52,549 nucleotides of DNA, taken from Candidatus Onthoplasma sp. (GTDB taxonomy: Bacteria; Bacillota; Clostridia; Christensenellales; UBA1242). The notes below the pieces were generated by a model. It saw only the letters and a list, made by a program, of their open reading frames with translations, was not told where the DNA came from and did not search any database. The position numbers and the translations under genes are program-made. Positions 1 to 52,549 of this stretch are shown in pieces. The stretch spans positions 1 to 52,549 of the forward strand of contig JAZLCR010000002.1 in the NCBI GenBank assembly GCA_045614345.1. The letters are read 5' to 3'. The first letter of the stretch is position 1. The number at the start of each line of letters is the position of its first letter.

Positions 1-38
1 AGGTATAGTATTATTTTTTCCATTTTTAATGAGTTTTT

Positions 39-500
39 TTACATGTGTTTAAAGAAATGAATATTGCTTTGTTCTAATATTGTTGCTAAATTTATTAAGA
101 GATTTGAAATGTTTTTTGAACTTTGAATGGCGAATTTTTTATAATATTCTTTTTCCTCAATTTGAGACCATTGATTAAACATGGTGTTGATTTTTATTGT
201 TCTTCGAATTAGATTAAAGATGTTGAAGTTGGAGATGGTTAATGAATCGATTGTTGAAAGTTTAAAGAGTTCATTAATTGAATCCGAAACTTGTATTAAG
301 TGGTTGTGTAATTCGTGTAGTGATTTTTCAATATGTTTGTTGAAGTGATTTTTAAGTTGAAAAAAAGAAAGATGCGTTTCGCGTAATTCTTTTTGTATTT
401 CAAAAATGAGTTCCTTTCGTGTGGGGTTTTGTCTAGAATATTCCACATTCAAAATTTGATAGTCTCCATTGCTTAGAATTGGAAAGTCGTTATATTTCAT
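39..500 (-). CDS. hypothetical protein, 153 aa
   Basis: Intact ORF ending in TAA. Its composition matches neighbouring genes and it is predicted to be helical and His-rich (HFNKHIEKSLHELHNHL). I recognise no family motif. Confidence 0.55.
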   Translation of the reverse strand: MKYNDFPILSNGDYQILNVEYSRQNPTRKELIFEIQKELRETHLSFFQLKNHFNKHIEKSLHELHNHLIQVSDSINELFKLSTIDSLTISNFNIFNLIRRTIKINTMFNQWSQIEEKEYYKKFAIQSSKNISNLLINLATILEQSNIHFFKHM

Positions 501-597
501 ATTATAAATTATTTTCTTAAATTAAATTTTAGAATAGCATATGTATAATTTTGAATTGAAGAATTAAAAAAGCACATTTTGTTAATGTGCTTGATTT

Positions 598-1983
598 TTA
601 TTTTTTAACAATTTCATATTCATTTTTTGGTTTGTCGATAATGGTGAAACCAAGTTCTGAAATTTTATCTCTTAAAATGTCGCTAGTTGCATAATCCTTA
701 TTGATTCTTGCGAGTTTTCTTTCTTCTGCAATTGCGACAATTTCTTCAGGAATTGCGACTTTTTCTTCTTCAATTGTGTCTAACTTTAATCCTAAGAATT
801 TATCAAAATCTAAGATTAATTCATAGATATCTTTGCTGTCGGGATTATTTTTTAAAATATCCCAAACAACAGATAATGCTAGAGGTGTGTTCGCGTCATC
901 TGCGATAAATGATTTAAATTTATTTTTATAAGATTCCAAAACATCTAAATTTGTTCTGTTTGTTCCGGATTTGTGTTTTAAGGTAAGTTTCTTCAAGTTG
1001 TTATAACTTTCCTTTGCATTGTTTAGTGCTTCGAAAGTGAAGTTTTGAGGTTTAGAGTAATGAGCTGACAAATAGAACAATCTTAGATCCATTGGTGAAT
1101 ATCCATTTTCTTTTAAGCTTGATAATGTGTATATTGAGCCCTTAGACTTGCTCATTTTGCCGCCGTCAAACATTAGATGTTCAAGATGGAACCAGTTATC
1201 AACAACATTGATTCCTGTTTTTGCAAAATTTTGAGCAATTTCGTTTTCGTGGTGAACTGTTTTGTGTTCAATGCCTCCGCCGTGTAAATCAATGTGCGTT
1301 CCCAAATATTTATTTCCAATTGCGCTGCACTCAATATGCCAACCAGGATACCCAACACCCCAAGGACTATTCCATTTTTGAATGTGGTTGTCTTTGGCAA
1401 TTACCCACAAAACAAAATCTGCAGGATTTCGCTTGACGTCGTCAACTTCAATTCTTGCTCCAAACTTTTTGTCGTTTTGATTCATGCCTCCGAGTTTACC
1501 GTAGTCTAAATATTTGCTAGTGTCGAAGTAAACTCCGTTTTTTGTGATGTATCCATATCCGTTATCAATTATATCTTGAACAAAATTTATGATGTCGGAA
1601 ATAACGGTTGTTGCTGGACAAATATGTTCTGGCATTTCGATGTTTAAATCAGTCATATCGTTTTTGCAAAGATTCCAATAAAAGTTTGCAATTTCAGCTG
1701 GGGTTTTTTGTTCGCGCTTAGATGCAACCTCCATCTTGTCTTCGCCTTCGTCTTCGTCGCTTGTCATGTGTCCAACATCTGTAATGTTCATAACGTGGTT
1801 AATGTTGTAACCCAAATATTTAACTGCGCGACGCATAACATCCATTACGTAGAATGCGCGCATGTTGCCAATGTGTTGGAACCAATAAACAGTGGGGCCG
1901 CAGAAATAAAAATTAACAGTGTTATTAATTGGTTTGATTGCTTGTTTTGTTTTTGTTAAAGAATTGTATATTACAAAATCCAT
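598..1983 (-). CDS. cysS: cysteine--tRNA ligase
   Basis: Class I aaRS signatures are present: a HIGH-box variant HIGN ([10 protein letters not shown]) and KMSKS ([10 protein letters not shown]). The 461-aa length is typical of CysRS. An RBS (AAGGAAAC) lies upstream of the ATG on the minus strand. Confidence 0.93.
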
Positions 1984-2248
1984 AGTGTGTTTCCTTTTAT
2001 GTCTATATTATAAATCTTATTCAAGTAAAAGTGAAGAGAATAAAATTGAGTAAAAAATTAAAAAATATTAAAAAAATATTCAAAAAAAACAAATAAAAAG
2101 CACAAAAAATTAAAAATTTCACAAAAAAATATAAAAAATTAAAAATTTTAATTTATTTCAATCGTTTTTTTAGGTATTTAAGCTGTTTTCGCAAGCAAAA
2201 TAATTTTATATATTTATAATATATTTTGTAATTTTTTGTGCTAAATAT

Positions 2249-2278
2249 TTGATTAAAATAGTGTCAATGTGTTAAAAT
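2249..2278 (+). promoter_or_regulatory. putative sigma-70 promoter of the giant-lipoprotein/sipW operon
   Basis: -35 TTGATT (2249-2254), an 18-nt spacer, and an extended -10 TGtTAAAAT (2270-2278). An A-tract-rich region lies upstream. The RBS AAGGGG sits 7 nt before the ATG at 2302. Confidence 0.4.
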
Positions 2279-2301
2279 ATAACTAAATAAAAGGGGTTAA
2301 T

Positions 2302-5300
2302 ATGTCGCAAGTAAAAAAAGCAAAATGGGGTTTATTAATAGTTTTTATATTTATGTCGTTTTTTATGTTTGGATGCGACAAGTCGGTTCCTGTTAACGAT
2401 ATTCATTTTGACTTAACCGATGGGAAACAAATAGTTTTGATGGTTGGTCAAACCTTGGATATGAAAGATAGGATTGTGATAACTCCATCTTATGCAACAA
2501 ACCAACATTACACTCTCACAAGTTTTAATGAAGATATTGTTGGTGTTCAAAACAAGTCGTTGGTCGCTGTTTCCGAAGGTGCAACTCAGATTAGAATTGT
2601 TTCTGAAGATAATGAGTTAAAAGAAGATCTCATGACAGTTATTGTTAAGAAAACAAAAACAACATTGAATGCTCCTTTAAACTTGAAATATGATAATTCA
2701 ACTCAAAGTTTTAGCTTTGATGCTGTAACTTATGCATCTTCATATACCTTCAAAATTGATGGTGAAGAATTTGATTTGGGCAATAGTACAGTGTTTAACT
2801 TAAGTCAATATCGCGGGCAAGCTTATGATAGACCGTTAGTTGTTCAGGTTAAAGCAAACGCACCAAGTTATACATATGCCTTAGAGGGTTCGAGATATTC
2901 TGAAGAATATAAAATTTATCAGGCTGGCGAATTAAAGAACGTTGAGGTTAAAGCGGGAGTTTTATCTTTTGAAAAAACAGTAGGGACAATTCCTGTTAAT
3001 ATCTATTTTAACAATGAATTGCAAAACACAAACAAAGAAACATCAAGAGTTGTTACTGTTTCACTAAAAACTTTGGAAGAAAAATATTCAAACACAACAA
3101 TGAAAGTTGGGGTTCAGGCAATTATTGATCAAAGCATTAAAGACAATTTAGGTAATGAAATTGAGTATTTTGACTCTATTAGAAAAGAAATTGACCTAAA
3201 AGTAATTGAGGTTCCAGAAATCACATTTGGTGTTGGGGAAATTTCATGGCAAAACATTCTTTATGTTGGAAGTTATGATATTTACGTTGATGGCAAAAAG
3301 TGTGCCGAAACAACTGATAGTTACTTTGATTTGAGCAAGATGGCTAATTATGATAAATTGCTTAATGAAGATAGTGAGCATGAGATTAAGGTTGAAGCTC
3401 AAATTGCTTCTGATGCGATAAATATTGGCAGATCAAAGAAAAGTAGTTCAATTAGAGTTAAAAGATTAAGATCAACAACAATCAAGTGTGAGGGTACTCG
3501 TGTTTGTTGGGATGGTGTCGAAGATGCTCTTTATTATAATGTTTCATTATTTAACACGGATCAAAATGAGGTTTTCTTAACGGCATTTTCAACAACTCTT
3601 TTAGAACATGATATGGCAGAAATGGGGTCTGGCAATTATAAGATTTCTGTTCAGGCTGTTGCTGATGTTTCATTGAGTGGTCAAGGAATTTATTATGTGG
3701 CATCGAAAAGTGTAGAACTTGCGTTTAATAAGCTGGCATCAATAAAGGCAGAAATTAAAAACTATAAACTTAGAATAAGTAACTTGGGAACGGGCTCGTG
3801 TGAGGCGGATTTTGACGTTGATGATTTTGATATGCAAGTTAAAGGAACTGGTGGGTTGGTTGAAATTAATCTTGCAGATCTAACATTTCCAGCTGGGCAT
3901 CACTCTATTGTTTTAAAAAGAGCAGGTGATGAAGATTCAATCGAAAGCGACAGCACAGTTCTTGAGTTTACGCAACTTGAAAAAATAACAGAAATCAAAA
4001 TTGAAGATGGTGAAATGTTTGTTGATCTGTCTGATGCGAACAACGGGGCAACTATTAGATATACCGTAACAGGTGGGACACTCGTAACGCCTTTTTGGCC
4101 AACAGGTAGGTATAAATTTAATACAACAAACCCTGGTGAAATGAATTTCTTGGGCGCTGGCGAGTATGAAGTGGGCGTTCAGGTAATAGGTGACGGAACT
4201 AACACATTCTCTTATAGAGAGTCGGGAGTTGTTGTTGAGTGTGCAACAAGGATATTTTATGTTTTGGATATTCCAACAGCTGAAGTGAAAGATTCATCAA
4301 AGTCCGAGTTTGAATTTGTGAGCATGGCAAATGTTAGCAAATATGGTATTTATAAAATTGAGAATGGGGTGCCGGAGTTTGCTAATGAATCTGAAACAGT
4401 CATTTGTGACTTTGAATTGGAATCAGGAACATGTTGCTTTGGATTACAAGCAATTGGTGATGGTTCGAATTATTTAAATTCTTGCATATCTGAACCTGTG
4501 GTTGTAACAAGACTTGAATCACCAACTCTAAAATATAATAGTGCAACAAAGATTGTTTCATATGTAGAGCCTAACAATGCTGATCTTGTTGCTGGTCACG
4601 TGTTGACACAAGATGGTGATATGATTGAATATGACTTCTTGTCACCAATGGAATTAAAAAATTCCACAACATTAGCATACAAAACAATTGCGGTTGTCAA
4701 AAAAGATGATGTTTATTATCTCAATTCATGGCCAAATGAGTTGAAGTTGACCAAAATTTCAAGCGATGTGAACATTTCATTAAACGACGACAATAACATT
4801 GTTATTGACGCTGTTGATCATGAGGCAGAATATTTGCTTAAAGTTGTAATTAATGATGGTGTGAATGTGTATAACCTAAACTCTGAAGGTGGAAAACTTA
4901 TTGGAGATGGTGTTGAACTTGAATATGAATATACTGATAATAAATATATCATTGAAATAATAAAAGATTTCAATATTATAATTGATGACCTTAACGAGAG
5001 TTTCAATATTAAAGTTGAATTTATTCACCAATCAACTGGTGATGATAGTGTAATCAATAGCGAACCTGTGGATGCAGATCTTGAATTTGTTAATCTCAAC
5101 AATTTGGCAACCATAACCATTGATGAACACAACAGAATAGTAATCAAATCAGAGATTGAAAAAGAATGTGGATTAATTATTAAAATCATAGGAAACTCTG
5201 TGTTAACATTCGTTGGCAATGGAGACAAACTTGTTTCAAATCATAATGAATTAGATTATTATTATGAAGATGGATCTTACTATATTACAATTCTTGATGA

Positions 5301-8300
5301 ATTATATAACGCTAAGCATATTGTATTTAAAGATGATTTTTCAATTAATGTAATATTTACGCACAATAAAGATGCAAATGTTACAACTGATTTGGATAGT
5401 GGTTTAAGCGATGTTGCCGACATTGATGTTCAAGATCAATCATTGTTTGAAAGACTTGATCAAGCATTGGAATTTGAAAAAACAAAAGAGACTCATACTT
5501 GCGAAAACTATATGTTCATTGTTGAAAACTTAACAAAAGGCACACATTTCTTTATGGAACTAACTGAAAGTGTTGCTGTTGCGGGTGATGGTGTTTTCTC
5601 TGTTGAGGTAGAACATATTTATGATATGATTGCAACAGATGATTTGTTGGATGTTTATGCTGTTAGCGTTGTAACATTAAAAGAGTCTTCAAGTTTAACC
5701 GTTTCTAGAAGAGGCGAACACATGTTGATTCAGAAGGCAGAAGCGTTGATTGTTGATTCAGCTAAAGATAATAATGGCGCAAACAATTCTGTTGTTATTA
5801 AGCTTAAGGATTTTGAGTCTAGAGCGTATTTAAACTATAAGCATGTGTTTGAAATCTTCAGCAAAGAAGGCGAATTTGAAACAATAAGACAAGAATTTGA
5901 TTTTGTTACAGATGTTGACAACATTAAGTTTAATTTAGATGATATTGCTAATTTAAGTGGAAATATTTATATTCATGCTTATATTGAAACTCAATCTCTC
6001 ATTCTTGGAGTTGAAACAAGTTATGAAGACAATGGTAAAACTATTCAAGTGTTTAATTCAGACAATTCAAATGAGTTGAAATTTGAAAAATTACAACCAG
6101 TCGAAGATCTGTATGTTCAAGATAATGTTTTGACTTTTAGTGCTGCTGCAAATGCCGTTGGGTACGAAATTTATCATTATGACAATTCAGGAAAACAATT
6201 TATTAAACTTAACACTTCTTTGGTCACAACAAACAGATATGTGTTAAATTTGGACGAAGCAACACGCATATATGTTAAAGCAATATCTAAAGATAATGGA
6301 TACACCAATTCAAATCAAAGTGAGGAGATTTCAGTTCAAGGAATTAGCATAGAAAGTGTGTCGGTTGAAGAGGGTTTGTTTAAAATCCAAATTAAATTAA
6401 CAAAAGAAATTGTTGAATCGTTCGACAAAAAGGAAGACATCATTAAACTCACACCTGTTGTGAAAAATGGCGCCAACTATAGTGACATAAATTTCAATAA
6501 TGCTATTGCTAATCAAGAAATAAAATTAAAATACACAAATGAGTATCTTGAAATGGTATGTGAGCCGTCTTTAGTGTTGCAATATGCCGCAGATGGTGAA
6601 ACATCAATGCTTGCAGAAAGTATTGGTTTCAAGATTAAAGTTCAACCAGCAGCTGGTGCAAGTGATGATGTTTATTACTTAAATTCAAATGAAATGATGG
6701 TTGATAGTGTTAGTTATGGATTATTCAAACCAAAAAATATTGTTAAAAACAGTAATGGTGTTGAAGGATTGGAATCTATTTCATGGGAAAATGATCCATC
6801 TAATGGATATGGTGAAGAAAATATTGGATATATATTTAAAATTGTTTATGCATCACAAGATGGAATTGATAGGTATTATTCAAGTGATACAAATTTAAAA
6901 TATTATAATAAAGCCAATGGAACATATGAATCTTATGTTTCTGCAACCAACAAATACATAGAAAATCCTATTATTGTGTTCCCGGCGGGCTATGATACAA
7001 ACAGTGATGGCATGTTAGATGTTTTCTTTGAGGCTGGAACATATAGGATTTCAGTTCAAGCTGTTCCAATGGGGATTGAGGATGGTAAAAATATTTGCAG
7101 ATCAAAATACTCAAAAGAATTTGAATTTGAAATTTTGGAAAAACCTGAAGTGAAAGCAATGAATGGAAATTTGATATGGGAAAAAGTTAATGCTGAAAAA
7201 TATCAAATAACATTCTATAATAAAGATACGGATGAAATCATTGTAACTGAAGAGGTTTCAAGACCAGAATATAATTTCACAAATAAAACTGGCGCAATTG
7301 CTGAAATGAGCGGAATCATTAAGGTTGAAGTGAGAGCGTTGGGAGGTGGATCAGACAATGTTTTAAACAGCGTTCCAAGTGATCCGATTTATATCTATAA
7401 ATTACCAATGGACAGCACAATTAAAGTTGATGATGGTTACTTGGTTCTTGAATCAATAGATTTGTTCTCAGAAGCATTTATTGAATTTGTGAGCGATGAT
7501 GTAACATATAATGTTAGATATCAAAATCCTGTTGATGTAAAATTGAAGTTGATTGATTTGGGCATAACAACGCAAGATGGCATGACAACCAAATGGAAAG
7601 ATGCAACTGGAACAATCGGTGAAGAAGTTTCAACTAAGATAAAAATAGATGAACTTGCAGGCGGAAGGGATTACATCATTAAAGTTACATTAATTGGTTA
7701 TGGTAATGATTTGTTGATTGTTAGTTCATCAAAACAAACACAACCACAAATGCTTAATGTTACAAAATTAAATCCAAATAAAGACAAGCTAAATCTTGGC
7801 AGTGTTAAATACTATCCGGATGAACAATATGCTACCTATGAGAATGTGTTCACATCAAATGTAACATTAAATTATTCATTTAACGAAACAATGGTAGATG
7901 CGGATTCATTCTGGAACAACAAAACAGTAATATACAAAATTAAAGTTTCTCATTCTGGAACTGAAACATATATTTATGCTGTTGATTACTATAGCTTCAT
8001 TAAAGAAATTAATTCACCAAACAAAACTTTGAGTGATGGTGACTATGAGATCTTACCAGAAAAGGACGATATGTTTGCATATGTTAAATATACATGTGCT
8101 GATGGTGAAGTTCTATATTTCAATGTTTATAAAGAAAATACAATAAGCTTGCAATATTATGATAGCATAAGATACTATGCAATTTCAGAAACTTTTGAAA
8201 ATGGTAGAAACAAACTTGTTGGAGTGTCAACAGGTGAAATAGACATTAAAAACATCGATTTAACAAAATCAGATGATGTAACATTCACAATTGATGTATC

Positions 8301-11300
8301 AATGATGGGTGGTGACAGCTTCGAAAGAACAACACAAACATTTGTTGGCTGTTTAAGCTCAAATTCAAGCACTACCCACAAATTTGTTAAATATAGCAAA
8401 AATGAATTGTCTGTTTACAAGGGTAAACTTCAATTTAGAGACTTGTTAGCAAAAGTGAAAAATGAAGCTGGAAACGGGTTTGATATAATTGACTACCCTA
8501 TTTACAGATTGGAAGCAAGGCTCAACAATAATAATGAAATTAACAAATTGTTCTATTTATATTATGAAGGTATGGAAGATGATGCAAGAGAGATTGCTGC
8601 AAAATTTGATGCACAATCAATTGATTTGGCAGAATTCTATCAAGTTGAAATTGATGAAGATCATGAAGGATATTTGTATTTTGATTTGTCTAATTACATC
8701 AATCCAACTCAATACAAACTTTCAATTTTAACTCTTGCAGGAAAAGGTGTGGGAGGATCTGAAGAAAATTACAGACTTAACGCAACTATTTATGCTGACA
8801 AAACAATAAACAAATGGACAAATGTTGATTTTGAAATTAAAGATGGCTATATAGAATTCGCACAAAGTAAGTTTGAAAGTATTGAAACATACTATTGCAC
8901 TAACTATGAAGTTAAAATAACAAATACAAGTGGATATGATATTATTTACTATATTAATGAAACAAGTGAGGGTGTTACATTTAAAGATTACAAGGTGAGA
9001 TACGCTCTTCCAGGTGAAATTCCATTTGATGGTGGAACGCTTGTTCTTGATGAAAATAAAGACTATAAGATTGATATTAAGGCAATGTGTGATCAATATG
9101 ATACAATAAATATCAACGGAAGTTATTCAGAAGAATCAACAGTTTTCAAAAAGGCTAAAACCTTTAATAATGTAAGAATTGAACAAGGTGTCTTAAAGTG
9201 GAACATCAAAGATGGTGATGAATTTAATGGCGCTCAAATCTTGATATTAGTTTATAACAAAAGTGATAAGAGTAAAGTTGTTGGAAAAATTCAAATGCCA
9301 ATTGTTGCAAGCAAGGTTGGAAATGATTACACATACACATTTGAAGATATTCAATATCCTTTAACAAATGTAACAGGACAAATGTATTTAACTTCAGATT
9401 ATGATTACGTAATTAGTGTGTGTCATAAAGGCAACAGTTCTTCAGTTGTGGATAGTAATTATATTACAGTTGAAAGACCTGTTCAAAGATTGGAAAAAGT
9501 TCAAAAGATTGAAACTACAGATGGTTTGCTAACTTGGAACGCCGTTGATGGTGCAATTTGCTACGAAGTTATTTTGACAGGTGCACAATCATTGTTGGTT
9601 AGAACAGAAAACAATGAAACCTCCCTTGATATTGGCAGTCTTTTAAGTAATTCTGGAATATATTCAGTTAGAATTCGTGCAATTGGAAGTCAGGATATCA
9701 ATTCAATGCTTTCAGATGAGGTTGATGGATTCGTTCAGTTGGGAGCGGTTGATCAAGAATCTATATCAATAACAGGATCAGCTGTTGTTTGGAACAAAGT
9801 TTATAATGCCGTTTACTATAAATTGTTGATTAATTACACAGACGGAGATGGTGAGCCTGCAGAATTTGAAACTGAAATTGAAGATACAAATAGTGACGAC
9901 GTGATGAGTTATAGTTTAAATTTCGAATTTAGTGGAACATATACAATAACAATCACACCAATTGGTAAAGCTAATGATAAAAAATTCAATGGAAAACCAG
10001 CGGTCTTTGAAGGAACAAAATCAAGACCAAACACAGTGGCAGGAGTAAATTATGATAGCAACTCTAATGAGATTGTTGTGAATGTTGACACTGATGACTT
10101 CAGGGATAAAGATGAAATTAAAATCACATATAAAATTGCAAAATATAGTAGTGCTTTTAGATCTGAAGATTATTCATATATGGTTGATTTGGTAAAAAAT
10201 CAAATGGGATATAGTTCAGACTTTAGAACAATTTCATATGACAAAAATAATTCAACTGGTGAATATAGATTGAAGCTGACAGAAATGGCATATTATTTCG
10301 AGATATTCGTTGAGGTTACAAGACCTGGAACTTTATCGTCTTATCGTTCTTCATGTGAAGCAATAAACTTGGATCTATTCAGCTATGGTGCGGGTGTTGA
10401 AGATAATACATATGTTGTTAACACAGAAGATCAATTCTTTAACATTAAACATTATTCAAGTTCAAGATATTTGCTCGGTTCAGGAATTAACTTAAGCGCT
10501 GAAAAAGTTATATCTAAACTTACAGAAAATGGTACATATGTTATAGCTAATGAGTTCTCAGGAATCATTGATGGTGATGAAAAGAACTTAATTATTGATG
10601 GTGAAATTAAGTTGCAAAATGCAAAATGCTTCGCATTGTTTGGTAAATTAACAGGAACAATAAAAGATTTAATTGTTGGCGACACAGGAAAATCAATAAT
10701 TTTATCAAATACATTTGGAAATAACCTATCAAGTGTGATAAACTTATCTTTGATAGCAATAGAATCAGAAGGGGCAACATTAAGTAACATAGAAGTTCAA
10801 GATTATAAAATTAAAGTAACAACAACTATGGACAAAAACAAACTTGGTTCAATGTATGTTGGTGGATTGCTTGGTATAAGCAAGAGAACAACAATAACAG
10901 GAATTAAAATTCATAATATTGAAGTTTCAATTGAAGGAATGTTCACTAGAGACTACCCTAATTCATTGCAAGTTGGAGGAATAGTTTCAGACGCCGTTCG
11001 AACAAAAATTGAAAATTCTTATGTTTCATTAAAATTGAGTTCAAGAACAATTTTAGACTATGTTGGAGGAGCTGTTGCTTATTGGCAAGATAGTTCACCA
11101 CTCAACTCAAATTATGGAATATTCAACACAACAGTTGTCTTCAATTCTGATGCAACTGCATATAATCTCGGTGGAATTGTCGGATTTGCAAAATACATTT
11201 TGATAGACAATTCAAGTGTTAGCGGAGAATATTCTGCAAAAGCAATTAGTTGTGATGTTAATATCGGTGGAATTGTTGGACTTGGTAATGGAATAACAAT

Positions 11301-11535
11301 TAATGAATCTGGATCTAATGTTGATTTTTCGAAAGTATCAATAGGTCAAAGATCTGAAAATCAATGGTTTGGAGGAATTGTTGGAAAACTTGAAGGTTCA
11401 TCATCAGAAATAACACAATGTTATTGTTATAATATTGCAATTGGAGCTACAAGTATTTCGGTTGACAAAATAATAACCATGGGAATTTATGGAAAAAATT
11501 CATCAGGTGTTGAAATTGATTGCGAAATTAGATAA
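2302..11535 (+). CDS. giant surface lipoprotein, 3077 aa: lipobox signal, Big_2-like Ig domain, long array of FN3/Ig-like modules, C-terminal GLUG-motif module
   Basis: The N-terminus MSQVKKAKWGLLIVFIFMSFFMFG|C has Cys25 at nt 2374-2376. Residues ~30-115 fit the Big_2 pattern (VGQTLDM...ITPSYATNQHYTLTSFNEDIVGV...VSEGATQIRIV). A recurring module signature appears many times (ISWQNILYVGSYDIYV, VCWDGVEDALYYNVSL, LIWEKVNAEKYQITFY, LTWNAVDGAICYEVIL, VVWNKVYNAVYYKLLI). The last ~375 aa (nt ~10405-11532) carry VGGLLG/VGGIVS/LGGIVG/IGGIVG repeats. Confidence 0.93.
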   Translation: MSQVKKAKWGLLIVFIFMSFFMFGCDKSVPVNDIHFDLTDGKQIVLMVGQTLDMKDRIVITPSYATNQHYTLTSFNEDIVGVQNKSLVAVSEGATQIRIVSEDNELKEDLMTVIVKKTKTTLNAPLNLKYDNSTQSFSFDAVTYASSYTFKIDGEEFDLGNSTVFNLSQYRGQAYDRPLVVQVKANAPSYTYALEGSRYSEEYKIYQAGELKNVEVKAGVLSFEKTVGTIPVNIYFNNELQNTNKETSRVVTVSLKTLEEKYSNTTMKVGVQAIIDQSIKDNLGNEIEYFDSIRKEIDLKVIEVPEITFGVGEISWQNILYVGSYDIYVDGKKCAETTDSYFDLSKMANYDKLLNEDSEHEIKVEAQIASDAINIGRSKKSSSIRVKRLRSTTIKCEGTRVCWDGVEDALYYNVSLFNTDQNEVFLTAFSTTLLEHDMAEMGSGNYKISVQAVADVSLSGQGIYYVASKSVELAFNKLASIKAEIKNYKLRISNLGTGSCEADFDVDDFDMQVKGTGGLVEINLADLTFPAGHHSIVLKRAGDEDSIESDSTVLEFTQLEKITEIKIEDGEMFVDLSDANNGATIRYTVTGGTLVTPFWPTGRYKFNTTNPGEMNFLGAGEYEVGVQVIGDGTNTFSYRESGVVVECATRIFYVLDIPTAEVKDSSKSEFEFVSMANVSKYGIYKIENGVPEFANESETVICDFELESGTCCFGLQAIGDGSNYLNSCISEPVVVTRLESPTLKYNSATKIVSYVEPNNADLVAGHVLTQDGDMIEYDFLSPMELKNSTTLAYKTIAVVKKDDVYYLNSWPNELKLTKISSDVNISLNDDNNIVIDAVDHEAEYLLKVVINDGVNVYNLNSEGGKLIGDGVELEYEYTDNKYIIEIIKDFNIIIDDLNESFNIKVEFIHQSTGDDSVINSEPVDADLEFVNLNNLATITIDEHNRIVIKSEIEKECGLIIKIIGNSVLTFVGNGDKLVSNHNELDYYYEDGSYYITILDELYNAKHIVFKDDFSINVIFTHNKDANVTTDLDSGLSDVADIDVQDQSLFERLDQALEFEKTKETHTCENYMFIVENLTKGTHFFMELTESVAVAGDGVFSVEVEHIYDMIATDDLLDVYAVSVVTLKESSSLTVSRRGEHMLIQKAEALIVDSAKDNNGANNSVVIKLKDFESRAYLNYKHVFEIFSKEGEFETIRQEFDFVTDVDNIKFNLDDIANLSGNIYIHAYIETQSLILGVETSYEDNGKTIQVFNSDNSNELKFEKLQPVEDLYVQDNVLTFSAAANAVGYEIYHYDNSGKQFIKLNTSLVTTNRYVLNLDEATRIYVKAISKDNGYTNSNQSEEISVQGISIESVSVEEGLFKIQIKLTKEIVESFDKKEDIIKLTPVVKNGANYSDINFNNAIANQEIKLKYTNEYLEMVCEPSLVLQYAADGETSMLAESIGFKIKVQPAAGASDDVYYLNSNEMMVDSVSYGLFKPKNIVKNSNGVEGLESISWENDPSNGYGEENIGYIFKIVYASQDGIDRYYSSDTNLKYYNKANGTYESYVSATNKYIENPIIVFPAGYDTNSDGMLDVFFEAGTYRISVQAVPMGIEDGKNICRSKYSKEFEFEILEKPEVKAMNGNLIWEKVNAEKYQITFYNKDTDEIIVTEEVSRPEYNFTNKTGAIAEMSGIIKVEVRALGGGSDNVLNSVPSDPIYIYKLPMDSTIKVDDGYLVLESIDLFSEAFIEFVSDDVTYNVRYQNPVDVKLKLIDLGITTQDGMTTKWKDATGTIGEEVSTKIKIDELAGGRDYIIKVTLIGYGNDLLIVSSSKQTQPQMLNVTKLNPNKDKLNLGSVKYYPDEQYATYENVFTSNVTLNYSFNETMVDADSFWNNKTVIYKIKVSHSGTETYIYAVDYYSFIKEINSPNKTLSDGDYEILPEKDDMFAYVKYTCADGEVLYFNVYKENTISLQYYDSIRYYAISETFENGRNKLVGVSTGEIDIKNIDLTKSDDVTFTIDVSMMGGDSFERTTQTFVGCLSSNSSTTHKFVKYSKNELSVYKGKLQFRDLLAKVKNEAGNGFDIIDYPIYRLEARLNNNNEINKLFYLYYEGMEDDAREIAAKFDAQSIDLAEFYQVEIDEDHEGYLYFDLSNYINPTQYKLSILTLAGKGVGGSEENYRLNATIYADKTINKWTNVDFEIKDGYIEFAQSKFESIETYYCTNYEVKITNTSGYDIIYYINETSEGVTFKDYKVRYALPGEIPFDGGTLVLDENKDYKIDIKAMCDQYDTININGSYSEESTVFKKAKTFNNVRIEQGVLKWNIKDGDEFNGAQILILVYNKSDKSKVVGKIQMPIVASKVGNDYTYTFEDIQYPLTNVTGQMYLTSDYDYVISVCHKGNSSSVVDSNYITVERPVQRLEKVQKIETTDGLLTWNAVDGAICYEVILTGAQSLLVRTENNETSLDIGSLLSNSGIYSVRIRAIGSQDINSMLSDEVDGFVQLGAVDQESISITGSAVVWNKVYNAVYYKLLINYTDGDGEPAEFETEIEDTNSDDVMSYSLNFEFSGTYTITITPIGKANDKKFNGKPAVFEGTKSRPNTVAGVNYDSNSNEIVVNVDTDDFRDKDEIKITYKIAKYSSAFRSEDYSYMVDLVKNQMGYSSDFRTISYDKNNSTGEYRLKLTEMAYYFEIFVEVTRPGTLSSYRSSCEAINLDLFSYGAGVEDNTYVVNTEDQFFNIKHYSSSRYLLGSGINLSAEKVISKLTENGTYVIANEFSGIIDGDEKNLIIDGEIKLQNAKCFALFGKLTGTIKDLIVGDTGKSIILSNTFGNNLSSVINLSLIAIESEGATLSNIEVQDYKIKVTTTMDKNKLGSMYVGGLLGISKRTTITGIKIHNIEVSIEGMFTRDYPNSLQVGGIVSDAVRTKIENSYVSLKLSSRTILDYVGGAVAYWQDSSPLNSNYGIFNTTVVFNSDATAYNLGGIVGFAKYILIDNSSVSGEYSAKAISCDVNIGGIVGLGNGITINESGSNVDFSKVSIGQRSENQWFGGIVGKLEGSSSEITQCYCYNIAIGATSISVDKIITMGIYGKNSSGVEIDCEIR

Positions 11536-11562
11536 AGAGTTTTAGCGTAATAGGAGATAAAA

Positions 11563-19188: not shown

Positions 19189-19917
19189 TTATAGATTGAT
19201 ATAATCCTTCATTTTATCTAAAAGATTGTAACTTTCATCGGCCAGAATTGCATGTTCAATTCTCTTTTTTGAGTCTGGAATTTCTTTGTGGATTCGTGAT
19301 ATTAATTCTTTCATTTCTTGACGCTTGCTATCTTTATCTGCGGGGCATTTGCTCTTTAAAATTGGCATATCTTTGCTGACGCTTATTATCTTGCTTTCTT
19401 CAGTTAAATATAGTGGTCTGATGAGGGTTATCTTTGAGTTGGACATATATGATTTTGGCAACATTGTTGATAATCTTCCTTCATAAAATAAAGATAAGAA
19501 AAATGTTGTTGTAACATCGTAAAGGTGATGTGCTAAAGCAAGTTTATTGCAACCCAATTTTTGACACGCAGAATTGAGGGCTCCGCGCCTCATTTTTGCA
19601 CATAAAGAGCAAGGGTTCTTTTCTTGTCTGATATTGAAAACAATGTTTTGAATATCTGTTGGTTCAATGTGCAACTTAACACCTAATTCGCTACAAAAGT
19701 TTTTAAGACCTGAATACTCTTCCTTTCCATTATAGATGTCGATGTTAACTGCAACAATGTCAAAATCAAACAAATTAAACTTCTTAAAATCGTTCAATGC
19801 TTTAAGTAAAACAAGACTATCTTTCCCTCCGGAAACACCAACCGCGATTCTGTCACCATCCTCAATGAGTGAGTATTTTTCGATGGCTTTTCTCATTGTG
19901 CTTAAAATTTTTTGCAT
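19189..19917 (-). CDS. ttcA: PP-loop ATPase, TtcA-family tRNA thiolation enzyme
   Basis: PP-loop VSGGKDS plus Cys motifs CSLCAKMRRG and KCPAD that fit an Fe-S-binding TtcA/TtuA type. I chose the ATG at 19917, preceded by the RBS AGGAG 5 nt upstream, instead of the TTG at 19944 used by the track. Confidence 0.8.
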   Translation of the reverse strand: MQKILSTMRKAIEKYSLIEDGDRIAVGVSGGKDSLVLLKALNDFKKFNLFDFDIVAVNIDIYNGKEEYSGLKNFCSELGVKLHIEPTDIQNIVFNIRQEKNPCSLCAKMRRGALNSACQKLGCNKLALAHHLYDVTTTFFLSLFYEGRLSTMLPKSYMSNSKITLIRPLYLTEESKIISVSKDMPILKSKCPADKDSKRQEMKELISRIHKEIPDSKKRIEHAILADESYNLLDKMKDYINL

Positions 19918-20074
19918 ATCATCTCCTAAAATTTTTAAATTCAATAAAATTATATCAAAAAATCAAAAAAATTCAATATTTTTCGCAATATTTTTTTATT
20001 TTTTTATTAAAAATATTTTAAATTTTATTTTATTTATTAATCAGAAATAAAAAGCTGATAATTATCTAAATAAT

Positions 20075-20103
20075 TTGACTTTTTTACTGATTTTTTATAT
20101 AAT
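20075..20103 (+). promoter_or_regulatory. near-consensus sigma-70 promoter of the 6730-aa gene
   Basis: -35 TTGACT (20075-20080), 17-nt spacer, -10 TATAAT (20098-20103). The RBS GAGGGG precedes the ATG at 20153. Confidence 0.55.
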
Positions 20104-20152
20104 ATTTTTAATAATAAATATTATAATTTTACACAAATTAAAGTGAGGGGTT

Positions 20153-23100
20153 ATGAGAAGAAAAATATCAAGTATTGTTGCTGTGGTGTTTGTTGTGTTT
20201 GCTTGTTTATTTGCGGGCGCCTGTGGGAACAAGTATGAGAAAATGGAATTTAAAGTTTATTATGCATTCTCTGCCGATGCTGAGCAGTGGTATGATGGAA
20301 CTGAGGGTATTTCATTGAACTACAATCCGAATGATGTTTATGATGGAGGAGAGCGAACTTCTCTTATTTTTGATAAAGGTTATGCATCAATATACATCAA
20401 GATTGAAGTTTTGAATGTTAAAGAAAAGGATATTGATTTAATCAGTGTTTCTCCAACATCAACTCAGGGGTTGGATTTTTCTTCTGTAATGGTTTCATCA
20501 AATCAAGTTTTTGAAATTGGTATGAACGGAAATGTTAACTCAATGTTTAAAATATATGAGGCAGAGTCTGGAAGAAACTTTGAATTTTCATTAGTCGTGT
20601 CTAGAGAGCTTCAATCAATCACTGCAAATTTGGATTATAAACCCGCAACAACATTGGAGGGGGTTTTAAATCTTGCGAATTTGGACAATTTAACTTTTGA
20701 ACCAAGAGGTTTAACAAATCAAACAAAAGTTATTTATATGGTTGATTCAATCGGTCATTATCAAGGTGATTTGTATTGTCTTGATGTGGATGCTGAAAGC
20801 GCTGCTTCGTATGTTGGTGTTGTTGATGATGTGTTCTTAAAGATTCACAACACAAATTTCTATTACACTCTCAAAGCAAATGTTGTTCGAATAAAGGCTG
20901 TGTCGGCATATCACGATGGGGCTGTGGATGCTGCGGATGAAATACATGCATTGTTTGATGTGTATTTAACTGAAAGTTATGTTGGCTCTCCTTCGTTGCA
21001 ATTTGTTAATGATGGTGGTCCAAACAAAGATGTTGTAAACGAGATTAATATTTATGAAAATGGCGATAAATATTCAAGGTCTACAGTTCTTGTTAGGATG
21101 GCTGAAGATTTAAGAGATAGTCTATATGCCACTGAGATTGATGTTTATGGTGGCAAGGCGTTCTTTGAAACAGCAATTTACGTAAAGACTCAACAAGGAA
21201 TTTATGAAAAATATAATTTTGATAATCAAGAAAATAATGGGGATAAGTTGGGAATCAATGGTCTCTATATCACAAAGAAAAGCAGGGATGTTTTCGAGTT
21301 TTCAATAGTTAATAGGGATGTGTTAATAAATGAGATCCTTGTTAGATATGAAATTAATGGATTAAACTTCTATCAAAACGCGATCGGAACATTAGCTAGT
21401 GAGTTTCGTATTAGAAAGGGTGTTATGCCAACATGTATAACCATCAATGATGTTATGGATTTATCAGATGGTGATGAGGTGGGGGCAACCATTTATGAAA
21501 CCGCCAATTCTGAATATCAAGGCTTAGTGTTAAAGTTGGCTCCAAATCCAAATGTGAACATTTCGAGTGTTTTAACTCTTGAATTTGAAAATGACAGTTT
21601 ATTTATAACAGATTCAAAGGGCAATGAAATAAAGTCGGGAAATGAAGTTTTAAACAATTCAACAATTTTTGTTAAATTCAAAACCGGTGTTTCTGGTGAA
21701 AAAATCTTAACAATTAAAACATTGTCTTCTCCGGACTATTATAATGGCGAAACTGTTGCTGTTGGTGATAGGGAATATATCACAGTTACATATAAATTAA
21801 ATAAGATCGTTACAGCTGATAGGTTTGAATTTGTTCAAAATCTTGACCTTGGATCAGATGTTGTTGTTGATGAAATGTATGTCAATGCTGAAAATGGATT
21901 TATTTATCCAAAGGTTTATTATACAGGAAGCAGTCTTGAAGCATCAACAATCAAATTGATGTCTAATAATGAAAATTTCAAGTTTTTAAACGGATCAACT
22001 GAATTTTTATTAAGTGATGCCCACACCTTTGAAAGTGGTGTGATGCCAAGCGGTCAAAAATATAGAATCTATAAAATACAAATTGCTGCAAATTTTGCAA
22101 CAACAGCTGGAATTTCTATCTTCGTTAACGATAATTTGATTTCAATTAGGGAAGAATTGCTTGCTAGAGCTGTATATTTAATGTCTAACGATGCTCAAGA
22201 AAGACTTACGCTTCAACCAGTTGAAAGAGGGGTTAAGCAGTTTACGCCTGCTGAAGTTGATAATGGTTATCTAAACTTTGCATTAGTGAAAGGTGAATAT
22301 GTTAATTTTGAAGTTTTAGATGTTTATAATGACAGAACAGATACCATTGCTGGTATTGAGTTGGAAGATGACACAACAATAACTGGTGATGAATTTAACA
22401 CTGGAGCTTTAACTTACAGCAAGAGATCAAACAACTCGTTTGAGGTTTATGCTAAAAAGGCTGGCTACACACATATCTTAAAATTAATCGTGTTATTCCA
22501 TGTTGAAGAATATGAAGTGATTGTAATGAAAGGGAAAACAATCGATGTTCAAGTTGCGGTTTATGACCCAATAAGTATTTTAGATGTTGATGTAACTAGA
22601 AATGAAATTGCTTATTCAAATCCTTACTACACAGAGGCTGGTTCAACAACAATAACATTGAGAGCTCTCACATCAAATTATGGAATGCCTGTTGAAAAGA
22701 TTGTTTTCTATGACGCTTCAGAAAATGTTGAAATAAACAACATTTCTCAAATTAGGGTTAGTAATAATATTTCCAATGCGTATATGGCTGATGTGGAATT
22801 AACTTTCCTTTCAAAAAGCGGACAAGCAATCGATATAATATCAAATGGTTTGTTATACTTATTTGATGGAATTCAAAGTATAGATAAGAGCTTCCTCGAG
22901 GGCTCAATAACTCTTAAGTTAAAAGATTCTATCGATTTAAACAAAATCGTTTTAACAATAACCGCATTGAAATTTGGTGAAAGCTTTGATGTTTCAACAA
23001 GCGTTGAAGTTAAAATTGTTGAAATTGACAAAGCAAAAGGAATTGTTGTTTCTGGAAAATCATTATATGTTGATGAGAATGAAAACATTGTTCCTGAGTT

Positions 23101-26100
23101 GACACTTTCATTTATGAATGTTAAAGAACAAGATGGAAGAGTTGAAAAGAGTTTTAATGCAAATATAAGATTCGAAACATTGAACGTTCCTGAAAACAAA
23201 TTGCGTTTTGATGATGCCAATTCTGCGCTTACCTATATTTTATATAGATATGAAACAGATGCAAATGGTCAACTTGTTAAGGATGCGAATGGTAAGGCTG
23301 TTGCTTTGCCAATTGATAACACATTCTTTGGGGTTTCATTTAATAATGGAATTGTTAATATTAGTGCAATCAAGAAAAATGGTGGTGGTTTATTTAAACT
23401 TGTTTTGGTAACAAAAGATTCTTACAAATTAAAGTATGATCCAAATAGTATTTTGATTGATGAAAGTCATTTTGATACTAAGTGTGAAATTACAATAAGA
23501 GTTGAAGATGGTGAAATTGGGTCAGAATTTACAATCAGGTCTGTTGAAGACTTAAAATCAATCAATAACAACTTAGATAAAAATTTTGTTTTGGCTGCGA
23601 ACCTTGGTGAAGAAGGTGAGGTTGACATTGCTCCTATTGGTGTGATTGGCACAGATGTTTCACAATTCAAGGGTAGTTTGAATGGTGAAAATATCAAAAT
23701 GTTGGTTGGTGGTGGAAGCTTAAGCGAAAACTATTCAATAAATATGAAAATAAGACAATCTGCAAACGATGCAACACATGGTGATCTTTATGGGTTGTTT
23801 GCTTGGTTGGGTGAAGATGCAATAATAAAAAATTTGCATATAAAAGCAGAATTTGAATCAAGTTTCGCTGGTGGAAATGTTGGAATCGTTGCTGGTGTTA
23901 ACGGCGGCACAATTAACAATGTTACAGTTGAAATTAAATCTGGTGATCTTTCGCTTTCAAATGGTGTGAATTTCGGTGGACTTGTTGGACAGAACAATAA
24001 AGTGATAAATGCTTCACGCGTACTTTCAAATGATAAATTAAATTTAGTCGTTGAAAGTGGTGAATATAATATTGGCTTGTTTGCGGGGCTAAATAATCCA
24101 AATGCAACAATCAATGGTAGATATGTTGGAAAAGAAAGTTTAGACAAATTTACATTTGATGCAATAGTGAACTTGTCTGTTGAAAACACCAACACAGCAG
24201 GATCAACAAATCTTCATATTGGTACTATCTCTGGTAAAAACATGGGAATAGTTTCAGGAATGTTGGTTGGCGGTCAAATGGCTGTTTCAAATGAATATCT
24301 CGCTGTATCTCCAAATGGTGTTGTTGGTGGGTTGGTTGGATTATCAACAGGTGCTGGAAACAAGGTTGAATTGTCAACAGCTTTATCGTTAGATGTTAAA
24401 TCAACATCAAACAACATTGAAGTTGGAGGAATTGTTGGGCAGGCAGATGAAACAATTATTGATTATGTTAAATATGTTTCAGCAATAACAAGCTTTAAAA
24501 ATGGTGCATATGACATCCTAGGTTGTGTGGAAGGAAAATCAAAGGTTGGTGGTATTGTTGCTAGTTCAAAAAATGCTTCAATCGTCAATTCAAGTGTTGA
24601 GAGTTTTGTTGATACTGTGTATAACGAAGCAACATTTACATATGAAACATTCTATTCAATTCAAAACGGAACAACAACTGCTGGTTTGGTGGCAAATGCA
24701 GAAGGTACAACTATTAATAACTCATTTGTTGTTGCAAACATCAAATCAACAGGTTCAATCAATTTAACTTCAAACGGATCTGAATCTTTAACTTACTTTA
24801 TTGGTAATGTTGATGGAACTGTTGGTCAAAATAAAACTAACTATAGTGTTGTTAATGCAAAAATCAATGGTGAAAATATTGATGTTGGAGATTATATAGA
24901 TGACACTTTTGTTGTTGATGCAAACACAACAATTTGGACAAACATTTATGTCAATAACGGCGGAAATTATGAAAAGGCAGAATCTTACGTAGATGGAAAA
25001 ATTTATGTTAAATTCAAAGCTGACGAATGGGAAAACTTTGTTGTAACCAAAACAGGAGTTTTACTTTCTGATTGGGAACTCGAAGAAAGTTATAACGTTG
25101 TTAGAATTAGTGGAATTAATTTCTTCTTCCCTTATCTAAACAAAGTGTGGGACAATGGTGGAGTTACTAAAGTTGAGCCTCTTCAAATTGTTAAACCGCT
25201 TTCAATCACTGCAGATATTAATGAAAGTTATGTTTCAAAAATAGATTCAACGTATGTTAAAGAATTCAACTATGCTGATTATGAATCATTAATTGCTGAA
25301 ACAGTAATTGTTAACTACATTAACGGAAACACAGAAGAAAACACTCGAAACATTTTTAGCACTCGAAATCCAGATGGTTCATATAATGATGATGGATTAT
25401 TAAATATTGAAAAATTGCCAGAATATGCACAAGGTGGTTACGACTTTGAAATTTATGGCAAGGGACATTTGTATGCTTATTTCAATGAAAGCAAACAAAT
25501 TGTATTCACTGGAGTAAGCGGTTCAACTCCAATTTTAATTAGAATTTATTCAGTGTTTAATCCAGATATTGAACTTTATGTTGCATTCTACACACAAAGC
25601 TTGTTCACAGAATTAACATTAAGTTCTAGTTCAATTTATCAAGTTGATGAAACTGGATATAAGTATGAAATTAACACATACACTGGTCAAAATAATAAAA
25701 TCATTTCACTTGGCACAAAAAATCAAATTTCAGGAGTGAATTACACATCATTGTTTGATGTTTCTGGGATTGGACAATATTTAAAGTTGGAAAAAACATT
25801 AGATGTTGATACAAAATTGGCTGTTGACACATCGTCAATCGAAAGCATAACACTTAAAATCAGAGATGATTTGTCTGATAGTGAAAAAATTGAGCCAGAT
25901 GAATATGAAGTTGTTACATTTGAACTTTTCATTTTACCTGAATATTTTGGTTCGAATGAAGGTTTGAATCATGTTAATAGTCGAATTTCGCTTGGTGAAG
26001 TTGCCTTAAGGGTGAATTTGTATAATGCAGCAAAGAGCATTAGTATTGATGGTGGCTATAAAGAATTTACAACAAACGATGATTTGAATTTCAATGTTGC

Positions 26101-29100
26101 ATTAACAACAGACTATGTTAACGCTTCAAAATATGGTAGCACTTTGGAAGAACAAAAGAATTCAACAATTAATGAAACTGTTTCAATTGATTTAACTGGT
26201 GATAATGGTGAAATAAAGAACGTTTCTGCTGATTCAGATTATATTATTATTAGATTTGAAATTGTTGAAGGATTATCTCAAGTTGAAGAATTGCTTCGCG
26301 TTAATAATCTTGAAAAATTTGTTCAATTATTTAATTGCAAAATTATAAGCTCACTTCAAATAACAGAAAACGATTCAAAAATAATTGGATATAGATACAA
26401 TGTTACTTTAGAGTTAAAGGATTATCGTAATTATAGATATATTAAAGAAAATATCAAATTTAATTTATTTATTTATGCGTATAGTAATGAAAGCGAAGTT
26501 AACAATGAATCATATCCAATGGAAATTTTAATTAAACCAACAGCGCTTTCAACTGTTAGAATTGAAAACTATAAGGTTGAAACCTTAAAAGTTAACACTG
26601 ATTACACAAGCATTGTTACAAACGACGATGTTCAAACATCAATTGTTGAACCAGGTAGTCTTGGAAATGTGATGATGATATATATGGAACCAACATATTC
26701 AAACATCACAAAGGCAACAATTAAAACAAGCTCATTGTTTGTTCCTTCACTTTCAAAAAATGTTCAATTAAAATTCACTCAATTGGTTCTTGATCAACGT
26801 GGGGCAACAACAGTATTCTCAACTTTAATGGGTGAATTTGCAGAAAATCAAGATGGTGACACATTGAATTTGAGACTTGTTTCGGCAATTAATAATGAAG
26901 GACTTGTTTATAATGGTGTTATTTGTCTTTATATTCAATTAGAACATTTTACAGGCTTAGAAGGAAGTTTGTCGGTTGAACTTAATGCTGAAACTGGTGA
27001 TGGAAAAGTTGTTAAGAGAACCAAAGATTTAATAACAACATATATTCCAGATGTTAAAATCTCATACGATGAAGAAAAGTCAATTTCTGAAGGTAAATAT
27101 CTCATTCAAAAGGGCACTTCAGAAAATCTAGTTAAACTTAAAGTTAGAGGATATCAATTCAACTCAGATCCAAACATTTCAATCGATTGGGATTTAACTC
27201 CAGAAATGGTTGATGGTCAAATTGTTTATGATGTAAATGGTGTTGTTCAATATACTGGTGATTATAGATATGACTACCAGTTAATTGACAATGGTGATGG
27301 AACAAAAACCTATTTGGAAAATCGAAAAGTAATAATCAAAAAGGTTTCTGGAGATTCTTATTTCATAGGTGACTATGTTTCATATTTCTTAAGTAATGGT
27401 TATAAAGATGTTATTTATGATAAGAATGATGATTCATATTCAATGATTGTTTCTTTGAATGTTTCTGCAGACATTCCAACATCATTTAAATTATCAGCAA
27501 GCTTATCACTAACAACAAAGGATGGGGATTTAATAACCAGATCCACAGATCCAATAACTTTCTGCTCAACAGATTATATCTTAAATTCTGTTGCAGTTGC
27601 CGGCTTGACAAGCAGTAATAGCAAAAATATTGCGCTTGAAAAAACAGAAAATGTAACTTTGGCATTCACAACAGATAATGCTGTTAATGATTTGTCCAAT
27701 GTGATTTACGATGAATTGATAAACTATGCTCAAAACAAGGGAGATGCTTTAACAGTTCTTGCTAAAATGTTCTCTTTCTATAGAGGTGGAAATTTAACAT
27801 TTGCAGATTTTGAAATGCACCCAGAATTTGAAGTTGGATTTATAAACAATTTAATCACAATAACCGGTGTTCAAAGATTCTCAAGTTTGGTTAAATTAGA
27901 GATTCATTATAATTATGTTCAAACTAATAATGGCGACTATGTTGTTGATTTCAGCAAAACAGGGAAAGTTCTTGAATTTACGTTTACAATAAATATTTAT
28001 GCTGAAGAAAAAGAAACTGAGGTTCTAATCCATTCGGCAGAAGATATCTATAATTCAAGTTCAGGATCATGGAATTTGAAAGAAGGTGAACATTATGTTC
28101 TTATGAACGATATCACTCTTGAAAATGTTGTTCCAATCACAACAGCAATTGGTAGTTTTGATGGTAACAATAGAGTTATTTCAATCAAGAGTTTTAAAGT
28201 TGACACAAACAACTCAGACTATGGCCTATTTGCAACTGTTGGAACATACCAAGTTGAAGACAAGCAAACAGAAACTCAAATAACTCGTCAAACAATTTTG
28301 AAGAACATTATTGTTAACTATGGCGACTTTGAGGGAACACTTGCATTAAACAACGACATTACAACTGTAAACTTTGGTGGATTGGTTGCAAGAAACAATG
28401 GTGGATTAATTTATAACTGTGATGTTATGAATCTCACTCTTAATGATAAAGTTGTTTCGCTTATTGTTTCAAGTTCTGCGAAAGTAACATTTGGTGGACT
28501 TGTTGGTGAAAACAATGGAATAATAACAAACTCACGTGTTGGTCGTGAAAGTTACACTCGCGTAACAGCGAGCAAAGATTCGGAAAGAACAAGTGAAGTT
28601 AATGCTGGTGGTTTGAGTTTTGAAATTTTCAACAAAATGCAAGAAAATGAAAAAACCGTTAACCCATTTGAAATTGTGGCAGGTGGTTTTGTTGGTGTGA
28701 ATGGTGGAACAATTTCAACATCTTATGTTGCAAACACCAATTTAATTAACTATTCGACAAATGAAAGAACAAACATTACTTCAGGATTTGTTGGAAACAA
28801 TTCAGGAACAATTTCATATTCTTATGCAAAAGCCGATGAACAAACAATCTCAAGTTCACAACCTTATTCAAAAGGTTATGTTGTCGACAACAAAGGAAAT
28901 GGTATCGTTTCAGGATTTGCGTATAACAACACTGGAACAATATCAAATTCATATTCAAATATAGAATTAAAAACTTTGTCTGCATATATTTCTGGTTTTG
29001 TTTATAACAATAGTGGAAAAATTGTGGAAAGTTATGCAGCAACAACAATGAACTCTGGTTCGGTTGATAGCTTTGCGGAACAGCCTTTTGTTGGTGTTAG

Positions 29101-32100
29101 TAATGCTGGTGTTCTATTGTCAACTGGCACAATTGAAAATTCATACTATTTGATGAGATCAGAAACCGACAATCCTTACACAGATGGAGATAAGGATTAT
29201 GCAAAGGCATTAAACAGAGAAAACTTCCAAAATAGTGAAAATCTAATTGGATTTGCATTTGTTTTAACAAATTCAAAACTTGAAAGAGAACAAGGAATTT
29301 GGTCTTACTACACAACAGATGGAAAAAGAAGAATTCTTCCTGAACTTATGAATGCAAACATTGTTGCACACTCATATAGATTTGTTGTTGAAACTCCAGC
29401 TGGTGATAAAGTTTTAACAAATGCATCATCTTATGGTGAGGGTTCCGAAAATAATCCACACACAATTAGCAGTGTTGACGAATTTAACAATGTTTTCACA
29501 TCACATTTAAACAGCGAAAACGAATTTGTTGGATTTGTTAGATTTATCAACAACATAAACTTTAACGACGATGAAAAGGCAATAAAAACAAGAACGAAAT
29601 TCACATTGGGTTCACGATTGGCAACAACAAGTGTTGAAGGCAACGGAATGTCAATCAATGGAATTTATTTGGATGTTGAAGATGCTGTCGTTGAAGAAAT
29701 TGGTTTGTTTGCAAAAATTGAAAATGCGTATGTTAAGAACTTAAATCTTAATTTCGCAACTCCAAAAACAGACGAACAATTCAGTACAACCACTGCAACA
29801 TATTCAGGAGGTTTGGCTGGAAGAATTAATAACTCAGCAATTATTAACATAAATCTTGTTGGAAAGAACACAACATTAACAGGAAGTAATTTTGTTGGTG
29901 GTGTTGCTGGATTGGTTACTGGCAACAGCTTGATTTATGGAATTGAAACAAATTTAAGAGTTAAAACAGGTGTTAGAAATAGCGCATTGTACTACAATGA
30001 AAGAGACTATAAAGATCTTGGTAGAGAAGATAATTACGCATTGTACGCAAAAAAATTGTCATATGTTGGTGGTGTTGCCGGTGTGCTTGATTTAACAAGC
30101 AGAGCAGGAATTGAATATAACGTTCAATTTATTGACGTTAGAGGCGATCAGATGACTCCAAAAACATTAGACGGACAACCTGAAGCAACCATTTTAGCAT
30201 CTTATGCAGGTGGTGTTGCGGGTTATGCAAGTGCAAACACAACAAGCTTTAAACTTCGTTACTTTGTTGGACAAAACGATATGATTCATGGAAGTGAAGT
30301 TGCTGGCGGAATATTTGGTGTTTCTCTTGGAAGAATCGTGGCATCACAGGTTGCTGCTGAAGAAAACACTCAATTTGATTACGACACAGCTTATGGGGAT
30401 TACGTGTTATCGTTAAATAACCTTGATCAAGACGCTAAAATTCAAACATCAAAAGTTGGAAACATGAGCCTTCTTCAAGGCGATAAATATGTGGGTGGCT
30501 TGATTGGTGTTGGAATTGGATCAACAGTTGTTGCATCATATAGTAAAGCAAGCATTTATTCAGGATCAACAGTTGGTGGATTGTTGGGTGTGAGCGTTGC
30601 TTCAACAATTTCATATTCATATGCAATTCCGTTTGTGAATTTCCATAGTGGATTGACATATGCGGGCGGTTTGATTGGTGCGGCTTATGAAGTTGACAAT
30701 ATTTCTCCAGAAAGAAATAAAGTGATTAGTGAATATGAAGCTCTATTCAAATTAAAAAACACAATTGTAAATAATGAACCAAAACCAACAAATATTCAAT
30801 CAACTTATTCAACAATAATTTTGGACAATGAAAAACTCAACGAACAAAATAATGTGGTGTTTGATTATGTTGTTGCAAACTTTGATGCGGATTCAATTGC
30901 AAGCAATAACAATCAAAACTTAATTTACGTTTATGCTGGAACAATTAATTATCTCAACGATGTAAACAGTGTTGTTAAAAATAAAACGGAAGAAAGCAAT
31001 GACTCATCTAAACTTGAATTACACAGACTATTTATGGTTGAAGATCCAAGTCAAATTGTGTCATTCCAAGAAGTGTTTGCTGGTTGGGCAATAATTAAAC
31101 ACTGGACATTAAACGAACAAAAATATTTTCCACTTTTAAACGACAAATTGGTGGATAATTATATTAACATTTATGATGGAGATGATTTTGAAATGCTTGA
31201 AAACAATCCTTATGGTAAATTTAGGATTGTTGACAACATAACTGTTACAGAGGAAGATTCAAACTGGATTGTTTCTGGAAGATTTATGGGAACTCTCATA
31301 GGAGAAAAAATAGGAGATAGCACTCGCCCTGTTGTGACAGTAATTTTAAAACCTAAAACAGCAAATGAAACAACAGGATTCTTCAAAGAAACCTTTAATG
31401 CAACTTTAAGTAACATTGAATTCAAATGGCAACCAATTGATTTGAGTGTTGTTGAAAATGTTACAATGGTTAGCACATTAACTTGTAAAGACACAAATTC
31501 TTTGATCTCAAACATTGAAGTTAGAGGCTGTGTTGATCCTAGCATTAGTTTAGAAGGATATATAATTGACTCAGATAAATCAATTGGAGGATTTGGTGGT
31601 ATTGTTGGAGAAATGACCAACACAAACATTTTAGACACTGTTTTCTCTGGAAAAGTGAGAGCAACAATTAAAGGTGTTGTTGGTGATGCTGTTTATGTTG
31701 GTGGAACTGCTGGTTTTGCTCAAACAAACTCAACAATTAAAGTTGACGGAAAAGAAGAAGAGGTTAGAGAGAGAACTGCGGTTATTAACAATACACAAGT
31801 TGGTGTTCCTCTTGCTGGAAACAGCTCAATAACCTCATTTGATTTAACAATTGATCAAAACAACGAAAAAGATGTTTATATTGGTGGCTCGGTTGGTAAA
31901 GCAGATATTGTTGCAATATCAAACAACAAAGTTGGTGATCTTAAATATGAGGGTGGTGAAGATTATAAGTATATCACCATAGATGTGAAGGCAAACGAAT
32001 TCGATCAAGACAGATTGGCAATCGGCGGAATCACTGCCTGGGCTAAAGATGGAATGATTTCTAAATGTGATGCATTAACAAAGATTAATCTCGTTGGTAC

Positions 32101-35100
32101 AACAAAACAAGATGAGAGCGGTGAAATCTTAGTTGCTGGTCTTGTTGGATATTATAGTTTAGGAAACCCAACATCAACTTCTGGAATTTCAAATTGTAAT
32201 GCTTCAACCAACATTTCAACATTTAAGGGTTCAGACAAACTAGAAGTTAAGGGACCTATGGCTGTTGTAATGTCTGCAGGTGCAGGTAGACTTGATCTTA
32301 AAGCAACAATGAAAGAATGTTTATTCATTGGTGAAATCAATACAGATAAAGAAGAAGTGTCAATTCCAATCCTTTATGCTGGTGGAGCAGTTGGAAGAAT
32401 TCAATCAACTGAAATTGTTAATTTGCAAGAAATAACATCAAATGTTGTTATTTATGCAGGAAGCACATACACAACAAACCTATATGTTGGTGGATTGATT
32501 GGTTCTGTTAACAAAGCAGAAATTTCATATTCAACTTCATGGGGAAGAATTGTTCCAATAGCTGGTGATAGTAGTGTTGAAATTTTAGCAGGAGGTCTAA
32601 TTGGATTAATAGCACAACAAGAAGGTGATCGAATTGACGTTCTCAATTCTTACACAATTTCAAGTGTGTTGCCAGATCAAGTTGAGGGCAAAGGTTTAAC
32701 AAAATTAGGCACTGGCGCTTTGGTTGGAAAAATCAAAGATCCAAAAGTTGTTAATTTCAATAAGGATAGCGTTTTCTATTCAAGTGATTATTCACTTTGT
32801 ATTGATGAAAACTATATAAATTCCAATCCTTTGGGTAACAACCTTTCAGCAGAAACAATGTTTAACAACAAAGATTGGCAAGAAAAATTAAGAACAGAAA
32901 ATGGCAGTGAAAACTCAATTTGGAATCAATTTGTGGTTTATTCGCCGGATGATGTGAGAATGCCATATCAAACATCTCTAAACGACGATATGATGAATTA
33001 TGGAATAATCCAAAAGGTGAGCGGAAATAAATATGATTACATTGAAGGATCTGCAATGCGTCCTGAACAAATTAATTCAGACACAACGTTCGATCAAGAT
33101 AATTACAAATATTATTTGTTAAAACCAAACGCAGATGGCAAAACTCCAACATTCACCAATGCATTATATGGAATTTTAATTTGCAAGGATGTAACATATG
33201 AAAATGCATTCAAAGTTGGAACATTAAGTCAAATTGATCCAATTGTTGATTATGATATTGATGGAACATACTTTGGAATAATTTCAGCGGTTAGAAAAAA
33301 TTCTGCAATTTCAAATATGAATATTGTTATCAATGAACCAATTTCTTCAAATGGAAACGTTGGTATTATCGCGGGAATCAACAATGGCGTGATATTCAAC
33401 TGCTCAGTTCAAGGAACTGCAATTGAGATTAGCGGTTCAGGAAACTACGGATTAATTTCATGTTCAAATAAAGGAATAATTTCAAACTGTTATTCAACAG
33501 CTGAAATAAACAAATTAGTAAGTGCAAATCTTGGTGGAATAACTTATGCAAATAGTGGAAAACTTGTTTCAAATTATTTCACAGGATATATTGAAAACGA
33601 AAATTCAACAGCAGCAGGAATTGTGGTTCAATTCAATGAAGGTTATGTTTATAATAACTATATGGCTGGTGTTGTAACAAAAATCAAAGAAGATGGCAAC
33701 GCTTTCAATGCCAGTGGTAATATCTCAGGTGAAAACAACTTTATTGATTCATATTCAGATATTGAATATAATCACAAAGAATATGATGGTGCAACACAGG
33801 CAGAAAGGGAAGCAAAGGAAGCAGAAGAACATGCAAAATTAATGCCAATTTCAACTGCAGAGTTAATGTCTAACATAAAAAAAGACACAGGCGCTGAGTT
33901 GTTGAAAGGAAAATGGCGTGTTTCTGTTGACTCTTCTTATGGATTTATAAATAAGGATGGAGTGGCTGATCCAGAATCGTTCTTTGGGTTTAACTATAAC
34001 TATCCGGTTTATAGAATTAACAAGTTGATGGGTAACATTGTTAATGACATAAAAAATCAACTTCCAACAGGAACAGGAATAACAAATGAAAATCTTGACA
34101 CTTTGGATGAGAGATATCAAAAAATTGTTAATGGTGTCGGAGCACCAAATCAAGAGTATTTGGATGCATTTAAAATTCCTCATTTGGGAGTTTTAACTTC
34201 AATCCAAAACTTGTTAGATAAAAGCAGAAACTATGTTGTTATCTATGACATGAATGGTTTGAACAAAGCGTGGAAACCAATTGGAACATATGGAGAAGTA
34301 AACAACTTTGCAAATCCAGATGAATATGGTTTCAGTGGTGTGTTTGTAACGAACGAATATTATAACTTGAATTTAAACAAATCAAAAACAATTTCAAATT
34401 TGGGTGAGAAAGGTTTGTTTGCAAATATTGACCAAGCATACTTTAGTGATATCAAATTTGGAGGATTATCAAATCTTTCATCAAGTGGTGCATTTGGAAC
34501 AAACATTCTTCCAACAATGGAAGACAATGCAAATGTTTATGTTAACAATGTGATGTTTGTTGAAAATTCAGTGATAACAATTGATTCTAGTTCAACATCG
34601 GGTGGATTGTTTGGAACAGTTGAGGGGTATTTAAAAATTACTTTATTTAGCAACAAAACTGAAGATAACACTCCAGCAATGATTTTCGAAGGCGGTAATT
34701 ATGTTGGACTTATTGCCGGAACTTTGGAAGATGGAAAAATTGAGTTGGTTAGCGGAGATTATTTTGTTAACTTCAATGGTTGTGAAAACACAGGTGGCGT
34801 TGTTGGATCAATGAAAAGTAAGTCATTAGGTGCTGAAATCATTGGTGGTGACAACACAATAACAATATTCACAAACGTAGGAAGCAATGAATTTAACACA
34901 ATGATTGGTGGCGTTGTTGCCAAAACAGAATATGTTGATGCAAATAATCCAACCGGCAAATTGACAATAAGTAACATCACAGTTTGCTTTGGTGGAACAT
35001 TATTACAATTCAACACAAGTTATTATGGTGGAATTGTTGCACAAGTGAATGCATCAACAGAAGTGAATGATTTCATAATGACATCTGAAGCTGGAAAAGT

Positions 35101-38100
35101 TGAGTTCTTAACGCGCGGAAGCAACAAACATTTCGGTTTACTTGCAGGCTCACAAAATGCTGATTTAAAAGTTACAAGTTTCACCATGAATTCAATTTCA
35201 GAAGTTAATGTAACATGCAATAATGATGCTGGCGGTGAAACATTTGAATATGAAACAACAACAATGGGTATTGGTCTGTTGGTTGGAAGCTTAAAAAATT
35301 CAAGCTTAACAGTTGATTCACAATCTATCAATGAAATATCAATAACTTCAAACGCAATTCCAAACCTTGGTTCATTAATAGGTTACATTGAAGACGATGG
35401 AACTGGAAGCGGTGTTAAAATTAATGTCCCAAAACCTGAAGTGTTAATAAAACTTCAAGGAACAACAAATGTTGGTGGATTAGTTGGACACATGAAAGGA
35501 AACATCTACAACGATGTTACATTTGCAGATGAGTTGCTAAAAGACATGGACTTTGCTCAAATTATCATCAAAGGTTCAGATGATGATTCAATGAAGTATC
35601 GCAACTTTGGTGGAATCTTTGGAAGATTTGATGGGGAAAGTTCAGTTCAAATAACAAATAAGAACGAAATTATAATCGATGAAGAAAAAGGTGTTGCATA
35701 TAATGTCGGCGGTGTTATTGGAATGCTTGCAGAAGGAACAAAGGTTGCAAACCTTGTAAACGAAAAAGACTTTAAAGAGGATAACACATTCTCAGAAACA
35801 ATTATAACAAACGTAAACGGAACAAAAGAGATAACAAGATTTATTAACGTTGGTGGTGTTGTTGGTTACGCTAAAAATGCAGAAATCACAAATGTAACAA
35901 ACAATGCAATAATCAAAGGTTATCAAAATGTTGGAGGAATTGTTGGAAACCTTTCTGGAGATCTTGCAAAATTGGAAAATTCTTCGGGAGTGTCTGAACA
36001 CAATTCTGTTGATGAGGCAGGTGAAAATGATGATGTTATATGGCTTTCATCAAACAAAAAACTTCACGCAACAAAAGATAGCAACGAAAATGCGGGCGAA
36101 GTTTACGGAATAATTAACGTTGGTGGAGCGGTTGGATTGGCTGATGAATCAAAAGTTCTAAAAGTTAGCACAATGGCAAATGTTTATGGAAACACCAATG
36201 TTGGTGGTTTGATCGGTTTGGCAGACAAACTTGCACAAATAGATCAAAACTATGTTTACAAATCTGAGGATGAAGAAACAGTTGTTAAAGGTGTTTACTA
36301 TGATCTTAAAATAACAGAAGTAAACAACGTTACTGGCGAAACAAAAATAACAGCAAAAACAATAACTCCAACAGGTGTAGGTGGAGTTGTTGGAACAATA
36401 AACAATTCATCAGTAACACACAATGCCATTAATGAAGTTTGTGTTGCTTCAACCGAAGAAACTTTTGGAAAGAATTTGGGAGAAATTGAAGCAATTTCAA
36501 CAATCAGTAACTACATGATGGATGTCAAAGTTGGTGACAGCAATAGCCTTGATAGTGTTAAAAATTTCTTTGATCTATCAAAACCTGCTAACTTGGCTAA
36601 CAAATTAAAATTTTCAGACGTCAAAACAGGTTTCGGTGGATTTGCAGGAACAATCGACACTGAATCAATGGGGAAAATAGCAGATGCTGCAACAGGCGAG
36701 AAAGCGATTGCTAAAAACTACATAAAAGATATCAACATCGAAGCACAACTCGGAATAAATGTTGGAACATATTTGGGTGTTTATAGATATTCAGGAAATA
36801 ACACTGAAGGAACAAAGAACTTCATGGATGTTCCAATGCTCCTTGGAACCAACAACTTGGTTGATGGTGGATATAATGTTGGTGGAATTGTTGGTTACGT
36901 TGATTACGTTTCAGGAGAAATGTTAAATGTTTTAGACAACAAAAATCTCAAGGGTTATAACTCAGAAATTAAATTGCAATCAAGACTTGGTGCAATGTAT
37001 GTTGGTGGACTTGCTGGAAAAACAGATGCCAACACAATTGAAGCCTTTAACATTTCATCAAGTGAGGCAGAGGTTAACATAACGATTTCAACAAACTTGA
37101 GTTATTATGTTGGTGGCTTGATTGGTCGTGCTGAAGTTGGCAAAAATTATGCTCGAATAGCCTCAATCAAAGGTAATCTAGGTGATTGGAACAACGATGG
37201 ACCTGATGGCGAAGCTGGAACAGCTGATGATGCTCCAACAATGATTGCAGGAACAGATGCTGTTGTTGTTTCTGGTAACGATGAAAGAGATAACTTTGGT
37301 GCATTAATTGGAATGCTTAAATCTGCTAAGCGTGAATCTGGAATGGAAATAACTGTTGAAGGCAATCACAACAAGTTGTTCACAATTAATGTGATTGAAA
37401 ACAGCAACTATGTTGAAGGTTCAACCGTATTTAACTCACTTGAAAATGAAAATCAAATAGATTTATATGCACAAGCGTATTATATAAATATGGATAGTTT
37501 CAACATTTCGGGTTCAAAAAATGCGGATTATCATGGAGATGGAAAAACAAATCTGTTCACAAACAAAGCAAGCGGTTGGGCAAAAGAATATACAATTGCA
37601 AAAACCATTCAACGTTGCATAACGATGGATGATATTGAAAACAAAACAGATGGAGTTAATCCAAAATGGGATTCAATTGCAACAATTTATGATGCAAGCA
37701 ATATCAGACTCGTTGATGTTAATGGGGATTCAATTGAAAGAACAATGTATGAAAGAACTGCTGGAGAACCATTAATTTATGCATCAACCTATATTGCTGA
37801 ACCAGTGCCAGATCCTTTGAATGAATGTCTCATGACAAATAAAAACTGGAACACAACATATGGGACGAAGAAAAAGAAACAAGAATTATTTGCTGTTCTT
37901 GGTTATCAAAAGGATGCTAAGCAGGTATTAGAAGGAACAAGAGAACATACTTATGATTCTCTTCAAGAGGTTGGATTCATATTTGAAACATATGAAGATG
38001 AAGGTGAAGATAACAAAGTTATGTTCATTAAAACAATAAACATGACGAATGATAACAAGGCAAGTTCAGGGTCAATATTTAGAATGGATGGAAGAGCTGA

Positions 38101-40345
38101 TGAGTTGCCAGAAGGTAAGTTCGATCCGAAAAAAGAAGCAGTTAAGGATTTTGTAGTAACCGTATTCTTTATCATAGTCAGCCTTATAACAGCTGGTTAT
38201 GGTTCAATAATTCTGGGCGCAGCTGCATCGGTAATGTCAAAAGTTGGGGCTGCAATTAAATTTATTTGGAAAACTTTTAAAGCAATGAAGGTGTTTACAC
38301 AAATCGCAATCATAGCAGCTTTATTTGGTGTAGTTGTTATGGGAATAGATTTAAACAAATCAAACTCACAAGACTTCTATAAACAAGTTGAATATCAAGG
38401 AACAGGATTCCTTTCATCAACATATTCACGTGAAATAAGATATAATGAGGGTGTTGTTCAATACTCATCAGATGATTATGTTATTATAGGTGGAATGGCG
38501 TATCAGCCACATTCAAGGCAAAGACCTAGAGATTTCTATTCAGAACAATATTTATTATTAAGAGTTAAAAACAATGGGGATGGCACCGTTTCTGCGCATG
38601 ATAGCCATGTTGTTGTTTATATCAATGAAGATCAATACAAAGGATACACAACAACTCCATACTATTTCTATAATGAAGAGACAGGTGATAGAAGTAATGA
38701 TACTATTCCATGCATAACAGAAGACTCAAAAATCTATGCAGTTTATAAAAAATACGCTATTCATGAAGGAACATTCTGGATCAATGCACTTGCAGGAACT
38801 GTTGAACAAATTCCAACATCAGAATTCTTCAGACCAGATGCTAGCATAAGAGAATCGCTATACACTTCAACCGGTGCAAATAGCTATATTTATGGAAAAT
38901 GGAATGGTTCGAACTATGAGTTCTTAACTAAGGACCAAACACCAGAATTTTCTGATAATCATGTTACATCTTGTGATGCATCAAAGGCTATTGTAAGTTA
39001 TCCAGGTAAAGAAATGGAAGTAACAGAAAGTTCAACTCGTGTTTTGGATAAAAAATTTAAATATGATGCTAGCAATGATACAACAGGCCTCGTTGAAGGT
39101 TATGACTATATGAAAAATGCTTATTATGCAGCAGCAGGTTCATATGGGGCATTCACAAAATATGCAACCTTTAAACATTTGGAAACAGGAATGCCAGCAG
39201 ATTATGATCAAGATGATAATGCCGGAACAAAATATGTTATGTTGGTTGAGAAAGTAATAGAAAACGGCGTTCATATTAGAAACGTTGAGCATTATTATCA
39301 AATAACAAATGCTGATTTTAAAGGTTATGCCGATGAATCATACACGCATAAAGCGGAAATGGAAACAGTTCCAACTGGAGAGGGTATTATGTTTGAAGTT
39401 CATCCATATTCATTCACGAATCCATATGATAGTCTAATAACAGATTCTTACGATGGAAATACTTACAGATTGGATGATTCTGAAGGAGTACCACACAAAG
39501 TCACATATTTCCTTTATGTTGGAGGTTTCCAAGTTCAAACAATTGACGGAACACCTTATGCCTACACAGAAATATCTAAACAAGACTATCGTTCAGCAGT
39601 AACTTTGTTCTATAAACCGGCTGGGGGAACAGCGGAAGATGTATTGGAAATCACAAGAATTAAAACAAAGGATGTTTGGTACGATGGAAATGATGGCTGG
39701 GCTAGTGAGTATCAACCGTGTTCTTATGCATTAATTTCGCAGTATTGGGATGGTGGCCTACATATTTCTGGAACAAAAAATTTCTGGGGAGTAACCAGAA
39801 CAGAAGAAATGTGGCTTGCAACAAAAGATTTATATTTAGATAGAGAGTGCACTGAGAAAAATAAGGTGTCAAATGTATTCTGCAGAAGTACATCTGAAAC
39901 AATAAAAGTTAGTGTTGAGAAGAAAGAAGGAAATTATGAGGAAGTGGCAATTTTCAAACTTTACATGATTAATAAAAACTTCGATCTTGAAACAAATGGT
40001 GTGATCAGCCGAACTTACGTGTCTTATAATAACGATTTGGAAAATGGTGAGAATTACACTTATAACATGTACTTATCATATCAAAACGGAGCATGCGAGT
40101 TCTACACAAGATTTAGATATTTCAATTCATGGAGAAATACAAAAACAGTTTCTAACTTCAACGAAATTTGGAGCAAAAACGGCGGTGGTTATTATGATCT
40201 TATTGTTGAAAATGGACGTCCAAATGGCAGAAAAACAGTTTTAGTTGAAACAGTTAAAGTTTCAATGTCTGGAAAGTGTTATCGCTCAACAATAGACAGT
40301 GACAGTGGTGCGTATATTCAAGGTGGTTCTATTACGGTTAAATAG
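20153..40345 (+). CDS. giant surface protein, 6730 aa: lipobox-like signal, Ig-like N-terminal region, at least six GLUG-motif modules, C-terminal two-helix TM hairpin and 665-aa Tyr/Trp-rich domain
   Basis: Single uninterrupted 20,193-nt ORF. The N-terminus MRRKISSIVAVVFVVFACLFAGA|C has Cys24 at nt 20222-20224. GLUG modules start near nt 23518, 28020, 29440, 31160, 33280 and 34170. Each opens with a conserved entry element such as GSEFTIRSVEDLKSI, EVLIHSAEDIYNS or GSENNPHTISSVDEF, followed by dozens of xGG(L/I/F/V)(V/I/A)G repeats. No LPXTG motif was seen. Confidence 0.93.
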   Translation: MRRKISSIVAVVFVVFACLFAGACGNKYEKMEFKVYYAFSADAEQWYDGTEGISLNYNPNDVYDGGERTSLIFDKGYASIYIKIEVLNVKEKDIDLISVSPTSTQGLDFSSVMVSSNQVFEIGMNGNVNSMFKIYEAESGRNFEFSLVVSRELQSITANLDYKPATTLEGVLNLANLDNLTFEPRGLTNQTKVIYMVDSIGHYQGDLYCLDVDAESAASYVGVVDDVFLKIHNTNFYYTLKANVVRIKAVSAYHDGAVDAADEIHALFDVYLTESYVGSPSLQFVNDGGPNKDVVNEINIYENGDKYSRSTVLVRMAEDLRDSLYATEIDVYGGKAFFETAIYVKTQQGIYEKYNFDNQENNGDKLGINGLYITKKSRDVFEFSIVNRDVLINEILVRYEINGLNFYQNAIGTLASEFRIRKGVMPTCITINDVMDLSDGDEVGATIYETANSEYQGLVLKLAPNPNVNISSVLTLEFENDSLFITDSKGNEIKSGNEVLNNSTIFVKFKTGVSGEKILTIKTLSSPDYYNGETVAVGDREYITVTYKLNKIVTADRFEFVQNLDLGSDVVVDEMYVNAENGFIYPKVYYTGSSLEASTIKLMSNNENFKFLNGSTEFLLSDAHTFESGVMPSGQKYRIYKIQIAANFATTAGISIFVNDNLISIREELLARAVYLMSNDAQERLTLQPVERGVKQFTPAEVDNGYLNFALVKGEYVNFEVLDVYNDRTDTIAGIELEDDTTITGDEFNTGALTYSKRSNNSFEVYAKKAGYTHILKLIVLFHVEEYEVIVMKGKTIDVQVAVYDPISILDVDVTRNEIAYSNPYYTEAGSTTITLRALTSNYGMPVEKIVFYDASENVEINNISQIRVSNNISNAYMADVELTFLSKSGQAIDIISNGLLYLFDGIQSIDKSFLEGSITLKLKDSIDLNKIVLTITALKFGESFDVSTSVEVKIVEIDKAKGIVVSGKSLYVDENENIVPELTLSFMNVKEQDGRVEKSFNANIRFETLNVPENKLRFDDANSALTYILYRYETDANGQLVKDANGKAVALPIDNTFFGVSFNNGIVNISAIKKNGGGLFKLVLVTKDSYKLKYDPNSILIDESHFDTKCEITIRVEDGEIGSEFTIRSVEDLKSINNNLDKNFVLAANLGEEGEVDIAPIGVIGTDVSQFKGSLNGENIKMLVGGGSLSENYSINMKIRQSANDATHGDLYGLFAWLGEDAIIKNLHIKAEFESSFAGGNVGIVAGVNGGTINNVTVEIKSGDLSLSNGVNFGGLVGQNNKVINASRVLSNDKLNLVVESGEYNIGLFAGLNNPNATINGRYVGKESLDKFTFDAIVNLSVENTNTAGSTNLHIGTISGKNMGIVSGMLVGGQMAVSNEYLAVSPNGVVGGLVGLSTGAGNKVELSTALSLDVKSTSNNIEVGGIVGQADETIIDYVKYVSAITSFKNGAYDILGCVEGKSKVGGIVASSKNASIVNSSVESFVDTVYNEATFTYETFYSIQNGTTTAGLVANAEGTTINNSFVVANIKSTGSINLTSNGSESLTYFIGNVDGTVGQNKTNYSVVNAKINGENIDVGDYIDDTFVVDANTTIWTNIYVNNGGNYEKAESYVDGKIYVKFKADEWENFVVTKTGVLLSDWELEESYNVVRISGINFFFPYLNKVWDNGGVTKVEPLQIVKPLSITADINESYVSKIDSTYVKEFNYADYESLIAETVIVNYINGNTEENTRNIFSTRNPDGSYNDDGLLNIEKLPEYAQGGYDFEIYGKGHLYAYFNESKQIVFTGVSGSTPILIRIYSVFNPDIELYVAFYTQSLFTELTLSSSSIYQVDETGYKYEINTYTGQNNKIISLGTKNQISGVNYTSLFDVSGIGQYLKLEKTLDVDTKLAVDTSSIESITLKIRDDLSDSEKIEPDEYEVVTFELFILPEYFGSNEGLNHVNSRISLGEVALRVNLYNAAKSISIDGGYKEFTTNDDLNFNVALTTDYVNASKYGSTLEEQKNSTINETVSIDLTGDNGEIKNVSADSDYIIIRFEIVEGLSQVEELLRVNNLEKFVQLFNCKIISSLQITENDSKIIGYRYNVTLELKDYRNYRYIKENIKFNLFIYAYSNESEVNNESYPMEILIKPTALSTVRIENYKVETLKVNTDYTSIVTNDDVQTSIVEPGSLGNVMMIYMEPTYSNITKATIKTSSLFVPSLSKNVQLKFTQLVLDQRGATTVFSTLMGEFAENQDGDTLNLRLVSAINNEGLVYNGVICLYIQLEHFTGLEGSLSVELNAETGDGKVVKRTKDLITTYIPDVKISYDEEKSISEGKYLIQKGTSENLVKLKVRGYQFNSDPNISIDWDLTPEMVDGQIVYDVNGVVQYTGDYRYDYQLIDNGDGTKTYLENRKVIIKKVSGDSYFIGDYVSYFLSNGYKDVIYDKNDDSYSMIVSLNVSADIPTSFKLSASLSLTTKDGDLITRSTDPITFCSTDYILNSVAVAGLTSSNSKNIALEKTENVTLAFTTDNAVNDLSNVIYDELINYAQNKGDALTVLAKMFSFYRGGNLTFADFEMHPEFEVGFINNLITITGVQRFSSLVKLEIHYNYVQTNNGDYVVDFSKTGKVLEFTFTINIYAEEKETEVLIHSAEDIYNSSSGSWNLKEGEHYVLMNDITLENVVPITTAIGSFDGNNRVISIKSFKVDTNNSDYGLFATVGTYQVEDKQTETQITRQTILKNIIVNYGDFEGTLALNNDITTVNFGGLVARNNGGLIYNCDVMNLTLNDKVVSLIVSSSAKVTFGGLVGENNGIITNSRVGRESYTRVTASKDSERTSEVNAGGLSFEIFNKMQENEKTVNPFEIVAGGFVGVNGGTISTSYVANTNLINYSTNERTNITSGFVGNNSGTISYSYAKADEQTISSSQPYSKGYVVDNKGNGIVSGFAYNNTGTISNSYSNIELKTLSAYISGFVYNNSGKIVESYAATTMNSGSVDSFAEQPFVGVSNAGVLLSTGTIENSYYLMRSETDNPYTDGDKDYAKALNRENFQNSENLIGFAFVLTNSKLEREQGIWSYYTTDGKRRILPELMNANIVAHSYRFVVETPAGDKVLTNASSYGEGSENNPHTISSVDEFNNVFTSHLNSENEFVGFVRFINNINFNDDEKAIKTRTKFTLGSRLATTSVEGNGMSINGIYLDVEDAVVEEIGLFAKIENAYVKNLNLNFATPKTDEQFSTTTATYSGGLAGRINNSAIININLVGKNTTLTGSNFVGGVAGLVTGNSLIYGIETNLRVKTGVRNSALYYNERDYKDLGREDNYALYAKKLSYVGGVAGVLDLTSRAGIEYNVQFIDVRGDQMTPKTLDGQPEATILASYAGGVAGYASANTTSFKLRYFVGQNDMIHGSEVAGGIFGVSLGRIVASQVAAEENTQFDYDTAYGDYVLSLNNLDQDAKIQTSKVGNMSLLQGDKYVGGLIGVGIGSTVVASYSKASIYSGSTVGGLLGVSVASTISYSYAIPFVNFHSGLTYAGGLIGAAYEVDNISPERNKVISEYEALFKLKNTIVNNEPKPTNIQSTYSTIILDNEKLNEQNNVVFDYVVANFDADSIASNNNQNLIYVYAGTINYLNDVNSVVKNKTEESNDSSKLELHRLFMVEDPSQIVSFQEVFAGWAIIKHWTLNEQKYFPLLNDKLVDNYINIYDGDDFEMLENNPYGKFRIVDNITVTEEDSNWIVSGRFMGTLIGEKIGDSTRPVVTVILKPKTANETTGFFKETFNATLSNIEFKWQPIDLSVVENVTMVSTLTCKDTNSLISNIEVRGCVDPSISLEGYIIDSDKSIGGFGGIVGEMTNTNILDTVFSGKVRATIKGVVGDAVYVGGTAGFAQTNSTIKVDGKEEEVRERTAVINNTQVGVPLAGNSSITSFDLTIDQNNEKDVYIGGSVGKADIVAISNNKVGDLKYEGGEDYKYITIDVKANEFDQDRLAIGGITAWAKDGMISKCDALTKINLVGTTKQDESGEILVAGLVGYYSLGNPTSTSGISNCNASTNISTFKGSDKLEVKGPMAVVMSAGAGRLDLKATMKECLFIGEINTDKEEVSIPILYAGGAVGRIQSTEIVNLQEITSNVVIYAGSTYTTNLYVGGLIGSVNKAEISYSTSWGRIVPIAGDSSVEILAGGLIGLIAQQEGDRIDVLNSYTISSVLPDQVEGKGLTKLGTGALVGKIKDPKVVNFNKDSVFYSSDYSLCIDENYINSNPLGNNLSAETMFNNKDWQEKLRTENGSENSIWNQFVVYSPDDVRMPYQTSLNDDMMNYGIIQKVSGNKYDYIEGSAMRPEQINSDTTFDQDNYKYYLLKPNADGKTPTFTNALYGILICKDVTYENAFKVGTLSQIDPIVDYDIDGTYFGIISAVRKNSAISNMNIVINEPISSNGNVGIIAGINNGVIFNCSVQGTAIEISGSGNYGLISCSNKGIISNCYSTAEINKLVSANLGGITYANSGKLVSNYFTGYIENENSTAAGIVVQFNEGYVYNNYMAGVVTKIKEDGNAFNASGNISGENNFIDSYSDIEYNHKEYDGATQAEREAKEAEEHAKLMPISTAELMSNIKKDTGAELLKGKWRVSVDSSYGFINKDGVADPESFFGFNYNYPVYRINKLMGNIVNDIKNQLPTGTGITNENLDTLDERYQKIVNGVGAPNQEYLDAFKIPHLGVLTSIQNLLDKSRNYVVIYDMNGLNKAWKPIGTYGEVNNFANPDEYGFSGVFVTNEYYNLNLNKSKTISNLGEKGLFANIDQAYFSDIKFGGLSNLSSSGAFGTNILPTMEDNANVYVNNVMFVENSVITIDSSSTSGGLFGTVEGYLKITLFSNKTEDNTPAMIFEGGNYVGLIAGTLEDGKIELVSGDYFVNFNGCENTGGVVGSMKSKSLGAEIIGGDNTITIFTNVGSNEFNTMIGGVVAKTEYVDANNPTGKLTISNITVCFGGTLLQFNTSYYGGIVAQVNASTEVNDFIMTSEAGKVEFLTRGSNKHFGLLAGSQNADLKVTSFTMNSISEVNVTCNNDAGGETFEYETTTMGIGLLVGSLKNSSLTVDSQSINEISITSNAIPNLGSLIGYIEDDGTGSGVKINVPKPEVLIKLQGTTNVGGLVGHMKGNIYNDVTFADELLKDMDFAQIIIKGSDDDSMKYRNFGGIFGRFDGESSVQITNKNEIIIDEEKGVAYNVGGVIGMLAEGTKVANLVNEKDFKEDNTFSETIITNVNGTKEITRFINVGGVVGYAKNAEITNVTNNAIIKGYQNVGGIVGNLSGDLAKLENSSGVSEHNSVDEAGENDDVIWLSSNKKLHATKDSNENAGEVYGIINVGGAVGLADESKVLKVSTMANVYGNTNVGGLIGLADKLAQIDQNYVYKSEDEETVVKGVYYDLKITEVNNVTGETKITAKTITPTGVGGVVGTINNSSVTHNAINEVCVASTEETFGKNLGEIEAISTISNYMMDVKVGDSNSLDSVKNFFDLSKPANLANKLKFSDVKTGFGGFAGTIDTESMGKIADAATGEKAIAKNYIKDINIEAQLGINVGTYLGVYRYSGNNTEGTKNFMDVPMLLGTNNLVDGGYNVGGIVGYVDYVSGEMLNVLDNKNLKGYNSEIKLQSRLGAMYVGGLAGKTDANTIEAFNISSSEAEVNITISTNLSYYVGGLIGRAEVGKNYARIASIKGNLGDWNNDGPDGEAGTADDAPTMIAGTDAVVVSGNDERDNFGALIGMLKSAKRESGMEITVEGNHNKLFTINVIENSNYVEGSTVFNSLENENQIDLYAQAYYINMDSFNISGSKNADYHGDGKTNLFTNKASGWAKEYTIAKTIQRCITMDDIENKTDGVNPKWDSIATIYDASNIRLVDVNGDSIERTMYERTAGEPLIYASTYIAEPVPDPLNECLMTNKNWNTTYGTKKKKQELFAVLGYQKDAKQVLEGTREHTYDSLQEVGFIFETYEDEGEDNKVMFIKTINMTNDNKASSGSIFRMDGRADELPEGKFDPKKEAVKDFVVTVFFIIVSLITAGYGSIILGAAASVMSKVGAAIKFIWKTFKAMKVFTQIAIIAALFGVVVMGIDLNKSNSQDFYKQVEYQGTGFLSSTYSREIRYNEGVVQYSSDDYVIIGGMAYQPHSRQRPRDFYSEQYLLLRVKNNGDGTVSAHDSHVVVYINEDQYKGYTTTPYYFYNEETGDRSNDTIPCITEDSKIYAVYKKYAIHEGTFWINALAGTVEQIPTSEFFRPDASIRESLYTSTGANSYIYGKWNGSNYEFLTKDQTPEFSDNHVTSCDASKAIVSYPGKEMEVTESSTRVLDKKFKYDASNDTTGLVEGYDYMKNAYYAAAGSYGAFTKYATFKHLETGMPADYDQDDNAGTKYVMLVEKVIENGVHIRNVEHYYQITNADFKGYADESYTHKAEMETVPTGEGIMFEVHPYSFTNPYDSLITDSYDGNTYRLDDSEGVPHKVTYFLYVGGFQVQTIDGTPYAYTEISKQDYRSAVTLFYKPAGGTAEDVLEITRIKTKDVWYDGNDGWASEYQPCSYALISQYWDGGLHISGTKNFWGVTRTEEMWLATKDLYLDRECTEKNKVSNVFCRSTSETIKVSVEKKEGNYEEVAIFKLYMINKNFDLETNGVISRTYVSYNNDLENGENYTYNMYLSYQNGACEFYTRFRYFNSWRNTKTVSNFNEIWSKNGGGYYDLIVENGRPNGRKTVLVETVKVSMSGKCYRSTIDSDSGAYIQGGSITVK
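38150..38347 (+). other. predicted transmembrane hairpin inside the 6730-aa protein (aa 6000-6028 and 6047-6065)
   Basis: FVVTVFFIIVSLITAGYGSIILGAAASVM, then the amphipathic stretch SKVGAAIKFIWKTFKAMK, then VFTQIAIIAALFGVVVMGI. These are the only long hydrophobic stretches after the signal peptide. Confidence 0.7.
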
Positions 40346-40416
40346 GCTGTGATTGGAAATCATGAAAGTATATGTAACTCCAAACTAAACAGGTTAGATT
40401 ATTTATCTTTCCACTA

Positions 40417-40447
40417 AAAAAGAGAACGGAAACGTTCTCTTTTTTGT
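40417..40447 (+). terminator. intrinsic terminator of the 6730-aa gene
   Basis: Stem AGAGAACG (40421-40428), loop GAAA, CGTTCTCT (40433-40440), then TTTTTT. Confidence 0.8.
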
Positions 40448-40646
40448 TGAGGATTTAAATTTTAAATATTAAAAAATAAAATGTTTAGTAATCTTCAAGC
40501 GTTATTGAATGATATCCACAATTATAACAATGTAAAGTCAAAATTTTAGTAAAAAAATAAATAAAAACAACTAAACAATTTCAATTTTCAACAAATTTTT
40601 CCGCATTTTTGTCATATTAAGAGGGTGATTTTTTTAAAATAGGGTA

Positions 40647-40674
40647 TTGACAAATAGCGGTTTTGCTGTATAAT
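40647..40674 (+). promoter_or_regulatory. consensus sigma-70 promoter of the 1070-aa gene
   Basis: -35 TTGACA (40647-40652), 16-nt spacer, -10 TATAAT (40669-40674). The RBS GGGGAAGAG precedes the ATG at 40707. Confidence 0.6.
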
Positions 40675-40706
40675 GTGATTAACAAATTCAGTTTTGGGGA
40701 AGAGTT

Positions 40707-43700
40707 ATGAAGAAATTTTTAGTGTTTTTAGTTTCATTAGTTGTGGTGGTTTGTGTTGGTTTAACCACTTATTATTTCATGAGAAATAATGAAATTATCA
40801 CAATCTCAATGAAAGAAATATATTGCAATGCGGGAGACACAATTCCGCTTAAATCTCTTGGGATTGACATCAAAAGGGCAAATGTTTCAAACAAAACAAC
40901 GTTTGATTATAATGCCGGTGGCGAAGATGTGACAAAGTTCATTTCATATGATGAAGCAAGTTCTTCTTATGTGGTTTCAAGAGAAAACGCTGGTGATGTA
41001 ACTTTGGTTATCAGAACATCAAACAAAAAATATTCGGATTTCACAATCAGTGTTCATATTGGTAATGGCAGTCAAGAAAATCCATACTACATTTTTAGTG
41101 AAACAGATCTTATGAAGATTGGTTCAACTTACAGATTGGATAGTCATTATTCTTTAATGAATGACATAACATTAACATCTCAATTTTCACCAATTGGTTA
41201 TAACTCAAACACTTCAATTTGGGAAGGTTTCAATGGAACATTCAATGGAAATGGTCATACAATCAAAGCAATGAACTTAACAGATGTTGATAGTGAAAGC
41301 GTTGGTTTCTTCTCAAGTGTTGGTGCAAATGGTGTTGTTAAAAACTTAAACATCACAAATGCAAACATCAGCGGAGCAAACAAAAATGTTGGAACACTTG
41401 CTGGTGTTATGAATGGTGAAGTTGAAAAAGTTGTTGTCACAAATTCATCAATAACAAGCAATTCATCTGATAGCAGAATTGGCGCTCTTGCTGGTAGATC
41501 AGCTGGAAATATCAAATTGTCATATGCAGATAACATTATCATTAATGCATGTGGAACAGAAGAAGCAGATTTGACAAATGTTAAAATTGGTGGTTTTGTT
41601 GGAACAATTGAAGAATCAACAGTTCAAGCTTGTTACGCAAACAATGTTAAAATTAACACAGCGCATGCAAAAGCTTTAACAGGTGGTTTCGCCGGAGAGT
41701 TGGCGATTGGCAACAACGTTGGTTCAATTCAACAATCTTATGCAAACACAACTTGTTCAGATGACGACTTTGCAGCATTTGTTGCTGAAATTAACAAAAG
41801 TGCAGATTTTGATGCAGAAAAATCTAATATGTTACGTCATTTGATTGGTAACTTTGCTGTTGTGAACGGAGTTTCTAACAATTCAGAAATAACAGACAAT
41901 CAATTGGTTTCATATTTTGACAACACATATTTTAAAAATCCAATGTTTGAAGATCGTTCAGTTTTCTTCGAAGTGGATTCAGCTTTATACCTCATTCGTG
42001 GTTTCGCAAATGCAAGCGATGTTATCTCAACAAATGAATTCATATATTATGCTGTTGATGTGAACACAATCACAAATTGGGACACAACTTATGTTTGGAA
42101 CGTTTCAGAAAATTCACTTCCTGTTTTAAGAATGGGCAACATTTATCCTGCAGCTCCTTCAAGTGAATATTTAACAAGAAACTTAAAAGAAATCAACGCA
42201 GGAAATAAAAAGACTTTCCTTGATATCTTCAGTTCAAATGTGGATGGTGAAAATATTAAACTTTCAACAGATGTAGATTTAACAAGTGGCTGGACTCCTG
42301 TTGCACTTTCAAATTCAATTATCGATGGTGATGGTCACACAATAACATTAAGTTTGAAAACTTCATCAAACGGAAATCTTGGATTATTCTCAGTTATTGA
42401 TAATTGCACAATTAAAAATCTAAATATTGTTGTAACAGATGTAACAGCTAATGTTGCAAATGCTGGGGCTTTGGCCGGAACAATCATGTCTAGCGATAGT
42501 TTAACATCTTCATTGGTTGAAAATGTAACAGTTACTTATCAAGGTTTCTCATCAGCTATTATTGAAAACTTTGGTGGTGTTGTTGGTTCAGCTGAAAACA
42601 CAATAATCAGAAATGTTACAGTTTCAGGTTTGGATGTTGGCAACGCAATTATAACTAATGCAGGAACAATTGCTGGTGTTACTGGCGCAACAACTTCAAT
42701 TTCAGATTCAACAATCAATGCAACAATTGTGGCTGTTAAAAATGCTGGTGGTGTTGTTGCAAATAACGGCGGAACAATTGCAAACATTAAGGGTTCAATT
42801 TCAGTTAACTTAAGTTCAACCGATACTAATTCTTATGTTGGTGGTGTTGCTGCAAATAACGATGGAACAATCAGTAACATTAAAGAACTCACCGTAAGTG
42901 TTGATGTTAAGAAATATGGATCAACTGCATACGTTGCAGGAATTGTTGCAATAAACAATGGAACAATTTCAGATGTTACAATTTTGGGTGACAAAGTTGC
43001 AATCTCAACAAACACAACAAACACTGCTTATGTTGGAGGAATGGTTGCAAGCAACAATGGAACAATTTCAAATGTGGTTAACAGCATTGAATCAGTTGGA
43101 ACATATTACGTTGGAGCAAAACACTATGTTGGTGGTGTTGTTGCAATGAACAATGGAACAATTTCAAAGGTTGTTGCTCAATCAAATTTAAATGGTAACT
43201 ATGCTTCAGGAGTTGTTGCTTACATGAACAATTCAAAGGCAACAATCGATCAAGTTGTTGTTGGAAAATATAATGCAGAAACTAGAGTGCTTTCTCAAAA
43301 TGAAATTAAAGCAGATAAGTATATTGCGGGAATTATTGTTGATTTCAAAGCTGGAACAATCACAAATGTTCAAGCATCAAGCAATCTCATAGGTCAAACA
43401 AATTCAACAAGAAGTTCATTAGTTGCTTTAATTTTCCCTTATGGCGCAAACTTAAAAAATGCAACAATTAATAGTTCTCTCACAGGTTATGGCTTGAAAT
43501 ATAGAGAAGTGTGGACAGATTTTGCAAGCTACACAAACAAAGCAGAGTTTGGTTTGGCAAATGGCGAAACCGGTGATGAAAGATTTAATCTTTATAAATA
43601 CGACACATATCACGGATGCATGCAAAGTGTGGTTATAAACTCAGCGAAAGATGGGGTTGGATCAGCATCTGCTTCAATGGGCGCAGCATTTGCTTGGGGA

Positions 43701-43919
43701 AAAGATTATCAAGATACAGATGGTAGCAGTTTCATTAAAGTTGTTAATGGATTTAGCGATATAACTCAATTCCAAGGTTCATTCACATTCATTTGTGCTA
43801 AATCAACATTGTTTGGAATTGAACATAAAGCAACAAAAACTTTAACATTCTCAATTGGTGATGTTTGGGAATCAAACAGCGGAATAAGCTTGATGTTCTT
43901 AAATAGTATCCTTGCATAA
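40707..43919 (+). CDS. GLUG-motif surface protein, 1070 aa, N-terminal signal-anchor plus Big_2-like domain
   Basis: The N-terminus MKKFLVFLVSLVVVVCVGLTTYYF has a weak lipobox and is more likely a signal anchor. A GLUG entry element is present (GSQENPYYIFSETDLMKIGSTYRLDSHYSLMNDITL...FNGTFNGNGHTIKAMNL...VGFFSSV). Repeats of YVGGVAANNDGTISN type follow. It is paralogous to both giant genes. Confidence 0.9.
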   Translation: MKKFLVFLVSLVVVVCVGLTTYYFMRNNEIITISMKEIYCNAGDTIPLKSLGIDIKRANVSNKTTFDYNAGGEDVTKFISYDEASSSYVVSRENAGDVTLVIRTSNKKYSDFTISVHIGNGSQENPYYIFSETDLMKIGSTYRLDSHYSLMNDITLTSQFSPIGYNSNTSIWEGFNGTFNGNGHTIKAMNLTDVDSESVGFFSSVGANGVVKNLNITNANISGANKNVGTLAGVMNGEVEKVVVTNSSITSNSSDSRIGALAGRSAGNIKLSYADNIIINACGTEEADLTNVKIGGFVGTIEESTVQACYANNVKINTAHAKALTGGFAGELAIGNNVGSIQQSYANTTCSDDDFAAFVAEINKSADFDAEKSNMLRHLIGNFAVVNGVSNNSEITDNQLVSYFDNTYFKNPMFEDRSVFFEVDSALYLIRGFANASDVISTNEFIYYAVDVNTITNWDTTYVWNVSENSLPVLRMGNIYPAAPSSEYLTRNLKEINAGNKKTFLDIFSSNVDGENIKLSTDVDLTSGWTPVALSNSIIDGDGHTITLSLKTSSNGNLGLFSVIDNCTIKNLNIVVTDVTANVANAGALAGTIMSSDSLTSSLVENVTVTYQGFSSAIIENFGGVVGSAENTIIRNVTVSGLDVGNAIITNAGTIAGVTGATTSISDSTINATIVAVKNAGGVVANNGGTIANIKGSISVNLSSTDTNSYVGGVAANNDGTISNIKELTVSVDVKKYGSTAYVAGIVAINNGTISDVTILGDKVAISTNTTNTAYVGGMVASNNGTISNVVNSIESVGTYYVGAKHYVGGVVAMNNGTISKVVAQSNLNGNYASGVVAYMNNSKATIDQVVVGKYNAETRVLSQNEIKADKYIAGIIVDFKAGTITNVQASSNLIGQTNSTRSSLVALIFPYGANLKNATINSSLTGYGLKYREVWTDFASYTNKAEFGLANGETGDERFNLYKYDTYHGCMQSVVINSAKDGVGSASASMGAAFAWGKDYQDTDGSSFIKVVNGFSDITQFQGSFTFICAKSTLFGIEHKATKTLTFSIGDVWESNSGISLMFLNSILA
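42700..43270 (+). repeat. in-frame tandem coding repeat, period 32-33 codons
   Basis: The identical 18-mer AACAATGGAACAATTTCA occurs at 42954, 43053 and 43149, spaced 99 and 96 nt apart. Diverged copies lie near 42764 and 42856. The encoded repeat is xYVGG(V/M)xAxNNGTISx(V/I). Confidence 0.85.
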
Positions 43920-43924
43920 AAAAC

Positions 43925-43955
43925 AAAAAACGGAAATTCATTTCCGTTTTTTTTG
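43925..43955 (+). terminator. intrinsic terminator of the 1070-aa gene
   Basis: Stem CGGAAA (43931-43936), loop TTCA, TTTCCG (43941-43946), then a T-run of 8. Confidence 0.8.
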
Positions 43956-44000
43956 TTGAAAAGCGCTTTGAATTAGAAGGAAAACAAATTTAATTTTGAG

Positions 44001-44027
44001 AAGAAAAAAGCCTGCAAGGGTGCAGGC
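44001..44027 (-). terminator. intrinsic terminator of spoVG (minus strand)
   Basis: Stem GCCTGCA / TGCAGGC (44010-44016 / 44021-44027) with an A-run at 44003-44009, which reads as a T-run on the minus strand. Confidence 0.7.
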
Positions 44028-44056
44028 AATTTTGACTATTTAAGCGCTTAAGCAAA

Positions 44057-44323
44057 TTATTGATTTGCTTTTTCTTGTTCGTATGCAGCCAAAATAGCAG
44101 AACTGATTTGTTCTCTTGTTTCAGTGTTAAGTGGGTGTACGATATCACGGTACTCGCCACTTGGTGCTTGTTTAGATGGCATTGCAATGAAGTTACCATT
44201 AGTTCCTTCAATGATTTTCACATCGTGAACAACAAATGCGTTGTCAATTGTGAAAGAAGCAACTGCTTTTAACTTGCTATCTTCTTTAGTCACCAATCTG
44301 ATTCTGATGTCTGTAATATTCAA
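44057..44323 (-). CDS. spoVG: SpoVG family regulatory protein
   Basis: MNITDIRIRLV...KLKAVASFTIDNAFVVHDVKIIEG.NG.FIAMPS.....GEYRDIVHPLN.ETRE.I matches the SpoVG consensus over its full length. It has a TTG start and a strong RBS (GGAAGGTG) 7 nt upstream. Confidence 0.9.
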   Translation of the reverse strand: MNITDIRIRLVTKEDSKLKAVASFTIDNAFVVHDVKIIEGTNGNFIAMPSKQAPSGEYRDIVHPLNTETREQISSAILAAYEQEKANQ

Positions 44324-44461
44324 GTCTGTTCACCTTCCCCTTTTAAGATTTACTAGTAACATCTAGTAGCTGTCTATATTTTACATCAAAAATAAGACAA
44401 ATAGCAAATGATTTTTATATGATTTAATGACCTTAATAAAAATTTTATCATAGATAGATAT

Positions 44462-45706
44462 ATGAAATACTTATTAAGATCAGTTTTATTTTTAGGAATA
44501 GGTGGAATCAGCATGCATCAATTGGCAATCGCTCTAAAAAAAATGGGTGTGAAAGTTAGGGGATATGATTTAAAAGAAAGCAAATATACAAAACTTTGTG
44601 AAGAAAAAGGAATCAAAGTTGTTCATAAATTTAATAAAGATTTTTGCAATGTTGATTTATGTGTTAAGACAAGTGCAGTTAAAAATAATAGGTTCATTAA
44701 CTATCTTAAGGACAAAAAAATTCCAATTGTTGATAGATCAGATTTGCTTGGATGGATGTGTTCGAAATTTAAAAATGTTATAGCTGTTGCAGGTACGCAT
44801 GGTAAGAGCACTACGTCTAGTTTGATTTATGAAATTTTAAGGCAAAATGGCGAAAAAGTATCTTGCCATATTGGTGCAGAAGTTAAAAATTCACGCTTTA
44901 AAATTGGTGATGATTATCTTGTTGTGGAAGCTTGTGAATATAATAAAAGTTTCTTAAAATTAAAACCTAACATTTCGGTTGTCACAAATATTGAATGCGA
45001 GCATATGGATAGTTATGGGTCGTTGTTTAATCTCAGAAGTGCATTTCTATCTTTTTTAAAGAAAGCAAAAAAAAGATTTGTTTACTTTGAAAAAAGCACT
45101 AAATTTTTAAGACGATATAACAATATAAACTTTGTCGAAAACCTAAATTTGAATATTAATCCAAAAATTAAAGGGGAATATAATTTAAAAAATATAGCGG
45201 TGGCAGCAGCTGTTTGTAAAGAGTTGGGTGTGGATGACAAAACAATAATCAGCGCAATCAATAATTTTGAAGGTGTTCCAAGGAGATGTGAGCTAATTGG
45301 AGAATATCAAAATAGTAAAATTTATATTGACTATGCACACCACCCCACAGAAATAAAAGCTTTTTTAAATATGTTTAAAGAAGAGAATAAAAAAATGCAA
45401 GTAATTTTTCAACCGCACACGTATTCAAGAACAAAGACTTTTTTAAAAGAGTTTGTTGACACATTTAAAAATGTTGAAAATCTTGTAATCTACAAGGAAT
45501 ATTCAGCCAGGGAAAAGCTAACGGAAGGATTGACTGCCAAACAACTTTATTTTGAAATAAAAAAATATAACACCAATGTTAAATATGCCGAGAGTGTTAG
45601 AGATGTGGAAAAGTTGCTCCATAAAAATATGGCAATTTCATTTGTTGGGGCTGGTGATATAAATTTGGTGGCAGAACAAATAGTTGGAATTCACACTACT
45701 AACTAA
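44462..45706 (+). CDS. murC: UDP-N-acetylmuramate--L-alanine ligase
   Basis: N-terminal Rossmann motif FLGIGGISMHQLA, Mur ligase P-loop AVAGTHGKSTTSS, and the C-terminal motif DYAHHPTEI. The 414-aa length fits. The RBS is weak. Confidence 0.88.
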   Translation: MKYLLRSVLFLGIGGISMHQLAIALKKMGVKVRGYDLKESKYTKLCEEKGIKVVHKFNKDFCNVDLCVKTSAVKNNRFINYLKDKKIPIVDRSDLLGWMCSKFKNVIAVAGTHGKSTTSSLIYEILRQNGEKVSCHIGAEVKNSRFKIGDDYLVVEACEYNKSFLKLKPNISVVTNIECEHMDSYGSLFNLRSAFLSFLKKAKKRFVYFEKSTKFLRRYNNINFVENLNLNINPKIKGEYNLKNIAVAAAVCKELGVDDKTIISAINNFEGVPRRCELIGEYQNSKIYIDYAHHPTEIKAFLNMFKEENKKMQVIFQPHTYSRTKTFLKEFVDTFKNVENLVIYKEYSAREKLTEGLTAKQLYFEIKKYNTNVKYAESVRDVEKLLHKNMAISFVGAGDINLVAEQIVGIHTTN

Positions 45707-45964
45707 ACGGATTTTCCAAATGTCTTTAACAAGGTTAAGGTCCTCTGAGAAGAAAATGAAGTGTCCCGAATGTGATAAAGAAACAAACCGATGCAAATGT
45801 TTGTAAGTTTACGAGTAAACTGACTAAAGTGTAATTTCCACTTCGTTTGTTCGGGAAATAAATTTTCACTTAAATAAAAAAAGAATATTATTAAAAGTTA
45901 TCTAAATTTAAATATTTTTTACAAACAACTTAATCAAACATGGAAAACATTTTTAAAAAAATGG

Positions 45965-45993
45965 TTGACAAAAGCACTTTTAGGGGTTATAAT
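45965..45993 (+). promoter_or_regulatory. consensus sigma-70 promoter upstream of rpmE
   Basis: -35 TTGACA (45965-45970), exactly 17-nt spacer, -10 TATAAT (45988-45993). Confidence 0.6.
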
Positions 45994-46081
45994 CATTTCG
46001 CTAAAGAAAAAATAGAGCAAATAACAATATGGACGATTTGTTGGAATGGAACAAGTTTGTGTATTGAAAAAAGGAGCAACT

Positions 46082-46297
46082 ATGAAGAAAGAAATTCAAC
46101 CTAACTATGTGGAAGTGAAATTTGTTTGTGCTTGTGGATCAGAATTCGCTGGAAAAACTTCAAAACCAGGTGTTAAAGTTAACGATATTGTTAAACTTGA
46201 AGTTTGTGATAAATGTCATCCATTCTTCACAGGTCAACAAAAACTTGTGGACACTGAAGGTCGTGTTGACAAATTCAATAAAAAACACAACAGATAG
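46082..46297 (+). CDS. rpmE: 50S ribosomal protein L31 (Cys-containing, zinc-ribbon type)
   Basis: MKKEIQPNYVEVKFVCACGSEF...LEVCDKCHPFFTGQQKLVDTEGRVDKFNKK. I chose the ATG at 46082, preceded by the RBS AAAGGAG, rather than the track start at 46046. Confidence 0.9.
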   Translation: MKKEIQPNYVEVKFVCACGSEFAGKTSKPGVKVNDIVKLEVCDKCHPFFTGQQKLVDTEGRVDKFNKKHNR

Positions 46298-46305
46298 CAA
46301 TTTTT

Positions 46306-46347
46306 ACGTGTTTCTTTTTTGCATGGAAAAGAGGCACGTTTTTTTTG
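46306..46347 (+). terminator. intrinsic terminator after rpmE
   Basis: Long stem ACGTGTTTCTTTT / AAAAGAGGCACGT (46306-46318 / 46327-46339) followed by a T-run. Confidence 0.7.
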
Positions 46348-46383
46348 TGTAAAAAACAGGGGATAAGAGAATAATTAAACATT

Positions 46384-47205
46384 ATGATTACAAAATTATT
46401 TGATTTAAGAAAAAAATTAAAAAATGAATTCGAATCTTTGGAGATAGAAACAGAAGATGTGGATTTTATTATATCCGAAGTTTTGAATGTTAAAAGAACA
46501 GATTTGGTTTTAATTGATGAAATTACAGTTGAGCAAGAAGCTCAAATTCAGAATTTTTGTCAGATGAGAAAAAACAAAATTCCTGTGGATAAAATTTTTA
46601 AAAAAGCGTATTTTTATGGATTGGAGTTTAAGGTTGATGAAAATGTTTTATCTCCACGTCCGGAAAGTGAACTGCTTGTTGAAATGGCATTAAAGTATAT
46701 AAAACAAAATAAATATCAAACATGTTTAGATTTGTGCACAGGTAGTGGATGTCTTGCGATTGCAACAAAATTAAATAGCCAAATAAAGATGACCGCGACA
46801 GATATCTCAACAAAAGCATTAAACATTGCAAAACAAAATGCTAAAAAACATAACGCTGAAATTGATTTTGTTCACTCAGATATGTTTGAAAAAATTGAAG
46901 GCCGATTTGATTTGATAATTTCTAATCCACCATATATTGATAGCGATGAAGTGAAAGAGTTGGATCTTGAGGTGATAAACAATGATCCGCACATTGCTCT
47001 TGATGGTGGTGAGATGGGATTAAAATTCTATAACATCATTCATAACAATTTAAGAAAATATTTAAATGATAATGGAATGATTGTTATGGAAATTGGCGAA
47101 GACCAAAAAGATTTAATAATGGCATTATTCAATGATTTTAATTTGGTTGAGAGTTTAAAAGATTTGTCGGGAAATGACAGGGTTCTAATATTTAGTAAAC
47201 ATTAG
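46384..47205 (+). CDS. prmC: peptide chain release factor N5-glutamine methyltransferase
   Basis: SAM-binding motif LDLCTGSGCLAI and the catalytic NPPY motif (ISNPPYI). HemK/PrmC-type length, and it lies adjacent to prfA. Confidence 0.88.
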   Translation: MITKLFDLRKKLKNEFESLEIETEDVDFIISEVLNVKRTDLVLIDEITVEQEAQIQNFCQMRKNKIPVDKIFKKAYFYGLEFKVDENVLSPRPESELLVEMALKYIKQNKYQTCLDLCTGSGCLAIATKLNSQIKMTATDISTKALNIAKQNAKKHNAEIDFVHSDMFEKIEGRFDLIISNPPYIDSDEVKELDLEVINNDPHIALDGGEMGLKFYNIIHNNLRKYLNDNGMIVMEIGEDQKDLIMALFNDFNLVESLKDLSGNDRVLIFSKH

Positions 47206-47254
47206 TTTGTTTTTGAAAGCTTAAATTTATATTTTAAAATTAAAAGGAGTTACT

Positions 47255-48328
47255 ATGATTGAAAAGTTAAAAGCAATAAAAGAAAAGTTTGATGCATTAA
47301 CAGCTGATATTGCAAATCCAGAAATTATTGCAGATATGAAAATTTGGCAAGCAAAAGTTAAAGAGCATGCAAATTTAACTGAGCTTATGGAAGAATATGA
47401 TAACTATGTTAAGATGAAAACTGACTTTGACGATGCTGAACAGCTTCTTGAAAGTGAAACTGATGCAGACATGCGTGAAATGCTTAAAGAAGAACAACAA
47501 ACTTTGCGTGAACAATTGGCAGAGAGTGAAGAGAGATTAAAATTGCTTCTTCTTCCAAAAGATGAAAATGACACAAAAAATGTAATCCTTGAAATCCGTG
47601 GCGGTGCTGGCGGGGAAGAAAGTTCATTGTTTGCTCATTCACTTTTAAGAATGTATCAAATGTATTGTGATAGTCACAAGTTTAAAATGGAAATTTTGAA
47701 TCTAGAAGAAACAGAGCTTGGTGGTGTTAAAGAGGTTCAAGCATTAATTAAAGGAAAGAATGCGTATGCAACTTTCAAGTTTGAATCGGGTGTTCACAGA
47801 GTTCAACGTGTTCCAGAAACAGAAAGTCAAGGTAGAGTTCATACCTCAACTTCAACAGTTGCAATTTTGCCAGAAATGGAAGATGCTGATGTTGAAATAA
47901 ACGAAAAAGATATTCGTATTGACTTGTTTAGATCAAGTGGCGCTGGTGGTCAAAAAGTTAACAAAACAGAAAGTGCAATTCGTATCACTCACTTCCCAAC
48001 TGGAATTGTTGTAAGCTGTCAAGATGAAAGAAGCCAAACTCAAAATAAAGAAAAGGCATTTGCAATGCTTAGATCAAAATTGTATGATCACTATCAACAA
48101 CAAAAAGAAGCTGAATATTCTCAAAATCGTAAAAATCAAGTTGGAACTGGTGATCGAAGTGAAAGAATTAGAACTTATAATTTCCCTCAAGGTCGTGTGA
48201 CTGATCATAGAATCGGTTTGAGTTTATATAACATCGATTCATTTATGAATGGAAATATCGATGAAATGCTTGAGGCGTTAACTCTTGCTGATCAACAAGC
48301 AAAATTAGCATCTCAAAGCGAGGAATAA
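47255..48328 (+). CDS. prfA: peptide chain release factor 1
   Basis: GGQ motif (SSGAGGQKVNKTES) and an RF1-type PxT tripeptide (RVPETESQGRVHTS). RBS AAGGAG upstream. Confidence 0.93.
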   Translation: MIEKLKAIKEKFDALTADIANPEIIADMKIWQAKVKEHANLTELMEEYDNYVKMKTDFDDAEQLLESETDADMREMLKEEQQTLREQLAESEERLKLLLLPKDENDTKNVILEIRGGAGGEESSLFAHSLLRMYQMYCDSHKFKMEILNLEETELGGVKEVQALIKGKNAYATFKFESGVHRVQRVPETESQGRVHTSTSTVAILPEMEDADVEINEKDIRIDLFRSSGAGGQKVNKTESAIRITHFPTGIVVSCQDERSQTQNKEKAFAMLRSKLYDHYQQQKEAEYSQNRKNQVGTGDRSERIRTYNFPQGRVTDHRIGLSLYNIDSFMNGNIDEMLEALTLADQQAKLASQSEE

Positions 48329-48352
48329 GACAGAGTTATTTCTGTCTTTTTT
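48327..48352 (+). terminator. intrinsic terminator after prfA
   Basis: Stem AAGACAGA / TCTGTCTT with a 6-nt loop, then TTTT. Confidence 0.75.
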
Positions 48353-48425
48353 GTTGCTATAAAACTTTTTTTGTGATAAAATCTTAATAATAAAAAATAA
48401 ATTCTTAAAGCAAAGGAGGACAATT

Positions 48426-50033
48426 ATGGCACAATATTTGAAACCGGATTGTGAATTAGGTTATGTTGAAGATACTGCTCAAATTGAAAATTTAAAATTT
48501 AACAATTTAAGACACTCTGTTTTAGGCTGTATGTTGGGAGATTTCAACGAGGTTGGGAATTATGTTGTTTCACCAGAAATTGTTAAAGAACTTATCGCAA
48601 TGGAAAAATATATAGTTCAAACATATGATAACATTGAACTTTGCAAAAGCAATTTAAAGATTGATAAACAAATTTCATTTATGGTAACCTTTGAGGGTAA
48701 CCGTGCAATACTTTCACTAGTTGAAAAAATGAACTATGAGGGAAACTTCAAAATTAATAGTGGGACCTATAGTAACATCAATGAATATGTTTTGGATGTT
48801 GTTGAAACAAACGGAGATATAAATCGTAACGTTGTTTATGCGCGATGGAACATTTCGCCATTTGGTGGAAATGTTGTGGATATCTTTAATTGTGATGATT
48901 CTGTTTTGGAAAAGTATTTTGGAATTGTTAATCGTTTTAAATATCTTTTAAAAGCAAATAAACTTCTTTTAATCAAAGAAGAAGAGATGGAAGAAATTGA
49001 ATCTTCTTATTCAAATGAAATTTTTACAATTCTTAAACATCATCCGAAATTGCAAAAAGCCGTTATTGAAACAGTTAAACAAACACTAACAGAGAAGAAA
49101 GATGCCATTAACCCTAAGAAACCTTTCTTTACTAAAACATTTAATGAAGTGTTGGAACATGCAATTGAAAAGAACAAAGATGTGTTGGGAAGTGAAGAAA
49201 CTCAAGAGTTTGAAAAAGAAAAACATAATGCCGTTATGAATCTAAACATCAAGCGTGATGCTGTTTTTGAAATATCTCACGAAAAGGATGAAAATGTTCA
49301 AGGGGATAAAGTTTCTCCAGCAGTATTAAGATTTAAACCATTGGAAGAAAATCAAAATAAATCTGTTAATGAAGTTGCAGAAGAATTTGTTGCTTCATTT
49401 AAAACTGAAGTTCAAAGAATTGCAATGAACAATGTTGATAAAAAATCAGAAAAAGGCAAATTGTTTGCAGTTTTAGCGGCAGCTGAAATTGAGGGTTTTA
49501 TTGACAAAACCGAAAATGAAAACAAAACGCAAATAGCCACAGTTGCTCCTACAACATCAAAACCTGAACAGAACGCTGTGAAAAAAGTTGAAAATAAACC
49601 TGTAGCAAACAATGTGGGAAGATCTACAACGGGAAATAAAAGCGGGGGAGGACAATCTACCGCCAAAAAAGTAACAGGACAAAGGCCGGCACAACAACCT
49701 ACCAATAATACGGCAGGAGAAAAACCTAAAAAAGAAACAGGCAAACCAACAACAGAAACATTAACAATTGGAAGAGCAATGCCTTTAAATGATGCGCTCA
49801 CTACTGAAAATAAAGTGATGGTTGGTGGCCAGGCTGTTGAGATGTCTATTTTGGAAGTTGCGATGCAGGCGCGTCAAAACGCTGAAAGGATGATGGCAGA
49901 GGGAGTTAATAAACATGCAACAACAGTTGTTGGAACTGCAAAGACTTTGGAAACACAAACAAAGAATATTGAATCTAAAAAGGTTTCGGCGACAGCTGAG
50001 CGTATTATTGCGGAAAGCGTTGAATCCTTGTAA
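48426..50033 (+). CDS. hypothetical protein, 535 aa: globular N-domain, charged helical middle, Pro/Thr/Lys/Asn/Gly-rich low-complexity segment, helical C-terminus
   Basis: Strong RBS AAAGGAGG upstream. The ORF is intact and bounded by terminators. I recognise no family motif. Confidence 0.72.
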   Translation: MAQYLKPDCELGYVEDTAQIENLKFNNLRHSVLGCMLGDFNEVGNYVVSPEIVKELIAMEKYIVQTYDNIELCKSNLKIDKQISFMVTFEGNRAILSLVEKMNYEGNFKINSGTYSNINEYVLDVVETNGDINRNVVYARWNISPFGGNVVDIFNCDDSVLEKYFGIVNRFKYLLKANKLLLIKEEEMEEIESSYSNEIFTILKHHPKLQKAVIETVKQTLTEKKDAINPKKPFFTKTFNEVLEHAIEKNKDVLGSEETQEFEKEKHNAVMNLNIKRDAVFEISHEKDENVQGDKVSPAVLRFKPLEENQNKSVNEVAEEFVASFKTEVQRIAMNNVDKKSEKGKLFAVLAAAEIEGFIDKTENENKTQIATVAPTTSKPEQNAVKKVENKPVANNVGRSTTGNKSGGGQSTAKKVTGQRPAQQPTNNTAGEKPKKETGKPTTETLTIGRAMPLNDALTTENKVMVGGQAVEMSILEVAMQARQNAERMMAEGVNKHATTVVGTAKTLETQTKNIESKKVSATAERIIAESVESL

Positions 50034-50051
50034 GTTTATAAAATGAAAAAT

Positions 50052-50081
50052 AAAAAAAGCAAATTAAATTTGCTTTTTTTT
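50052..50081. terminator. bidirectional intrinsic terminator between convergent genes
   Basis: A-run, then stem GCAAAT / ATTTGC (50059-50064 / 50068-50073), then a T-run. Confidence 0.7.
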
Positions 50082-50544
50082 AAACTCCAGATGTATTGTT
50101 AAGAGGTTTATTTAAAACATTTTCTTTCAAGAAAGCCACAATAGAGTTACATATTTTTATATTGCTTGCTGCTGTGTAAGTATAAGAATCAGTTGCATCC
50201 AAAATATCTCTTTCGTATTTTACAAGTTCCCAGTTTTCTTTTAATAAGCTTTCATAAAGTTCTAGAATAGGAAGTACTCTAAAAGATGTTCCGGTTGTTC
50301 TTGATTCTGACAACAATTGAACTAAGTAACTGATATCTGCTTGAGATGTATTGCAAAGAGTGTTCAACATTTCAAATTTAGGAGCGTTTTCTTTTATGCC
50401 TATATGTGTGAAAATGCTTGTTAAAACAAATTCAATATATTCTTCACGAGTTTTATTATCTGACACAACTTTAAATTTTTCAAGTTTAATTGGATCTGCT
50501 AGAATATTTTCAATAGCATTTGTTGTAACCTCTGTTTTTGCCAT
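50080..50544 (-). CDS. hypothetical protein, 154 aa
   Basis: Intact ORF with an RBS (AAAGGAGAAAAAC on the minus strand) upstream of the ATG. No recognised motif. Confidence 0.62.
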   Translation of the reverse strand: MAKTEVTTNAIENILADPIKLEKFKVVSDNKTREEYIEFVLTSIFTHIGIKENAPKFEMLNTLCNTSQADISYLVQLLSESRTTGTSFRVLPILELYESLLKENWELVKYERDILDATDSYTYTAASNIKICNSIVAFLKENVLNKPLNNTSGV

Positions 50545-50644
50545 TTGTTTTTCTCCTTTTTAAGACTAGGTTTTAATATTTCTAATTCATCGACATTTTA
50601 ACACACATGTTTTAATTTGTAAATACCTTTTTGTAAAATTTTTA

Positions 50645-50974
50645 CTAATTTTCAAAGTCTTTAATGTCATATGTTTTGTTCATAACCTTAAGTATTGTTT
50701 TAAAACTATCATCGTCTGCTGATTTATTATTATGATCAATTCCGCATTTTTGACACTTATATTTAATAATGTAACCTTTTTTGTTGCTCACTTCAACATC
50801 AACAGGAACGAGTGTTCCAAGGCAGTGGTTTGCTCTATCACCAGGGTTTATATCAACATGAATTGAGCATAAACATTTTGTGCAATGATCACGAGAAGAA
50901 TATTTAAGTGTTGGAACAAGTTTGCCACAAACACGACAAACAAATTCATTATCGTTCTTTTCAAATGTTTTCAT
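50645..50974 (-). CDS. RNHCP-domain zinc-ribbon protein
   Basis: FVCRVCG...SSRDHCTKCLCSIHVDINPGDRANHC.GTL.PV...YKCQKCG....KSADDD matches the RNHCP-domain pattern as I recall it (CxxC ... R[ND]HC.xCL.S.HVD..PGDR ... CxxCG ... DD). Confidence 0.78.
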   Translation of the reverse strand: MKTFEKNDNEFVCRVCGKLVPTLKYSSRDHCTKCLCSIHVDINPGDRANHCLGTLVPVDVEVSNKKGYIIKYKCQKCGIDHNNKSADDDSFKTILKVMNKTYDIKDFEN

Positions 50975-51034
50975 GCTTAAATTATATCATGCATTTATTG
51001 TTTTGTAAAGTTTTATAAGTTTTAAATATGCCAA

Positions 51035-51064
51035 ATAAAAAAACCGCGCAGTGCGGTTTTTGTT
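51035..51064 (-). terminator. intrinsic terminator after the 137-aa gene (minus strand)
   Basis: Stem ACCGC / GCGGT (51043-51047 / 51053-51057), flanked by A and T runs. Confidence 0.65.
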
Positions 51065-51066
51065 TG

Positions 51067-51480
51067 TTATAAAGTGTTTTCATTTTGTAAATCTGCTTTA
51101 AGATTTTCTTGAAATTTAATAAGTGCTCTTACTTTAGTTAAATCTTGATTAAGAGTTTGAATTTTTTCTTCTAAATAATTAGCCAATTCTTCAGCATATT
51201 CAGAACCAAGACAATCAATCATAAAATTATAGAATTTTGAATCAGAGTGAATTTTTCCTGTTAATTCAAAATCTGTTATAGTCAATTCTGATTCTCTGCA
51301 ATGTAAATATGCGTTGGTTTTGTTGTAATGATATTTAACTTTGATGCAAGTTTCTTTTCTTTTTGGATCTTCCATTTTGCTAAATTTTTCATTGTCTGTT
51401 AATATCAATTTTGTCAATTCTTCAATTTGTTCGTCTGTTAATTGGTTAACCCAATATCCTACTGGATGTTTTTGTTCCAT
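51067..51480 (-). CDS. hypothetical protein, 137 aa, C-terminal coiled-coil-like
   Basis: Intact ORF with the RBS AAGGAAGGAG upstream on the minus strand. No recognised motif. Confidence 0.62.
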   Translation of the reverse strand: MEQKHPVGYWVNQLTDEQIEELTKLILTDNEKFSKMEDPKRKETCIKVKYHYNKTNAYLHCRESELTITDFELTGKIHSDSKFYNFMIDCLGSEYAEELANYLEEKIQTLNQDLTKVRALIKFQENLKADLQNENTL

Positions 51481-51578
51481 AAATATCTCCTTCCTTTTTT
51501 AACTAAAATTAAAATACCACATTATTTACATATTGTCAAGGTTGATATGTAAAAAAACATTTTTAATAAAAACTTTTC

Positions 51579-51606
51579 TTGACAAATTTAAAAATTGTGT
51601 TAAGAT
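51579..51606 (+). promoter_or_regulatory. sigma-70 promoter of the 227-aa gene
   Basis: -35 TTGACA (51579-51584), 16-nt spacer, extended -10 TGtTAAGAT (51598-51606). Confidence 0.55.
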
Positions 51607-51625
51607 GCTCATGATAAGGTGAATT

Positions 51626-52309
51626 ATGACAATAGAAGAGATAAGAAGGCTTGCAGAAGATGAAAAGAGCGGGAGACTGAGAAATCCGGAAACATTAAGT
51701 AATGAATCAATTGAAAATCTTATGATGGCGCACAAGCAACTGGTGTTTGTTGTTGATAAAATTATTAGGAATCCACACAGAAATCAATTTTTAACAAATT
51801 CTTTATTTTTAAAATTACAACTTAAAAACTGCGGAATTAAAAGTTTGCGTGCATCAAATAAAAACTTTGATACATATGAAATATCATCAGAATTTTGTGA
51901 TGGAACATTCTTCGATGCTCATAAAATATTTGATTCAAGTGAATATCCATCATTCATAAAACCTCACTATTGTTATGATAACACAAGACGAACAATTCCG
52001 TTATTTGGTTTGAAAGCCAAGATATTAAGTGGAATTGTGTTCATTGGAAAACCATTTCTTCATTCGGTGATTTTGTGCAATGATAAAATAATTGATTATA
52101 ATTATGATTTGGTTATGACAAAAGATTTGTATTTTCGTTTAACTCATTTTGAAGTTTTGTCAGAATTGAGCTTTGATCAAATTCGAAAAAACAGGGGAAT
52201 TATTTCAAAGATGGAGGGTGTTGAAAGTCATATTTTCAACTTTGCTTTTGAAGAGCTTATGAGGCAAGAAAGGGTAAAACAAGGAGTTAATGATGGTGCT
52301 GGGGTGTAA
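51626..52309 (+). CDS. hypothetical protein, 227 aa, possible Cys-His-Asp (papain/transglutaminase-like) fold
   Basis: RBS AAGGTGA upstream. A candidate catalytic order is HYCYDNT (Cys) ... FLHSVILCNDKIIDYNYD (His, Asp). This is pattern-level only. Confidence 0.65.
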   Translation: MTIEEIRRLAEDEKSGRLRNPETLSNESIENLMMAHKQLVFVVDKIIRNPHRNQFLTNSLFLKLQLKNCGIKSLRASNKNFDTYEISSEFCDGTFFDAHKIFDSSEYPSFIKPHYCYDNTRRTIPLFGLKAKILSGIVFIGKPFLHSVILCNDKIIDYNYDLVMTKDLYFRLTHFEVLSELSFDQIRKNRGIISKMEGVESHIFNFAFEELMRQERVKQGVNDGAGV

Positions 52310-52383
52310 TTTTCCGGCACTTTTTGATTTAAAATGTACAAAAAATCAAATAAAAAATTATTAAAAAATTTTTATAAAAAGGG

Positions 52384-52412
52384 TTGACAAAGTTGTTCGT
52401 GTTTGGTAGAAT
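52384..52412 (+). promoter_or_regulatory. consensus extended -10 sigma-70 promoter
   Basis: -35 TTGACA (52384-52389), 17-nt spacer, TGgTAGAAT (52404-52412), with an A/T-rich UP-like region upstream. Confidence 0.65.
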
Positions 52413-52417
52413 AGCAT

Positions 52418-52549
52418 TGCTGAATTGCGGGATTGACGCATAAGGTTGCATTTGTTAGCAAGCAACAAATGGGAATTTATGCTGACCTAGCCCTTTCGGG
52501 TGCCGGCAAAATGGTGGACTTTTGAGTCCAATTTATTTTGGGATTTAGC
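52418..52549 (+). ncRNA. unidentified structured non-coding transcript or leader, truncated by the window end
   Basis: No ORF longer than 20 codons is present. Nested helix: GCATAA/TTATGC (52438-52443/52477-52482) encloses CATTTGTT/AACAAATG (52449-52456/52464-52471). Two further hairpins are GCCC-UUUC-GGGU (52490-52501) and TGGACT-TTTG-AGTCCA (52515-52530). Confidence 0.35.

Follow-up and report, generated by a model that had tools for sequence, protein, structure and literature searches.

A conserved 6,730-residue giant protein with GLUG-type beta-helix modules, putatively anchored in the envelope of uncultured gut Clostridia, probably of family UBA1242

The window (the whole 52,549-nucleotide stretch of DNA analysed here) carries on its forward strand, at 20153..40345, an open reading frame (ORF) of 20,193 nt, stop codon included, which encodes a protein of 6,730 residues and is free of internal stops, as the original prediction had stated. 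The regions of this protein, the signals flanking its gene and the adjacent gene are arranged as follows (all on the + strand):

20075..20103, +, sigma-70-like promoter TTGACT-17 nt-TATAAT, matching the consensus at 11 of 12 positions
20143..20150, +, Shine-Dalgarno-like GTGAGGGG, read from the sequence, with the ATG at 20153 2 nt downstream
20153..20224, +, signal peptide with lipobox, aa 1-24 (Cys24), with a basic n-region and a hydrophobic core
20225..23509, +, N-terminal region, aa 25-1119, without Pfam, NCBIfam or PDB match
23510..24952, +, predicted beta-helix module 1, aa 1120-1600, with an entry element and GLUG-type coils
24953..28024, +, middle region, aa 1601-2624, without Pfam or PDB profile match or GLUG coils
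28025..29437, +, beta-helix module 2, aa 2625-3095, in an AF2 model compared by Foldseek
29438..31147, +, beta-helix module 3, aa 3096-3665, in the same AF2 model as module 2
31148..33022, +, predicted beta-helix module 4, aa 3666-4290, with Pfam GLUG and coil matches
33023..33832, +, putative short module 5, aa 4291-4560, weak, with relaxed G-x-[IV]-x-G...N motifs seen by eye
34133..37552, +, predicted beta-helix module 6, aa 4661-5800, with coil and Pfam GLUG matches
38138..38359, +, transmembrane hairpin, aa ~5996-6069 (TM1, Lys-rich loop, TM2), from hydropathy and AF2 at low confidence
38360..40342, +, C-terminal domain, aa 6070-6730, Tyr-rich (9.8%), family-specific and fast-evolving
40416..40445, +, intrinsic terminator, a hairpin with a 13-bp stem (-19.8 kcal/mol) followed by a U-tract
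40647-40674, +, promoter of the neighbouring gene, matching 12 of 12 consensus positions
40707..43919, +, neighbouring gene with its own promoter, for a 1,070-aa membrane-anchored protein with two GLUG modules

The promoter of the giant gene, correctly described at the outset as near-consensus, is located in a 208-nt AT-rich gap that is bordered on its other side by the divergent tilS, and the 360-nt gap 3' of the gene holds both the terminator and the promoter of the next gene. The terminator, which had likewise been called strong, has a z-score of -5.57 against shuffled sequences (0 of 200 shuffles were equally stable) and was missed by a consensus scanner because the A/U extension of the hairpin absorbs the T-run. 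Within the ORF (32% GC), neither DNA repeats longer than 50 nt nor tandem repeats were found, and BLAST of the 6,730-aa protein against itself revealed no self-similarity. The ORF is a genuine and intact single gene, predicted to be transcribed independently.

About 20 full-length orthologues of 6,529-7,095 aa, collinear with the giant and 25-50% identical, were collected from NCBI, JGI, ENA and Logan assemblies (the identical protein is P0001), and one orthologue cluster holds a protein of Candidatus Onthoplasma faecipullorum. As a single-copy, syntenic gene it occurs in uncultured gut Clostridia that represent 17 GTDB species, Candidatus Onthoplasma MAGs among them. Each of the 17 related loci is assigned to uncultured Clostridia, Christensenella or Onthoplasma, with sample names that are mostly gut or faecal, and the giant gene occupies the same core-genome neighbourhood in them. 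Upstream, this neighbourhood comprises a 3077-aa lipoprotein, a SipW-like peptidase, an 871-aa protein, two small proteins, sufCD and tilS; downstream, as obtained via homologues of the 1,070-aa neighbour protein, it comprises that GLUG protein, spoVG, murC, rpmE, prmC and prfA. In L018 and L019, too, the giant is followed by the 1,070-aa neighbour, with one short opposite-strand gene in between, and exact look-ups of this neighbour and of PrfA returned no record. Since the source is a metagenome-type contig, the ORF could in principle represent an assembly chimera of collapsed paralogues, the counter-case raised in the original prediction, or else a decaying pseudogene that is still open. A chimera is excluded by the recovery, in about 20 independent assemblies and in the same neighbourhood, of collinear proteins of the same length. 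Moreover, the giant contains no repeats long enough for mis-assembly, conservation among the orthologues extends to the signal peptide, the order of the modules, the hairpin and the C-terminal domain, and 6,730 open codons at 32% GC are impossible by chance, so that we consider the probability of an artefact of either kind to be negligible.

The giant diverges rapidly. Compared with the closest relative, L018, PrfA is 95% identical, PrmC 74%, MurC 72% and the neighbouring GLUG protein 71%, whereas the C-terminal third of the giant is only 37-51% identical. The giant gene evolves much faster than its neighbours, in the manner of surface-type proteins. The best-conserved part of the protein is module 2, with 58% identity to the orthologues, and conservation peaks at 63% within aa 2901-3000.

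The original prediction envisaged at least six GLUG modules, each opening with a conserved entry element. With the Pfam GLUG family (PF07581; gathering score 20.5 bits), a match of 32.1 bits, above the gathering score, was obtained over aa 5001-6730, while 800-aa tiles yielded 21.1 bits for modules 2/3, 23.9 bits for module 4 (best stretch aa ~4109-4131) and 25.1 bits for module 6, with 20.2 bits in a further tile of the latter; module 1 remained below threshold at 13 bits. Thus, the absence of GLUG matches, named beforehand as grounds for abandoning the prediction, does not hold. A self-built coil HMM detected 40 GLUG-type coils in five clusters, distributed as 6, 4, 7, 6, 0 and 17 over modules 1 to 6, and none outside these clusters across the whole protein. 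In hhalign comparisons, the entry elements of modules 1-4 (E1-E4) and that of the neighbour protein match one another, directly or via the neighbour's entry, with probabilities of 90-97% (97% for module 1 against the neighbour's entry, 92% for module 4 against E1 and E3), and E6 reaches 87%. Module 5 behaves differently, in that neither the Pfam scan nor the coil HMM gave a match and its 'entry element' shows no relation to the other entries (hhalign probability of at most 16%). Five beta-helix modules are well supported, whereas the sixth is marginal. The last module, foreseen to be about 1,000 aa long, spans ~1,140 aa.

Confident modelling by AF2 was achieved for 1,041 of the 6,730 residues, namely aa 2625-3665 (modules 2-3; pLDDT 85.9, pTM 0.86), which are predicted to form a beta-solenoid of short, regular strands. 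The top Foldseek match of this model is 3n6z (E = 3e-4, probability 1.0), followed by the IgA1 proteases 6xjb and 7uvl (probability 0.93-0.95), and the remaining matches are other right-handed beta-helices, including Ag43, Hbp, PfbA, SRRP and tailspikes. PDB sequence searches with both halves of the protein, as well as a PDB profile search with modules 2-3, were empty. At the level of the predicted structure, modules 2 and 3 are confirmed to share the right-handed beta-helix fold of solved GLUG-bearing domains, and the fold check suggested originally is thereby satisfied for these two modules, the best conserved of the set.

Lyases, hydrolases and tailspikes belong to the same fold class and appear among the lower-ranked Foldseek matches, which raises the question of whether the protein is a surface-displayed enzyme, that is, a beta-helix polysaccharide depolymerase or a protease that would draw nutrients from a partner or host by attacking its wall, capsule or mucus. 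Indeed, such domains in the giant proteins of the ultra-small, predicted-predatory Omnitrophota have been proposed to be cell-wall-degrading (bioRxiv 10.1101/2023.11.21.568195), and the ~2,800 residues of the giant without a recognisable fold could hold an unrecognised activity. However, the structures that rank highest are not lyases but GLUG-type beta-helices of IgA1 proteases, which are non-catalytic, and the lyase and tailspike matches have E-values of at least 0.01 and probabilities mostly at or below 0.25 (0.51 for the chondroitinase B chain 7o78_B). No catalytic family was detected by Pfam or NCBIfam in the whole protein, and Beta_helix, Pectate_lyase, glycoside hydrolase family 28 and similar families are absent at E <= 10 from every Pfam tile. 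In addition, Gly, Asn, Phe, Tyr and Leu, a set typical of solenoid packing, make up most of the invariant residues of aa 2625-3665, and an HExxH motif is lacking. An enzymatic role therefore appears distinctly improbable to us.

For the ~1,100 residues that follow the signal peptide, an Ig-like nature had been proposed. Pfam searches with aa 25-1119 and with the N-terminal 1,100 aa of nine orthologues returned only sub-threshold noise, an NCBIfam scan of the N-terminal region gave no match, and PDB profile searches with the N-terminal region and with the middle region (aa 1601-2624) found nothing. A profile-profile scan for repeated domains in these two regions recovered only the entry-element match, and, given this lack of internal repeats, the assignment as Ig-like repeats was dropped. 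The N-terminal region has a mean identity of 33% to the orthologues, and the middle region contains a conserved core at aa 2101-2300 (44-53% identity). Together with the C-terminal region, they make up ~2,800 aa that matched no recognisable family or solved structure. The overall architecture is well supported: the ~5,970 residues after the lipobox Cys would comprise five, possibly six, right-handed GLUG-type beta-helix rods together with two regions of ~1,000 aa.

The N-terminus reads MRRKISSIVAVVFVVFACLFAGAC|GNK, with C24 in the context LFAGAC|GNK, and forms a Sec-type signal peptide that displays the hallmarks of a bacterial lipoprotein, namely a basic n-region, a hydrophobic h-region and a Cys within the first ~35 residues. 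Position -3 is Ala and not Leu, making this a relaxed lipobox. The lipobox-like signal had been recognised from the start, and the motif F-A-[SGT]-A-C-G-[DN]-[KR]-Y is retained in nearly all orthologues; in their alignment C24 never varies, with conservation also at A23, G25 and Y28. Neither an Lgt nor an LspA gene lies within the window. At the other end, two hydrophobic helices at aa ~5996-6069 (hydropathy peaks of 2.1-2.45) are both present in an AF2 model, albeit at low confidence. A hairpin with a basic loop is found in 18 of 20 orthologues, with a loop charge of about +1 to +15 (counted by eye) in 15 of these 18; the hydrophobic hairpin is absent from orthologues P0011 and P0013, and double anchoring is therefore not universal. 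As originally reported, LPXTG, SLH and choline-binding anchors are absent: the LP.[TSA]G motif does not occur in the protein, and Pfam gave no match to SLH, choline-binding, CW_binding, CWB2, SH3b, LysM or G5 domains. What had been overlooked was the hairpin and the 660-aa domain behind it.

This C-terminal domain belongs to the region after aa 5900 that is the least conserved of the protein (13-25% identity, versus 33-58% elsewhere). The C-terminal domains are nonetheless homologous among the orthologues, with 21-30% identity (BLAST 1e-5 to 1e-121, phmmer --nobias), and outside the full-length orthologues the domain was found only in C-terminal fragments of orthologous giants. An exhaustive HMMER search with the C-terminal region, run with the default bias filter, yielded eight matches, all of them such fragments, and no other type of protein. 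This count is an underestimate, because in local tests the default filter discards C-terminal matches inside 7,000-aa targets, whereas --nobias recovers all orthologues. A word-index homology search with the C-terminal 741 aa was empty and missed even the protein itself, and was treated as a false negative of the index. No PDB profile or fold match was obtained for the domain, the AF2 model of which is poor (pLDDT 50.5) with meaningless Foldseek matches.

A weakly conserved C-terminus behind a hydrophobic hairpin is also what would be expected of contact-dependent delivery, in which, as in polymorphic toxins, the filament would present a variable effector at its C-terminus and the hairpin would insert into the membrane of the partner. 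We regard this as very unlikely, since the C-terminal domains of the orthologues are homologous and collinear rather than swapped cassettes, no known toxin family is present in them, and the Lys-rich loop speaks for a protein that stays in the membrane of the producer. Identity as a polymorphic toxin or contact-dependent inhibition protein was rejected for the same lack of swappable domains, and because the gene is followed by a terminator and the promoter of the next gene instead of a recognised immunity gene.

We suggest, with a probability of roughly 0.6, that the protein is an envelope-anchored giant surface protein that would act as a doubly anchored, rapidly evolving adhesive fibre or tether, adhesion being read from architecture and analogy only. 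The N-terminus would be lipid-anchored in the cell's own membrane, and the hairpin would reside in the membrane of the same cell with its loop in the cytoplasm, as the positive-inside rule predicts; with the loop so placed, the long ectodomain would lie outside, as would the C-terminal domain. The beta-helix rods may serve as stiff spacers and binding surfaces that cross the wall and extend past it, over tens of nanometres. The fibre or tether could hold metabolically dependent cells to a partner, either another microbe or the mucus or epithelium of the host, the likely ligand-binding part being the best-conserved central pair of beta-helices (aa 2625-3665).

Anchors at both ends, together with a gene that every related locus carries at the same place in the core genome and among other large surface-protein genes (the three account for 62% of the window), would also suit a scaffold or coat protein, S-layer-like or wall-spanning, that shapes or protects the envelope of a minimal-genome cell. 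Yet known lattice-forming coat proteins do not resemble a single chain of 6,730 aa in which six beta-helix modules differ from one another without repetition, and Pfam detects no SLH, CWB2 or similar wall-binding domain, so that we rate a scaffold as rather unlikely. Rapid divergence is compatible with adhesin and scaffold alike.

Within the fibre or tether interpretation, a more specific arrangement may be considered, tentatively and at low probability: a hairpin-shaped tether with both ends in the cell's own membrane and a conserved, partner-recognising tip, serving as the principal attachment organelle of sub-1-Mb UBA1242 Clostridia. The 5,970-residue ectodomain would fold back on itself with its apex at about residue 3010, coinciding with the conservation peak at aa 2901-3000 in modules 2-3, and the tip would recognise a specific partner cell or host ligand, while the membrane-proximal, fast-evolving C-terminal domain might couple the tether to the envelope or to uptake. 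If this were true, the obligate partner-dependent life of these Clostridia would rely on the giant protein.

A 2025 study assigns Onthoplasma to UBA1242, a GTDB family of the Christensenellales, and predicts that it lives as a partner-dependent obligate symbiont or parasite; its genomes measure 0.76-0.92 Mb, with standard transporters and some of the steps of glycolysis missing (PMC12306168). Genomes of the family, at about 0.8-0.9 Mb, are also devoid of ATP synthase, and its members are predicted to live off other cells (PMC12306168). In chickens, UBA1242 correlates negatively with body weight (PMC13155120). If the organism of the window belongs to this family, as orthology and synteny suggest, the giant gene would take up 2-2.5% of a genome of ~0.8-0.9 Mb. 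On this condition, one conserved gene of such a share, beside two large surface-protein genes and diverging fast, would be the obvious candidate for the apparatus by which these widespread, uncultured gut Clostridia contact a partner, and offers a concrete handle on the symbiont or parasite hypothesis for UBA1242. For protein science, it contributes the ~2,800 residues outside known families and solved structures.

Among known systems, the M26 IgA1 metalloproteases (Streptococcus pneumoniae 6xjb/7uvl, G. haemolysans 7uvk) possess an N-terminal beta-helix with the fold of modules 2-3, and the Bacteroides ovatus 'putative IgA1 protease' BACOVA_03286 (3n6z) likewise has a GLUG-type beta-helix. 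The Pfam families of this group are GLUG (PF07581) and Peptidase_M26_N (PF05342); the giant shares the GLUG motif above threshold, and PF05342 is carried by some homologues of the 1,070-aa neighbour. In the pneumococcal enzyme, the N-terminal domain, mainly a beta-helix, binds the Fab of IgA1 (PMC7695701) and thus has a protein-binding role. Viral matches include a phage 'putative IgA1 protease'. In contrast to the IgA1 proteases, the giant is three to four times larger, with five to six beta-helix modules instead of one, has a lipobox and a C-terminal transmembrane hairpin, and lacks the metalloprotease domain, HExxH, G5 and LPXTG. Neither HExxH nor HxxEH occurs anywhere in the 6,730 aa, and neither M26 nor any other peptidase family was detected by Pfam or NCBIfam, which rules out an IgA1 protease of the M26 type (ZmpA/ZmpB/ZmpC). 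Without HExxH and LPXTG, the giant is neither an IgA1 protease nor a sortase substrate, and sortase-anchored or wall-binding adhesins (MSCRAMM, SRRP, SLH, choline-binding) were set aside, as LPXTG and wall-binding repeats are both missing. Staphylococcus aureus Ebh and similar giant surface proteins of Gram-positive bacteria also combine an N-terminal export signal, an ectodomain of thousands of residues and a membrane span near the C-terminus without sortase anchoring; in Ebh, helical repeats are arranged in tandem and the C-terminus is a short tail in the cytoplasm. Unlike Ebh, the protein described here has beta-helix modules, a lipobox and a helical hairpin followed by a 660-aa domain.

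Giant1-5 of Apilactobacillus kunkeei, extracellular proteins of 3,000-8,000 aa that occupy 6% of a 1.5-Mb genome, are similarly fast-evolving surface proteins with beta-solenoid domains in host-associated, small-genome Bacillota; their genes are also clustered with other giant genes, and adhesion has been proposed (PMC12863079). Giant1-4 each carry one N-terminal SRRP-like solenoid, which is followed by long alpha-helical repeat rods in Giant1-3 and by an array of beta-sheet domains in Giant4, and Giant1-5 end in SH3b-like wall-binding C-termini without a transmembrane segment (PMC12863079). By contrast, the protein here is almost entirely beta, non-repetitive at the sequence level and predicted to be membrane-anchored, and no sequence homology to Giant1-5 was seen. 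The giants of Omnitrophota resemble it in being mostly extracellular and membrane-associated, with long beta-helix regions, and in being near-ubiquitous within a restricted clade of small-genome, host-dependent lineages (bioRxiv 10.1101/2023.11.21.568195). They are far larger, however, exceeding 30,000 aa and reaching 85,804 aa. Those that are full-length cross the membrane many times and mostly contain SecA-like domains, and some types contain peptidase or dockerin-type domains (bioRxiv 10.1101/2023.11.21.568195). No such domain was found in the protein here, and the phylum differs as well (Bacillota, Clostridia). Proteins of >30,000 aa have been reported in Firmicutes, among other phyla (bioRxiv 10.1101/2023.11.21.568195), and the giant is one member of a family conserved across the 17 species representatives, so that calling it exceptional for Bacillota, as was done originally, overstates the case. 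Rather, what is unusual is the apparent host lineage, with its reported sub-1-Mb genomes, and the giant extends to Bacillota a pattern of giant surface proteins in small-genome, host-dependent lineages that was earlier discussed mainly for Omnitrophota.

The giant surface protein is encoded by 6,730 codons without interruption at 20153..40345 on the forward strand, as originally predicted. At the 30-36% G+C of this region out-of-frame stops are frequent, so that the frame cannot remain open by chance. The near-consensus promoter and strong terminator expected of the gene are also present:

20075-20103, forward strand: promoter TTGACT-17-TATAAT, 11 of 12 consensus matches
Directly before the ATG, forward strand: SD-like GTGAGGGG, read from the sequence
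40416-40445, forward strand: terminator hairpin of 13 bp with U-tract, -19.8 kcal/mol, z = -5.6, 0 of 200 shuffles as stable

A simple terminator scanner overlooked this hairpin because the A/U extension of its stem takes up the T-run. Within the gene, a DNA repeat search found no tandem repeats and only direct repeats of 25-50 nt (60-84% identity) at GTTGGTGG... (VGG) codons, and BLASTP detected no self-similarity of the protein at E <= 1e-3; no sequence feature of the gene could cause collapse or chimerism in the assembly.

Searching with aa 1-5000 recovered the identical protein from NCBI and about 20 full-length homologues (6,529-7,095 aa, 25-50% identity, ~100% coverage) from NCBI, JGI, ENA and Logan assemblies, one orthologue cluster containing HJD05423.1, annotated 'hypothetical protein', from Candidatus Onthoplasma faecipullorum, whose genus NCBI places in Christensenellales. 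An N-terminal alignment scanned against GTDB species representatives yielded 17 related loci, exclusively from uncultured Clostridia, Christensenella or Onthoplasma (15 labelled MAGs), with sample names that indicate gut or faecal origin (Hadza, Nepal, chicken (CHK), sheep colon, rabbit). Most of the loci that reach far enough keep the upstream order 3,077-aa lipoprotein, SipW-like signal peptidase, 871 aa, two small proteins, 272 aa, sufC, sufD, tilS (opposite in strand) and giant. The downstream order, obtained via homologues of the 1,070-aa neighbour protein, runs from the giant (6,687 or 6,830 aa in relatives) through a ~1,060-aa GLUG protein, spoVG, murC, rpmE, prmC and prfA to the S10 ribosomal operon several genes further on, and the window matches it up to the gene after prfA. 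The orthologue set and the synteny on both sides thus establish that the gene is inherited vertically and resides as a single copy in a region of the core genome.

Onthoplasma belongs to GTDB family UBA1242 (Christensenellales), with MAGs of 0.76-0.92 Mb at 80-90% completeness (PMC12306168); in chicken caeca, UBA1242 rises with age and is negatively associated with body weight (PMC13155120). The 20.2-kb gene would make up 2-2.5% of a genome of such size and, together with the nearby 9.2-kb and 3.2-kb surface-protein genes, occupies 62% of the window. Orthology and synteny suggest that the window's own organism is a member of UBA1242 too. The two papers cited here do not mention the giant, and literature searches on the GLUG motif and on giant proteins turned up no description of it. 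Two more distant giants, P0022 (5,747 aa) and P0023 (5,591 aa), have lipobox-like N-termini (LAGC, VGC) and align to the query over no more than 18-19% of its length, with 28-29% identity; from these, giant GLUG-type lipoproteins may occur in other lineages.

Regions of the giant, with the mean identity between the window protein and its orthologues
N-terminal region, aa 25-1119: 33%
Module 1, aa 1120-1600: 36%
Middle region, aa 1601-2624: 38%
Module 2, aa 2625-3095: 58%
Module 3, aa 3096-3665: 50%
Module 4, aa 3666-4290: 35%
Module 5, aa 4291-4560: 39%
Module 6, aa 4661-5800: 33%
Pre-TM: 25%
TM hairpin: 13%
C-terminal domain, aa 6070-6730: 21%

Residues 1-24 form a signal peptide ending in the lipobox LFAGAC/GNK, in which the alignment shows C24 and G25 to be invariant and A23 and Y28 nearly invariant among orthologues, bearing out the lipobox-like signal noticed earlier. 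The proposed Ig-like N-terminus, though conceivable, found no support: the N-terminal region gave no Pfam, NCBIfam or PDB match as a single sequence or a 15-sequence profile, nor a Pfam match in nine orthologues, and profile-profile comparison of 150-aa blocks revealed no repeated domain. The middle region has no Pfam or PDB profile match. Pfam GLUG is detected at 32.1 bits in the C-terminal third and at 21.1, 23.9 and 25.1 bits in tiles, all above the 20.5-bit threshold. An HMM made from the giant's own G-G-[LIV]-[VA]-G coils identifies 40 coils (6, 4, 7, 6, 0 and 17 in modules 1-6) and none outside the modules. The entry elements, which start each module, are interlinked by hhalign for modules 1-4 and the neighbour protein, directly or via the neighbour's entry (90-97% probability), and that of module 6 matches module 3 (87%); the module 5 element matches no other. 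Of the six or more modules predicted, five are solid and one, module 5, is marginal.

By hydropathy, two hydrophobic helices (aa ~5996-6025 and 6044-6069) flank the Lys-rich loop SKVGAAIKFIWKTFKAMKVF as a TM hairpin. The original prediction had rightly seen no LPXTG, which a motif search of the whole protein also did not find, and identity as a sortase substrate was rejected; it had overlooked the hairpin, as well as the Tyr-rich (9.8%) C-terminal domain beyond the last GLUG module. The hairpin is present in 18 of 20 orthologues with a loop of highly variable length, whose net charge, counted from the printed segments, is about +1 to +15 in 15 of the 18. Two orthologues, P0011 and P0013, lack it in the region aligned to aa 5985-6085, so one sub-clade has lost or replaced the C-terminal membrane anchor. 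Amphipathic, Trp/Asp-rich sequence stands in its place, and the two tails are 30% identical to each other.

The suspected beta-helix was modelled with AlphaFold2 for aa 2625-3665 (alignment of 13 orthologues), where regular 3-6-residue strands (mean pLDDT 85.9, pTM 0.86) predict a beta-solenoid. Its top Foldseek match in the PDB, at E = 3e-4 and probability 1.0, is 3n6z ('putative IgA1 protease' from Bacteroides ovatus), followed by the streptococcal and Gemella IgA1 proteases 6xjb, 7uvl and 7uvk (0.63-0.95) and, at lower ranks, generic right-handed beta-helices (Ag43, Hbp, PfbA, SRRP, chondroitinase B, tailspikes); a viral structure library returned, besides further right-handed beta-helices, a 'putative IgA1 protease' of a phage. 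In the pneumococcal IgA1 protease, the N-terminal domain, mainly a beta-helix of this type, binds the substrate Fab, and the catalytic H1604/E1605/H1608/E1628 sit in other domains (PMC7695701). The giant carries the binding-type module and lacks the protease; a motif search found no HExxH. That it acts as a surface enzyme is unlikely. Identities as an M26 IgA1 protease and as a pectate-lyase-type enzyme were both rejected on their defining tests.

The C-terminal domains are homologous and collinear in all orthologues despite their low identity, and identity as a polymorphic toxin was rejected on this test; we regard a contact-dependent effector as highly improbable. The AlphaFold2 model of this domain is poor (pLDDT 50.5) and gave no meaningful Foldseek match. 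Outside the family, the HMMER matches to it are all C-terminal fragments of additional orthologues, at least eight, an underestimate because the default bias filter suppresses matches when the domain is part of a compositionally biased target of 7,000 aa. A word-index search with part of the giant did not even return the query's parent protein; negatives from either type of search for sub-domains of giant proteins do not equal absence. Against L018, the closest related locus, prfA is 95%, prmC 74%, murC 72% and the far more slowly evolving neighbour protein 71% identical, whereas the last third of the giant reaches only 37-51%, a fast divergence of the kind to be expected for an exposed surface molecule.

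The surrounding genes include further surface proteins:

Within 2302-17006, forward strand: 3,077-aa lipoprotein, signal ...FMFGC/DK, no Pfam match
Within 2302-17006, forward strand: SipW/archaeal-type signal peptidase I (TIGR02228, 49.9 bits, slightly below cut-off)
Within 2302-17006, forward strand: 871-aa membrane protein
Within 2302-17006, forward strand: two ~220-250-aa proteins, N-terminal anchors followed by SYFSATTS / NSWFTSEV
Within 2302-17006, forward strand: 272-aa protein
40647-43919 including promoter (12/12), forward strand: 1,070-aa neighbour protein, N-terminal membrane anchor, two GLUG modules
48426-50033, forward strand: 535-aa protein, C-terminal half low-complexity, Lys/Thr/Ala-rich

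The gene order of the upstream operon is the same in most related loci. SYFSATTS and NSWFTSEV recall SipW-dependent TasA/camelysin signals, and the operon may encode a second, fibre-like surface structure. The neighbour protein has a canonical entry element (GSQENPYYI...FNGTFNGNGHTI) and at least 199 homologues (37-75% identity), some with Pfam PF05342 (Peptidase_M26_N); it may serve as a partner or as a base component. Between the two genes, the related loci L018 (8609-9658) and L019 (8676-9638) have a 320-349-aa gene on the opposite strand; in the window, this interval is a gap of just 360 nt (40346-40706). Relatives conserve the 535-aa protein, which has no Pfam or NCBIfam match, in the position behind prfA (524-542 aa, 51-59% identity).

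We propose that the giant is exported by Sec and lipidated at Cys24. The two helices of the hairpin would serve as a stop-transfer and re-insertion pair and, following the positive-inside rule, leave the basic loop between them in the cytoplasm. This would place both the ectodomain and the C-terminal domain outside and anchor the protein by its two ends. With ~3,500 residues in beta-helix modules, and with each coil taking up roughly 22-30 residues and adding 4.8 Å, the modules would measure tens of nanometres, enough to traverse a wall of Gram-positive type and extend past it; a gene for a Mur-family ligase, labelled murC, lies in the window. A role as an envelope scaffold seems to us rather unlikely. 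The ectodomain midpoint (~aa 3010) falls at the conservation peak (aa 2901-3000, 63%), which suggests, speculatively, a folded-back fibre with a conserved ligand-binding tip. Most likely, the giant serves to attach its cell either to a partner cell or to the mucus or epithelium of a host.

We take the giant to work like Ebh, a giant Gram-positive surface fibre. It can be likened in its way of working to Giant1-5 of A. kunkeei, also giant Gram-positive surface fibres (PMC12863079), is similar to giant proteins known from small-genome Omnitrophota (bioRxiv 10.1101/2023.11.21.568195), and shares GLUG-type beta-helices with other GLUG-bearing proteins. What sets it apart from these systems is the number of its GLUG modules, its three large regions without known family, its combined lipobox and transmembrane-hairpin topology, and its synteny across 17 species-representative loci in a lineage reported to be genome-reduced.
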